This document shows positions 1 through 64,000 of a stretch of 64,000 nucleotides of DNA, piece after piece; within the stretch, counting starts at the first letter, position 1; the number at the start of each line of letters is the position of its first letter. Below the pieces are notes generated by a model that made no database searches, was not told where the DNA came from, and saw only the letters and a program-made list of their open reading frames with translations. The position numbers and the translations under genes were made by a program. This DNA comes from Mobula birostris. Its lineage: Eukaryota. The stretch is from the NCBI RefSeq assembly GCF_030028105.1, contig NC_092376.1, positions 170,157,613 to 170,221,612 of the forward strand, written 5' to 3'.

Positions 1-3000
1 TTCTTTGGATTCTGTGGGTACTACAAGGGATCTGTGAAGGAGTACTCCAAAGTAAGCCACCCTTTGAATCAGCTTCTGTGTAGTTACCTCCCTTGGGAAA
101 GAAAGGAAGGAAAATGAAATGAGAAGAAGGCAAAGCTTATTTTAGCCCAACAGAGCCTTTTGGGGAAAGATGGGATACAAAGTGTGAAGAGGCCTTTCAG
201 CTGCTGAAAGAGTTGCTGACTAAAGCAGCTGTGTTGGTCTTTGCAAACTGCCAGTTGCCATATATACTGCATGCTGATGCCAACTGTGAGGGCTCAGGTG
301 GTACTCTATATCATGATCAGGACAAAGAATTAGGACTTCTTGCTATCATCAGCTGGAGTCTGTCACCCTTCGAACAAAACTACCCAGTGCACAAATTGAA
401 GTTTTCTGACATCAAAGTAGGCTGTGGTTGATAAGTTAAGCGACTACCAGTATGGTGCCAAATTTGAGTTGAAGTCTGACAACAATCCATTGACATATCC
501 TGACTTCAGCAAAGCTGGATGCCTCAGGGCATTGTTGGTTGGCAGTGTTGTCTGCTAATGAACATTGATATGGATGCATTGCCCCGATGTTCGCATGAAG
601 TGCTAAAAATGGATGGAGAAGAGTAGAGCGTTCCTGCCCCTGGTCAGAAAGCAATGTGCCAATTTTCCACAGTGCGAAAATCAGAGGCACAGCTATGGTA
701 TGAGAGAGCTGTGAATTATTTGGGAGTTTCATGTTGTGCCATTCCAAAAACTTAATGCAACTTGACCGGTTTAGATACTAAGCAGTTGCCTGCTTTGAAT
801 CCTGTGAAATGGCAGCAACTCAGCGAGATGACCCTTGTTTAGGTGCCATTTGGTCATAAATTGCAAAAGGAGATATAGCCCTAGATTAAAAGATGAAACA
901 CCCTATTATTTCCCTACTAACGAGAGAATTGGAGTTGAGGAACCAAGTTTTATACAGGGTGATGTCTCCTCTAGACATGCCTCGGTGTTCCCAGATGGTT
1001 TTGACTAAGAATTAATGGTGAATTGCGTTGGAGTCACTTCATGATGATGCAGGCTATTTGGAGTTTGACAAGACCTACTTATTGGTCCAAGATCAGTTCT
1101 ACTGGCTCTGAATGAAGGCTGATGTTGAAGAGTACTGTAAGTCATCCATCCCATATATTTGGAGGAAGACACTGGATATGAGAGTTGCTCCATTATCTGC
1201 TTAGATTGCAGATGCTCTTGATCTAGTGTGTATGGATTTTCCTTCCATAGAGCCTGAATCCATCAACACTGTGAATGTCTTTGTCATCACTGATCACTAC
1301 ACCAGATATGCTCAAGCCTTTCCCACTAAGGATCAGGGACCATCCACAGTTGACAACGTGTTATGGGAAAAGTATTTTGCTCAGCAAGGCCTCCCAAGAA
1401 GTATACACAGTTAACAGGGAAAAAGATTTTGATAATCAGCTCATACATGAGTTACTGAGCTTGCTTGGAGTTGAGAAGTCAAGGACCACACCCGATTACC
1501 TTCTGGGTGATCATCAGCCTGAAAGGTTCAACTGGACATTGTTAGAAGTGCTTGGAACCCTAGATATCAGCAAAAAGAACAAGTGAAGTCAGCATATTGT
1601 GCATGTGGTACACTGCTACAATTGTACACAGAATGAAGCTGCTAGACACTCACCATACTATTTGATGGTCAGGTGCAAAGCGAGATTGCCTGTAGATTTC
1701 TGTGATGGGGCCGGCAGTGAAGATTTACCTCAGAAGAGATATCTCTAGTATGTGTTTGACATGAAAAAGCTTATGAGCTAGCCACAGTTTCGGCTACCAA
1801 GTAAAATCAAGGAAACAAGAGAAGATATGATCAAAAGTTTAGCTTCTCTCAACTGATGCCTGGACACAGAGTTTTAATAAGAAATTTGGAACATAAGTTA
1901 CTTGATCGCTGTGAGTCTATGTCTTACATAGTGGAGAGCCAGATGCTAGATGTGCCCATTTTCCAGGTGAAGCCGGAAGATGAGAATGGCCCTGTCAAAA
2001 TTCTCTATTGAGTTCACTTTTTACCCCGAGGGGAGGAGGTATGTGTTGACCCAGAGCCTGACATGGAACCTACACCTAGCAGGAGAACTCTGCACAGAAG
2101 GAGGAAAACAAAAAGGCAATCAGCAAAAAGACCTGAAAAGGAACCAACCGCTGAATGCTGTACAGACTCAGAGGACAAGGAAATAGGGTTGTGGTACAAG
2201 TTACCTTACGCAAACTCCCCAAGAATTAATGAAGCGATTCTTGAATCTCCCAACCCTGACTGAGATGTAGTGGGAGGACTAGCAGTGGACAGGCAGACCT
2301 AATACTAGACAATGAAGGGAAGCTGGGCTCTGATGTAATTAGGAGTGGAGTGAGCTCAGTCACGTAACGGCAAGACCTGAGTTCCTGGAAGCCACAAATA
2401 AACGACAGGGTGTACATTCCCAAGTAGATAGGAAAGGTCACAAAGAGCGCCTGAGGCTTAAGAAGCTGAAGCTGAGATAAGAAGGTCTCAGAGTGTCGGG
2501 AAACCTTCAGATAGTCTGGCATATGATGCACCAGGGAAACAGAAGGTGATGGCTATCCCCATAGTGAGTTATGTAACTGCAAATAATAAATGGGTTGGGA
2601 ACCCTGAAACCAAAAAAATTATTTGAATAGAGTGTTCTTAATAATGGTTTGATCAGGTTCAAAGTCATGAGGACATGACTGCTTTTGGTTGGGGAGAACG
2701 TAACACTGTGTCGTATTTCATAAAGTAGCTTTCTGTAAAAGCAGTGAGCCCTGCTGGTAGAATGTTTGGGTTTCGGCTAAAGATAAGGGGCTATGAGGTT
2801 CAATTTTCAAATGTTGTGTCAGACAATTAGGATGATGGAATTGGGAGAAGGTTTCAGAGAGAGCTGGGCAGAGAAAGGTTTGTGATGGGCACTAGTGGGT
2901 TTTGTGGTCTTTTTGGTGGGAGATGCAGGGAAGAGAGATCAGGAGAGACTGCAGTAAGATTCAATCTGACAGGAAGACGTGATTGTAAGGAATGATTCAT

Positions 3001-3407
3001 GAAACAAAGGAGTCCAAGATGGGAAGCTTTACCAGTGATTGCTGATGAAAATTCAGTACCATAAGAATTGGTTATTCCCAGCTTTTGGATGATAGGAGCT
3101 CCAAGACCACGTGCAGAATTTAGCCTATTTTAACTGTGATGCGTTCTTTTTTCCGCTTTTCTTTTGTTAATAACTGTTTGATAAAGCTGAAATTAGTAAA
3201 TATGCTATCTTTATAATCTTATGTTGTGTGCAATCTGTTATTTCTTGCTGACTGATAATTCTTTATAGAATTCTTTATATAATTCTTTACACAGAGTTTG
3301 CTCAAATCGAGGTTTCTTTAGTTGGAACATCATGACATTCCTGTTAGGTTGATCCCCAAGTCATACCAGCCATAGACGTACATTGTTTATGAAATGTGGC
3401 CTTCTCA
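1..3407 (+). mobile_element. Degenerate Ty3/Gypsy LTR retrotransposon, 3' part: RT thumb/RNase H, integrase, PPT, 3' LTR (~2699-3407)
   Basis: LPYILHADA...YPVHKLKF (RNase H) and VFVITDHYTRYAQAFPTKDQ (integrase core), with many stops and frameshifts. Purine tract ggggagaa at 2691 precedes the LTR-like region. Confidence 0.85.
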
Positions 3408-3409
3408 CC

Positions 3410-4690
3410 ATTGAGTCATATGGCTGTTAGCAGAGCTGGCTAATGAGCAAAGTCTGCATACAAGCCCAGAGAGGGCCACATCTATAAGAACGGTTAGGCA
3501 TGACCTATCACGTACGAAGCCATGCTGACTATCCTCAATCAACCCATTTCTATCCAAATACTTATACTGGCATGCGGCCAAGTGGTTAAGGCGTTGGTCT
3601 AGTGATCTGAAGGTTGCTAGTTCGAGCCGCAGGTGAGGCAACCTGTTGTGTCCTTGAGCAAGGCACTCAACCACACATTGCTCTGCGACGACACCGGTGC
3701 CAAGCTGTATCGGCCCTTGCCCTTCCCTTGGACAACATCGGTGGCGAGGAGAGTGGAGACTTGCAACATGGGCAACTGCCAGTCTTCCATACAATCTTGC
3801 CCAGGCCTGCGACCTGGAAACCTTCCAAGGCGCAAATCCATGGTCTCGCGAGACTAACAGATGCCTATATATATATATTATATTTTATATAGATATATAC
3901 AGAAATAGTGACAGACTCCTAGTGGATAATTTCCTAGTTTCTGTTTGGAGCCCTTTTTCAATAGTGCAACAACACTGGTTATTCTCCAATCATCTGGTAA
4001 CTCTCCTGTCACTAAGAATGGTTTAAATATCTCAGCTGGAGCCCTAGCAATTTCTGCATTTGCCTCCTGTAGGATCTGAGTGAACACCTTGTCAGGTACT
4101 GGGGATTTATCCACCCTAATACGCCTCAGCACAGAAAAATTCTCCTCCTCCTTTGTAATCTTTACAGGGTCCATGAAGTTGATGCCACTTTGCCTCAATT
4201 CTATAGACTCTGTATCTATCTCCTGAGTAAATACAGATGCAAAGTATGCAATTAAGATCTCCTCCATCTGTTTTGACTCCACGCATGGATTAACATTCTG
4301 ATCTTCCAGAGGTAGAGTTTTGCCCTTGAAATCCATATGTTCTTAACATACTTGTGGAATCATTCAGGATTCTAATTCACCTTGTCTGCTGAAGAAAATT
4401 CATATTTTCTTTCAGCCTTTCTGATTTCTTTCTGAAGTGTTATTTTGCATTTTGTGTACTCCATAAGCACCTCCTTTGTTTCTATTTGCCTATATATGCT
4501 ATGTGCCTCTTTTTTCTCTCTTAACCAGTGCCTTGATAACTCTTGAAAACAGAGGTTCCCTACACTTGTTATCTTTACCTTTTATTCTGACAGGCACACA
4601 CAAGCTTCTTACTCTCAACATTTCATTTACACCTTTCCCAGAAAACAGCCTGTCCTAATCCACACTTGGCAGATCATTTCTGATTCCATT
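3410..4690 (-). mobile_element. CR1 LINE ORF2 fragment interrupted by a SINE
   Basis: DKSPVPD, PDDWRITSVVALLKKG, LIEDSQHGFVRDRSCLT. Confidence 0.85.
3569..3880 (+). mobile_element. tRNA-derived SINE
   Basis: Box A-like cggccaagtgg and box B-like agttcgagcc at the 5' end, body gtgtccttgagcaaggcactcaacc, (TA)n tail. It splits a CR1 reading frame. Confidence 0.8.
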
Positions 4691-4854
4691 AAAATTGGCC
4701 TTTCTACAAATTAGAATCTCAACCTGTGGGTCAGACCTTTCTCATTGCATATTTACTTTGAATCTAATGGCATTGTGGTCACTGGATGCAGTTGCCCCCT
4801 GCACAATCTCTGTCACCTGCTCTGTCTCATTCCCTAATAACAGATTCAGTGTCA

Positions 4855-5310
4855 TATTTAAAAACGCAAACACGAGGAATTCTGCAGATACTGGAAATTC
4901 AAGCAACACACATCAAAGTTGCTGGTGAACGCAGCAGGCCAGGCAGCATCTCTAGGAAGAGGTACAGTCGACGTTTCGGGCTGAGCCCTTTCATCAGGAC
5001 TGAAAGAAGAGCTAGTAAGAGATTTGAAAGTGGGAGGGGGAGGGGGAGATCCAAAATGATAGGAGAAGACAGGAGGGGGACAGATGGAGCCAAGAGCTGG
5101 ACAGTTGATTGACAAAAGGGATATGAGAGGATCATGGGAGAGGATGCCCAGGGAGAAAGAAAAGGGGGACGGGGGGAAGAACCCAGAGGATGGGCAAGGG
5201 GTATAGTGAGAGGGACAGAGGGAGAAAAAGGAGAGAGAGAGAAAGAATGTGTGTATATAGATAAATAACGGATGGGGTACGAGGGGGAGGTGGGGCATTA
5301 GCAGAACCGT
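4855..5310 (-). mobile_element. Penelope-like element terminal fragment
   Basis: Pyrimidine-rich stretch followed by CTGATGA...GAAACGTCGAC and gatgctgcctggcctgctgcgttcaccagc. Related pieces occur at ~32190-32340, ~36330-36470 and 37905-39700. Confidence 0.65.
4965..5002 (-). ncRNA. Minimal type I hammerhead ribozyme motif
   Basis: Minus strand reads CAGTC-CTGATGA-AA-GGG-CTCAG-CCC-GAAA-C-GTC-GACTG: stem I CAGTC/GACTG, stem II GGG/CCC, palindromic ACGT stem III, GUC cleavage triplet. Confidence 0.6.
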
Positions 5311-6240
5311 CACTCTTCTTACCCATGTTATTGGTACCTCCATGGACCACGATTTCTGTCTGTTCATCCTCCCACTTAAGAATTCTGAGGACTCAATCTG
5401 AGATGTCCTGGGCCCTGGCCCCAGAAGGGAACATATCATCAGGCAATCTCATTCTCACCCACAGAATCTCATCCTGTCTGTTCCCCTAAGTAATAACTCC
5501 CTTATCATCACAGTATGCCTCTTCTCTCCCCTTTCCTTCTGAGTCACCGAAGTAGACTCAGCACCAGATACCAGACCACTGTGACTTTCCCCTGATCGGT
5601 TAATTCCCCCAACAGTATCCAAGAAGATACAACTGTTGTTGAGGGGTATGGCCACAGGGGTACTCTGCACTGGCTCCTTAACCCCTTTCTCTTCTTGACT
5701 GCTACCCAGTTTCCTGTGTCCTGCACCTTGTGTGTAACTAACTTTCAATATTCCTATCTATCACCCCTTCAGCCTCCTGAATGATCTGGTGTTCATCCAG
5801 TTCCAGCTCCAACTCCACAATGTGGATTACTAGAACCTGCACCTGGATGCACTTCTTATAGTTGTAGTCATCAGGGACACTGGAATTCTCCCTATCTTCC
5901 CACATCCCACAAGAGGAGTACTCAACTATCTTGCCTGGCATCTCTACTGTCCTATCCAAGCAACTCCAAAAAAGGAAAGGAAAATAAAACTTAGCCGAGA
6001 GCTTTTCTTTTCTTTGCTTTGTTTGACTGAAGACTCTCCTCGTTGAAGCCTCCAAGATCAAAAGCCTCAAGATCACCACTCTGACTCTGTCCACTCAGAA
6101 AATGGCCACTGCACATCCCCTTGCCTTCCTTTAACTTGCTCTTCCTAATCAATCACAAACGACGATTGATCACTGGTTGGAGTTCAATTATGCTGCCGCA
6201 TTCTGCTGCTGCCATTTTTTACTCGGGCAGTGGATCTAAG
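5310..6240 (-). mobile_element. CR1 5' region / ORF1 fragment
   Basis: VEYSSCGMWE...PDDYNYKKCIQ (degenerate ORF1 zinc finger), IPLNN, and VMIRELLLRGTDR (start of the esterase domain). Confidence 0.75.
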
Positions 6241-6543
6241 TGAAATCCCCTCCTCTCAAACTACTGATGTCTGGATTGGTCGCTGGTCATAGTTCTATGC
6301 ATTCAGCAAAATGCACTTCAGCTGCCCATGAGCACAAATCTTTGCAAGTGTGAAAAAATGCAGAGATTTGTAGTCATCAGATGCAGGCTTGATGATACAT
6401 TAATATCTGACTTATTTCCTTATGTTTGAAGGTCATTCAGTTCAACCCAAACTCCAGTTTAATATTATTTCTCTGTGTAGAAAGGATAAAATTGCCATTC
6501 TTTGTTTTTGGAATCATGTTCCCCATTTCTTCAGGTACCTTAC

Positions 6544-6651
6544 CTGTAACCTTGCGCCTTCTTAGACACAGCACCATCACCAGGATAATGATGAGGAGAA
6601 GGGCCAGTCCAGCAGTAATTACAACAGTGGTGTGTCTAAAACTAGAAACCT
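6544..6651 (-). CDS. Transmembrane exon ([20 protein letters not shown] followed by LRRRK)
   Basis: ttttggcag|AG GTT to ACA G|gtaagg, 108 nt. Uncharged hydrophobic helix of about 21 aa, juxtamembrane Cys, basic stop-transfer cluster. Confidence 0.88.
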
Positions 6652-9600
6652 CTGCCAAAACAATAAGCACAAATTTCTAAGTTATTATGTTGGCATTATT
6701 CAAAAGCCATCTAAATGACTGAGAAATAACATTGACTAATTTAGATCACAGGTTCCAGGTTTAATTTCTATTCAAGGCTAACTGACCTGAATGTTGAAGA
6801 ACTACACCTGTCCTCAGTAACCACCAGTGAGAGGCAAGAAATGAATCACAGTGGGATTTAGGTCCCGATATCAATCCAGTTGTCGTGGTCCAGTCCGTGA
6901 ATTCTGCACTCCGGTTCACGGTCCGGTCCGTGGACTCAGGACTCCAGGTCTTCCAGCTGTCCCTTGTTTTGGTTGACTTAATCATAGGCACCTGATTCCC
7001 ATCTTGTGGCTTGGAATATAAGTAGACATGGGGTTGAGTGTGGGCTGCTTGTTTGTCTTGTCAAGATCCTCTGGGATCAACCTGCCGGTGGAAGTCTAGA
7101 GCAGCCACTTGCCATCTTTACGCCGCGTTGGAAAACCATCGCTTCATAGCCTTGCTGTCGGTAGTTGGAGCTGTCTTTGCGGTATGGATTCGGCTGTTTC
7201 CCGGGCCAGCTGAGTGGCCGTCAGCCACTCCGAGCTAGGTAGGGATCTGGCTGTTTCCGTAGCCAGCCGAGATTGCTGGCCGTAACTGCTACTTGGAGCC
7301 TCAAGACCCCAGCCTGTCTCCAAGCTCAAGCCTCAATACCCCAGCCACATCCTGTCCTTGCCTGGTTCTGGGGCCCGAGCCTGAGGCAAGACCCAGGTTC
7401 TGGGTTTGTGTCCAGTCTCTGGCTCGGAGCCCAAGCCCAGGCTCCTAGTACATAGTTCATTGTCCGGGTTCCCTGTCTTGTCCATGTCCTAGCCCAAGTC
7501 TGTATTCCTGTCCCTGCTCCTTGTCTGTATCCTGTCACGTCCCTACTCTAGTCAAGTCCTGTTCCTTGTACTTCAGTGTCTGTGTCTTGCATTTGGGTCC
7601 TTTTCCAACACCCCCAGTGTGACACAGGCATCTCTTTCTGGCAGGAGAACCTGTGGAAATGTGCCACTCATAAAGATTCAGTTCATGGGTGAGGCTTCCC
7701 AATGTTCAACAGAAGAATGCCCATCATAGTCTGGGTTTCTACTGGAATAGGAATTGCCACAGTGTAGTGGTTGTTGCCCCAGAACTTCTATCCCCTTAAA
7801 TGGGAGCTGTAAATGTGAGATACACTCAGCAGGTTAGGCAGCTTCTGTGGAAAGAGAACTGGGAAAATTAATGTTTCAGGTTGAAAATCCTCCATCAGAT
7901 TTCAAGGAATGGTCTTTGGAAAAACGCCTGTCAGATTCCAAGGAAGGGGCTGTGGGGGAAAAAAACCCTGTCAGGTTCCAAGGAAAGGTCTTTGAATAAA
8001 CCTCTATCTGATTCCAAGGAAGGGGCTTTGAATAAACCTCCATCACATTTGAAGGAGGGGTATTTCCACAGATACTCTCAGACCTGCTTAGTGGTTCCAA
8101 TATTTTGGTCTTTCCTTTAGACTTCCTGCATCTAGAAGTTCTGATTTTCAAATACTAAAACTCTGCTGTGCATTTAACTACCGTCTACTGATGTCCATGC
8201 AGCTGAAATTCACTAAACCATTGCAGTGCTGATGAAAATATATTTTTCTATTCTCTGCACACACCCATCACTGTGACTGACATCAAGTCTCCTGTCTTTA
8301 AAGAACATCTTAGCACATGTAGTTGAGTAATTAGCATGGGATTTTCAATGTCTATTATTGTAGTTGTTACTTTCGGGGGTTATTGCTTCATCTGGAAACC
8401 AGGACTGTCTGATCCTGAATTCCCACCTGCCCCAGTGTGTATTTTGTTGGGGCAGGTAGGAATTCAAGATGCCACTCCCTCTTTGCTATGTTGCTGAGGA
8501 TCATGGTCTGATGAAACTCTGACCAAGTTCCTTGTGTATTTTGAGATATTTCGGTTCTTCAAGATGCTGTATCGTTTGCTTGTTCTTGGTAGTTTTGCTG
8601 GTTAATAAATCTTCTGTAACAAAGCAATAACAATGTGGCCTACAGGGAAGAAGTAATCTCCCTGACACAGTGGTGTCAAGGAAACAACCTCTCCCTCAAT
8701 TTCGCAAAAACAAAGGAGCTGGTTGTGGATTACAGGAGGAATGGAGACAGCCTAACCCCTATTGACATCAGTGGATGTGGGGTTGAGAGTGTAAACAGCT
8801 TCAAGTTCCTCGGCGTCCACATCACCGTGGACCTCACGTGGTCTGTACATACCGGTGTGTGCTGAAAAAGGCACAACAGCACCTCTTTCACCTCAGACAG
8901 TTGAAGAAGTTTGGAATGGGCACCCATATCCTAAGAACTTTCTACAGGGGCACAACTGAGAGTATCCTGACTGGCTGCATCACTGTCTGGTATGAGAACT
9001 ATACCTCTCTTAATCGCAGGACTCTGCAGAGAGTGGAGTGGACAGCCTAGCGCATCTGTGGTTGTGAACTTGCCATGATTCAGAATATTTACAAGGATAG
9101 ACGTGTAAAAAGGTCCCGTAGGATTATTGGGGACCCAAGCCATCCCAACCACAATCCATTCCAACTGCTACCATCCGGGAAGCGGTACCGCAGCATAAAA
9201 GCCAGGACCAACAGGCTCCGGGACAGCTTCTTCCACCAGGCTATCAGACTGATAAACTCACGCTGGTTTGAGTGTACATTGACTCTTCTATTTATTATAA
9301 ATTATTATAAATTACTATCATTGCACATTTAGATGAAGATGTAACGTAAAGAATTTTATTCCTCATGTTTGTCAAGGATGTAAGAAATAGTCAATTCAAT
9401 TCAATTGTTTTGTTTGAATTACTGAAGTCTCTGGGATTCCTGCATTTGAGTTCACCAGTGACCCATATTTGGATGTATTTGTCACAAATAAAGCTAATCT
9501 TTGAGGAGGATTTTGCTGAGGTTGCCTTGGCGTTATCTTTTGAAAGGATGGTCCTCTCCAACAACAAAACAAAGATCCTCCATTACCTACTTCACTGTAT

Positions 9601-12600
9601 AAAACTGTCCACTAATGATAAAGGTTCACAGTGATACCCTAAGAAACACGGATCACTTGTCATATCTCAGAGGTCACCTCTCAGAAAGGACAGACATTGG
9701 TGACGAAATTCATGATTGCTTTCTCTGTACCAGGACAGCTTTGCTCAATAGTCAACCATCCAACAGTGATCCCATCTAGAACCTGGTCTACCTAACATGG
9801 GACTAACATTATAAGCATGTGATAGGCCCTGAGAAAAAACAGAAATATCTATAATTTGAAAGAAAGAGATCTCAGAGATTCAAAGCTAAGTCACTTACTG
9901 TTCACCTGAAGATAATATGGAATAAAAATCTTGGGTCTGTTTTGATGAAACACAGCACACATCCATTTTCCTTGGACTTTATCGTCTGTTGGAATAATCA
10001 GCTGCAAAGAGTCACCTTCATTCTTCCGTTCCATGAATATTTTCTCATCCACAATTTCACCATCGCTGTTGATCCAAACCAGTCTCATTGATTCACTGAC
10101 CTCAGACACAGAGCAGGTCAGGGTAACGGTGTCTCCCTCAGTCACTGCATCAGGTGGTTCAACTGTGACTGTGGAAACAACGAATCACTGAGATTTTAAA
10201 CAACGGCCAAAGTTTTGAATCAACTGTGTTGCTTTTCTCTGCTGACTGAAAAGCTAATCCAAGTGATCATTGGCACTATGTGTAAAATGCTACTGCATAA
10301 ATTGAGCTTCCGTAGTCTTTTACAACAGTTTTGAACACAATGTACAACCTCTGAACACAATGGCCCTGGCCATTGCATACCCCCTCTACTAAGATGAATG
10401 ATGTGGATAGTGTGGAGGGCTGTCAGCAGTTACAGAGGGACATTGATAGGATGCAAAACTGGGCTGAGAAGTGACAGATGGAGTTCAACCCAGATAAGTA
10501 TGAGGTGGTTCATTTTGGTAGGTTAAATATGATGGCAGATTATAGTATTAATAGCAAGACTCTTGGCAGTGTGGAGGATCAGAAGGATCTTGGGGTTCGG
10601 GTCCATAGGATACTCAAAGCTGCTACGCAGGTTGACTCTATGGTTAAGAAGGCATATGGTGCACTGGCCTTCATCGATCATGGGATTGAGTTTAAGAGCT
10701 GAGAGGTAATGTTACTGCTATATTGGACCCTGTCAGACCCCACTTGGAGTACTGTGCTCAATTCTGGTCGCCTCACTACAGGAAGGATGTGGAAACCATA
10801 GAAAGGGTGCAGAGGAGATTTACAAAGATGTTGCCTGGATTGGGGAGCGTTGCTTATGAGAATAGATTGAGTGAACTCGACCTTTTCTCTTTGGAGCAAC
10901 AGAGGATGAGAGATGACCTAATAGCGGTGTACAAGAGAATGAGAGACATTGATCATCTGGATAGTCAGAGGCTTTTTCCAGGGCTGAGATGGCTAACATG
11001 AGAGAGCATAGTTTTAAGGTGCTTGGAGGTAGGTACAGAGGAGATGTCAGGGGTAAGTTTTTTTTTATGCAGAGAGTGGTGAGTGCATGGAATGGGCTGC
11101 CAGCGGCAGTGGTGGAGGCGAAAATGATAGGGTCTTCTAAGAGACTCCTGGATGAATACATGGAGCTTAGAAAAATAGATGGCTATGGGTAAGCCTAGGT
11201 AGTTCTAAGGTAAGGACATGTTTGACACAACCTTGTGGGCCGAAGGGCCTGTATTGTGCTGTAGGTTTTCTATGTTTCTATGAATCTTCATTGTGAAAAT
11301 GCTAAGTCATATGGCTGCATCAGCATCTGGTATTGGGGTGGGAACATTGAAGCCTCGAACGCTACCTCTCTTTTTGCATTACTCATTTAAATTTTTTTGT
11401 ACTCTGGGCATGACCTTAGAGGATGTGAATGAATTTTTATAAAAGTAATGAAGAAATATTGATTTTTGCTGCTGTCTCATTTGTAGCGATGGGAAACAAC
11501 TTTAATCACACCGTCTCTCAAAAATAAAGAAAAAGATGTTTAACAGCAAAACAAGTGAACAGAATATTTCAAAGTCGTTGCCAATTATGCTAGTTTAAGG
11601 CAGTTTTAGTGTTCAACAAAATGCAAATAAGTTTTATCGGATGTTTTGAGTAAAAAGGAACATTTTAAACTCGGAAGTAAATGTGGAAACATGCTGAAGT
11701 TGCAGTATGTACACAAACGGCAAACTTCCTCCCAGTGACTTATCTTTGAAAGCATTCTGTCTCTTACCTCTAACTGTGATTAATTCAATGGTCACGTATT
11801 GATATGATCTCAGAGAACATGTGTAAACTCCGGCATCTTCAAACTGCACAGGAACAATCCTCAATCTGAAATTCGTGTCATTCAGACTTTCCCCTGTAGT
11901 TCTCAGTCGGTTCTCGAAGTAGCTCCTCCCACTGACATTGATAGGCTGAGACCTGTAGGCAGTAGCTATTTCCATCTCCCGGTTCTGGAAATGTGACTTC
12001 CAAGTCCATCTGGTTTCATAAAGCTCAGAACAAGTTTCACAAATCAGCTTGAGTTCACTGTGATCTATGTCTGACCGATAAACAGTGTACTTATTGTGTA
12101 AATCTGCAAGACAGGGACGGGTAACAAAGAACTAGGTTATCACAGATGCAGAGATATGGATGTTTCAGGTTTCTACTGGGATAAATACCCGCTCCTAGAA
12201 TGGCTGAGACAGGAAAGTGGATGTGGAGCTGGAATGCACCAGGTGCCAACTGAGATTCCGATCTTCCCCAAACACAGAGTCAGCAAAGAGACACTGTTGA
12301 ACTGGAGATAATAAATGAGCTGAGGGAGTCTCAACACAGCTAACAGCTGAACTGTGTTATACCTGTATCTATACTTTTAATTAGTTTGCAGTTCTTTGTT
12401 TCATTACAGACTAGAAGACTATTTGCTGACATCCATGGATGGGTTTTATTCACTTTGACTCCTACAGGGGAATTGAAATGATTGATGGGTGGCTCCATCA
12501 ATCACAGTGTCACCACTTTACACATAATGGCCACTTTATCCAGTAACTCCTGTAAATAATAAAGAGGCCACTGAGTGTATGTTCATGGTCTTCTGCTGCT

Positions 12601-15600
12601 GTAGCCTTTCCACTTCAAGTTTCAATGTGCTTTGTGTTCAGAGATGCTCTTCTGCACACTTCTCTTGTAACACTCATCTCTCTGAGTTACTGTGCCTTAC
12701 TCTCAGCTTGAACCAGTCTGGCCATTCTCCTCTGACCTCTCTCATTAACAAGGCATTTTCAACCATAGAACTACCACTAATTGAATGTTTTTTTTGGTTG
12801 TTTTTTTTGCACCATTCTCTACAAACCCTAGAGTTGTCTGAGAAAATCTCAGGAGAGCAGCAGTTTCTGAAATACTCAAAGCACCCTATCTGACACCAAT
12901 AATAATTCTGCAGACAAAGTTACTTAGATCACATTTCTTCTCCATTCTAATGTTTGGTCTGAACAACAAATGAACTTCTTGACCATGTCTGCATGCTTTT
13001 GTAGTATTTTGCAGGTGAACTGGTGTACCTAATAAAGTGGACCCTAAGTGTATACTTACACAGTGTCCCAGGGTAAGGGCAATGACCACACCCTGCAATG
13101 AAAGGCCACAGTGGAGTGAGTGCTCACTGTGTTGCTGCCTGGTGCCCAGGTTCAGGACATCTTATCTGAACTGCAGAGGAATTTTCAGTGGGAGGGGAAA
13201 AATTCAGTTGTTGTGGTCCATGTGGGTATCAACAGAATAGGTAGAACGAGGAAAGAGGTTTTGCTGAGGATATTTGACAGCTAGGGACTAAATTAAATAG
13301 CAGAAAAAAATGTGCTAATCTCTGGATTACTACCTCAGCCACATGCAAATTGGTATAGGGTTAAGAAGATTAGAGAGTTAAATGTATGGCTCAAGGATTG
13401 GTGTGGGAGAAGTGGGTTTGAATTTATGGGAAATTGGCACCAATATTGGGGCAGGAGGGAGCTGTTCCACTGGGATGGGCTCCACCTGAATCGTGGTGGG
13501 ACCTGGATCCTGGGAAATTGCATGACTAGGATTGTAACTAGGGCTTTAAACAAAATATCGGGGGGGCGGGGTTCAACAAATTGGAGAAGCATGGCTAAAG
13601 TAAAAGAAAAAAGTGTGGATAAAGTTAAAGTAAAAACAAAAATTAAAAAAGAGAGAGAAGTAAGGGTGCAGTGCAGAAAAGTCAAGTGCATAAGAGACAA
13701 AGGTTACTAGATTTTAAAGGCACAATGAGTGGAAGGGCACTATATCTGAATGGCTGTAGTCTTCATAAAAGTTCAGTGAACTTGTGGCACAAATCAATAC
13801 AAACACATATAATTTAGTGGCCATTGCAGAAATGTGGTTGTGGGGTGGAGAGGATTGGGAATTAAATACCCAAGGATATCAGGTAACATGGAAGGATGGG
13901 CAGGAAGGTAAGGGAGTCGGGGAAGTGCTCTTAATTAAAGATGAAATCAGGGCGATATAAGATCTAAGGAGCAGAATGCTGAATCCATCTGGGTAGAGAT
14001 TAGGAATAGTTAAGGGAAAAAAATCACTGGTGGGAGTTGTCTATAGGCCAATAATAATAACATTACAGAGGCACAGGCAATAAACAGAGAAATATCTGAG
14101 GCATATAAGAATGGAACAACAGTTATCCAGAGGGAGTTTAACTTGCACATAGATTGAGTGAATCAAGTTAGTCAAGGCAGTGTTGAGGAGGACTTCATAG
14201 AATTCATACATGAAAGCTTCCTTGAGCAGCCATGTTACTGATCCTACAAGGGAACATGCTATCTTGGATCTGGTCCTGTGCAATGAGACGGGTAAAATTA
14301 GCAATCTTGTAGTGAGGGATCCTCTTGAAAAGAGTGATCACAGTATGATCAAGTTCCTCATACAAATGGAGGGTGCAATAGTTCGATCTAAAACCAGTGT
14401 ATTTTTCATATGCTGGCTGGTTTTGACGGCGGACTCAAATGCAAGACACAGACACTGAAGTACTAGGAACAAGACTAGGTGTGTTAAACAAGCAAGGGAA
14501 GTGGGGAAGAAATGACGCTGGACAAGGCACCGGCCTGGATGAGGCTAGGATACAGGGCCTGGGCTAGGACTAGACTAGGAAAGCGGGACCTGGACGAGGA
14601 ACAAGGAACTTCGAACCTGAACAAGAACTCCGAGCCAGAGACCGAGCAGGCACCTGGAACCTAGGTCTTGACTCGGGCTCGGACCCCAGACCTAGGCGAG
14701 GACAAGACATGCTACAGGACTGGACATGGCTAGGCTACAGGACTGGACGTGGAACTCCTGCACAGGACAAGAATACATAGCCTTTGCTTGGACTAGACGA
14801 GGTTCTTGGATGTGACTTAGACTAGATGAGGAACTCCTGGGCTGAGCGAGGCACAAGAACAGGACGAGACCCTAAAGCCTTGACATGGTCTTGGGAGACA
14901 GGGACGCAGAGCACAGAGCATTGGTCTTGGGAGACAGGAGAGCAGAACACAGAGCCTTGGTCTTGGGAGGCAGGAACGCAGAACACAGAACCTTGGTCTT
15001 GGGAGACAGGAACACAGAACACAGAGCCCTGGTCTTGAGAGACAGGAACATGGAACACAGAGCCGGGACCCCTCCTTGGGAACAGGACGTAGGGCCGGGA
15101 CTCATACACAGAACACAGACAAGGTAGCGGCAAACGGCCAGACCTACCTAGCGGAGGCATAGACACAAGCAAGGTAGCAGGCAAGGCTTCAGGCAAAGGC
15201 TTCAGGTGAAGGTAGCAGGCAGGGCATCAGGCGAAGGTGGCAGGCAGGGCATCAGGCGAAGGTAGCAGGCGAGGCATCGGGCGAAGGTAGCAGGCGAGGC
15301 ATCAGGCGAAGGTAGCAGGTGAGGCTTCAGGAGGAAGGTGAAGGGAAGGGGGCAGTCCAGCCACTGAAGCTTCTTCTTCTCCTTCCTTGAGTTTTTACGG
15401 CAGTTGGCATCCACACTGTTGCATTACTGCCATCTTCAGGATTTATTGTCCCTCATTGTCCATTCACTTTAAAGCCGTCTTTCCAGTCTCGTTGCCCTTA
15501 AAAAACTAAACAACCATTTCCTCCCCTAATCGCTCTCCCCACATTCCAATAAACCTTTAACACTATTCTCTACCAGTCCTATTTTCCGTAATCGTTGTAA

Positions 15601-18600
15601 CATTTGTTGTCTTTCCTGTGCAAATTTCCTGCATGAAATAAGGATCTGCTCTACTGTTTCAGTCTCCTGACATAGATCGCAAAAACCTGTTGGATGCTTA
15701 TTTATGTGGCCAGAGTGCCATTAAGGTTGTTGTGCCCAGTTCTCAGTCTACTTATAATTACTTGCTCCTTTTGCTTTACGCCCCTACTTCTTCCCATATC
15801 TACTCTGTTCTGAATTGAATGTAAATGTCTTCCTTTTATTGCTCTATCCCAATGCTGATGCCACTGTTGATTTATCCTTCTCCACACTATGCTCTACCCC
15901 TCTGATTTTGATAGTTTAATATTCACCTTTATAGATCCTTTTTTGACTGCTGCTTTTGCCAGCCTATCTGCTGTCTCATTTCCCATAATACCCGAATGTG
16001 CTGGAACCCGCATGATGGTGATATTTTGCCTTGTCTAGCCAGTCTTGACTTTGCAAATAGGATTTCATAAAGCAGATCCTGGTGACCTCTAGTTGTACCT
16101 ACCTTAATGCATGTAAGGGCCGATACAGAATCACTACATATCACAATATTATTACAATCAACCTGTTCACTCCATTCTAGTGCTAACAATATGGCAAACA
16201 TTTCAACTGTATATACACTCAAGCAATCAGGTGTTCTCTTGCTAATTTCCACTCGATAACTTAGCACAACAATTGCAGACCCTGTTGCACCTGATTCTGG
16301 ATCTGTAAAAATCTGTATGCCTTTATATTTACATTCCCTATAACTATGATGTTCACTAGGTATATCCGCCGTCTTATTACTGTGTTTAATCTTAAGCAAT
16401 TCCAAATCTACCGAGGGATTTTCTAATAACCAGAAAGGTCTGACAGGCCACACTACACTTGGACAAAACTCTTTATTGTATACACCCATATCTTTTGCTG
16501 TTTGCTCTCCTGTCCAGCCAAAACTTTCTTTTTGCATCCTCTCCTTCTCCCAGCATGTCTGCAACACCCTTTCTGTAGGATGGCTATCACCATGCCCCCT
16601 TAAATTAATCCAGTAATTGGCCTCCAGCTGTTTACGCCGCAGCCTCAATGGCATTTCATTTGCTTCAACTTGGAGTGCACACACTGGGGAAGTTCTAACC
16701 ACTCCCAAGCACACCCTTAGGGCTGAGCTTGCACGATATCCAGTTCTGCTAGCACACATTTTGCTGCTGACCCATATACAATACTTCCATAGTCTAATTT
16801 TGATCTTATTAATGCTACATAAATATACTTCAGTGATGCAAAATCAGAACCTATTCTAATCCAGCAAGATACCTCATGACATTTACCACATTTTTACCTT
16901 TAGTAACTACATATCTAACATGTTCTCTCCATGTTAATCTCAAGTCAAAGTGCACTCCCAAAAACCGAAAACTTTCAACTCTCTCCCGGTTACTTCCATA
17001 CAGATTCAAATTAAGTCCCCTGACCTTTTTCTTTGTAAAGAACATGGCTTTTGTCCTCTCCACTGAAAATTTAACACCCTACTTTGTCCCCCATTCTTCA
17101 ACCTGATTAATTCCATCTTGCATTTTCATAACTATATGTTCAATATTTCTCCCTCTTTTCCACAAAGCCCCGTCATCTGCAAACAATGACCTCCCTACTT
17201 CCGTTGGAATATTTACGAATATATCATTTATCAAAATGGAGAATAAAGTTAGACTCACTACACTCCCCTGAGGCATCCCGTTTTCTACAACATACTCGCT
17301 TTATAGCTCTGATCCTAACTTCACCTGAATAGTTCTCCCATTTAGGAAGTCCTTAACCCAATTGAACATCGCCTCCCCACCCCGATTCACATTAAAAGTA
17401 GCTTGATTAGGAGCCCCTCATTCCATAACATATCATAAGCTTTCTCAACATAAGAGAACTGCAACCACTGTCTCTTTATTTAGTTGATCTTTTCTTATTT
17501 CATCCTCTAGACACAACACTGAATCCATAGTATTCCTTCCTTTATTGAACCCGCTTAGATCTGTAGCCACCATACCTCTACTTTCCAAGAAGTACACTAA
17601 CCTCTCATTTATCATACATTGCAGTTTTACATACATGTGACATCAAGGCAATTGGCCTGTAGTTTCCTGGCCTGCTGGCATCTTTTCCAGGTTTCCTTAT
17701 TGGAATAATTATTGCCTCTTTCCAGCTCCCTGGTATTCTCCCTTCATCTCAGACTTCGTTATGCAGAAGCAGTAGTTTCTGCAGACTTCCTTCACTCAGG
17801 TGTTTTATCATACTATAACATATTTCATCTTTACCCGGCGCAGCCTTTCCTGATTTATCTAGTGCCTTTCTTAATTCTCCCAGGCTGTAAGGGACATCTT
17901 ACACACCGTCAAGGTTAGTTTTCCTACATAAAGCCTCCATATTTTCAGCTTTTGTTCTCTCTCTACCTCTTTTCCCCTTCTCAGACAAATTATCAGAACT
18001 ATGTACCACAACAAAAGTGTTTGCCAACAACTCTGCCGTTTCCTTATTTGTTACTGCAGTCATATTTCCATCACCCAGAACTGGGTACCTCCACTCTCTC
18101 CTGTCCCCTCCCATCCTTTTTATCATCCCCCACACCTCTCCTACTGAGTTGTGTTTCCGATTGAATCACAATACTTTCTCCAGTGCATCCTTTTAGCATG
18201 TCTTATTGTCCTCCTTGCTACTGCCTGAGCTTGTTTGTACTGAATCATATGTTGGAAGTTATGAGTTCTTTTAACCAGTTTAAATGCCTTATTTCTATTT
18301 CTCACTGCTTCCTTACAATTATCATCCCACCATGGTATTACTCTCTTCTTTGTTCTTCCTTTACTTTTAGGAATGGATTCTAATGCAGCTGATATTATAC
18401 CTTGTTTTAATATGCTGTCAAGTGTTTCTATGTCCATTCCATCCCTGACCTGACTAAGGTATCTGTCACGTTTTTCCAGAAATTTCTCCCAATTGGCTTT
18501 CTCAAGGATCCATTTCCCACCTGTATTCTTAGTACACTAACCAATCACACACTGATGCAATGGAGTTTGATACTAATGTAATCAAGCACAGACTCTTTAG

Positions 18601-21600
18601 CTGTATTAACATCAATTTTAGTACAACTGCCATCATTTAGGCACACTAAATACTTCTCATCTAGCAACTCCTCTATTACCTGACCATTGATGTCTGTTCC
18701 GTCACTCCCCCATAATACATTATGTCCATCAAAATCACCACACCAAACAATGTTACTACTATTCTGCCCTTCTATCTCATGAAGCTTGTTTAACTCTAGT
18801 CTTTTGCATGGATTGAAAAGGAGGAGGTGCTTGCTGTCTTGTAGAAAATTAAAGTGGATAAATCCCCGGGACCTGACAGAGTGTTCCCTCGGACCTTGAA
18901 GGAGACTAGTGTTGAAATTGCGGGGGCCCTGGCAGAAATATTTAAAATGTCGCTGTCTACGGGTGAAGTGCCGGAGGATTGGAGAGTGGCTCATGTTGTT
19001 CCGTTGTTTAAAAAAGGATCAAAAAGTTATCCGGGAAATTATAGCCGGTGAGTTTAACGTCAGTAGTAGGTAAGTTATTGGAGGGACTACTAAGAGACAG
19101 AATCTACAAGCATTTGGATAGACAGGGGTTTATTAGGGAGAGTCAACATGGCTTTGTGCGTGGTAGGTCATGTTTGACCAATCTGTTGGAGTTTTTTGAG
19201 GAGGTTACCAGGAAAGTGGATGAAGGGAAGGCAGTGGATATTGTCTACATGGACTTCAGTAAGGCCTTTGACAAGATCCCGCATGGGAAGTTAGTTAGGA
19301 AAATTCAGTCGCTAGGTATACATGGAGAGGTGGAAAATTGGATTAGATATTGGCTCGATGGAAGAAGCCAGAGAGTGGTGGTAGAGAATTGCTTCTCTGA
19401 GTGGAGGCCTGTGACTAGTGGTGTGCCACAGGGATCGGTGCTGGGTCCATTGTTATTTGTCATCTATATCAATGATCTGGATGATAATGTGGAAAATTGG
19501 ATCAGCAAGTTTGCTGATGATACAAAGATTGGAGGTGTAGTAGACAGTGAGGAAGGTTTTCAGAGCCTGCAGAGGGACTTGGACCAGCTGGAAAAATGGG
19601 CTGAAAAAATGGCAGATGGAGTTTAATACTGACAAGTGTGAGGTATTGCACGTTGGAAGGACAAACCAACGTAGAACATACAGGGTTAATGGCAAGGCAC
19701 TGAGGAGTGCAGTGGAACAGAGGGATCTGGGAATACAGAAACAAAATTTCCTAAAAGTGTCGTCACAGGTAGATAGGGTCGTAAAGAGAGCTTTTGGTAC
19801 ATTGGCCTTTATTAATCAAAGTATTGAGTATAAGAGCTGGAATGTTATGATGAGGTTGTATAAGGCATTGGTGAGGCCGAATCTGGAGTATTGTGTTCAG
19901 TTTTGGTCACCAAATTACAGGAAGGATATAAATAAGGTTGAAATAGTGCAGAGAAGGTTTACAAGGATGTTGCCAGGACTTGAGAAACTCAGTTACAGAG
20001 AAAGGTTGAATAGGTTAGGACTTTATTCCCTGGAGCGTAGAAGAATGAGGGGAGATTTGATAGAGGTATATAAAATTATGATGGGTATAGATAGAGCAAA
20101 TGCAAGCAGGCTTTTTCCACTGAGGCAAGGGGAGAAAAAAACCAGAGGACATGGGTTAAGGGTGAGGGGGGGAAAGTTTAAAGGGAACATTAGCGGGGGC
20201 TTCTTCACACAGAGAGTGGTGGGAGTATGGAATGAGCTGCCAGACGAGGTGGTAAATGCGGGTTCATTTTTAACATTTAAGAATAAATTGGGCAGATACA
20301 TGGATGGGAGGTGTATGGAGGGATATGGTCCATGTGCAGGTCAGTGGGACTAGGCAGAAAATGGTTCGGCACAGCCAAGAAGGGCCAAAGGGCCTGTTTC
20401 TGTGCTGTAGTTTCTATGGTTCTATGGTTCTATGGTATGGATTATAATAATTCACAATCACCAACTCTTTCCTTACAGCCCAAACTTTTACTACCACATA
20501 CTCTTGTTCACTTCCTATACCTAGTATTCTATAAGGAATACCTTGCTTTACATAAGTTGCACATCCTCCTCCTCCCCTCTCTCTCCTGTCTTGCCTTACT
20601 GCCACATAACCATACAAAACAAAATCCAAATTAAGTTTTAACCAGGTCTCCGAGATACACACAATATCTGGCTTTTCTCTCCTACTAGCTATAAACTGCT
20701 TGAAATCTTGTCCATTAGCAATCAGGCTTCTTGCAGTCCATTGAAGAAGTAAAATTTTTAGTAATATCAACCCACACATACTGTCTCCTGACTTGACTCT
20801 ACCCTGAGTTCATTGTTTACTTCTTCCCATTTTAATCCTATCATATCCAAATGGTGCTCTGCAGCTTTCACAATAATCTGAATCCTTCCAGTTTTAGATT
20901 TGAACTCATAAGTTGTGTTTACCACTCCCGCTATAAAGGTCACCAATTTCTTCTTCTCTATCCATGCATTCTTCTTATCTTGCCTTTCTTTAGCTGCCGC
21001 TTGCTCTTTGCTACATCCTCCCTCATTCATTTTCTTCTGTCCTGCCAACATGACTGCCTCAGCATATGAGACTTTTTCCTTCACCCTTATCTGCTGCACC
21101 TACACCTCTTTTCTCAACACTTCACATCCCCAGTACGCTACACTATGGTTACCTCCACAATTACAGCACTTTAGTCTCACTCCCTCTCCACATTTTCCGT
21201 ATTCATGTTTCCCACCACACCTTGCACATCTTCTCTTTCCTTTGCACACTTTGGCCACATGCCCAAACTCCTGGCAATTGAAACACCTCATAGGTTTTGA
21301 TATATATTCTCTTACACTGTATCTTAAAAATCTAAATTATAACTCCTTTGGAGGCACCTTATCCTCAAATTCTACCAGAACGGTTTCAGTCTCCCTTTTC
21401 TGTGCTCCCCTTGTCATTCTTTTCACACACTTCACTGAACTATTCCTCACCCTCAAGTTCTCCACTAGCTCCTTCATATTAACACTGAGGGGAACCCCGG
21501 ATATTCCCTGCTTGCAACCATTGACCTTTTGTGCTCCAACTCTTACAACCCTGGACACTTTAACTTTCCCAACAGTAGTCACCTTCTTTGCCTTCTCCAT

Positions 21601-24600
21601 CTGCTCTTCGGTTTTACATCCTATCAGCAGGTTTCCATCTCCTAAAATTCTCACATGGTTCACTTCCCCTACTTGCCCTCTGATGATTTTTGTTAGCTTA
21701 AGTGGATCAATTTTCTTTACTCCCCCTTCCCCCTCAAATCTTACTACTACATTTAGCAATTTTGTCCTCGGGCCCTTCTCTTCAACTTCTCTTCCCTCAC
21801 TTTCCGATCCACCTACACTAGACCCACCTCCTTTCTTTCTATTCCAACCCTTCACCTTCCTGTTCTTAGTCCCTCTCCCAACCTCTTCCCACTCTCCGTG
21901 CTATTGCTGTCATCATCATTCTCCCTCCCTGCCATCCTATCAGAGTTTTCAAGGAACCATGTACGACTATTGTTCTGGACCTATACAGGCCGTCAGTCAA
22001 TATTCCCACAGAATGTCCCCCACAACACCCCAGCAGTTTGTTTGGTTGTCCCTCGGACCAGAACCAATTCCTGCTCAGCACTCATCAGCCGACCGCCAAG
22101 TCCCCTCCCAGCCACTGAAGCTGAACCCAGGAACTGTTTATGTAGCCAGCCAAAATGAGAATCATGTGCCACAATTAAGGCACACAACAGCAGAAGGGAA
22201 AACCAGAAAGCCTGGAATAAGGATCGATGGACCGGACCGTGAACCGGAATGCGGATTTCACGGACCGGACCATGACAATATTATGCCTAAACAAAGGAGA
22301 CTACAATGGGATGAGGGAAGAATTCGATAGGTTAGTTCTGGGAACCAGGCTATGTTGTGAGATGGCTGAGGAACAGTGGAAGACTATCAAAGAGATTTTT
22401 CACAGTGCTCAACAAACGTATATTCCAGTTAAAAGCAAGTGAAATAAGAGTGGGAAGAGCCAGCCATGGATAACTAAAGTAATAAAGAAAGGCATCAAAC
22501 TTAAAGCTCATGTGCACAAAGTTGCCAAGTATAGTAGGTAACTGGAATATTGGGAAAACTTTAAAAAGCAACAAAGAATCACTAAGTGAGCAATAAAGAA
22601 AGGAAAGATAGATTATGTAAATAAGCTAGCAGAAAATATAAAAACAGATATTAAAATTTTTATAATTATATAAAGTGGAAAAGGGTGGCCAAAATGAATG
22701 TAGGTCCCTTGGTGGACAAGAAGAGGAAATTGATATTGGGTAATGAGGAAATGGCCAAGTCTTTGAATAACTATTTTGTGTCAGTTTTCATGGTGGAGGA
22801 GAAGTCTACCATGCCAAAGAGAGATTATATCAATGTGATGGGAGGTGAGGACCCTGATACAATAACAATCACTAAGGAGGTAGTGCTGAGCAAACTTGAG
22901 GACCCAAAGATAGACAAGTCCCCTGGTCCTGATGGGATGTATCCCAGGGTACTGAAAAAAATGGCAGAGGTTATAGTTGAGGTCTTGGTGATAACTTACC
23001 AAAATTCTCTGGACTCTGGGCAGGTCCCTGCAGACACCACTGTTCAATAAAGGATGTAGGCAAAATGCAGGTAACTACAGGGCCAGTTAGATTAACATTT
23101 GTAGTTGGGAAAATACCTGAAGCTATCATTAAAGAAGAAATAGCAAGGCATCTGGAAAGAAATGAATCCATCAAGCAGACGCAGCATGGATTCAGCAAAG
23201 GCAGGCCCTGTTTGACAAACTTACTGGAGTTCTTTGAGGATATAACAAGCACAGCGGATAGAGGGGAACAGATGGAGGTTATTTACTTAGGTTTCCAGAA
23301 GGCGTTTGATAAGGTGCCATATAAGAGACTTATCCATAAGATAAGGATGCATAGAGTTGGGGGTGATGTAATAGCATGGATAGAGAATTGGTTAACCAAT
23401 AGGAAGCAGAGTGTTGCAATACATGTGTGTTTCTCTGGAATCTGTGGTGAGCGGTGTGCCACAGGGGTCGGTACTGGGCCAGCAACTGTTCATGATATAG
23501 GTTAACGATCTGGAAGAGGGGACCGAGTGTAGTGTAGTGTTTGCTAATGACACTAAATTGAGTGGAAAAGCAAATTGTGCAGAGGATACGAAGAGTCTGC
23601 AGAGAGATATAAAGATAGATTAATTGAGTGGGAAAGGATCTGGAAAATGGAGTACAAAATTGGGAAATGCAAGGTCATCCACTTTGGAAAGGAAAATGGA
23701 AGAGCAGATTATTATTTAAATGGTAAAAGATTGCAACATGCTGCTGTGAAGAAGGACTTGGGAGTGCGTGTGCGTGAATCACAAAAGGTTGGTTTGCAAG
23801 TGCAGCAGGCTATCAAGAAAGCAAATGGAATGTTGGCCTTCATTGCTAGAGGGATTGAATTTAAGAGCAGAGAGGTTATGCTACAACTGTGTTGGATACT
23901 GGTGAGGCCGCATCTGGAGTACCGCTTATGGTTCGGGTCTCCTTACTTGAGGAATGGTACAGTGGCTGGGGAGGCAGTGTAGAGGAGGTTCAGCAGGTTG
24001 ATTCCAGAAATAACAGGGTTAGACTATGAGGAGAGATTGAATTGCCTGGGACTGTATTTGCTGGAATTCAGAAGTATGAGATGATATCTTATGGAAACAA
24101 AAAATTATGAAAGGGATAGGAAAGTTGTTTCCACTGGTAGGTGGGACTAGAAGAAAGGGACATAGCCTCAAGATTCACAGGAGTAAATTTAGGATGGAGA
24201 TGAGGAGGAACTGTTTTTCCCAAAGCATAGTGAATCTGTGGAATTCTCTGCCCACTGAAGCAGTGGAAGCTACCTCAGTAAATATATTTAAGACAAGATT
24301 GGATACATTTTTGCATAGTAGGGGAATTAAGAGTGATGAGGAAAAGACAGATGGGTGGAGATGAGTCCATGTTCTGATCAGCCGTGAATGGCAGAACACG
24401 CTCAATGGATCAGATGGCCTACTTCTGCTCCTATTTCTTATGTTCTTATGTAATATGTGGAACAGTTTATAATCAACAACTATTTCATACCTAATGTCAG
24501 TTAACTTTGGACTTACGGTCATCCACTCCAACATTGGTGTCTCCAGTGAGAACAATGGAGCCATTTTCCTGCACCTCCCACGTGTACAGACTAGGATCTC

Positions 24601-27600
24601 CTGTTCCAACATGTCGGACCATCAGATAGACGGTATTATTCAGGTGGATCTGATCAGTGTTGTTGCTCCTCTGGGATGAGCCTGTTGGTTTCCAGTGAAG
24701 ACTGACAGTATCTGGGAGCCTGGAGATGGTACAGCTCAGGGTGACGTCACTGCCCATTACAGGGCTCTGTGAGTCGGCCTCAACTGTGGAAACAGATACA
24801 TGATGTGTGGTTCACTTCCCCACAGACTCTCTGAACTGCTCCAGGCAGGATTGTCATTTCCCTGCAGACAGATAGTTAACCAAACACTGACCAACTGTGC
24901 TCAGTTTATCTGAGGGAATTTTGTTCCAGTAACTTAATATCAATTTAGTGTTTTGGAGTTTGATGATCTACATATATCTTAGCATATGAATAAAAAATTA
25001 TGCCTCAAATCTTAGAGCAGTTTGTAAATTCTTCATATTTTCATCAGTTCAGTAATTTCCCATTAATCCATAGCGGAAGGCTTAAAACAGATCACCAGGT
25101 GGGAGAACTGGGAATTAGTGACCATAAGACCATAAGACAAAGGAGCAGAAGTAGGCCATTCAGCCCATCAAGTCTGCTCCACCATTTTATCATGAGCTGA
25201 TACATTTTCTCCAATTTAGTCCCACTCCCCTGCCTTCTCACCATAACCTTTGATGCCCTGGTTACTCAGATACCTATCAATCTCTGCCTTAAATACACCC
25301 AATGACTTGGCCTCCACTGCTGCCCATGGCAACAAATTCCATAGATTCACCACCCTCTGACTAAAAAAATTTCTTCGCATCTCTGTTCTGAAAGGGCGCC
25401 CTTCAATCCTTAAGTCATGCCCTCTCGTACTAGACACCCCATCAAGGGAAACAACTTTGCCACATCCACTCTCTCCATGCCTTTTAACATTCGAAATGTT
25501 TCTATGAGGTCTCCCCTCATTCTTCTAAACTCCAAGGAATACAGTCCAAGAGCGGACAAACGTTCCTCATATGTTAACCCTCTCATTCCCGGAATTGTTC
25601 TAGTGAATCTTCTCTGTACCCTCCCCAACGTCAGAACATCCTTTCTTAAATAAGGAGACCAAAACTGCCCACAGTACTCCAAGTGAGGTCTCACCAGCAC
25701 CTTATAGAGCCTCAACGTCACATCCCTGCTCCTATACTATATTCCTCTAGAAATGAATGCCAACATTGCATTCGCCTTCTTCACTACTGACTCAACCTGG
25801 AGGTTAACTTTAAGGGTATCCTGTACGAGGACTCCCAAGTCCCATTGCATCTCAGAACTTTGAATTCTTTCCCCATTTAAATAATAGTCTGCCTGTTTAT
25901 TTTTTCTGCCAAAGTGCATAACCATACACTTTCCAACATTGTACTTCAGTTGCCACCTCTCTGCCCATTCTTCCAATGTATCCAAGTCTCTCTGCAGACT
26001 CTCCGTTTCCTCAGCACTACCGGCCCCATTCATCCCGACAGCAGATTCAAACTTCCACATAAAGTTGTTCATGTGTGAAAATCTCAACATTTTCTTCAAT
26101 GCCAATATGGGTAATTTTGCTGAGCATGAGCACCTCTGCTGCCATTCCAATTTCAAAATCAGAGATTTTGTCACAGATGAGCTGTAGTTTAGATATTCAG
26201 ACCAGAGCCATTTTCCACAGCTCTCACCACAAGTTCAATCCCATCACCTCCAACTCTGCAGCAATGTGTATACAAAACTGACCAAATAAATGACTCAAAT
26301 ATTGTTACCCACCAATTTTAATACATAATTCATGTTATGCTGCATTCTGGGTAAGAGGATCACTGTTCAAAGTTAATTTATTAACGAAGAATGCATCTGT
26401 CACCAATACTAACTTGAGATTTGTTTTCTTGCAGGCATGTACAGGAAATATACAGACACAATCCCAACATTATGTGATAAATCTGAAGAAATAGTCACAG
26501 GAAAATTATGTTTTTGAACCCATTCTATTCATTAACCAACATACCTTTGATCCCAAGTATTTCACACTGTCTCAGGATTTTCCCACCGGACTGTGTCTGA
26601 TTCCAGGTGAACAGTCCTGCAAGTTGAAAGGTGGGCTCCCTGATTCTCAGATTAAGGGTACCCCGGTCCACATGTAACCTCTCCGAAATGTCTGGTATTT
26701 TACTGAACTCATCACTCCATTGTACGGCCCACCGCTGATCTTCTCTGTGAAAAGTGGCCAATCGCTTTGTGGTTTGTTGCCCTGTGTGTGGCCTCCATTC
26801 CAAATCAATGGAGTCACTTCCAGGATTGTCTGGCCCCTTCAATACAAAGTCCCCTTCCTGATGGAGAAAGTAAATAGAATTCCCGCTTCCTGCAAATGGG
26901 AAGGAAAATGTAATCAGACAACAGCTTCTCAATGTGATCTGTGTCATGAGGAACAGATGGAAAATTAATTTTGAGGAAGTTGTGAGTTCTGATTCCATTC
27001 ACAGTTTCTGATTAAAATTGTTTGGGATTTCTCACACATCCGTTCGGCCCCTGGCACGACGAGTGCTGGCAATATCGGAAACCAAGTGCAGAGAAAAGAA
27101 AGAACATGTAGAGATGCAGTTGAGAGTTCATTCATAAAAATTCCAAGACATTGTGGCTCAGCCAAGCGGCACTGCGAGAAGTAATGTTCTCAAACTAGGA
27201 CCCGGTAATCAGAGCGAATTGGGCATTTGCTTCAAGTGTACATGGAACACCGAATTTCTGAGCCTATCAAAATAAACTTAATAAGCTTAAACAGAAGGCA
27301 CCAGGAGACCACAATGCAAAGCTGTGAGAAAAGAAAACACACAAGCAACTCTAAATGATTGACGACTCTCACTGAAGAAAAATAAACCAGTTCAGGTGCT
27401 CTGAAACTTCAGAACCCAATACTCTTTGGTCTACCCCCAGCAGAGCTGAAGGTCTCATTACAGCTCCTGAAATTAATATGAACCTTTCTGAATCACAAAG
27501 TGTTTTTAACAAGAATAATGTTTCATAACAATCAATTAAATAAGGTAATTAAAAAATCAAATGACTAAGAAAATTGATTAGTGCAGCAATGAAAAGTGAG

Positions 27601-30600
27601 GTTCACATGCATTTTGGTGAGGCTTTTCCAATGCCGCCCCCCCCCCCCATGACAGGTTGCTTGGCATTTCCTGACTGGAGATCAGCACCAAGTGGTGTAC
27701 CACGGGGTCCATGGCTCTCATGCAGTTTGTATAGACCATATCAACACCCTCTCTCATCCACCTTTCTTGGTTATCTCTTCAAATCTCAATCAGATTTGAT
27801 CTCCCAAATGTAGGGCTGTGTTGACTGTCCCAAATCAATTCCAGTCTTTCCAAATACATGTAAACCTTGTCCCTCAGAATCTTCTTCAGTAACTTATAAA
27901 TGGGAGATGTTAAGCTTACTGGTCTATAATTCTGAGGTTTTACTTTGCAGCCCTTCTGAAATAAAGGCCACTATTACCCACCATCCAATCACCCAGCACT
28001 TCACTTTTCATTAATACTGATGGATTTACCTTAACTGTGGCTCTGCAGTTTCTTCTCTAGCTTCCATCAGTGCCTTTGGATACACTAGATCAGGCCCAGA
28101 AGACTTATCTACCTTCATACATTTAAAGATGCTCAGCATCTCGTCCACTGTAATGTGGACTAGTTAATACAAACAAGAACCAATTGTCCATCTAGTACAA
28201 GGCTTGTCACTTTTATACACCCTATTGTCGACAGAGAGAGCTATCCCTCAACACAGTGATAAAAGAATAATGTTTTGATTGCCTCGCACTTCTTCCTTAA
28301 AAGCCTTCACATTGTCCACAAATCTCAGATTTTTCAAAGATACATTGTCAGTGGAGATTTTCAACCATTGTACACTTGTATTTCTATACAAGACTTGTAT
28401 GCAACCAAATAAGAGCATAAGGCATTGGAACAGAATTTGGCTTATCGCGACTGCTCAAGATCATGGCTGATATACATTCCATACACACCTGATTCTCATG
28501 ACTTCTCCTGTAATGTTTTATGTCCGTCATTGACCTCCGCTTTAAATATACCCAAAGACTTGGTCTCCACAGCTGCAAATGGTAATGAATTCCACAAATT
28601 CACGCTACCCTGCCTAAAGAAATTCCTCCTCATCACTGTTCTTAAGGAATATCCTTCATTTCTGAGGCTGTGCCCTCTGGTCCTAGATTCCTCCACCATT
28701 GCAGACATCCTCTCCATGACCAACCACCTGGGCCTATCAATATTCGGTAGGTTTCAATGAGATCCCTCCTCATTCTTCTGAACTCCAAGAGAGCTATCAA
28801 ACACTCCTGATGATTTAACTTTTTCACCCACTTTTTTGAAGGAGAAAATGCAATCACAACCATTAAAACTGTATTTAATCACATCCTATTATTTTTGTGC
28901 TGAAGGAGTAGAAAATATCAACGTACTTTGAGTTCAGTGGGATTCTTTTGAGAATTTCTCTAAAATGTCTCTCATCATGCTGAATAAAGCCGTTTTACAT
29001 CGACACTCCAGTCTCCATGTGACTAATTCACAGTTGCAACACTAATTGCTGGGATTCCCAATATTCCACTGAAGTATCACTCTCTAATCCGACCCAGTTC
29101 AGGTCTGGTTTAAGGTGGGGAAAGGAGAAGGAATTTCTCAGTTGAACTTCAGTCACGTGTTTTAAGCATGTTGCTTGTGTTTTACAATTTGAGATTTCAA
29201 AAGATTTGTCATTTAAATTTAATTTTAAGAGTTTTTAACTGCCTTACAGTGTCTGGGGTGGAGTCTCTACACTGATGCCCAGTGACTCTCGGGACCTTGT
29301 CATTAATATGTAGAATGTGCTCAGTATTGGTCAGCATGGACATGATAGAAGGTGTGTGCTGATTGTAGCAGTGGGCCTGGTCCAGGAAACCAATGGAAAG
29401 TCTCCATTTACCTGACATTACCCAATGTCTAACATGAGAGGGCGTAGTTTTAAGGTGCTTGGAAGTAGGTACAGAGGAGATGTCAGGGGTAAGTTTTTTA
29501 CGCTGAGAGTAGTGAGTGCATGGTATGAGCTGCCGGTAATGTTGGTGGGAGGCAGGTACAATAGGGTCTTTTAAGAGACTCCTGGATAGTTACATGGAGG
29601 TTGGACGATGGCTATGGGTAACCCCAAGGTAATTTCTGAAGTAAGTACGTGTTCAGCACAGCATTGTGGGCCAAAGGGCCTGTATTGTGCTGCAGGTTTT
29701 CTATGTTTCTATGTTGTTCTGACTCCGTGAGCCTCCCAAGAGAATCAGTGATGCAGGGAAAAGAGACGTTTCAATATTGATTCTGGGGACACAGAGTTAT
29801 CCCATGGTTCATATTATAATCTTGCTGGATTGGGCTGTGGAATTGTTATTTTTCTTGTAGTTTTACTTTGTTATGCTTGTTTGTATTCTTACATAATTAC
29901 TGACATACATGAGATTGTTCAGTGTTTAAAGTTGACACAGCATTTTTCTGAAAATCTCTTAGTTCCTGTGTTTTTTGCCCGATCCGGGGGTCGATGTTCC
30001 TGTTCCGTTTTTGTGCGGGGAGAGGGTAGTTGGTGGTTGATAATTGGTTGTTATTATTTTCATCTTGGTTTCAAGGAGAAGAGGAATTTCACAATTGTAT
30101 ACTTTAATAATAAATGAACCTTTGAATGGTTTCTAACCTTTAGTTTCAGAGGCAGATATAATTTTCCTTCAATATGGCTATTTAATTTGTTAACCGTTAT
30201 ATTATTGGTTATATTCCTATCTCAATGGAATCATTTGCTTGGTTTAAGAAGATCAGATCTCCTCTGTTCACTCTTTCACTCTTTTTTCATCAGCTTCTCT
30301 TCCTCTGCTCTTTTCCTGCTCTTCTCTTTCCCTCTTTGTCTCTCAACGCACTTCTCCACTATTTTCATTGGTTCTTGGACCATTTAATAAAATGATCATA
30401 AGCAACAAGTCTTAAGCCTCTTTCTTACCTTCTGAAGAATATTTAGATCACCAAAGCATCAGACTGACCAGCCCCATCAGCGAGACTCCCACACAGAATA
30501 TAAAGAAGTTTCACTATAGCAAACAGAATTAATGACACCAAATGTGATCATGTCTCTCAATATGAAGAGCAAACCTGCAAAAACTCACCACTGAGCTCCT

Positions 30601-33600
30601 GATAATACGGGACGATAATCCGGAGCCTGTCTTGATCAAACACACCACACATCCATTTCCCTCTGCCTCTCTCAGCTTTCTGTACGATCAGACCCAGTGA
30701 TTTCTCTTCCCCAGTCAGTGTTTTGTCTCCAATGGTTTTACCGTCTCCGTTGATCCAAACCAGTCTGGTTGATGCAGTGATGTCAGACACAGAGCAGCTC
30801 AGGGTAACGGTGTCTCCCTCAGTCACTGTATCAGACGGTTCAGCTGTGACTGTGGAAACAAGCAGGTTATTTACATTTTAAACAATGACTTAATTGATAA
30901 AAGCAACTGCAACATTCTGTCTCCAACCTTTCACTGTGATTAACTCAATGGTCGGAAATGTATTTGTTTCCAGAAAACATGTGTAAACTCCGGCATCTCC
31001 AAATAAAACCGGGACAATCCTCACACTGAAATTCTTGCCATTGAATTTTTTCACCGAGGTCATCAGTCGATTCTCAAAGTCGGTGCTGTTGACATTGATG
31101 GGCTGATGGATTGTTGCAGCCGCTATTTGTTTCTGGTGGTTCTGACGTTGATGTGATCCCCAGTTCCACACAGCAGTAGAGTAATAAGTAGAACAAGAAT
31201 AGCAAACCAGGTGGAGTTCACTGTAATCTGTGCTGGGACGATAAAGGGTGTAATGTCTCCAATATAAATCTGTATCAGAGAGACAGTGGAGAACATAGTC
31301 ACCTGTTATAACAGCCTATTTTCAGAGACAATGATGAAAAATTCTCATCCCCATTTATATAAAAACGTTTTATGTTTTGTCCAGCTGTTCAAGGTTTAAA
31401 TGGTGGCATTTTGTGAATTCCACATAAAAGCAAATTAACTATGAAAAAAGTACTTATTACAGTTTGGTTTCAAAAGACTACAATCTTCCAAGGGGTTCAC
31501 TCCCAACATTACATGAACCACCTATTATACAAATGTAATTTTAGATCCAACATTTGATAACAACACTTACACGTGTCTAATTACACGTGTCTTCTGTACA
31601 AATCTGACAGAAGAGCCTCCTTCCTGTGTGCTGTGACTGTTACACAGAGAAAAGCAGGCAGCTACTCCGCAGAGAGACTTTCTGGAAGCTTCTGTCTAAC
31701 ACTTGATGCAAATTACACAGGACTGTTGATCACAGACTATACTCTTTCAAGGGGTTCACTCCCAACATTACATGAACCACTGATGATACAAGTGCAATTT
31801 TAATATCCAACAGTTGATAACAACACTTACGTGTGTCTACAGTAAAATCTGCTTTGCTTGTGAGAACAATGTTTCCGTTTTCCCGCACTTCACACTGATA
31901 CAACTTCCCATCCTCCACTGTAACGTGTCGGACCATCAGATAGACGGTGTTATTCAGGCGGATCTGATCAGTGTTTCTCCTGTTCTGCTGGGATGAGCCC
32001 ACTGTTTTCCAGTGGAGACTGATGGTATCTGGGAGTCTGGAGATGGTACAGCTGAGGGTGACGTCACTGCCCAACAGAGGCTGCTGTGAACTCGTCTCAA
32101 CTGTGAGAAACAGACCAATGAGATTCAGAGTGAGTGATGACGTGTACAGTCCAATGATCGGGCTCGAACTGAACTCAGGATGTGACCATCAAGGAAAAAC
32201 TGCAGATGCTGGAAATCTGAAATATAAACTATTCTGATGATGTGTGTTTGACTGAAATCATTAACTGTTCTCCTTTCCACAAATGCTGCCTGATTGGCTG
32301 AGTTTTCCAGCATTTTCTGTTTTGACCTCAGGATGTTTCTGTTCTCAGCAGTTCTGCATGTATGTGTGCATTCACGTCGTGGAATTGCACAGCAGGGCCA
32401 TTGAAACTCAGCCCAGCTCAACCTGGGTTAGTGAGGCAGCGCAGAACCAGGGACCTTTCCCCTGAACCCACTGCAGTGTCAGAGTTCAGCTCAGGGACAC
32501 ACAGTTTGAAGGAGTTTGTAACTTCCGACAACCCAGTAGGCAGGAGATTGAATCTCACCAGTGGAAGGTGCACTGAAAATGTTGCGACTGTCTTGCCAGG
32601 ATTATCGTATTACATGGAAAAGTCACCAGTCTGACTCTGTCCTCAAGGTGCCAGCACACTTCAGTAAGTCAACCTGACACATGCCCTGGGAGACTGTGGA
32701 CAAGATTAACATCATAGATCATTGCAGTTACAGTATGTTGAAATTGTACAGGACATTGGTGAGGCCACCTGCAGAGGACTGTGTGCAGTTTTGGTCACCA
32801 ATCTACAGGAAAGTTGGAAATATTGTAGAAAAAGTAGAGAGAACAGAGAGAAAACTTACAAGGATGTTGCCAGGTCTGGAAGACTTGAATTATAAGGAAA
32901 GATGGAACATTTTCGGACTTTATTCCTTAGAATATAGAAGATTGTGAGATTTGAGGGGTATAGATAAGGTATATGCAAGAAGGCTTTTTTCAACTAAGGT
33001 TGGGGTGGACTACAACCAGAGGGCATGGGTCAAGGGTGAAATGTGAAAACTTTAAGACCATAAGACCATAAGACATAGGAGCAGAATTAGGCCACCTGTT
33101 TCATCGAGTCTGCTTCATCATTCAATCATGGCTGATCTTTTTTTTCTATCTCCTCCTCAACCCCAGTTCCCGGCCTTCTCCCTGTAATCTTTGATGTCAT
33201 GTCCAATCAAGAACCTAACAATCTCTGCCTTATATACTCCCAGTGACCTGGCCTCCACAGTGCATCAGGCAACAAATTCCACAAATTTACCACCCTTTGG
33301 CTGAAGAAATTTCTCCGCACCTCTGTTTTGAAATGGCGCCCTTCTATCCTGATGCCGTGCCCTCTTGTCCTAGACTCTCCCACCACGGGAAAAATCTTTT
33401 CCATATCTACTCTGTCTAGGCCTTTCAACATTCGAAAGGTTTCAATGATATCCCCCCCCCCCCATCTTTCTGAATTCCAGCGAGTACAGACCCAGAGCCA
33501 TCAAACGTTCCTCGTATGATAACCCTTTCAGTCCTGGAATCATTCCTGTGAAGCTCCTCTGGATCCTCTCCAATGCCAGCACATCTTTTCTAAGATGAGG

Positions 33601-36600
33601 GGCCCAAAACTGTTCACAATACTCAAGGTGAGACCTCACTAGTGCCTTATAAAGCCTCAGCATCACATCCTTGCTCTTTTATTCTAGACCTCTTGAAATG
33701 AATGCTAATATGGCATTTGCCTTCTTCACCACCAACCTGCAAGTTAACCTTCAGGGTGTTCTGCACAAGTCCCCCTGCATCTTAGATTCCTAGATTTTCT
33801 CCCCGTTTAGAAAGTAGTCCACACATTTATTTTACTACCAAAGTGCATGACCGTGCATATCCAAAATTGTACTTCATTCGCCAATTTCTTGCCCATTCTC
33901 CTAATCTAAGTCCTTTTGCATCCTACCTGTTTCCTTAACACTACCTGCCCCTCCAACAATCTCCGTATCATCTGCAAACTTGGCAGCAAAGCTATCTGTT
34001 GCATCATCTAAATCGTTTATATACAGCATGAAAGGAAGTGGTCCCAATGTCAGCCTCTGTGGAATACCATTAGTCACTGGCAGCCAACCAGAAAAGGATC
34101 CTTTAATTCTCACTTGCTGCCTCCTATCAATCAGCTAATGCTGCAACCATGTTAGTAACTTTCCTGTAATACCACGGTCTCTTAATTTGGTAAGCAGCCT
34201 CATGTGTGGCACCTTCCTGAAGGAAACCATGCTGACTTTGTACTATCTTGTCTCGTGTCATCAAGTACTCCATAACTTCATCCATAGCAATTGACTCTAA
34301 TATCTTCCCAACCACTGAGGACAGCTAATTGGTCTGTAATTTCCTTTCTGCTGGCTTCCTCCTTTCATCAAGAGTGAAGTGACATTTGCAATTGACAAGT
34401 ACTCTGGCACCATGCCAGAGTCCAATGATTTTTGAAAGGTCATTTCTAGTGCCACCATAAACTCTAACGTTACCTCTTTCAGAAACCTAGGGCGCTTTTC
34501 CTCTGGTCCAGGTGACCTACGTACCTTTAGATCTTTCAGCTTTTTGAGCACTTTCTCTCTTGTAATAGTAACTGTACCCACTTCTCTTCCTTCACAGACT
34601 ACAACATCAGGTGTACTGCCAGTGTCTTCCATAGTGAAGACTGATGCAAAATACACATTTCGTTCATCAGCCATCTCTTTGTCCCGTTATTATTTTTCCA
34701 GCCTCATTTTCTAGCGGCCCTTATACACCCTCATTTTTCTTTTATTTTTTACATACTTGAAAAAACTTTTACTGTCCTCTTCGATATTATTTGCTAGCTT
34801 GCTTTCATAGTTCATCCTTTCCATCCTAATAATTCTTTTGGTTGCTCTCGGCAGGGTTTTAAAAGCTTCATAATCCTCTGTCTTCCCACTCATTTTTGCT
34901 TTGTTGTATGCCCTCTCTTCTGATTTTACATTAGTTTAAACTTCCCTTACTTTATACTTCATACTTTATTGTCGCCAAACAATTGATACTAGAGCGATAT
35001 TTGATTCTGCGCTTTGCGCTCCCTGGAATACAGATGGATAGTAAATATTAAAAGTTTAAATTATAAATCATAAATAGAAAATAGAACAGGGAAAGTAAGG
35101 TAGTGCAAAAAAAAACCAAGAGGCAGGTCCAGATATTTGGAGGGTATGATCCGTTTAGATCCGGGTCAGGATCCGTTCAGCAGTCTTATCACAGTTGGAA
35201 ATAAGCTGGTCCAAAATTTTCCCTTATCAGCCACAGTTGTACTATCTTACCATTTGAGTATTCCTTCATTTTTGAAATTCAATGTCCTGCACCTTTCTCA
35301 TTTCTCCAACAAACTCATGCCATTGCTGCTCGGCTGACGTCCCTGCCAGCAGCTCCTTCCAATTTACTTTGGCCATCTCTTCTCTCATACCACTGTAATT
35401 TCCCTTACTCCACTGAAGTATTGTTACATCAGACTTTACTTTCTCCCTATCAAATTTCAAGTTGAACACAATCATATTGTGATCACTGGTTCCTCGGGGT
35501 TCGTTTACCTTAAGCTCCCTGATGGCCTCTGGCTCATTACATAACACTCAATCCAGTATAGGTGATCCCCTAGTAGGCTCAATGACAAACAGCTCTGAAA
35601 AGCTATCTCTTAGGCATTCAACAAGCTCACTCTCTTGAGATCCAATACCATCCTAATTTTCCCAATCAACTAGCATGTTAAAATCTCCCATGACTGCCAT
35701 AACATTGTCCTTTACACTCACCTTTTCTATTTCTGTTGTAACCTGTGGTCCACATCCCAGCCACTGTTGGGAGGCCTGTATGTAACTGCCATCAATGCCC
35801 TCTTAAGGGGAACATGACAGGAAAGTCGTCAGTGTGTGAAATGAGCTGCCAATACAAGGTGGTGCATGCGATTTCAACGTTTAAGCCAAGTGTGGACAAG
35901 AACATGAAAGGGTAGGGGATAGAGGGCTATGGTCCTGGTGTAGGTCAATGAAAGTAGGCTGTTTGAATGGTTTTGGAATGAACTAGTTTGTCCGAAGGGC
36001 CTGTTTCTCTGCTGTACTTTTCCAAGACTCTATGACTCTATTTAATGTACCTGGGCAGGTCTCCAATTATTGATCCTCCATGAAGAAGGTCTCCCCGAGA
36101 GAGGCTGGTTCTGTAAAAGAATTCCCTGACTTTGTCCATCCTGGAACATGGCAAGAAATAATGAAATCCAGGGGTGTGTAGGTTAATGGATATTCTGCTG
36201 TGGTGAATTCAATCTGGTGCAATTTCATTCCAAGGTCAAAGGTCTGAGGCCAGTCCTTTGGTCAGGATGGCACTTCAGGACCCAACTCTACTGTTCCTTA
36301 GTCTGTCTGACAGTGGCACATCATAAGCCAAAGGAACTCAGCAGGTCAGGTAGCATCTCTGGAGAGAAATGGACACAGACTGTGCATTTCTCTGCATTGG
36401 TGCTGCCTGAGCTGTTGAGTTCCTCCAGGACTGTGCATTTCTCCAGATTTCAGCATCTGCAGTCTTTTGTGTCTCCATGAGACAGTAAGCATTCCCCTCA
36501 CCAACCCAGCATGCAGCACTAATTTTAGGCTAACAGATAGGATTGGGCTGGGTTGTGTAGCTCACAGCTCTGATTCTCCAGAGGACAAAGATTGGTTGGG

Positions 36601-39600
36601 AGCAACCTGGAGCCAATTGGCAATGCCATATATGGTGGCAAAGTCTAACTGACTGGCTTTATGTCATATAGATGGGACAGACTAGCCCCACCTGCACAAC
36701 TGTGGAGAATTGTCCACAGGAGATAGAGTCACACTCCCAGGTTGGTCCCCTGCTGAAGCTGCCAGAGTGTTGGAATGTTTCGGAATGGCACCAATTATAT
36801 TAAAATTAAATAAATAGATATTTTCATTTAATACATATTTAATATATAATATCATTTGAAAATACTTATAAATGAACAAATTCAGCTAAACACAAACTCA
36901 CAGAATCAAGTAATTTCCTTTCTTCCACTCTTTCCTCCTCACCCTGTAAATTCCCCAGTGAAATGAGTGACCTCGCACCAGGACCACCAGCAGTTTTTCC
37001 CACTGTCAATGCCGGGGAATATCAGTGTATTCCTACAAAACCCTGGTTGTACGTGTAGAGTGCAGCAATTGAGAGTGCCAGCAGATTCACCTCCTGTAAA
37101 TGCCAGCAAGCTGGGAATTTCACCTTAGGAAACACAGGACTGGAAGTCCTTTACTTGCTCACATTTCACGTAGGGAAATTCCAGCTGTTCTCTATTTTTG
37201 GTCTCCGCATGGCAATTTTGATTCAAGAATGCAAACAAGTTTAAGATGCAACTGAATTAATACATATATCCCTTTGTGAAGTTGCCCTTATGGAATGAAC
37301 TCTCTGACAAAGTCCAAGTTCCACAGAAAATTGGCTTCCTCATTGATCTTGACCAAGTGAGCCATTGACATGGTCCACTGGGTAACACTGATCAGTAGTT
37401 TCAAAGTCCAGTCTCACCCCAGACCCACTGTGCTGAGATTTATTAGAAGTCATCGACATGTTTCACAACACAATTCAGTCCCTATTACACCATGTCAGTG
37501 AACAGACCATAATACTCACTGTGGGGTAGATTCCATGGCTTCCTGTTCTTGCAGAAAATTGACAAACCATTTTTATGTCAGAGGCAATGAAAAAGTACTT
37601 TTCTCTAAGTTGTTTTAGTGGGAGAAGTACTCTAATTATTTGCATGGAAACATGTTATTGATCTTTGTCTGGCCCACTCACCTTTAATCCCAAAGTTTTC
37701 ATATTATTTCTGAATTCGTTTCCTTGGCTGTGTTTGACTCAGAGTGGACAATACTGCAAGTTCAAAGGTGTATTTACTAATTTTCAAATTAATGGTTCCA
37801 GAATCCAGATCCATCTGCTGGTACGTGTGTCTCGTTCTCCAGTGAGACACCCTGTTCCACCAGGCCTTGTCTGTTCATTGGAAAGGCCTCAGTTTCCAGA
37901 TGTCCAGCCATGAGTCTGGTTTCCATTCCCAGACAACAGGCCCTTCCCAGTCTCTTTCCCCTCACCAGCCTCTGTGAGCTGCACATTACCCACACCTTCC
38001 TCCCTTGTTTCCCATCTCCTCCCCCTTATTCCATGCTCCACAGTCCTCTCGTATCAGCTTCCTCCTGCTTCAGCTCTTTGCCTCTTCCACTTAACACAGC
38101 CCAGCTTCTCACGTCATTCCTTCCCTTTCACACATACCCACTCTCCTCCCATGGATTCACTTATAGACCAGGGAGCCTTACGTCTGTGGTGGGAAAGCTG
38201 TTGGAAAGGATTCTTAGAGATAGGATCTATGGGCATTTAGAGAATCATGGTCTGATCAGGGACAGTCAGCATGGCTTTGTGAAGGGCAGATCGTGTCTAA
38301 CAAGCCTGATAGAGTTCTTTGAGGAGGTGACCAGGCATATGGATGAGGGTAGTGCGGTGGATATGATCTACATGGATTTTAGTAAGGCATTTGATAAGGA
38401 TCCACATGGTACGCTTATTCAGAAAGTCAGAAGGCATGGGATCCAGGGAAGTTTGGCCAGGTGGATTCAGAATTGGCTTGCCTGCAGAAAGCAGAGTGTC
38501 GTGGTGGAGGGAGTACATTCGAATTGGAGGGTTGTGACTAGTGGTGTCCCACAAAGATTGGTTCTGGGACCTCTACTTTTCGTGATTTTTATTAACGACC
38601 TGGATGTGGGGATGGAGGAGAGGGTTGGCAAGTTTGCAGACGACACAAAGGTTGGTGGTGTTGTGGATAGTGTAGAGGATTGTTGCAGATTGCAGAGAGA
38701 CATTGATAAGATGCAGAAGTGAGATGAGAAGTGGCAGGTGGATTTCAACCCGGAGAAGTGTGAGGTGGTACACTTTGGAAGGACAAACTCCAAGGCAGAG
38801 TACAAAGTAAATGGCAGGATACTTTGAAGTGTGGAGGAGCAGAGGGATCTGGGGTTACATGAACACAGATCCCTGAAAGTTGTCTCACAGGTAGATAGGG
38901 TAGTTAAGAAAGCTTATGGAGTGTCAGCTTTCTTAAGAGGAGGAATAGAGTTTAAGAGTCATGGGGTAATGATGCAGCTCTGTAAAACTCTGGTTAGGCC
39001 ACACTTGGAGTACTGTGTCCAGTTCTGTTCCCCTCACTATAGGAAGGATGTGGAAGGGTACAGAGGAGATTTACCAGGATGCTGCCTGGTTTAGAGAGTA
39101 TGCATTATGATCAGAGATTAAGGGAGCTAGGGTTTTACTCTCTGGAGAGGAGGAGGATGAGAGGAGACATGATAGCAGTATACAAGATATTAAGAGGAAT
39201 AGATAGAGTGGACAGCCAGCGCCTCTTCCCCAGGGCACCACTGCTCAATACAAGAGGACATGGCTTTAAGGTAAGGGGTGGGAAGTTAAGGGGTGGGAAG
39301 TTCAAGGGGGATATTAGTGGAAGGTTTTTCACTCAGAGAGTGGCTGGTGCATGGAATGCACTACCTGAGTCAGTGGTGGAGGCAGATACACTAGTGAAGT
39401 TTAAGAGACTACTAGACAGGAAAATGGAGGAAATTGAGGTGGGGGGTTATATGGGAGGCAGGGTTTAAGGGTCGACACAACATTGTGGGCCGAAGGGCCT
39501 GTACTGTGCTGTACCATTCTATGTTCTACCAGCTGTCACTCCTCCCTCTACCCCAGTCTTTTATTCTTCTGCCCTTTTCCTTTCCTGTTCTCATGAAGGG

Positions 39601-42600
39601 TCTTAGAACGAAACATAGACAGTTCATTTCAAATTATAGATGCTAGCTGACCTGTTGAGTTTCTCCAGCATTTTATTTTTGTTGCTTCTTTTCCTTGCTG
39701 TATCTGGTAAAATGATCAAACGATATTTGCTCCTGACAAAAATTTCACAAGCAGGTATCAAGAATCTTCCCCCTATTTGTTTTAATGGGAGATTCACTCT
39801 TCACTGGGTGAAAGAAATCTCATGATTCTCACAATCTCTCATCATTTTACATGAAATTATTTGAAGATAATCAGAAATTCTTGTCTTCCCCACTTACCTT
39901 TGATTCCAAATATTTCATATTGCTTCACGTTTTTCTGTGCTTGAGTTAAAGTGAATAATCCTGCAAATTTAAAGTTGGGTCCATTAATTATCAGATTACC
40001 AGTACGATAATCCAATCTCATTTCCTGGCACAAGTTAATCGATCTCCAGTCATCGTTCCAATTTCCAGTCCACCGTCTTGAGATTCTGGTGAAAGTTCCC
40101 ATTTGGTAGGTGTGCTGCTCTGAGTGTGGTTTCCATTCCAAGACAAAAGGGCCATTTCCAGGATTGTTTGGTCTTTCAAGTATAATATCATCATAATTTT
40201 TTTCCAAGAAATAAACCTGATCTCTGTTTTCTGTGTAGAGAGAAACAACAACAACTGAATGAATATTTAAGACATATTTCCTTTACCCCAAGTAGGTCAT
40301 TAATGTTGAACTTCTTTTTTTCCCCATTCTTTTTGATCTTCTACAGAACCTTCAGTGAGACAGATGCAGCTTGTGAAGATCTGTCTGTCTAGAATAACCC
40401 AGCTGAATCCAGAGATATTTCATGACAGGAGAGGAGTGAGTGGAAGACAGACTGAGGTGGAAGATGGTTGTGCTGGATCTCCATCTGCTCTACCCTGTGA
40501 CAGGGTTTCTTGAGATGCGTGGGGATCAGGTGGATCCTATACACACCACACTGCACTGCTAGCCCTTGTCAGGAAAGACCCGAGACAGAATCAACTCGCT
40601 CCTTTATCCAGAATTGAACTAAAATGGCTTTATTTCTTACATCCTTCACTGACATGTGGAGTAAAAATCTTTATGTTATGTGTCTGTCTGAATGCACAAT
40701 GTGCAATTTATAGTAATTTATAATAAATAATATGTACAACAGGGAAGTCAATATAACATAGAAATTCAGTTGTGTCAGCATGAATTAATCAGTCTGATGG
40801 CCTGGTGGAAGGAGCTGTTCTGGAGCCTGTTGGTCCCGGCTTTTATGCTGCGGTACTGTTTCCTGGATGGCAGCAGCTGGAACAGTTTGTGGTTGGGGTG
40901 ACTAGGTCCGCAATGATCCTTTGGGCCCTTTTTATGCACCTGTCTCCTTAAACGTCCTGTATAGTGGGAAGTTCACATCTACAGATGCAGTGTGCTGTCA
41001 GCTCCACTCTCTGCAGAGTCCTGCAATTGAGGGAAGTACAGTTCCCGTACCAGGTAGCGATGCAGCCAGTCAAGATGCTCTCAATTGTGCCCCTGTAGAG
41101 AGTACTTAGGATCTGGGACTCATGCCGAACCTCTTCAACTGTCTGAGGTGAACGAGGAGCTGTTGTGCTTTTTTCACCACACAGCCAGTATATACAGACC
41201 ACATGAGATCCTTGGTGATGTGTATGCTGAGGAACTGAAAGCTGCTCACTTAATCAATCCCAGATCCATTGCTATCAATAGGAGTTAGCCAGTCTCCATT
41301 CCTCCATTCCTCCCGTAGTCCACAAGCAGCTCCTTTGTTTTTGTGACACTGAGGAAGAGAATGTTTTCTTAACATCACTGTGTCAGGGTGATGACTTCTC
41401 TGTAGGCTGCCTTTTTATTATTTTAGATAAGGCCAATCAATGTAGTATCATCAGCAAATATAATTAGCAGATTGGAGCTGTGGGTGGTGACACAGTGATG
41501 AATATACAGAGCATAAAGGAGGGGGCTTAGGACACAGCTCTGAGGGGCACCTGTGTTGAGGGTCAGAGGGGTGGATGTGAGGGAGCCCACTCTTACCACC
41601 TGCCAGGGATCTGAGAGGAAGTCCAGGATCCAGCTGCACAAGGCAGGGTGAAGGCCGAGGTCTCTGAGCTTCTTGTCGTCTGGAGGGAAGTATAGTGTGG
41701 AATGCAGAACTGTCATCTAAGAACAGCATTCTCACGTAAGCATCCTTTTCCTCCAGATGTGTAAGGACGGTGTGTAGAGCTGTGGCTTTTGTGTTATCTG
41801 TTGATCAGTTGGGTCAGTTGGTGAATTGTAGGGGTTCTAGTGTGGGTGATAGTCCTTGACCAGCCTCTCAAAGCACTTGCTTATTCTTGACGAGAGTACT
41901 ACAGGACTCCAGTCGTTCAGACATGTTACCCTGGTCTTTTTAGGTACAGGAACAATGGTGGATGTTTTGAAGCAGTAGGGCACTCTACACTGGGAGAGGG
42001 AGAGATTAAAAACGTCTATAAACACACCTGACAGCTGTGCTATGCACACTCTGAGTACCCGCCCTGGGATGTTGTCCAGTCCCACAGCCTTGTGACTGTC
42101 CGCTCATCCTGCGTACTTCAGTCTCAGAGATGACCAAGGTGCAGGCTGCTTCAATGGCTCTCCCCAGGGACGCAATGGTGGCAACATTGAACTGAGTGTA
42201 AAAAAGATTTAGCTCATCTGCGAGAGAGGCAGCGATGTTGGAAACTCCACTGCGTTTAGCTTTGAAGTCTGCTATGGCATGCAGACCTTGCCATAAGCTG
42301 CGTGTGTTGGTGGAGAGCTGTGTCTGGATCTTGTTCCTGTAGTGTTATTTTGCTGCCTTGATGACTTTGGGTAGATCATAGTTGCATTTCTTGAGTTCCT
42401 GTTGGTTCCTGACGGCGTAAGCTCTGTCTCGCGTGGTAAGTGCAGCACGCACAAAACTGTTGATCCAGGGTTTCTGGTTTGGATAGACCCCGACCGATTT
42501 TTGGGGGACAACATCCTCAATACACTTCCAGATGAAGCTCACAAGTCATCCTCATCCGGATAAAACTTGGAGTCAACCTCATCACGAAAGACATTCCAGT

Positions 42601-45600
42601 TGACATCATCAAAGCAATTCTGTGACATAGAGACCAATTGGTTGGACCAACCGTGGACGGTTTTAACTATGGGTGCCTCTTGTTTCAGCTTCTGGCTGTA
42701 CTCAGCAGCAGCAAGATGGAGAAGTGATCGGATTTTCCAAATAGTTGGTGGAGAAGCACTTTATAAGCGTTGTGGAAGGGAGAGTAGTAGTGGTCGAGTA
42801 TGCTGTCTCCCCATGTGCCCACTTGGATGTGTTGACAAAACTTCGGAGCGACCTTAGGCAGTGATGGTCAGTGAGGCCTGGCCTAGGCCATTCCACATTG
42901 GGAATGGAGGTTAAAAATCTGTTCTTGATTTGCAAGAATTCATGAATGCCATGAAGAGGGTGCGCCATCATCCCACCAGCGTAAACAGAGCCTCGAACCA
43001 TTTGATGAACATGCGGCAAGGTAGTTGGTCAGCAGCCATCTGTGCTACTGAGTTTCGGCCTTTGGCTGAGGACTGTGGCTGGAACGGGGAAGCTTTGGCC
43101 CCCTCTGTACTGCCACAGATTCTGAGTCGAATTAATGGATGCCTTTGCCTTAGGAGAGCTGGTAGAGGACTTAGAGGTTCCAATTGATCAGTTCATCAGC
43201 CTCGATAATCACTTGGCTGAACACTTTCTCCAGAGGTTGAAGAGGACTTGCCCAAGCCTCGCTTCATTGCTCCATTTCTGCCCTCATTCAATGACCAGCA
43301 TGTCTCCTGCACAAGATCCTGTCGAGCCAATGCAAATCGGCTGCACAAGACTCTCACTGATGAGAGGTCTGGGTGTCAGAGTTGATGTTGCTGCTAATAC
43401 TGTAGGAAAGCAGGTCACATGCAGGCTGAACGCCTGAATACACCCTTAATGGCATTTGTAAAACCTTCCTGTTGCAGGATCTGCCCAGACCAAAAGGGGG
43501 TTGCAGCCATTGGAAAAACTGCTAAGATTGTGCAGTGTCGAGAAGACTGTAGTGGTAGCAGCCACTACTCCCAATCCTACTGATTCTGGTGTCAAGTTGA
43601 AAGCAGAGATCTTCTGGGTATAACCCTTGCAAGAACTGGAAGGATGAGAAAATCATTGCATTATCAAGTCATTGCAAGAGGGAATATGATTGCTTTGGTA
43701 TTCTGACCCCTAGACTCCCCTGAGGCCTCGGCTGACAAGGAGGCAGACTTTTGCTCAGGGTAACCTGAAGCCTTTGGAAAACCCAATTCAGCGTCCAAGG
43801 GCAAACAAGCCAGCTCCAGTCAACAGTGCCATGTGAGTCCCGACCATGTCTAGTCGGGGGTGCACTGGAACTGCAGAGAGAGGGTTTTTATTTCAGAAGC
43901 AAGCCAAGAGGCCCACCAAGGCGGTGCTCAAGCAGTCTGAAGCCTTAGTAGCCAAGCCTAAGGGAACCCATCGCCATGTCCATCTAAGAGAAAGGCTCCT
44001 AAATATAGACCCTTGGAGCCTAGTCCCAGGAGCACAAAGTCCATTTGCAGTGCCGCATTCGCATTTTCTGAGGATAAGGATGAGGATTTGAACGCTGATT
44101 TGTTATCCGTCTGAACAAAAGATTCTTGTAAACCTATGGAAGAAAATCTACCGAATCACCCCTGCTACCTAAGGAGCCTCAGGAGTTATCCTAAGAGGAA
44201 TGTTCAAGAGTAGTTGTAACACCCAAGCCAGTTGAAATCCCTTCCTCCTACAAGGACTTGGAAGGGGTGCTGTGTTGTGGAAAACAGCCAGTGAGTGAGT
44301 GGGCCAGTGAAGGAGTGGAAGGAGAGGCTTTGACTCGAGAGATTCTGGCAGTTTTGGCCATTGGACTGTGCAATCAAGTAATCAAGATTTGAATAGCTCA
44401 GCAGAAAGCAGCTGATTGGGCAATTGAAGTCAGGTGACCAAACAGTTTGAAAAGCTCAAACAAATAAATAGAGGGGTAGTTCAAGCGGAACGGCCAGTGA
44501 GTGAGTGGGCCAGTGAAGGAGTGGAGCTTTAAAGCCTTGTCTCGAGAGGCTTCGACGAGAAGAGGCGGAGGACGAGCTTGCTCCCAGTTAGGCTTTACAA
44601 TGCCTCCTGAGACGGTGATGTGAGATGTGACAGCTTTGGGGGAACTTCCCTCTCCTGTAGAGTCACATCTGCTAGAAGAGCATGCGTCTGGGTGATCTGG
44701 AAGACCGTGTAAGGAACCTGGAGCAGCAGCTGGATGACCTTCGACACATAAGGGAGAATGAGACAGTCAGAGATGAGAGCTACAGGGAGGTAGTCACACC
44801 TAGGCTGCCGGAAGCAGGTCGTTGGGTGACAGTCAGAGGGGGTAAAGCGAAGTTGAGTAGACAGGTAGTGCAGAGCACCCCTATAGCCATTTCCCTGAAT
44901 AATAAGTTTATCATCCTGAATACTGTTAGCGGGGATGACTGACCAGGTGTGAGTCATGGTAGCAGGGCCTCTGGCACTGAGTCTGACCCTGTGGTGCAGA
45001 AGGGTGGGACGGAGAAAAGGAGAGCTGTCGTCATTGGAGACTCTATAGTCAGGGGAGCAGACAGGAGATTTTGTGGATGTGAGAAGGACACCCGCATGGT
45101 TTGTTGCCTCCTGGGTGCCAGGGTCCGGGATGTCTCTGACCGGGTGCACGACGTCCTGGTACGAGAGGGAAAGCAAACAGACATCATGATACATGTTGGT
45201 AACAATGACATAAACAGGAAGAGGGATGAGGTCCTGAAGTGTGAGTTTTGGGAACTAGGCAGAAGGCCGAAGAACAGGACCTAAAGGGTGGCGTTCTCAG
45301 GATTGCTGCCAGTGCTACATGACAGTGACGATAAGAATTGGAGGAGATGGCAGTTGAATGCGTGGCTGAGGAGTTGGTGCAGGGGGCAGGGTTTTAGATT
45401 TTTGGATCATTGGCATCTCTTCTGGGGAAAGTGTGACCTGTACAGATTGGATGGGGTGCACCTGAACTTGAGGGGGAGCAATATCCTTGCAGGTAGGTTT
45501 GCTAGCATGGTCGGGAGGGTTTAAACTAATTTGCAAGGGGGATGGGACCCGGAACGATAGAGCAGTGAAAGAAGTGCATGGAGTAAAGCCAGATCTGACA

Positions 45601-48600
45601 TATAGAGAGGCTTTGAGGAAAGAGAAGCAGAATAAAGGATGTAAAGGTAGAAAGTGTGTGTACCTCAATGCAAGAAGAGTCAGGAACAAAGGTGATGAAC
45701 TGAGAGCTTGGATACATACATGGAATTATGATGTAGTGGTCATTACAGAGACTTGGCTGGCACCAGGGCAGGAATGGATTCTCAATATTCCTGGATTTCA
45801 GTGCTTTAAAAGGGATGCGGGGTGGGGGGGGGGGGAGGAGGGGGTGGCATTACTGGTCAGGGATATTATTACAGCTACAGAAAGGGTGGGTAATGTAGCA
45901 GGATCCTCTTTTGAGTCAGTATGGGTGGAAGTCAGGAGCAGGAAGGGAGCAGTTACTTTACTGGGGGTATCCTATAGGCCCCCTGGTAGTAGCAGAGATA
46001 CAGAGGAGCAGATTGGGAGGCAGATTTTGGAAAGGTGCAAAAATAACAGGGTTGTTATCATGGGTGACTTTAACTTCCCTAATATTGATTGTCACCTGAT
46101 TAGTTCCAAGGGTTTAGATGGGGCAGAGTGTGTTAAGTGTGTCCAGGACGGATTCCTGTCACAGTATGTTGACAGGTCGACTAGGGGGAATGCCATACTA
46201 GATCTGGTATTGTTACGAACCGGGTCAGGTCGCAGATCTCTCAGTGGGTGAGCATCTGGGGAACAGTGACTACCGCTCCCTGGCCTTCAGTATTACCATG
46301 GAAAAGGATAGAATCAGAGAGGACAGAAAAATTTTTAATTGGGGAAGGGCAAATTATGAGGGTATAAGGCTAGAACTTGCAGGTGTGAATTGGGATGATG
46401 TTTTTGCAGGGAAATGTACTACGGACATGCGGTCGATGTTTAGGGATCTCTTGCAGGATGTTAGGGATAAATTTGTCCCGGTGAGGAAGATAAAGAGTGG
46501 TAGGGTGAAGGAACCATGGGTGACAAGTGAGGTGGAAATTCTAGTCAGGTGGAAGAAGGCAGCATACATGAGGTTTAGGAAGCAAAGATCAGATGGGTCT
46601 ATTGAGGAATATAGGGTAGCAAGAAAGGAGCTTAAGAAAGAGCTGAGAAGAGCAAGAAGGGGGCATGAGAAGGCCTTGGCGAGTAGGGTAAAGGAAAATC
46701 CGAAGGCATTCTTCAATTATGTGAAGAAGAAAGGGATGACAGGAGTGAAGGTAGGACAGATTAGAGATAAAGGTGGGAAGATGTGCTTGGAGGCTGTGGA
46801 AGTGAGCGAGATTCTCAATGAATACTTCTCTTCGGTATTCACCAATGAGAGGGAACTTGATGACGGAGAGGACAGTATGAGTGAGGTTGATGTTCTGGAG
46901 CATGTTGATATTAAGGGAGAGGAGGTTTTGGAGTTGTTAAAATATATTAGGACGGATAAGTTCCCGGGGCCTGACAGAATATTCCCCAGGCTGCTCCACT
47001 AGGCAAGGGAAGAGATTGCTGAGCCTCGGGCTAGGATCTTTATGTCCTCGTTGTCTACGGGAATGGTACTGGAGGATTGGAGGGAGGTGAATGTTGTCCC
47101 CTTGTTCAAAAAAGGTAGTAGGGATAGTCCGGGTAATTTTAGACCAGTAAGCCTTATGTCGGTGGTGGGAAAGCTGTTGGAAAGGATTCTTAGAGATAGG
47201 AGCTATGGGCATTTAGAGAATCATGGTCTGATCAGGGACAGCCAGCATGGCTTTGTGAAGGGCAGATCATGTCTAACAAGCCTGATAGAGTTCTTTGAGG
47301 AGGTGACCAGGCATATAGATGAGGGTAGATGTGATCTACATGGATTTTAGTAAGGCATTTCACAAGGTTCTACATGGTGGGCTTATTCAGAAAGTCAGAA
47401 AGCATGGGATCCAGTGAAGTTTGGCCAGGTAGATACAGAATTCACTTGCCTGCAGAAAGCAGAGGGTCATGGTGGAGGGAGTACATTGGGATTGGAGGGT
47501 TGTGACTAGTGCTGTCCCATAAGGACCTCTACTTTTCATGATTTTTATTAACGACCTGGATGTTGGGGTAGAAGGCTGGGTTGGCAAGTTTGCAGACACC
47601 ACAAAGGTTGGTGGTGTTGTAGATAGTGTAGAGGATTGTTGAAGATTGCAGAGAGACATTGATAGGATGCAGAAGTGGGCTGAGAAGTGGCAGATGGAGT
47701 TCAACCCAGAGAAGTGTGAGGTGGTACACTTTGGAAGGACAAACTCCAAGGCAGAGTACAAAGTAAATGGCAGGATACTTGGTAGTGTGGAGGAGCAGTG
47801 GGATCTTGGGGTACATGTCCACAGATCCTTGAAAGTTGCATCACAGATAGATAGGGTAGTTAAGAAAGCTTATGGGGTGTTAGCTTTCATCAATCGAAGG
47901 ATGGAGTTTAAGAGTCACGAGGTAATGATGCAGCTCTATAAAACTCTGGTTTGGCCGCACTTGGAGTACTGTGTCCAGTTCTGGTCGCCTCACTATAGGA
48001 AGGAAGTGCAAGCATTGGAAAGGGTACAGAAGAGATTTACCAGGATGCTGACTGGTTTAGAGAGCATGGATTATGATCAGAGATTAAGGGAGCTAGGGCT
48101 TTACTCTTGGGAGAGAAGGAGGATGAGAGAACACATGATGAAGGTGTACAAGATATTAAGAGGAATAGATAGAGTGGATAGCCAACACCTCTTCCCCAGG
48201 GCACCACTGCTCAATACAAGAGGACATGGCTTTAAGGTAAGGGGCGGGAAGTTCAAGGGGGATATTAGAGGAAGGTTTTTTACTCAGAGAGTGGTTGGTG
48301 CGTGAATGTACTGCCTGAGTCAGTGGTGGAGGCAGATACACTAGTGAAGTTTAGGAGAGTACTATACAGGTATATGGAGGAATTTAAGGTGGGGGGTTAT
48401 ATGGGAGGCAGGGTTTGTGGGGCAGTACAACATTGTGGGCCAAAGGGCCTGTAATGTACTGTACTATTCTATGTTCTATGTTCTATGTAGCTCTTCAGCA
48501 AGGCAAAGGCCTCAACTCTTTCACTGCACAACCCTACAACTGTTCAGAAGATCCACTGCCTGGTACTTGTCAACAATGAGGTCGATTGCATGCACTCTCA

Positions 48601-51600
48601 AGTTTGCAGGGAAGTGCTTTGTAGGAGTATATAAAAGAAGCTCTTGCCATGGGATTCATTCGACCCTCCACCTCAACAGAGGGTGCAGGCTTTTTCTTCT
48701 TCATTGAGAAAAAGGAAGGGCGGCCTGTGGTCATGCATTGATTATAGAGAACTGAATTGCATAATGGCCAAGAATTGTTACCCGCTTCCACTCATGAACA
48801 CTGCCTTTGGGATTCTCCAAGGGGCAAGAGCATTCTCAAAGCTGGACTTGTGGAGTGCGTACAATCTGGTCCACAGAAAAGAGGGCAACAAGTGGACACT
48901 ACATTCAACACACTGACAAAGCACTATGAGGCATGTGTTTGGCTTTCCAAATGCTCCAGCAGTTTTCCAGGCCTTTATAAATTATGTCCTTCGGGATGCT
49001 GTCTATAACTGTGCCTTTGTTAACTTGGATGACACCCTAATTTTCTCAAAGTACATGGAGGAGCTTGTGGCTAATATCAGAAATATTTTAAAGAGGCTTC
49101 TAGATTATGGACTTTAGGTCAAGCTGGAGAAAACCAAATTTCACAAAATCACCTTTTCATTTTTTGGTTTTATCATCTCCAATGGCAGTCTCAAGATGGA
49201 CCCTAGTAAGGCTCAAGCAGTCAGAGATTGGCCACAACCATCCAATATGAAGCAAATCCAATGATTCCTGGGATTTGCCAACTTTTACAGAAAGTTTTCC
49301 GGTCAAGATGGCTATGGCATAAATGTGATGAGAAGGCTGCTGGATGGAGCGCAAGCCAGTGATTGCCTCCATTTCGCAGATTAAAACTTCCATTGTTCGC
49401 TGATTAAAGTGGCAATGGTGACTGAAGCATTGAGATGAATGCGGAAGGTGAGAACTGGCTACCTGCCTTTTGACTGCTGGTGGGATCACTCTGCTGCAGG
49501 GACTGAAATACCTGCTGTTGGGCCTGGAGAATGTTACCCAGATTTTCTGCATTTTGAATATGGACTTGGACTATAGATTTTTTTTCAGCCTTATAAGTTT
49601 TTACATACTACGTTTTTCACCCAATCTTTCATGTTTTTTGTGTGCAGGCGTTGGGGGTTTTGGAGATCAATATGTCTGTTGTATTTTTGTTCATTTTTTT
49701 TTGTGGGGAGGAGGTATTTGGAGGTGGATGATCGTGCCCTCTTGGTTTTGCGGCTGTCTGGAGATGAAGAATCTCATAGTTGTATACTTCGATAATAATT
49801 GAACTTTTGAACCTTTGAAGTTCATCAGGACCTTCAGCTCAGTGGAGGCTCTGCTGACAGTATTAACTAAAAGATCCACAGGTCCTTTTGATTGGACTAC
49901 CGAATTGGAGAGTGCTTTTGCAGAACTCAAACAGCAGTTCATGACAACTCCTATTTTGGTTTCACCTAACCCAGACATTCCTTTCATCATGGAGGAAGAC
50001 ATCTTAGTCCTTGGAGTGGGTGCATATTTTCTCAATGGACACCTTCAAAAAATAAACTGAACCCATGTCCATTTTTCTCCAGCAGAGGTGAACTCTGACA
50101 TTAGAAAGAGAGAGCTGCACGTGATCAAGTTGGCATTGCAGGAATGATGTCACTGGATTGAGAGGGGCAGAAACCCATTTACTTATATGTACAGACCACA
50201 AAAACCTGGATGTATTCAGGAGGCAAAAAGTCTGAATTCCAGGCAGGCCAGGATTTCTCTTTTTTTTTAACCAGTTCAATTTTGTTCTGACCAATCGACC
50301 GGGGGTCAAAGAATTAAAAACCGGATGTCTTATCTCATCAGTTCAATGAGCCTGAAAGAGAGGAGCAACCTACCACCATTTTGTCCCAAGCTAAGATGAT
50401 AGCACCCATTTGTTGGGGAAATGACACACTTGTTCACAAGGCCCAGCCGCAATGGGTGATTCCCAAGAATGGTACTCCAGGTCATCTGTTCATCCCAAGT
50501 TTTTTCAGGACTAAGGTACTTCACTGGAGACACACATCTAGAATGACCACTCACCCAGGGGTTACCAGGACCTTCGAGTTTATTAAAGAGAAACTACTGG
50601 GGATTGGGAATGGGTAAAGAGGTCCAACAATACCTGCAGGCTTGCAAGGTGTGTGGCCGGAACAAGGAACACCTCATCCAACCTCATGGGCTCCTTCATC
50701 TTCTACCTATTCCGAAAAGACTATGGGCACACATCTCCATGGATTTTGTCATGGGTCTTTCATCTTCTAACGGGAAGACTGTCACCATGGTAGATTGTTT
50801 TTCAAAAGCCTACAAGTTCTTCGTGTTGCGCAAACTGCCGTCAGTGGTGGAAATGGCTGAGCTTGTCCTGCATCCAGTATTCTGGTTCCACGGATTTCCC
50901 GTGGAAATTGTGTTGGATCAGGGTCCACCATTCTGTATGCTTGGCATACAGGGCATTCGATATGCTGATCAAGACCACAGTGATTCATTCCTCTGGGTTT
51001 CACCTGCAGCTTAACAGCCAGACAGAGTGGATGAGCCAGGATATGGAAGGAACGCCTGTCGTCAGAGAAACCAGATGAGAGGTGTGACCATTTGATGTGG
51101 GCAGAGGTCACCCACAATACTTTACAGCATTCTGTGCACAGAATGTCCCCATTCAAATGCCATTTTGGGAATTCTCCACCACTCCTCCCTGAGAAGGAGA
51201 ATGAGGTTAGTGTTCCTGCAACAGGGCAAAATGGAGTAGGGCAAGAGAGATTTTTTTGGCTTCTACCCACTAGGCTGAAATGAAGGCTAATCACAAGAGA
51301 AGACAGGGACCAGCTTTGCAACCTGGGCAACAGGTTTGGCTGTCTACTTAGGATCAGCAACTCTAGATGGAGTCTAGGAAATCGGTGCCCTATTTCACTG
51401 GACCTTTCAAGGTTCTCAAGAAAGTTCCCCCAGTAGATTACACTTTGCAAGATCCCAAGACCCTGAAGATCAATCCCACTTTCCACATTTCCAAATTAAA
51501 GAGCACCAGCTCTTTAGCCCCGCCACCAGATAGGTTTGTCAATGGGAAGAGGTCTTCACCGTAAAAACACTTCTGGATTCACAAACTGTTCAGTGTGCTT

Positions 51601-53791
51601 GGCAGTTCCTCACGGACTGGGAAGGATTTGGACCCAAGGAACAATGCTGGGTTCCAGAAAGGGATATCTCAGATTTAGCTCTTATCCATGACTACCATCA
51701 ACATCTCTCTGAGCAGTCAGCGCTGGCAAGAGTTGGCTGTAAGGGAGGGGTTCCTGTTACGATACGCACAAAAACGTGCTAGCTTCCGCAGTTTAAACAC
51801 TCTGACTCTCTGGATTGTGGATAGCTGGCACGGCCCTTTTAAAAATGCAGGACCACCCTACTAATTGGCAGTTATGATTTGGTGCCAGGATTTTAATATT
51901 TAAAGAGCACCTGAACTGATCAATCATCAGATCTATGTTGGATTCTCATCCAGTGTCTGGTTTAGAACCCTGTTCCCATTTCAGTCTCGTATCGAGTCTT
52001 GGATACTCTAGCACATGCGTCCTGACCATCCTTGCCCAGGTCTCTAATCATACAGAGACCACAGGGTCACTGGATGCTGAAAGCATTTGCACCTGCTTGT
52101 CTATCTGCAATTTGTCATATTTTCAAGGTGCATTGGCACATTATTACACAAATGTTATTAACAAAGCACTCTAACATGATAGAGGTTCCATTTTCTAACA
52201 GACCAAAATGTCATTTTGATACTACAAATAAAGCACATTTCTACATGCTTCAGACAAAAGTTTCCTCCTTTTTCATTGAGTGGTGCTACCTCTGTTCTAG
52301 TTACTCTGTTGTTTTTAATGTTTGTGCAAAATTCCTTGTAATCATCTTTATTCCCATCTACCAAGGGCATTTCATGGAGAATTTTGGCTTTTTGACTAAA
52401 TTTGAAATATCTCTTTAACCTAATGTTTATTAACCCCGCTAATCTCAACTTTTTTTCTCTCTCACGAACCCTGATCATTTCACCTTTAACCATTTCTCAC
52501 GTGTCTGATGTGGACTTACACAATAACTGTTGCTCTCAAGTAACTTTCCCCAGCTCCTGCATAATACTGTTCTAATTACCGTTTCACTGATTTAGCAATT
52601 TGCCCCGAGTTCCAGTCTTCCCAATATAGATAGCAATTTGAATATTTGTAGATTTGTGATTGCTGTTCCCAAAATGCTCCCCCAACTTTCCAACTCACCC
52701 CCCTCCAACACAAACCTCACATGGCAAGGCTCATTTCCAAATATAATGTCCAGTCTGGCCTCTTTTACAATATTCATATACTATGTCAAAAACTGTGTCG
52801 GATGCACATGACTAATATGGTGTGATCTAAACGTCAGCATTACATTGTTCTGGTCAACATTAAGGTGATTAGTAATACCAACTCAAGGACCTGTTACAAT
52901 TACACTTTTCATAATCTCCTCATGTTCTTTTCCTGTATCTTCCACTGTCTTTGTGGATGGAAGCCCATCTCCTGGTAAATAAGGCATTATGTTTGCTTTT
53001 GTGTTCTTAGCCTCAGACAGTTGCCAGGAGGTATCATCATTCTGCTAGGAAACAGTGTTGGGTGATTTGTGTGTGTGTAATATTTGCTCTTCCTGTATTG
53101 GGCACTCTACATGCAATCTGCAAGTTTGGAGATTGTGGAGGGTTTTAGAGAGGGGTTGGCAAGCTCGAGGAGGTGTTGACAGTTGACTATTGGAAGCAAG
53201 AATCAGTTTTCGGTTGGCGTCATCAAAGAGTGCTATAAAATGAGAATTAGGAGGATCCCAGGATAGGTTGTCAGAGGGAGCCAGGGGAAACTGTACGGGA
53301 GGTGAAGTGAAGAAATTACGGGTGAGTCTCAAGCTACAAATAGATCAGCAAGGTGAGAGCAGTTCCACTTGGCTGGACTGTGGTGGGGAGTTGTTGGAGG
53401 AGATATTGTGGACAACTTATCAAAGTCTGCAGACAGACTGGGCAGGATAAAGAGGGAGAGTTTCCCTCTGCAACGTGCTCACTGGATGTTATTTCTGACT
53501 GTGATAGGAACTGTGTTAGTGCAGAAGGGAAGAGTCCTGGTGGGAGGAGCACAGAGATGAAACTCTGTTAATAATGTGATGGTTTGTGAGACAGCAGCAC
53601 ATTCAGGGACTCAGAGAGCAATGTGAGTTTGAAAATGGGCAGCAAGTTTACATGGACAATAATAAAACAATGTGGTTGTGATTGGTGAAGAAAAATCACT
53701 TACTTTGAGTGGAAACAGGATGAAGAAGTAGAACAAAGAAATTAAACATCAAACCAGCTGGCAAACTTCTGCAGTGAAACCTCAGCCTCAT
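6544..53791 (-). CDS. Spliced gene model: type I membrane protein with leader, 8 Ig domains (V-C2-V-C2-V-C2-V-C2) and TM; CD4/LAG-3/G6F-like-related IgSF receptor; cytoplasmic tail unresolved
   Basis: Ten GT-AG exons joined in phase 1: 53704-53791, 39898-40230, 31831-32100, 30928-31269, 30589-30849, 26545-26889, 24517-24783, 11768-12103, 9899-10168, 6544-6651. Total 2620 nt with no stop. Junction codons are AAA, GTT, CAT, GTC, GGA, GTT, CAT, GTC, AAG. Confidence 0.8.
6881..7624 (+). mobile_element. Solo LTR
   Basis: TGTCGTGG...GTGACA termini, flanks cagt/cagg (imperfect 4-bp TSD), tataag at ~7017. Both ends match the inverted copy at 14404-22277. Confidence 0.7.
7888..8065. repeat. ~36-bp minisatellite, about 5 diverged copies
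   Basis: Unit approximates cctctatcagattccaaggaaggggctttgaataaa. Confidence 0.75.
8635..9405 (+). mobile_element. Rex/Babar-type LINE, 3' fragment
   Basis: [65 protein letters not shown]; (caatt)n tail. Confidence 0.8.
9899..10168 (-). CDS. Ig exon D8 (C2-like, paralog of D4)
   Basis: tttccacag|TC ACA to AAC A|gtaagt, 270 nt open. [11 protein letters not shown]...LVWI...GKWMC. Confidence 0.9.
10392..11283 (+). mobile_element. CR1 3' fragment in the D7-D8 intron
   Basis: [14 protein letters not shown] and [18 protein letters not shown]; tttctatgtttctatg tail. Confidence 0.9.
11768..12103 (-). CDS. Ig exon D7 (V-like, paralog of D3)
   Basis: tcttgcag|AT TTA to AGA G|gtaaga, 336 nt open. LICETC...WTW...[18 protein letters not shown]...IELITVR. 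Confidence 0.9.
12521..13050. mobile_element. Non-autonomous Tc1/mariner-type element (MITE)
   Basis: Imperfect inverted termini cacataatggccactttat and ataaagtggaccctaagtg, each flanked by TA; no coding capacity. Confidence 0.55.
14885..15062. repeat. 36-bp tandem repeat, about 5 copies, inside the LTR
   Basis: Unit tggtcttgggagacaggaacacagaacacagagccc; translates as [12 protein letters not shown] repeats. Confidence 0.85.
15170..15330. repeat. 25-bp tandem repeat, about 6 copies, inside the LTR
   Basis: Unit caggcgaggcatcaggcgaaggtag. Confidence 0.85.
15372..22107 (-). mobile_element. Near full-length Nimb/I-group LINE (gag-like ORF1; ORF2 APE-RT-RNase H), degenerate
   Basis: ORF1 zinc knuckles [33 protein letters not shown] motif CISETWL, RT motifs PQGSVVS and LFADDGALW, RNase H motif [10 protein letters not shown]. 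(gaa)n tail. 15-bp TSD ccagccactgaagct at 15357-15371 and 22108-22122. Confidence 0.88.
18815..20436 (+). mobile_element. Young 5'-truncated CR1 inserted in the Nimb endonuclease
   Basis: Nearly intact RT ([17 protein letters not shown]), (ttctatgg)n tail, 7-bp TSD atggatt at 18808-18814 and 20437-20443. Confidence 0.92.
24517..24783 (-). CDS. Ig exon D6 (C2-like, paralog of D2; F-strand Cys replaced by Trp)
   Basis: tttccacag|TT GAG to GAC C|gtaagt, 267 nt open. GSDVTLSC...LHWK...LYTWEV. Confidence 0.88.
25115..26030 (-). mobile_element. CR1 3' fragment
   Basis: [14 protein letters not shown] and [16 protein letters not shown]; (tcttatgg)n tail. Confidence 0.9.
26545..26889 (-). CDS. Ig exon D5 (V-like, paralog of D1, lacks canonical Cys pair)
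   Basis: catttgcag|GA AGC to AAA G|gtatgt, 345 nt open. [20 protein letters not shown]. Confidence 0.85.
28490..28790 (-). mobile_element. CR1 3' end fragment
   Basis: [12 protein letters not shown]...[16 protein letters not shown]. Confidence 0.8.
29430..29715 (+). mobile_element. CR1 3' end fragment
   Basis: Same sequence family as 10990-11283, with a tttctatgtttctatg tail. Confidence 0.8.
30589..30849 (-). CDS. Ig exon D4 (C2-like)
   Basis: tttccacag|TC ACA to AGT G|gtgagt, 261 nt open. [11 protein letters not shown]...LVWI...GKWMC. Confidence 0.9.
30928..31269 (-). CDS. Ig exon D3 (V-like)
   Basis: gatacag|AT TTA to AAA G|gttgga (weak donor), 342 nt open. LVCYSC...WNW...[18 protein letters not shown]...IELITVK. 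Confidence 0.9.
31831..32100 (-). CDS. Ig exon D2 (C2-like)
   Basis: tctcacag|TT GAG to ACA C|gtaagt, 270 nt open. GSDVTLSC...LHWK...DGKLYQC. Confidence 0.9.
32690..33055 (+). mobile_element. CR1 3' fragment
   Basis: [22 protein letters not shown]. Confidence 0.8.
33057..35810 (-). mobile_element. CR1 ORF2 fragment, interrupted at ~34950-35215 by another LINE 3' end
   Basis: [32 protein letters not shown]; (tcttatgg)n tail at ~33057-33075. Confidence 0.85.
35815..36040 (+). mobile_element. CR1 3' UTR fragment
   Basis: gtgtgaaatgagctgcca...gaagggcctgtttctctgctgta...ctctatgactcta. Confidence 0.7.
37014..37182. promoter_or_regulatory. Cluster of NF-kB-like motifs in the D1-D2 intron
   Basis: GGGAAATTCC at 37173-37182 (full match to GGGRNWYYCC), GGGAATTTCA at 37113-37122, GGGAATATCA at 37015-37024. 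Motif match only. Confidence 0.3.
37905..39700 (+). mobile_element. Penelope-like fragment split by a CR1 insertion
   Basis: Pyrimidine-rich sequence at 37905-38160 resumes at ~39527. Degenerate hammerhead-like CTCATGAAGGGTCTTAGAACGAAAC at ~39590. Confidence 0.55.
38161..39526 (+). mobile_element. 5'-truncated CR1, same subfamily as 44270-48488 and 57968-60758
   Basis: [35 protein letters not shown] is nearly identical among the three copies; ttctatgttc tail. Confidence 0.92.
39898..40230 (-). CDS. Ig exon D1 (V-like, lacks canonical Cys pair)
   Basis: ctctacacag|AA AAC AGA to ATC AAA G|gtaagt, 333 nt open. Contains LEWKP (C-strand Trp), FAGLFTLTQ and YEIFGIK. Confidence 0.85.
40615..42770 (-). 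mobile_element. Rex/Babar-type LINE, internally deleted
   Basis: [67 protein letters not shown]. Confidence 0.85.
44270..48488 (+). mobile_element. Near full-length CR1 LINE with stops and frameshifts
   Basis: ORF1 coiled coil and esterase ([20 protein letters not shown]). ORF2 APE (YLNAR, ITETWL, MGDFNFP) and RT. (ttctatg)n tail. Confidence 0.92.
49297..49817 (+). mobile_element. Short non-coding retroelement inserted in Gypsy pol
   Basis: 5-bp TSD aagtt at 49292-49296 and 49818-49822; removing it restores NFYRKFIRTFS. Starts TTCCGGTCAAGATGGC and ends with a ttgaact-like tail. Confidence 0.7.
53704..53791 (-). CDS. Signal-peptide exon [29 protein letters not shown]
   Basis: ATG at 53791 in GCAAAATG context, basic N-region then hydrophobic core, donor A|gtaagt in phase 1. 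An acceptor-like ctcttacag|G at 53803 suggests an upstream non-coding exon. Its link to D1 across a 13.5 kb intron is inferred. Confidence 0.7.
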
Positions 53792-54399
53792 TTTGCGGGT
53801 TTCCTGTAAGAGATGAAGTGCAGTTTTAGACTGAGCAGCAGGAACCCACCGGAGCCCACAGACAGCACGAGTCAGCGTTCCCCCACCGCTGAGTTTCACT
53901 GTAGAGAGCCTGAAGTGAGTTACAAGTTTGGCAAATTATTCTTCAAATAAGCGTGTTACAACAGTGGTGTGCAGGAACATTTCTGGATGCACAACGTTTC
54001 GAACCTTGATGTGGAATGGCTACAGCAGCAGAGGACCACAGCAAGCTCCACTCTTGTGAGTAGCAACTGAGACTGAGTGTTTATGTGCATCTCTGATGAG
54101 GTTGACATTTAGTGCCAACCCTGAATTACTTGTGAATTGAGGGGACTGTGAAACCAATTCGGTGTCAATCACATTTTATGAATCATATGGGGTACAGTCT
54201 AGGCTGGGCGCGGCTGGAATAGAATGAAACTTAGTATTTTTTTACAAGAGTTTCATGGTCATCACTAACACAGAAACAGGCCCTTTGGCCCATTTGTCTG
54301 AGCCAGCCTGGTGTTTTGCCTTCTATCTGCATTCAGTCCATAGCCCTCCATGCCTCTCTTCATCCACATACCTTTGCTAACTCCTCTTAAATGTGGCAA

Positions 54400-55794
54400 T
54401 TGAAATCACAGATTCACAGAGATTCACAGAGCACTACAGCACAGAAACAAGAACAGCACTCCATCCAGTTCATGACAAACTATTATTCTGCAAAGTCCCA
54501 TCAACCTGCACCTGGACCATAGCCCTCCCATCCATGTATTTATCCAAACTTCTCTTAAATTATTCAATCAGATCCACATCCATCACATCTGCTGACATCT
54601 TGTTCCACACTCACCATCCACTGAGTGAAGAAGCTCCCTGTCAGTTTTCCCTTAAATAATTCACCTTTCACTCATAACTTATGACCTCTAGTTCCAGTCT
54701 CACCAAACCACAGAGGAAAGAGTCTGCATGCATTTACTTATCTATCCTCCTCATGATTTGTTTAACTCTATCAAATCACCCCTCATTCGCCTACACCCCA
54801 GGGAACAAAGTACTAACCTATTCAATCTTTCCTTAGCTCTCAGGTCCTCAAGTCCCAGCAAAATCATTGTAAATTTATTCGGCATTTTTTCAATCTTATT
54901 GATAACTCTCCTGTACGTAGGTGACTGAAACTGCATCCAATACTCCAAATTTGGCCTCACTCACATATGACATGTAACCCTGAGCCTCGCCCAGCTCGTG
55001 CTCATCTAGGGGAAACAGCCCTCAACCCCACCAAAGTGGGTAATCACGTTTGTGTGGATGCTGTGTAATGTATCCCCAGTTACAAACCCACAATGAAAAA
55101 TCTCAGACAGTCCACCATATGCAATTAAATGATTGAACTATATGAATCTTAATCTGAATAGAGGGGGAGTAATGAAAATTTTAAAAGGCCCAATTCAAGT
55201 CAAAAGTTCACGTTGGAACTCACTCAGTAGTCATACTTCCACCATCGGTCTCCTCCGAACGTCGCCGACCTTCGGACCCTCAAATACCAGTCCACTCCGT
55301 CCGGTGGTCTACCAGCTCTCTCCACACGCGTCTTCCCTCTTCACTTCTCCTCGACACAAAGACCGTGAAAAAAACATCCTTCCAAATACGCAGGACAAAG
55401 CAACAATCTCCAATTGGCTAATATGCATCCTACAGCTCTGTTATCTCCAGCCATAAACCAAATATTGCTGCTACAGAGAAACCGTTACTTCAGCAGTGAA
55501 CATTACAGAGAAGCCATTACATTAGCTTTAGCAGTGAAATATTACGAAGAAGCCATTACAGACACAATTCCAACAAAACATTCCAATTCCTCTATCCAAT
55601 ATTCTGATCTATGAAAGCCAATGTACCAAAAGCTCTCTTTAAGAACCTGTCTATCTGTGAAGACACTTTCACGGAATTATAAATCTGTATACTCGGATCC
55701 CTTTTTTCGACCACATTCCTCAATGCACTACCATTCACGGTGAAAGACCTACCCTGGTTTGTCCTCCCAAAGTGCAACACCTCACACTTGTCTG
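54400..55794 (-). mobile_element. CR1 3' fragment interrupted by a solo LTR, running into an assembly gap
   Basis: RPNLEYWMQFQSP and LHFGRTNQGR; gattcacaga-repeat tail at ~54410. Confidence 0.8.
54973..55560. mobile_element. Solo LTR
   Basis: TGTAAC...ATTACA inverted termini and a perfect 4-bp TSD gaca at 54969-54972 and 55561-55564. Confidence 0.8.
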
Positions 55795-55984
55795 NNNNNN
55801 NNNNNNNNNNNNNNNNNNNNNNNNNNNNNNNNNNNNNNNNNNNNNNNNNNNNNNNNNNNNNNNNNNNNNNNNNNNNNNNNNNNNNNNNNNNNNNNNNNNN
55901 NNNNNNNNNNNNNNNNNNNNNNNNNNNNNNNNNNNNNNNNNNNNNNNNNNNNNNNNNNNNNNNNNNNNNNNNNNNNNNNNNNNN
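55795..55984. other. Assembly gap (190 N)
   Basis: Run of N. Confidence 1.
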
Positions 55985-58900
55985 AGATGCATCTAGGCAT
56001 ATTACAGCCCTCTGCAGGATATATAATTAATTATAGAACTTCAAGGAACTCAAATTCTCGAATAGAACCTAGTCTCACGTATAAACTGAATAATAAACTC
56101 TTCAATCAGATGTTGATTCTCTTGATGGCCAAACAAAGATTTGATAGAAAACCAAAATAAATTCAAGCCAGATAGCCTCTTGAATAACATGCTTCTTTCA
56201 ATTTTGTATCGATTACAGCTCAGCAAAACATGCTGGACTGTCTCTGGACTACCACAGTCATGTAATCCAGTAGGATGTTTTCCTATTATCTTTAAGTAAT
56301 AGTTTAACCCACAATGCCCCAACCTAAGTCTTGTTAATTTCACCATATCTCTACAACTTAAAAGGTAACAGTCTGAGACCTTTTTAACTAGTGGGTGACT
56401 GGAAAAATAATGCCTGCCCCTTAATTCATTTTTCCAATCCTCCTGCCACTTCTTCTCTATACCATTTTTAATGCTACTTCTCAATTCTGCTCTGCCTAGG
56501 GGAACTCTAATTTCTACTTGCCTGCTCTGTAAGGAAGACTTTGCAATGCCATCCACAATTTCATTTCCCTCCACCCCAGCATGCCCAGGTATCCATGAAA
56601 ATCTAACTGCACAGCCCATCTTCCCAACTCTAAACGACACTAAGAGAATCTCAATAACGATGTCAGGACGAGCTTTCGATTTAATCCCTTTTATAGCCTC
56701 TAAAGCAGTAGCAGAATCCAAACAGATGATAACCCTACATGGTTGAGAGCCTTCTATCCACCATAAGGCCCAGAGGATTGCTAATAATTCTGTTGCAAAG
56801 ACAGAAACACCATCTGAAACCTACTGACCAATCTTAACTCCAAAATGATCCCCATTTATTATTTAAATAGTCATTTGTGATCAACGCTGATAAAATTGCA
56901 CTGCTTCTTTGAAGCTGAAAAAGGAGGAATAGGTTTATTTCTGGTTCTAGAAAGAGCCAAAAAGGGATGAGTGGCAAGCAAATTTGGTCAATTATGTCTT
57001 TCTCAGTCAGTTTCAATTTCACAGCCCAGTTATTAACCAAATCTAAAAGTGGGTATCTTTTAATTTTACTTTGGCGCTCCGACTTCCCCTGCAAAAGACA
57101 CTTTGGAGGACAGCTGTGATTGAATCCATTTAGTTTTGCCCAATACTGCAGGCCCAGCTGAATTCGTCTTAAGTGCAGAGGCACTTCTCCCATCTCCACA
57201 CATAATGCCAGAACTGATGTTGTTCTAAAAGCTCCACAACAGAGTCTAAGTGCTATGGACTGTACAGTGTCTAGTTTTCCAAGCACTGCCGTAGCAGTGG
57301 AACCATAAGCAATACAACCATAATCTATAACTGATCTAATCATAGCTAGATATATTAAGTACATAGTTTCCCGCCCTGCTCCCCAGTCGCATCCAGCAAT
57401 ACTTCTCATAACATTGAAAACTTTCTCACACTTTCCAATTGTTTTATCTATATGAACCCTCCAAGTAAGTCTTTCATCAAACCAGACACCTAAAAACTTG
57501 AATACCTTGACTTTTTCTAGTGGAGAATCATATAGATACAATTCACAATCAGGAATCTTTCTTTTAACGCCAAAAATCATATATTTGGACTTAGAAGCAG
57601 AAATCCTGAAACCCCATTTATTAGCCCAGTTTTCAACTGATCTTAAAGCCTTTTGTACCTGCCTTAATATATTCTTGATATTTCTTCCTCTTTTCCAGAT
57701 TGCACCATCGTCTGCAAACAATGATTTGCCAAATTCGGTCCCTACCTGATCAAAGAAATCATTTATCATGACATTAAAAAGAATTGGACTAATGACACTT
57801 CCTTGAGGGGTACCATTACCTATCTTAACTGACTTGGAGCTTGTTCTGCCTATCCTTATTTGAATTGTCCTTTCCTTAAGGAAATCTTTGATCCAGTTAA
57901 ACATTCTACCACTAATTCCCGCATCATAGAGTTTAATGAATAAGCCATCCCTCTATAGTGAGTCATACATTTTGAAAAGCTCAACATTTTGGAAAGCTCA
58001 AACAGATAAATAGAGGGATAGCTCAAGCGAAGCGGCCAGTGGAAAGCGGCCAGAGTGTGAGTGGGCCAGTGAAGGAGTGAAGCTTTGAGGCTTTGACTCA
58101 AGAGGCTTCGATGAGAAGAGGCGGAGGACAAGCTAGCTCGCAGTTAGTTTTTACAATGTCTCCTGAGACGGTGATGTGCCTCTCATGTGAGATGTGGCAG
58201 TCTTGGGGGAACGCCCCTCTCCCTCAGAGTCACATCTGCCAGAAGTGCATACAGCTGGGCGATCTGGAAGACCGTGTAAGGAACCTAGAGCAGCAGCTGG
58301 ATGACCTTCGACTCATAAGGGAGAATGAGGCAGTCATAGATGAGAGCTACAGGGAGGTAGTCACACCTAGGCTATCGGAAGCAGGTCGTTGGCTGACAGT
58401 CAGAGGGGGGAAGCGAAGGTGAGCAGACAGGTAGTGCAGAGCACCCCTGTAGCCATTCCCCTGAATAATAAATTTACCACCCTGGATAGGTCACAGATCT
58501 CTCAGTGGGTGAGCATCTGGGGGACAGTGACCACCGCTCCCTGGCCTTTATAATTATCATGGAAAAGGATAGAATCAAAGAGGACAGGAGAATTTTTAAT
58601 TGGGGAAAGTCAAATTATGAGGCTATAAGGCTAGAACTTGCGGGTGTGAATTGGGATGATGGTTTTGCAGGGAAATATACTATGGACATGTGGTTGATGT
58701 TTAGAGATCTCTTGCGGGATGTAAGGGATAAATTTGTCCCGGTGAGGAAGATAAAGAATGGTAGGGTGAAGGAACCATGGGTGACAAGTGAGGTGGAAAA
58801 TCTAGTCAGGGGGAAGAAGGCAGCATACATGAGGTTTAGGAAGCAAGGATCAGCTGGGTCTATTGAGGAATATAAGGAAGCAAGAAAGGAGCTTAAGAAG

Positions 58901-61900
58901 GGGCTGAGAAGAGCAAGAAGGGGGCATGAGAAGGCCTTGGTGAGTAGAGTAAAGGAAAACCCCAAGGCATTCTTCAATTATGTGAAGAGAAAAAGGATGA
59001 CAGGAGTGAAAGTAGGGCCGATTAGAGATAAAAATGGGAAGATGTGCCTGGAGGCTGTGGTAGTGAACGAGGTCCTCAATGAATACTTCTCTTCAGTATT
59101 CACCAATGAGAGGAAACTTGATGATGGTGAGGACAATATGAGTGAGGTTGATGTTCTGGAGCATGCTGATATTAAGGGAGAGGAGGTGTTGGAGTTGTTA
59201 AAATACATTAGGACAGATAAGTCCCCGGGGCCTGACAGAATATTCCCCAGGCTGCTCCACGAGGTGAGAGAAGAGATTGCTGAGCCTCTGACTAGGATCT
59301 TTATGTCCTTGTTGTCCATGGGAATGGTACCAGAGGATTGGAGAGAGGTGAATCTTGTTCCCTTGTTCAAAAAAAGTAGTAGGGATAACCCGGGTAATTA
59401 TAGACCAGTAAGCCTTACGTCTGTGGTGGGAAAGCTGTTGGAAAAGATTCTTAGAGATAAGATCTATAGGCATTTAGAGAATCATGGTCTGATCAGGGAC
59501 AGTCAGCATGGCTTTGTGGAGGGCAGATCGTGTCTAACAAGCCTGATAGAGTTCTTTGAGGAGGTGACCAGGCATATATATGAGGGTAGTGCAGTGGATG
59601 TGATCTATATGGATTTTAGTAAGGCATTTGACAAGGTTCCACAGGGTAGGCTTATTCAGAAAGTTAGAAGGCATGGGATCCAGGGAAGTTTGGCCAGGTG
59701 GATTCAGAGTCGGCTTGCCTGCAGAAGGCAGAGGGTGGTGGTGGAGGGAGTACATTCAGATTGAAGGATTGTGACTAGTGGTGTCCCACAAGGATCTGTT
59801 CTGGGACCTCTACTTTTCGTGATTTTTATTAATGACCTGGATGTGGGGGTAGAAGGGTGGGTTGGCAAGTTTGCAGACGACACAAAGGTTGGTGGTGTTG
59901 TAGATAGTGTAGAGGATTGTCAAAGATTGCAGAGAGACATTGATAGGATGCAGAAGTGGGCTGAGAAGTGGCAGATGGAGTTCAACCCAGAGAAATGTGA
60001 GGTGGTACACTTTGGAAGGACAAACTCCAAGGCAGAGTACAAAGTAAATGGCAGGATACTTGGTAGTGTGGAGGAGCAGAGGGATCTGGGGGTACATGTC
60101 CACAGATCCCTGAAAGTTACCTCACAGGTGGATAGGGTAGTTAAGAAAGCTTATGGGGTGTTAGCTCTCATAAGTTGAGGGATAGAGTTTAAGAGTCGCG
60201 ATGTAATGATGAAGCTCTATAAAACCCTGGTTGGGCCACACTTGGAGTATTGTGTCCAGTTCTGGTCACCTCACTATAGGAAGGATGTGGAAGCATTGGA
60301 AAGGGTACAGAGGAGATTTACCAGGATGCTGCCTGGTTTAGAAAGTATGCATTATGATCAGAGATTAAGGGAGCTAGGGCTTTACTCTTTGGAGAGAAGG
60401 AGGATCAGAGGAGACATGATAGAGGTGTACAAGATAATAAGAGGAATAGATAGAGTGGATAGCTGGCGCCTCTTCCCCAGGGCACCACTGCTTAATACAA
60501 GAGGACATGGCTTTAAGGTAAGGGGTGGGAAGTTCAAGGGGGATATTAGAGGAAGGTTTTTCACTCAGAGAGTGGTTGGTGCGTGGAATGCACTGCCTGA
60601 GTCAGTGGTGGAGGCAGATACACTAGTGGTTTAAGAGACTACTAGACAGGTATATGGAGGAATCTAAGGTGGGGGCTTATATGGGAGGCAGGGTTTGAGG
60701 GTCGGCACAACATTGTGGGCCGAAGGGCCTGTACTGTGCTGTACTATTCTATGTTCTATGCTCTTTCAATATCTAGAAATACACATACCATTACTTCTCT
60801 ATTTTAAATGCTTTTTTAATATCATGATCTACAAACGTAAAAGGGCAACAGATTCCATTGTTGATCTTCCAGTTCTAAAACCATTTTTGATCGGCAGCAA
60901 AATGTCCCTTATTTTCCAAAAAATAAACAAGTCTGTTGGTGACCATTCGTTCCATAATTTTACAAAGCCCTGACGTTAAAGCTACAGGCCAATACGAACT
61001 AGGACTAGACATGTCCTTTCCTGGCTTTAAAACTGGAACTACCACCTCATGCTTCTGTTTTACTGGTAATTTTCTTTCTTTCCACACTGAATTAAACAAT
61101 GCTAGAATTTCTATTAATACAGAGTCATCTAAGTGCTTAAGCAATTCATAACACAGTCCATCCCTACCAGGAGAAGAGTTTGAACCTGAATGGACAGCTT
61201 CCTGCAATTCCTGAAGGGAGAAAAACAAATTCATGGACCTATTATCATCCAAACTCCTGTCGAATTTCCAACTTTCCTTTAACATAATTTCCCTTCTCAA
61301 ATCACCTAACTCTCCAGAACTGTGTAACGCTTGGAACACCTCTACAAACATAATCTGCCTTTTCCTTATTGGTTACAGCTTCAATATCTCCTTCCAGCAA
61401 AGGTGGGATAGGTGGTCTCCTATATATCCCTGACATTCTGTGAATGATCGTCCATACCTGCTTTATAGGTGTCTCAGGGCTCAGGGTTCCACGAAACCTT
61501 CTCCAACTATCCCTCTCTGCATTTTTAATTACTCTCCTTGCTACTGCTCTTTCCTTTTTATACTCCATAACATTATCTAACACTGGGTATTTCCTTATTT
61601 TCCTGTAAACTCTATTTCTGTTTCTTACTGCTATATCACAATTTTTATTCCACCACGGAACTAGTGGTCGACCCTTAGGAACATTCTGTAGCGGAATAGT
61701 CAACTGAGCAACTTTATGAATTATAGAACCAAGGGATTCATTCCAATCGTCTATGGAGCACTCGCTATTAATTTCTTCTGTGATATCCACAGCTTTCTCC
61801 TGGTACTCATCCCAATGAGCCAAAGAATAATTATACCTAACAGACCTCTCCTCAACTTCTACTATCAAATTTCTACCAAATCTACATAATATTGGATAGT

Positions 61901-64000
61901 GATCACTTCCTAGTGTGTATCTGTCCATAACAACCCATTCCCCAACCCTAGCTAAGTTTGAAGAAGTGATAGATAAGTCTAATTGACTACAAGTACTCTT
62001 TACAATATTAAATCTTGTAGGCCTTCCGTCATTTAGCAGTACTATGTTGTATTTATCTAGAAACTCCTCTACTACCGCTCCATTATTATCTTTACTTTCA
62101 TTACCCCATATAGGATTATGGGCATTGAAATCTCCAACCCAGATTACTGGGGATTTTACCTTACTCATAATTTCATCCAAATCTGATAACATCATATTAC
62201 CTAGTTTATAAAAGTTAATCAAAGTTATTTGACCACGAGAGCGCCAAACCTCCACAGTCATAATTTCAAGGTGAGATTTAAAATCAAGTCTTCTAAACTG
62301 GAGTCCTGTTTTTATGAAAGTTGCACAACGTCCACCAGATTTACCCATTCTGTCAGCTCTCAAACTATCATATCCAGGGATCACAAAATCGAAATGAGGC
62401 TTCAACCATGTCTCCTCTACACAGATTAAATCAGGCTTGTCTTTAAAAGTGCCAACAAATCTTTTTAATTCTTAACTCTTTAATTCTTTAATTGCAGATA
62501 AAATTCTTGCATTCCATTGTAATATTAAAAACATCCAAATGCTAATTATTGGCCTCTTCATCCACATAAAGCTCCTCCGTACTCTCTGATCCCGACAACT
62601 GGGAAGTATTCAATGATTGTTTGTCTGTCATATACTCATGTAATTTTTCCGGCAAAATCTGTTTTATATGAAGGAATCTCTCTGCAGCTCCAACAACTAC
62701 TTTTATCATATCCGACCTCTTGACTGTAGTTTTAGCCCTGACCAGTACATCAAAAACAAACGCCAAAAAAGACTCTTTCGTCATCAACAATATGACTGAA
62801 GGAACCATAGCTGGATAACTAGGAATGAACTGACTCCCCATCATTCCAATCTTTTCTTTACTTATCCTTTGCTCTCTATCAACTTTCTTTGCTGCCTCAG
62901 CATATGATATCTTTTGTTGGATTCTAACATCCTGAATCTGCTTTGCGTTACTAAAATACTCACATCCTCTGAACGCCGCTATACGGTCCCCTCCACAGTT
63001 ACTGCATTTAGGCACCTCTGCCTTACCTACTTTAATATCATGATCCTCTCCACATTTCATACATCTTCTTATACCTCGACATGAACCAGCAACATGTCCA
63101 AATCTCTGGCAATTATAACAGCGTGAGGAAGGTCTAATGTATTCTCTAACTTGATAAGACATGCACCCAAGATAGACTCTAGTTGGAAGAACATCGCCTG
63201 CAAAAGCCAGAAGAACAGGAGAATCCCAGTTACAACTTCTCTCGATTTTAATCGTTTGGCTTCAATCACTCGACCACCTTTAATATTGTCCAAAATTGCC
63301 TTTTCAGTCATGCCAGACCAAAGACCATGCACTACCCCCTTAACTCCCTTCCTTTCTTTCAGAGTAATACACTCCACTTTCACAACCAATTTTCCCAACG
63401 TTTTAGCACTGTTATATTGGTCAATATCTTTGCAACAAATTTTCAGCAATCCATTAGACAAAATCTTGGCCTGGAATCCTTTACCTATTTGGTTCTCGAA
63501 CGCTGCTGCCACTTTCAAAGGATTAAGGGCTCTAAATCCTCCTTCCTCTTCCTTCTGACCTTTACTTTTATACAGAACTATAAATTCCTCCAATTCACCC
63601 ATTTTCCTCAATTTGTTGTCCCCCATTACTTCAGGTCTTTCACTTGATGCACCCCTTCTTTGTCTACCCTTACTTCTGGAGTATTCCACAGTCTCCCACC
63701 CTCCTCCTTCAATCTCAACACCCCCTCCCTTTAGCAGCCATAGGCTACAAACTAACCCTTTCCAAACTGCTAGGCTCCTCCACACCACAGTCCCCACCCA
63801 CTCAATCAGTGGCCCCAACTGCCATTGAGGATCCTGCTGGCAGTTGAATCTGCGGAAGCCGTTTTATCTCATTAAATCTCACCTGCCATCTTTCAGCCCA
63901 TTTTCCCAGCTGATTTCTATACCACTGCAAGCTTTGGTGGCCTTCCTTGTTGCCCACTACCAATTTCGCACACTCATGCAACTTCTGACTGAGGAAATTC
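55985..64000 (-). mobile_element. Second Nimb/I-group LINE (distinct subfamily), split by a CR1 at 57968-60758
   Basis: ORF1 CYNCQRFGHVAGSC and CMKCGEDH. APE motifs WVGDFNAH and LGSDHYPI. RT motifs TPQGSVISP and LFADDGAIW. RNase H motif WIPGHAGVEGNEIVD. Removing the CR1 rejoins DIERA|YDSL. Confidence 0.88.
57968..60758 (+). mobile_element. CR1 LINE with an internal deletion of most of the esterase and endonuclease
   Basis: 5' UTR and ORF1 start match 44450-44920, then jump at ~58490 to sequence matching ~46230. A 419-aa open ORF2 segment follows; stops at 59762 and 60176; ttctatgttctatg tail. Confidence 0.92.

Follow-up and report, generated by a model that had tools for sequence, protein, structure and literature searches.

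An expressed eight-Ig gene of Mobula birostris with a predicted doubled CD4/LAG-3-like ectodomain

Introduction

Does a run of eight immunoglobulin (Ig) exons in the genome of Mobula birostris encode a single receptor and, if so, to which receptor family does it belong? The exons lie in a 64,000-nucleotide stretch of DNA (hereafter, the window), in which an earlier note, made from the letters alone, had recognized a doubled-length relative of CD4 and LAG-3. In this work we follow up that proposal through splicing, predicted structure, relatives in other species and public RNA. The explanation we put forward is that of an expressed type I receptor with a doubled CD4/LAG-3-like ectodomain and an ITIM-bearing tail, belonging to a paired receptor family, and we assign it as a whole a probability of roughly 0.7.

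Materials and methods

Structures were predicted with AF2 for domains D1-D4 and for the full eight-domain ectodomain. RNA evidence consisted of contigs from four public runs, which were read for exon joints. ITIMs were defined by the pattern (S/I/V/L)xYxx(I/V/L).

Results

Exon structure of the gene

Every exon that the earlier note had placed in the window, comprising eight Ig exons and one transmembrane (TM) exon plus a leader, was recovered in its place on the minus strand, and the nine exons from D1 to TM all have an AG acceptor, a GT donor, phase 1 and a length divisible by 3. The coding part of the leader (signal peptide) exon (53704..53791) starts with an ATG at 53791 and contributes 29 codons and one base before a phase-1 donor, GTAAGT. 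The outer unit consists of a V-like D1 (39898..40230), assigned by splice sites, frame and AF2 fold; a C2-type D2 with F strand LYQC (31831..32100) and a V-type D3 with VYTC (30928..31269), both assigned by frame and Pfam; and a C2-type D4 carrying the F-strand WxC (30589..30849). The membrane-proximal unit begins with D5 (26545..26889), which is preceded by a short Gly/Ser linker, and continues with D6 (24517..24783; F strand LYTW), assigned by frame and paralogy, the V-type D7 (11768..12103) and the C2-type D8 (9899..10168), the last two again assigned by frame and Pfam. The TM exon (6544..6651) encodes an uncharged span followed by an RRRK stop-transfer signal, and its phase-1 donor, GTAAGG, leads to tail exons beyond the window start.

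The frame spliced from the window spans 873 aa, and its product is 100% identical over 843 aligned residues to XP_072120184.1 (P0039), a 987-aa RefSeq "uncharacterized protein" of Mobula birostris whose residues 1-29 are identical to the leader translation and whose 114-aa tail has no match within the window by tblastn. The window holds most of one gene and, beyond it, only repeats. A decayed D1-like pseudo-exon lies on the minus strand inside the D1-D2 intron (37653..37946); it was detected by tblastn with family proteins (E-values from 1e-14 to 4e-10), shows two in-frame stops in the alignment and falls outside the mRNA. The introns also contain decayed retroelements, with RVT_1, endonuclease and integrase matches. 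The persistence of a stop-free 873-aa frame amid such elements had been read as a sign of purifying selection: both observations hold, but as an argument for selection this one is weak for phase-1 Ig exons, and sequence conservation across species is the better one. Because all the Ig exons are in phase 1-1, shorter isoforms produced by skipping of Ig exons are possible.

An old duplication of a four-domain unit

The eight domains form four paralog pairs in the same order, as had been proposed, with identities of 41% (D1/D5), 68% (D2/D6), 54% (D3/D7) and 52% (D4/D8), against 17-35% for all other domain pairs. The F-strand cysteine of D6 is replaced by tryptophan (LYTW), a substitution shared by the unit-2 sequences that were inspected and by the ten-residue D6 consensus over 26 proteins. 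This ABCDABCD architecture recurs in 30 fetched proteins from sharks, rays, skates and a chimaera. The doubling is ancient, since the D5-D8 units of every elasmobranch eight-Ig protein group in a single clade (SH-aLRT 100) that spans sharks and rays. The ectodomain consists of a CD4/LAG-3-like V-C2-V-C2 unit repeated in tandem, with two copies in all.

Predicted fold and relation to CD4 and LAG-3

The AF2 model of D1-D4 (pLDDT 89, pTM 0.84) contains four Ig sandwiches, with continuous strands at residues 99-113 and 303-318 across the V-C2 junctions; in the eight-domain model, strands 506-519 and 706-721 likewise span the D5-D6 and D7-D8 junctions. A continuous G-to-A strand with no intervening linker is therefore predicted at all four V-C2 junctions, where the junction strings quoted in the earlier note are indeed present, and the Gly/Ser linker between D4 and D5 falls below pLDDT 50 in the eight-domain model. 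By Pfam, D3 and D7 are V-set domains, and D2, D4, D6 and D8 are generic or C-type Ig. In the model D1, which lacks the canonical cysteine pair, adopts a V-like Ig sandwich; it has no Pfam match, and its profile gave no significant match in the PDB. Together, Pfam and AF2 give the V-C2-V-C2 order, twice in tandem.

An AlphaFold model had been suggested as a check, and its nearest structures proved to be CD4 and LAG-3. A Foldseek search of the PDB with the D1-D4 model placed LAG-3 (8dgg_A, 1.1e-16) and CD4 (5.2e-16) at the top. Among Swiss-Prot models, ranks 1-18 were all CD4 or LAG-3 (1e-18 to 7e-15), with CD4 accounting for 15 of the 18 and aligned over the whole ectodomain, and IgSF8 and Ly-9 came next at 1.5e-14 to 7.5e-14. 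Sequence profiles were less discriminating: in the PDB the E-values of the unit profile were 4e-9 to 2e-7 for LAG-3, 6e-6 for CD4 and 3.6e-9 for CEA, with WxC and the V-C2 junction in register in the LAG-3 and CD4 alignments. Identity to CD4 is about 14%, and no CD4-specific Pfam family is matched.

The WxC motif, cited earlier as a family hallmark, divides. D4 and D8 carry it as GKWMC, with the tryptophan and cysteine invariant in 49 family D4/D8 domains, but D2 (LYQC) and D6 (LYTW) lack it; the CD4/LAG-3 family has it in the F strands of D2 and D4 alike (PMC10768021). The hallmark is thus half present.

Could the resemblance be convergent, or generic to V-C2-V-C2 chains, in what is really a multi-Ig adhesion or ITIM receptor of the CEACAM, Siglec/CD22, SLAM or VCAM/obscurin kind? 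CEA is the best single PDB sequence match, databases label relatives 'obscurin-like' and 'VCAM1-like', and the ITIM tail, with its YxxI/L-type motif, resembles those of CEACAM1 and Siglecs. D1 lacks its disulfide, a trait shared with CD2/SLAM V domains, and has weak matches to teleost V repeats that are disulfide-less too, while the absence of WxC from D2 and D6 points the same way. Against this, CD4 and LAG-3 lead Ly-9, IgSF8 and pIgR by about four orders of magnitude in the structure searches, over the whole four-domain length; they supply 10 of the 13 top PDB matches (about 3e-5) of the D4-type profile, with WxC aligned; and strand sharing between G and A is predicted at four of four V-C2 junctions. 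We consider such an origin unlikely. The evidence supports a doubled-length CD4/LAG-3-like receptor in a cartilaginous fish, as the earlier note had inferred, with CD4 and LAG-3 as its probable nearest structural relatives; this relation draws mainly on predicted structure, since by sequence E-value LAG-3 scores no better than CEA.

Tail, transmembrane types and family

According to the RefSeq model, whose tail exons lie outside the window, the tail holds two canonical ITIMs, IHYASI and VIYTQI, both conserved across the family, as well as LSYNQV. It has neither the Cx(C/H) motif of CD4 nor the (F/Y)xxL(D/E) motif of LAG-3, and because it carries ITIMs instead we reject its identity as CD4 or LAG-3 itself or as an ortholog of either; it may represent a third branch of the CD4/LAG-3 superfamily.

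Family proteins fall into three TM/tail types. Beside the ITIM-bearing type stand members with a similar ectodomain, a basic TM residue and a short tail without ITIM, the residue being arginine in P0005, P0037, P0042, P0045 and P0046 and lysine in P0003, P0008, P0015, P0026, P0027, P0048, P0070 and P0074. P0042, encoded on the same chromosome record, has a D1 94% identical to that of the window together with an Arg-containing TM and a short tail, and this 190-Mb M. birostris record holds six genes of the eight-Ig class and three four-Ig genes. Since close paralogs carry Arg or Lys in the TM span and short tails, the set bears the sequence signature of a clustered chondrichthyan multigene family of paired inhibitory and activating receptors.

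The earlier note knew of no described eight-domain member. The protein is no one-off, however: it was already modelled in RefSeq, and eight Ig domains are the layout found most often among the fetched proteins of a large chondrichthyan family, with eight-Ig relatives such as XP_072120630.1 and nurse shark V9NJF3 at 55-91% identity. GenBank has listed the nurse shark cDNA as 'obscurin-like protein' since about 2013, and family records are unnamed or have been misnamed automatically ('obscurin-like', 'VCAM1-like'). As for the literature, we found no paper on the eight-Ig chondrichthyan family beyond a remark in PMC6238376 that credits Venkatesh et al. 2014 with having seen 'several CD4/LAG3-like molecules'.

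Most family tails also contain a membrane-proximal YxN (LYSNV, LYANP), which raises the question of whether the family corresponds in cartilaginous fishes to G6F or teleost G6F-like, a CD4/LAG-3-related receptor of thrombocytes, and does not consist of inhibitory receptors of leukocytes. Teleost G6F-like reportedly has four Ig domains with similarity to CD4/LAG-3, and YxN is said to occur in both G6F and G6F-like. The tail lacks an ITAM, however, the YxN tyrosine is lost in this gene (NLDAN), and a large diversifying paired-receptor cluster stands against a single-copy G6F, which together make this counterpart very improbable.

Transcripts and the single-gene question

RNA depth falls on exons and repeats but not on the unique parts of the introns. 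Contigs of all four runs contain the D7-D8 joint and the D3-D4 joint, which removes an intron of 78 nt; D2-D3 appears in three runs and D8-TM in two, while an exact 19-nt loose end of a contig supports D5-D6; contigs of 300 nt match the D3 exon with zero differences in three runs. The leader-D1 joint is predicted from its canonical splice sites and from the RefSeq model. The joint between the two units, D4-D5 (26888/30588, GT..AG on the minus strand), which the earlier note had proposed to verify, was found in four of four runs at a depth of 30-134, in contigs whose shorter arm at the joint is 42-59 nt.

Might D1-D4 and D5-D8 instead be a pair of neighbouring four-Ig genes, the upstream one TM-less or dead, whose common phase 1 in all Ig exons gives a false appearance of unity? 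Frame continuity is automatic across such exons, four-Ig members do exist in the family and a decayed D1-like exon lies close by. In RNA of all four runs, however, the D4 donor is joined exactly to the D5 acceptor and, among the joints listed, to nothing else, with no D4-TM joint; D5 lacks a separate leader, the unit-2 sequences of elasmobranchs are orthologs of one another, and the eight-domain order recurs in the RefSeq model and in 30 fetched proteins of other species. We regard two genes as exceedingly unlikely. Separate genes being contradicted by the D4-D5 splice, and the RefSeq model being identical, this is one expressed gene encoding one eight-Ig receptor.

Discussion

The earlier note suggested that the doubled ectodomain might reach farther from the cell or bind two ligands. 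Across 26 eight-Ig proteins D1 is the most variable domain (mean pairwise identity 51%, 1.42 bits), against 72% and 0.72 bits for its paralog D5. This pattern of domain variability speaks for a conserved stalk with a variable head and against two ligand sites. Each V-C2 pair would form a rigid rod, because the last V strand is predicted to run on as the first C2 strand, giving four rods and three hinges, one of the hinges being the Gly/Ser D4-D5 linker. The outer unit, D1 above all, varies between paralogs and species and is likely to be the ligand-binding head; the more conserved inner unit, D5-D8, would be the stalk that sets its reach. The two ITIMs would recruit SHP-type phosphatases and so damp activation of the leukocyte that presumably carries the receptor.

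A bolder reading, which we regard as speculative and rather improbable, is that cartilaginous fishes have in this family a germline paired receptor system of the 'NK-type', which takes its scaffold from the MHC class II-binding CD4 and LAG-3. Inhibitory and activating members with variable D1 tips would then recognize MHC or MHC-like ligands, and the number of four-Ig units, be it one, two or more, would tune the reach of the head across the cell-cell gap. If this were true, it would supply a receptor system that was long sought, turn (V-C2)n repetition into an evolvable ruler and tie the origin of CD4 and LAG-3 to an older, diversified sensor family.

Among known systems, LAG-3 (CD223) shares with the M. 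birostris receptor the V-C2-V-C2 unit, a strand across each V-C2 pair and WxC in the membrane-proximal C2; it supplies the best PDB structural match and a top-ranking profile match with junction and WxC aligned, and its tail is inhibitory in function, as that of the receptor would be. It differs in having four domains instead of eight, with no counterpart to the WxC-less D2 and D6, a D1 with the disulfide and long loop missing here, (F/Y)xxL(D/E) or KIEELE instead of canonical ITIMs, and a single gene instead of a multigene paired family. CD4 resembles the receptor in its four-domain rod-hinge-rod layout, in the WxC aligned by the D4-type profile and in a single-exon D1, documented for shark CD4 (PMC10768021); unlike CD4, the receptor has no Cx(C/H) LCK-binding motif, and it has an ITIM tail, a doubled ectodomain and low sequence identity. 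Teleost G6F-like and human G6F reportedly share a CD4/LAG-3-like four-Ig ectodomain and a tail YxN, and are set apart by the ITAM and thrombocyte-marker status of G6F-like, against ITIMs and a lost YxN tyrosine here. Ly-9 (SLAMF3) offers a precedent for tandem doubling of a V-C2 module within one gene and for a disulfide-less first V domain, but is a weaker structural match (5e-14 vs 1e-18) with an ITSM tail and four domains. The paired Ig receptors (LILR/PIR, KIR, SIRP and Siglec, and teleost NITR and LITR) likewise form clustered multigene families in which two-ITIM members stand beside short-tailed counterparts with Arg or Lys in the TM and the most variable domain lies at the tip; they differ in scaffold, which in the chondrichthyan family consists of CD4/LAG-3-like V-C2 rods.

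Structure of the gene and its transcript

Using a script that reads every open frame codon by codon, we identified nine exons on the minus strand of the window, encoding eight Ig domains (D1-D8) and a transmembrane (TM) segment. All nine are flanked by an AG acceptor and a GT donor, are in phase 1 at either end and have a length that is a multiple of three. The distal unit 1 comprises D1 (39898-40230), D2 (31831-32100), D3 (30928-31269) and D4 (30589-30849), while the membrane-proximal unit 2 comprises D5 (26545-26889), D6 (24517-24783), D7 (11768-12103) and D8 (9899-10168) and is followed by the TM exon (6544-6651). A leader exon on the same strand, with its ATG at 53791, encodes 29 residues with a hydrophobic core and ends in a phase-1 donor (GTAAGT). 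The gene runs on beyond the window start, since the TM exon bears its own phase-1 donor (GTAAGG). A run of 190 Ns (55795-55984) lies about 2 kb upstream of the start codon.

The exon complement proposed in the earlier note, comprising eight phase-1 Ig exons, a leader and a TM exon, was thus recovered in full with canonical splice sites, and so were the four paralog pairs in the order proposed: in pairwise global alignments D1/D5, D2/D6, D3/D7 and D4/D8 share 41%, 68%, 54% and 52% identity, respectively, against 17-35% for all other pairs. Pfam assigned generic or C-type Ig domains to D2, D4, D6 and D8 and weak V-set domains to D3 and D7, with no domain match for D1 and D5. The introns hold reverse-transcriptase, endonuclease and integrase remnants, in agreement with the decayed transposable elements noted previously. 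Within the D1-D2 intron there is also a decayed D1-like exon (37653-37946, minus strand) with two in-frame stops, probably a relic of partial duplication or of exon exchange with a paralog.

Contigs from four public RNA runs were mapped to positions 26400-32200 and 6400-12200, where RNA depth was concentrated on exons and repeats. Several contigs of 150-300 nt are identical to D3, D7 and D8, with zero differences, and the runs therefore contain the window gene itself. The D4-D5 junction, for which the earlier note had sought RNA support, is spliced in all four runs by a joint (30588 to 26888) that skips 3699 bases, has GT..AG on the coding strand, extends 42-59 nt on its shorter side and links the D4 donor exactly to the D5 acceptor. 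The D3-D4 and D7-D8 joints were each detected in four runs, the D2-D3 joint in three and the D8-TM joint in two, and a 19-nt loose end matches the D5-D6 joint exactly. Among the joints listed for the four runs, none leads from D4 to a membrane exon. Two separate genes, encoding D1-D4 and D5-D8, are ruled out by these RNA joints. The two units diverge by 32-59% and have orthologs in other species, which rules out a false duplication introduced by assembly.

The RNA runs also revealed sequence variants. Within the D4 exon (30650-30784), every run yielded two to three contig variants with 3-5 differences from the window per 100 nt, which could be alleles or near-identical paralogous D4 exons, possibly products of gene conversion. 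A second D8-TM joint (6643-6651 / 9899) in three runs carries GTAATCCT (plus strand) in place of the initial 8 TM-exon bases and is likely to stem from the transcript of a close paralog or from an allele. Four intronic segments (8534-9309, 10280-11443, 28534-28921 and 29310-29891) reach word depths of thousands to tens of thousands; they correspond to interspersed repeats whose copies are transcribed, and are not exons of the window gene.

Over 843 residues, the spliced model shows 100% identity with XP_072120184.1, a RefSeq entry of 987 aa named "uncharacterized protein [Mobula birostris]", so that RefSeq already models the locus as one eight-Ig protein. A search of the window for exons encoding the 114-residue tail of this protein found none there.

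Predicted structural kinship with CD4 and LAG-3

The CD4/LAG-3 family is marked by a V-C2-V-C2 order, a strand common to V and C2, and a WxC motif in D2 and D4, with the tail motifs Cx(C/H) for CD4 and (F/Y)xxL(D/E) for LAG-3 (Takizawa et al. 2023, PMC10768021). Residues 31-431 were modeled with AlphaFold on an alignment of 75 family units (pLDDT 89, pTM 0.84). Single long strands are predicted to run through both V-C2 junctions, and a model of all eight domains (pLDDT 73) predicts continuous strands at all four, with confidence below 50 at the Gly/Ser linker between D4 and D5. Foldseek ranked LAG-3 (1e-16) and CD4 (5e-16) at the top of the PDB. Among Swiss-Prot models, CD4 or LAG-3 occupied all of ranks 1-18, aligned over the entire ectodomain, and IgSF8 and Ly-9 followed about four orders of magnitude behind. 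TM-scores stayed low (about 0.35), which hinged rods would be expected to give. The structural check proposed in the earlier note agrees, at the level of prediction, with a CD4/LAG-3-like fold.

The case from sequence is weaker than the structural one. A profile of the four-domain unit matched LAG-3 in the PDB at 4e-9, with junction and WxC aligned, but CEA scored equally. CD4 and LAG-3 account for 10 of the 13 top matches of a D4-type profile (about 3e-5). The D1 profile retrieved nothing significant from the PDB (best match sodium channel beta-4, E 0.047), and structural look-alikes in the ESM Atlas were generic Ig clusters only. WxC is invariant in D4 and D8 and absent from D2 and D6. The module previously described as CD4/LAG-3-like holds in predicted fold, in Foldseek ranking and in the WxC of D4 and D8; D2 and D6 lack this motif, and the sequence matches are less specific. 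We conclude that, on the modeled structures, the gene would represent a divergent third lineage within the CD4/LAG-3 structural family, and that it is not an ortholog of CD4 or LAG-3.

Distribution and age of the doubled ectodomain

Searching 1.8 billion representative proteins with D1 returned only 22 matches, the strong ones all from cartilaginous fishes and several containing two or three D1-like stretches. Teleost matches (grass carp, Triplophysa) were rejected as family members, being disulfide-less V-domain repeats with per-domain E of about 1e-3. A follow-up search with a manta protein of 974 aa (P0002) yielded 62 relatives.

Fetched proteins were typed with four small HMMs for the domains of D1/D5 (A), D2/D6 (B), D3/D7 (C) and D4/D8 (D). 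The order ABCDABCD occurs in 30 proteins from at least 20 species, spanning sharks (Carcharodon, Cetorhinus, Rhincodon, Stegostoma, Ginglymostoma, Chiloscyllium, Hemiscyllium, Heterodontus, Heptranchias, Pristiophorus), batoids (two species of Mobula, Hemitrygon, Hypanus, Pristis, Amblyraja, Leucoraja, Rhinoraja) and the chimaera Callorhinchus. Other members read AB, ABD, ABCD or have twelve or more domains, and Narcine models read ABCDABC (seven of the eight domains) or shorter. Four RefSeq models with 11-15 Ig domains, from catshark, sevengill shark, stingray and white shark (P0001, P0029, P0032, P0033), could represent genuine receptors of three or four units or else tandem genes fused by read-through; the N-terminus of P0001 is a transposon-like peptide.

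A maximum-likelihood tree was built from 85 four-domain units. In it, the membrane-proximal units from every elasmobranch eight-Ig protein group in a single clade (SH-aLRT 100), separate from the distal units, and the doubling is therefore older than the split between sharks and batoids. The two units of a Callorhinchus milii protein (P0089) cluster together, outside both elasmobranch clades, a pairing that points to either independent doubling or homogenization by concerted evolution. In the unit-2 sequences that we inspected, as in a consensus built from 26 eight-Ig proteins, a Trp replaces the F-strand Cys of D6, and we read this replacement as an old fixed feature, not decay. Internal dN/dS between units is 0.36-0.57, a figure of limited value given high dS and possible gene conversion. 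Synonymous divergence between units is only about 0.5-0.7 (D2/D6, D3/D7, D4/D8) despite a duplication predating the shark-ray split, likely because the elasmobranch clock runs slowly, because units or paralogs have undergone gene conversion, or for both reasons.

All family records are "uncharacterized" save for automatic names such as "obscurin-like" (nurse shark V9NJF3) or "VCAM1-like". We found no description of the family in the literature consulted, beyond a remark in Redmond et al. (PMC6238376) that Venkatesh et al. 2014 saw "several CD4/LAG3-like molecules", among which the nurse shark eight-Ig cDNA may have been. The earlier impression that no eight-domain member had been described stands for the accounts consulted, yet eight-domain proteins are of ancient origin, are common and have already been deposited in sequence databases, unnamed and unstudied.

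Receptor types and domain variability

The fetched proteins fall into three types according to their membrane span and tail. Type 1, which includes the window gene, has an uncharged span and an ITIM-bearing tail of about 120 residues; type 2 has an Arg in the span and a tail of 30-49 residues that lacks an ITIM; and type 3 has a Lys in the span and a short tail. As modeled in RefSeq, the tail of the window gene's product contains two canonical ITIMs conserved across the family (IHYASI and VIYTQI) and a motif specific to this gene (LSYNQV), and the membrane-proximal YxN Tyr of most paralogs is replaced (NLDAN). A paralog on the same chromosome record (P0042) has a D1 94% identical to that of the window gene, yet is of the Arg type. 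Such likeness of ectodomains combined with differing spans and tails is, judged by sequence, the pattern of paired inhibitory and activating receptors. From its motifs, the window gene's product would signal through SHP-type phosphatases.

Variability among 26 eight-Ig proteins is highest in D1 (mean identity 51%, 1.42 bits per column) and among the lowest in its paralog D5 (72%, 0.72 bits); D3, too, is more variable than D7. The reading that needs the fewest assumptions is that of a variable head on a conserved stalk, in which D1, aided by D3, would act as a diversifying ligand-binding head, with D5-D8 as a conserved stalk joined to it by a flexible linker. Two equivalent binding sites would accommodate the binding of two ligands suggested in the earlier note, but this is the less economical reading, as the pattern of domain variability favors a head and stalk instead.

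Discussion

The core interpretation of this locus as a doubled-length CD4/LAG-3-like receptor is upheld by RNA joints, RefSeq identity and predicted structure, and to it our analysis adds a putative paired-receptor nature, the head-and-stalk pattern of variability and a structural tie, by prediction, to CD4 and LAG-3. To our knowledge, the paired innate receptors of cartilaginous fish are poorly characterized, and this family is a concrete candidate for that role: in sharks, rays and chimaeras it has grown to dozens of genes in each genome, its members include inhibitory and putatively activating receptors, and its tip domain changes fast. Its natural series of 2, 3, 4, 8 and possibly 12 or more domains offers a test of how ectodomain length relates to receptor function, and the family provides a new outgroup for reconstructing the beginnings of CD4 and LAG-3. 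CD4 and LAG-3 have been regarded as a family of two (of three if G6F-like is counted) originating through one V-C2 doubling; in the receptors analyzed here, what is by prediction the same scaffold has been doubled again.
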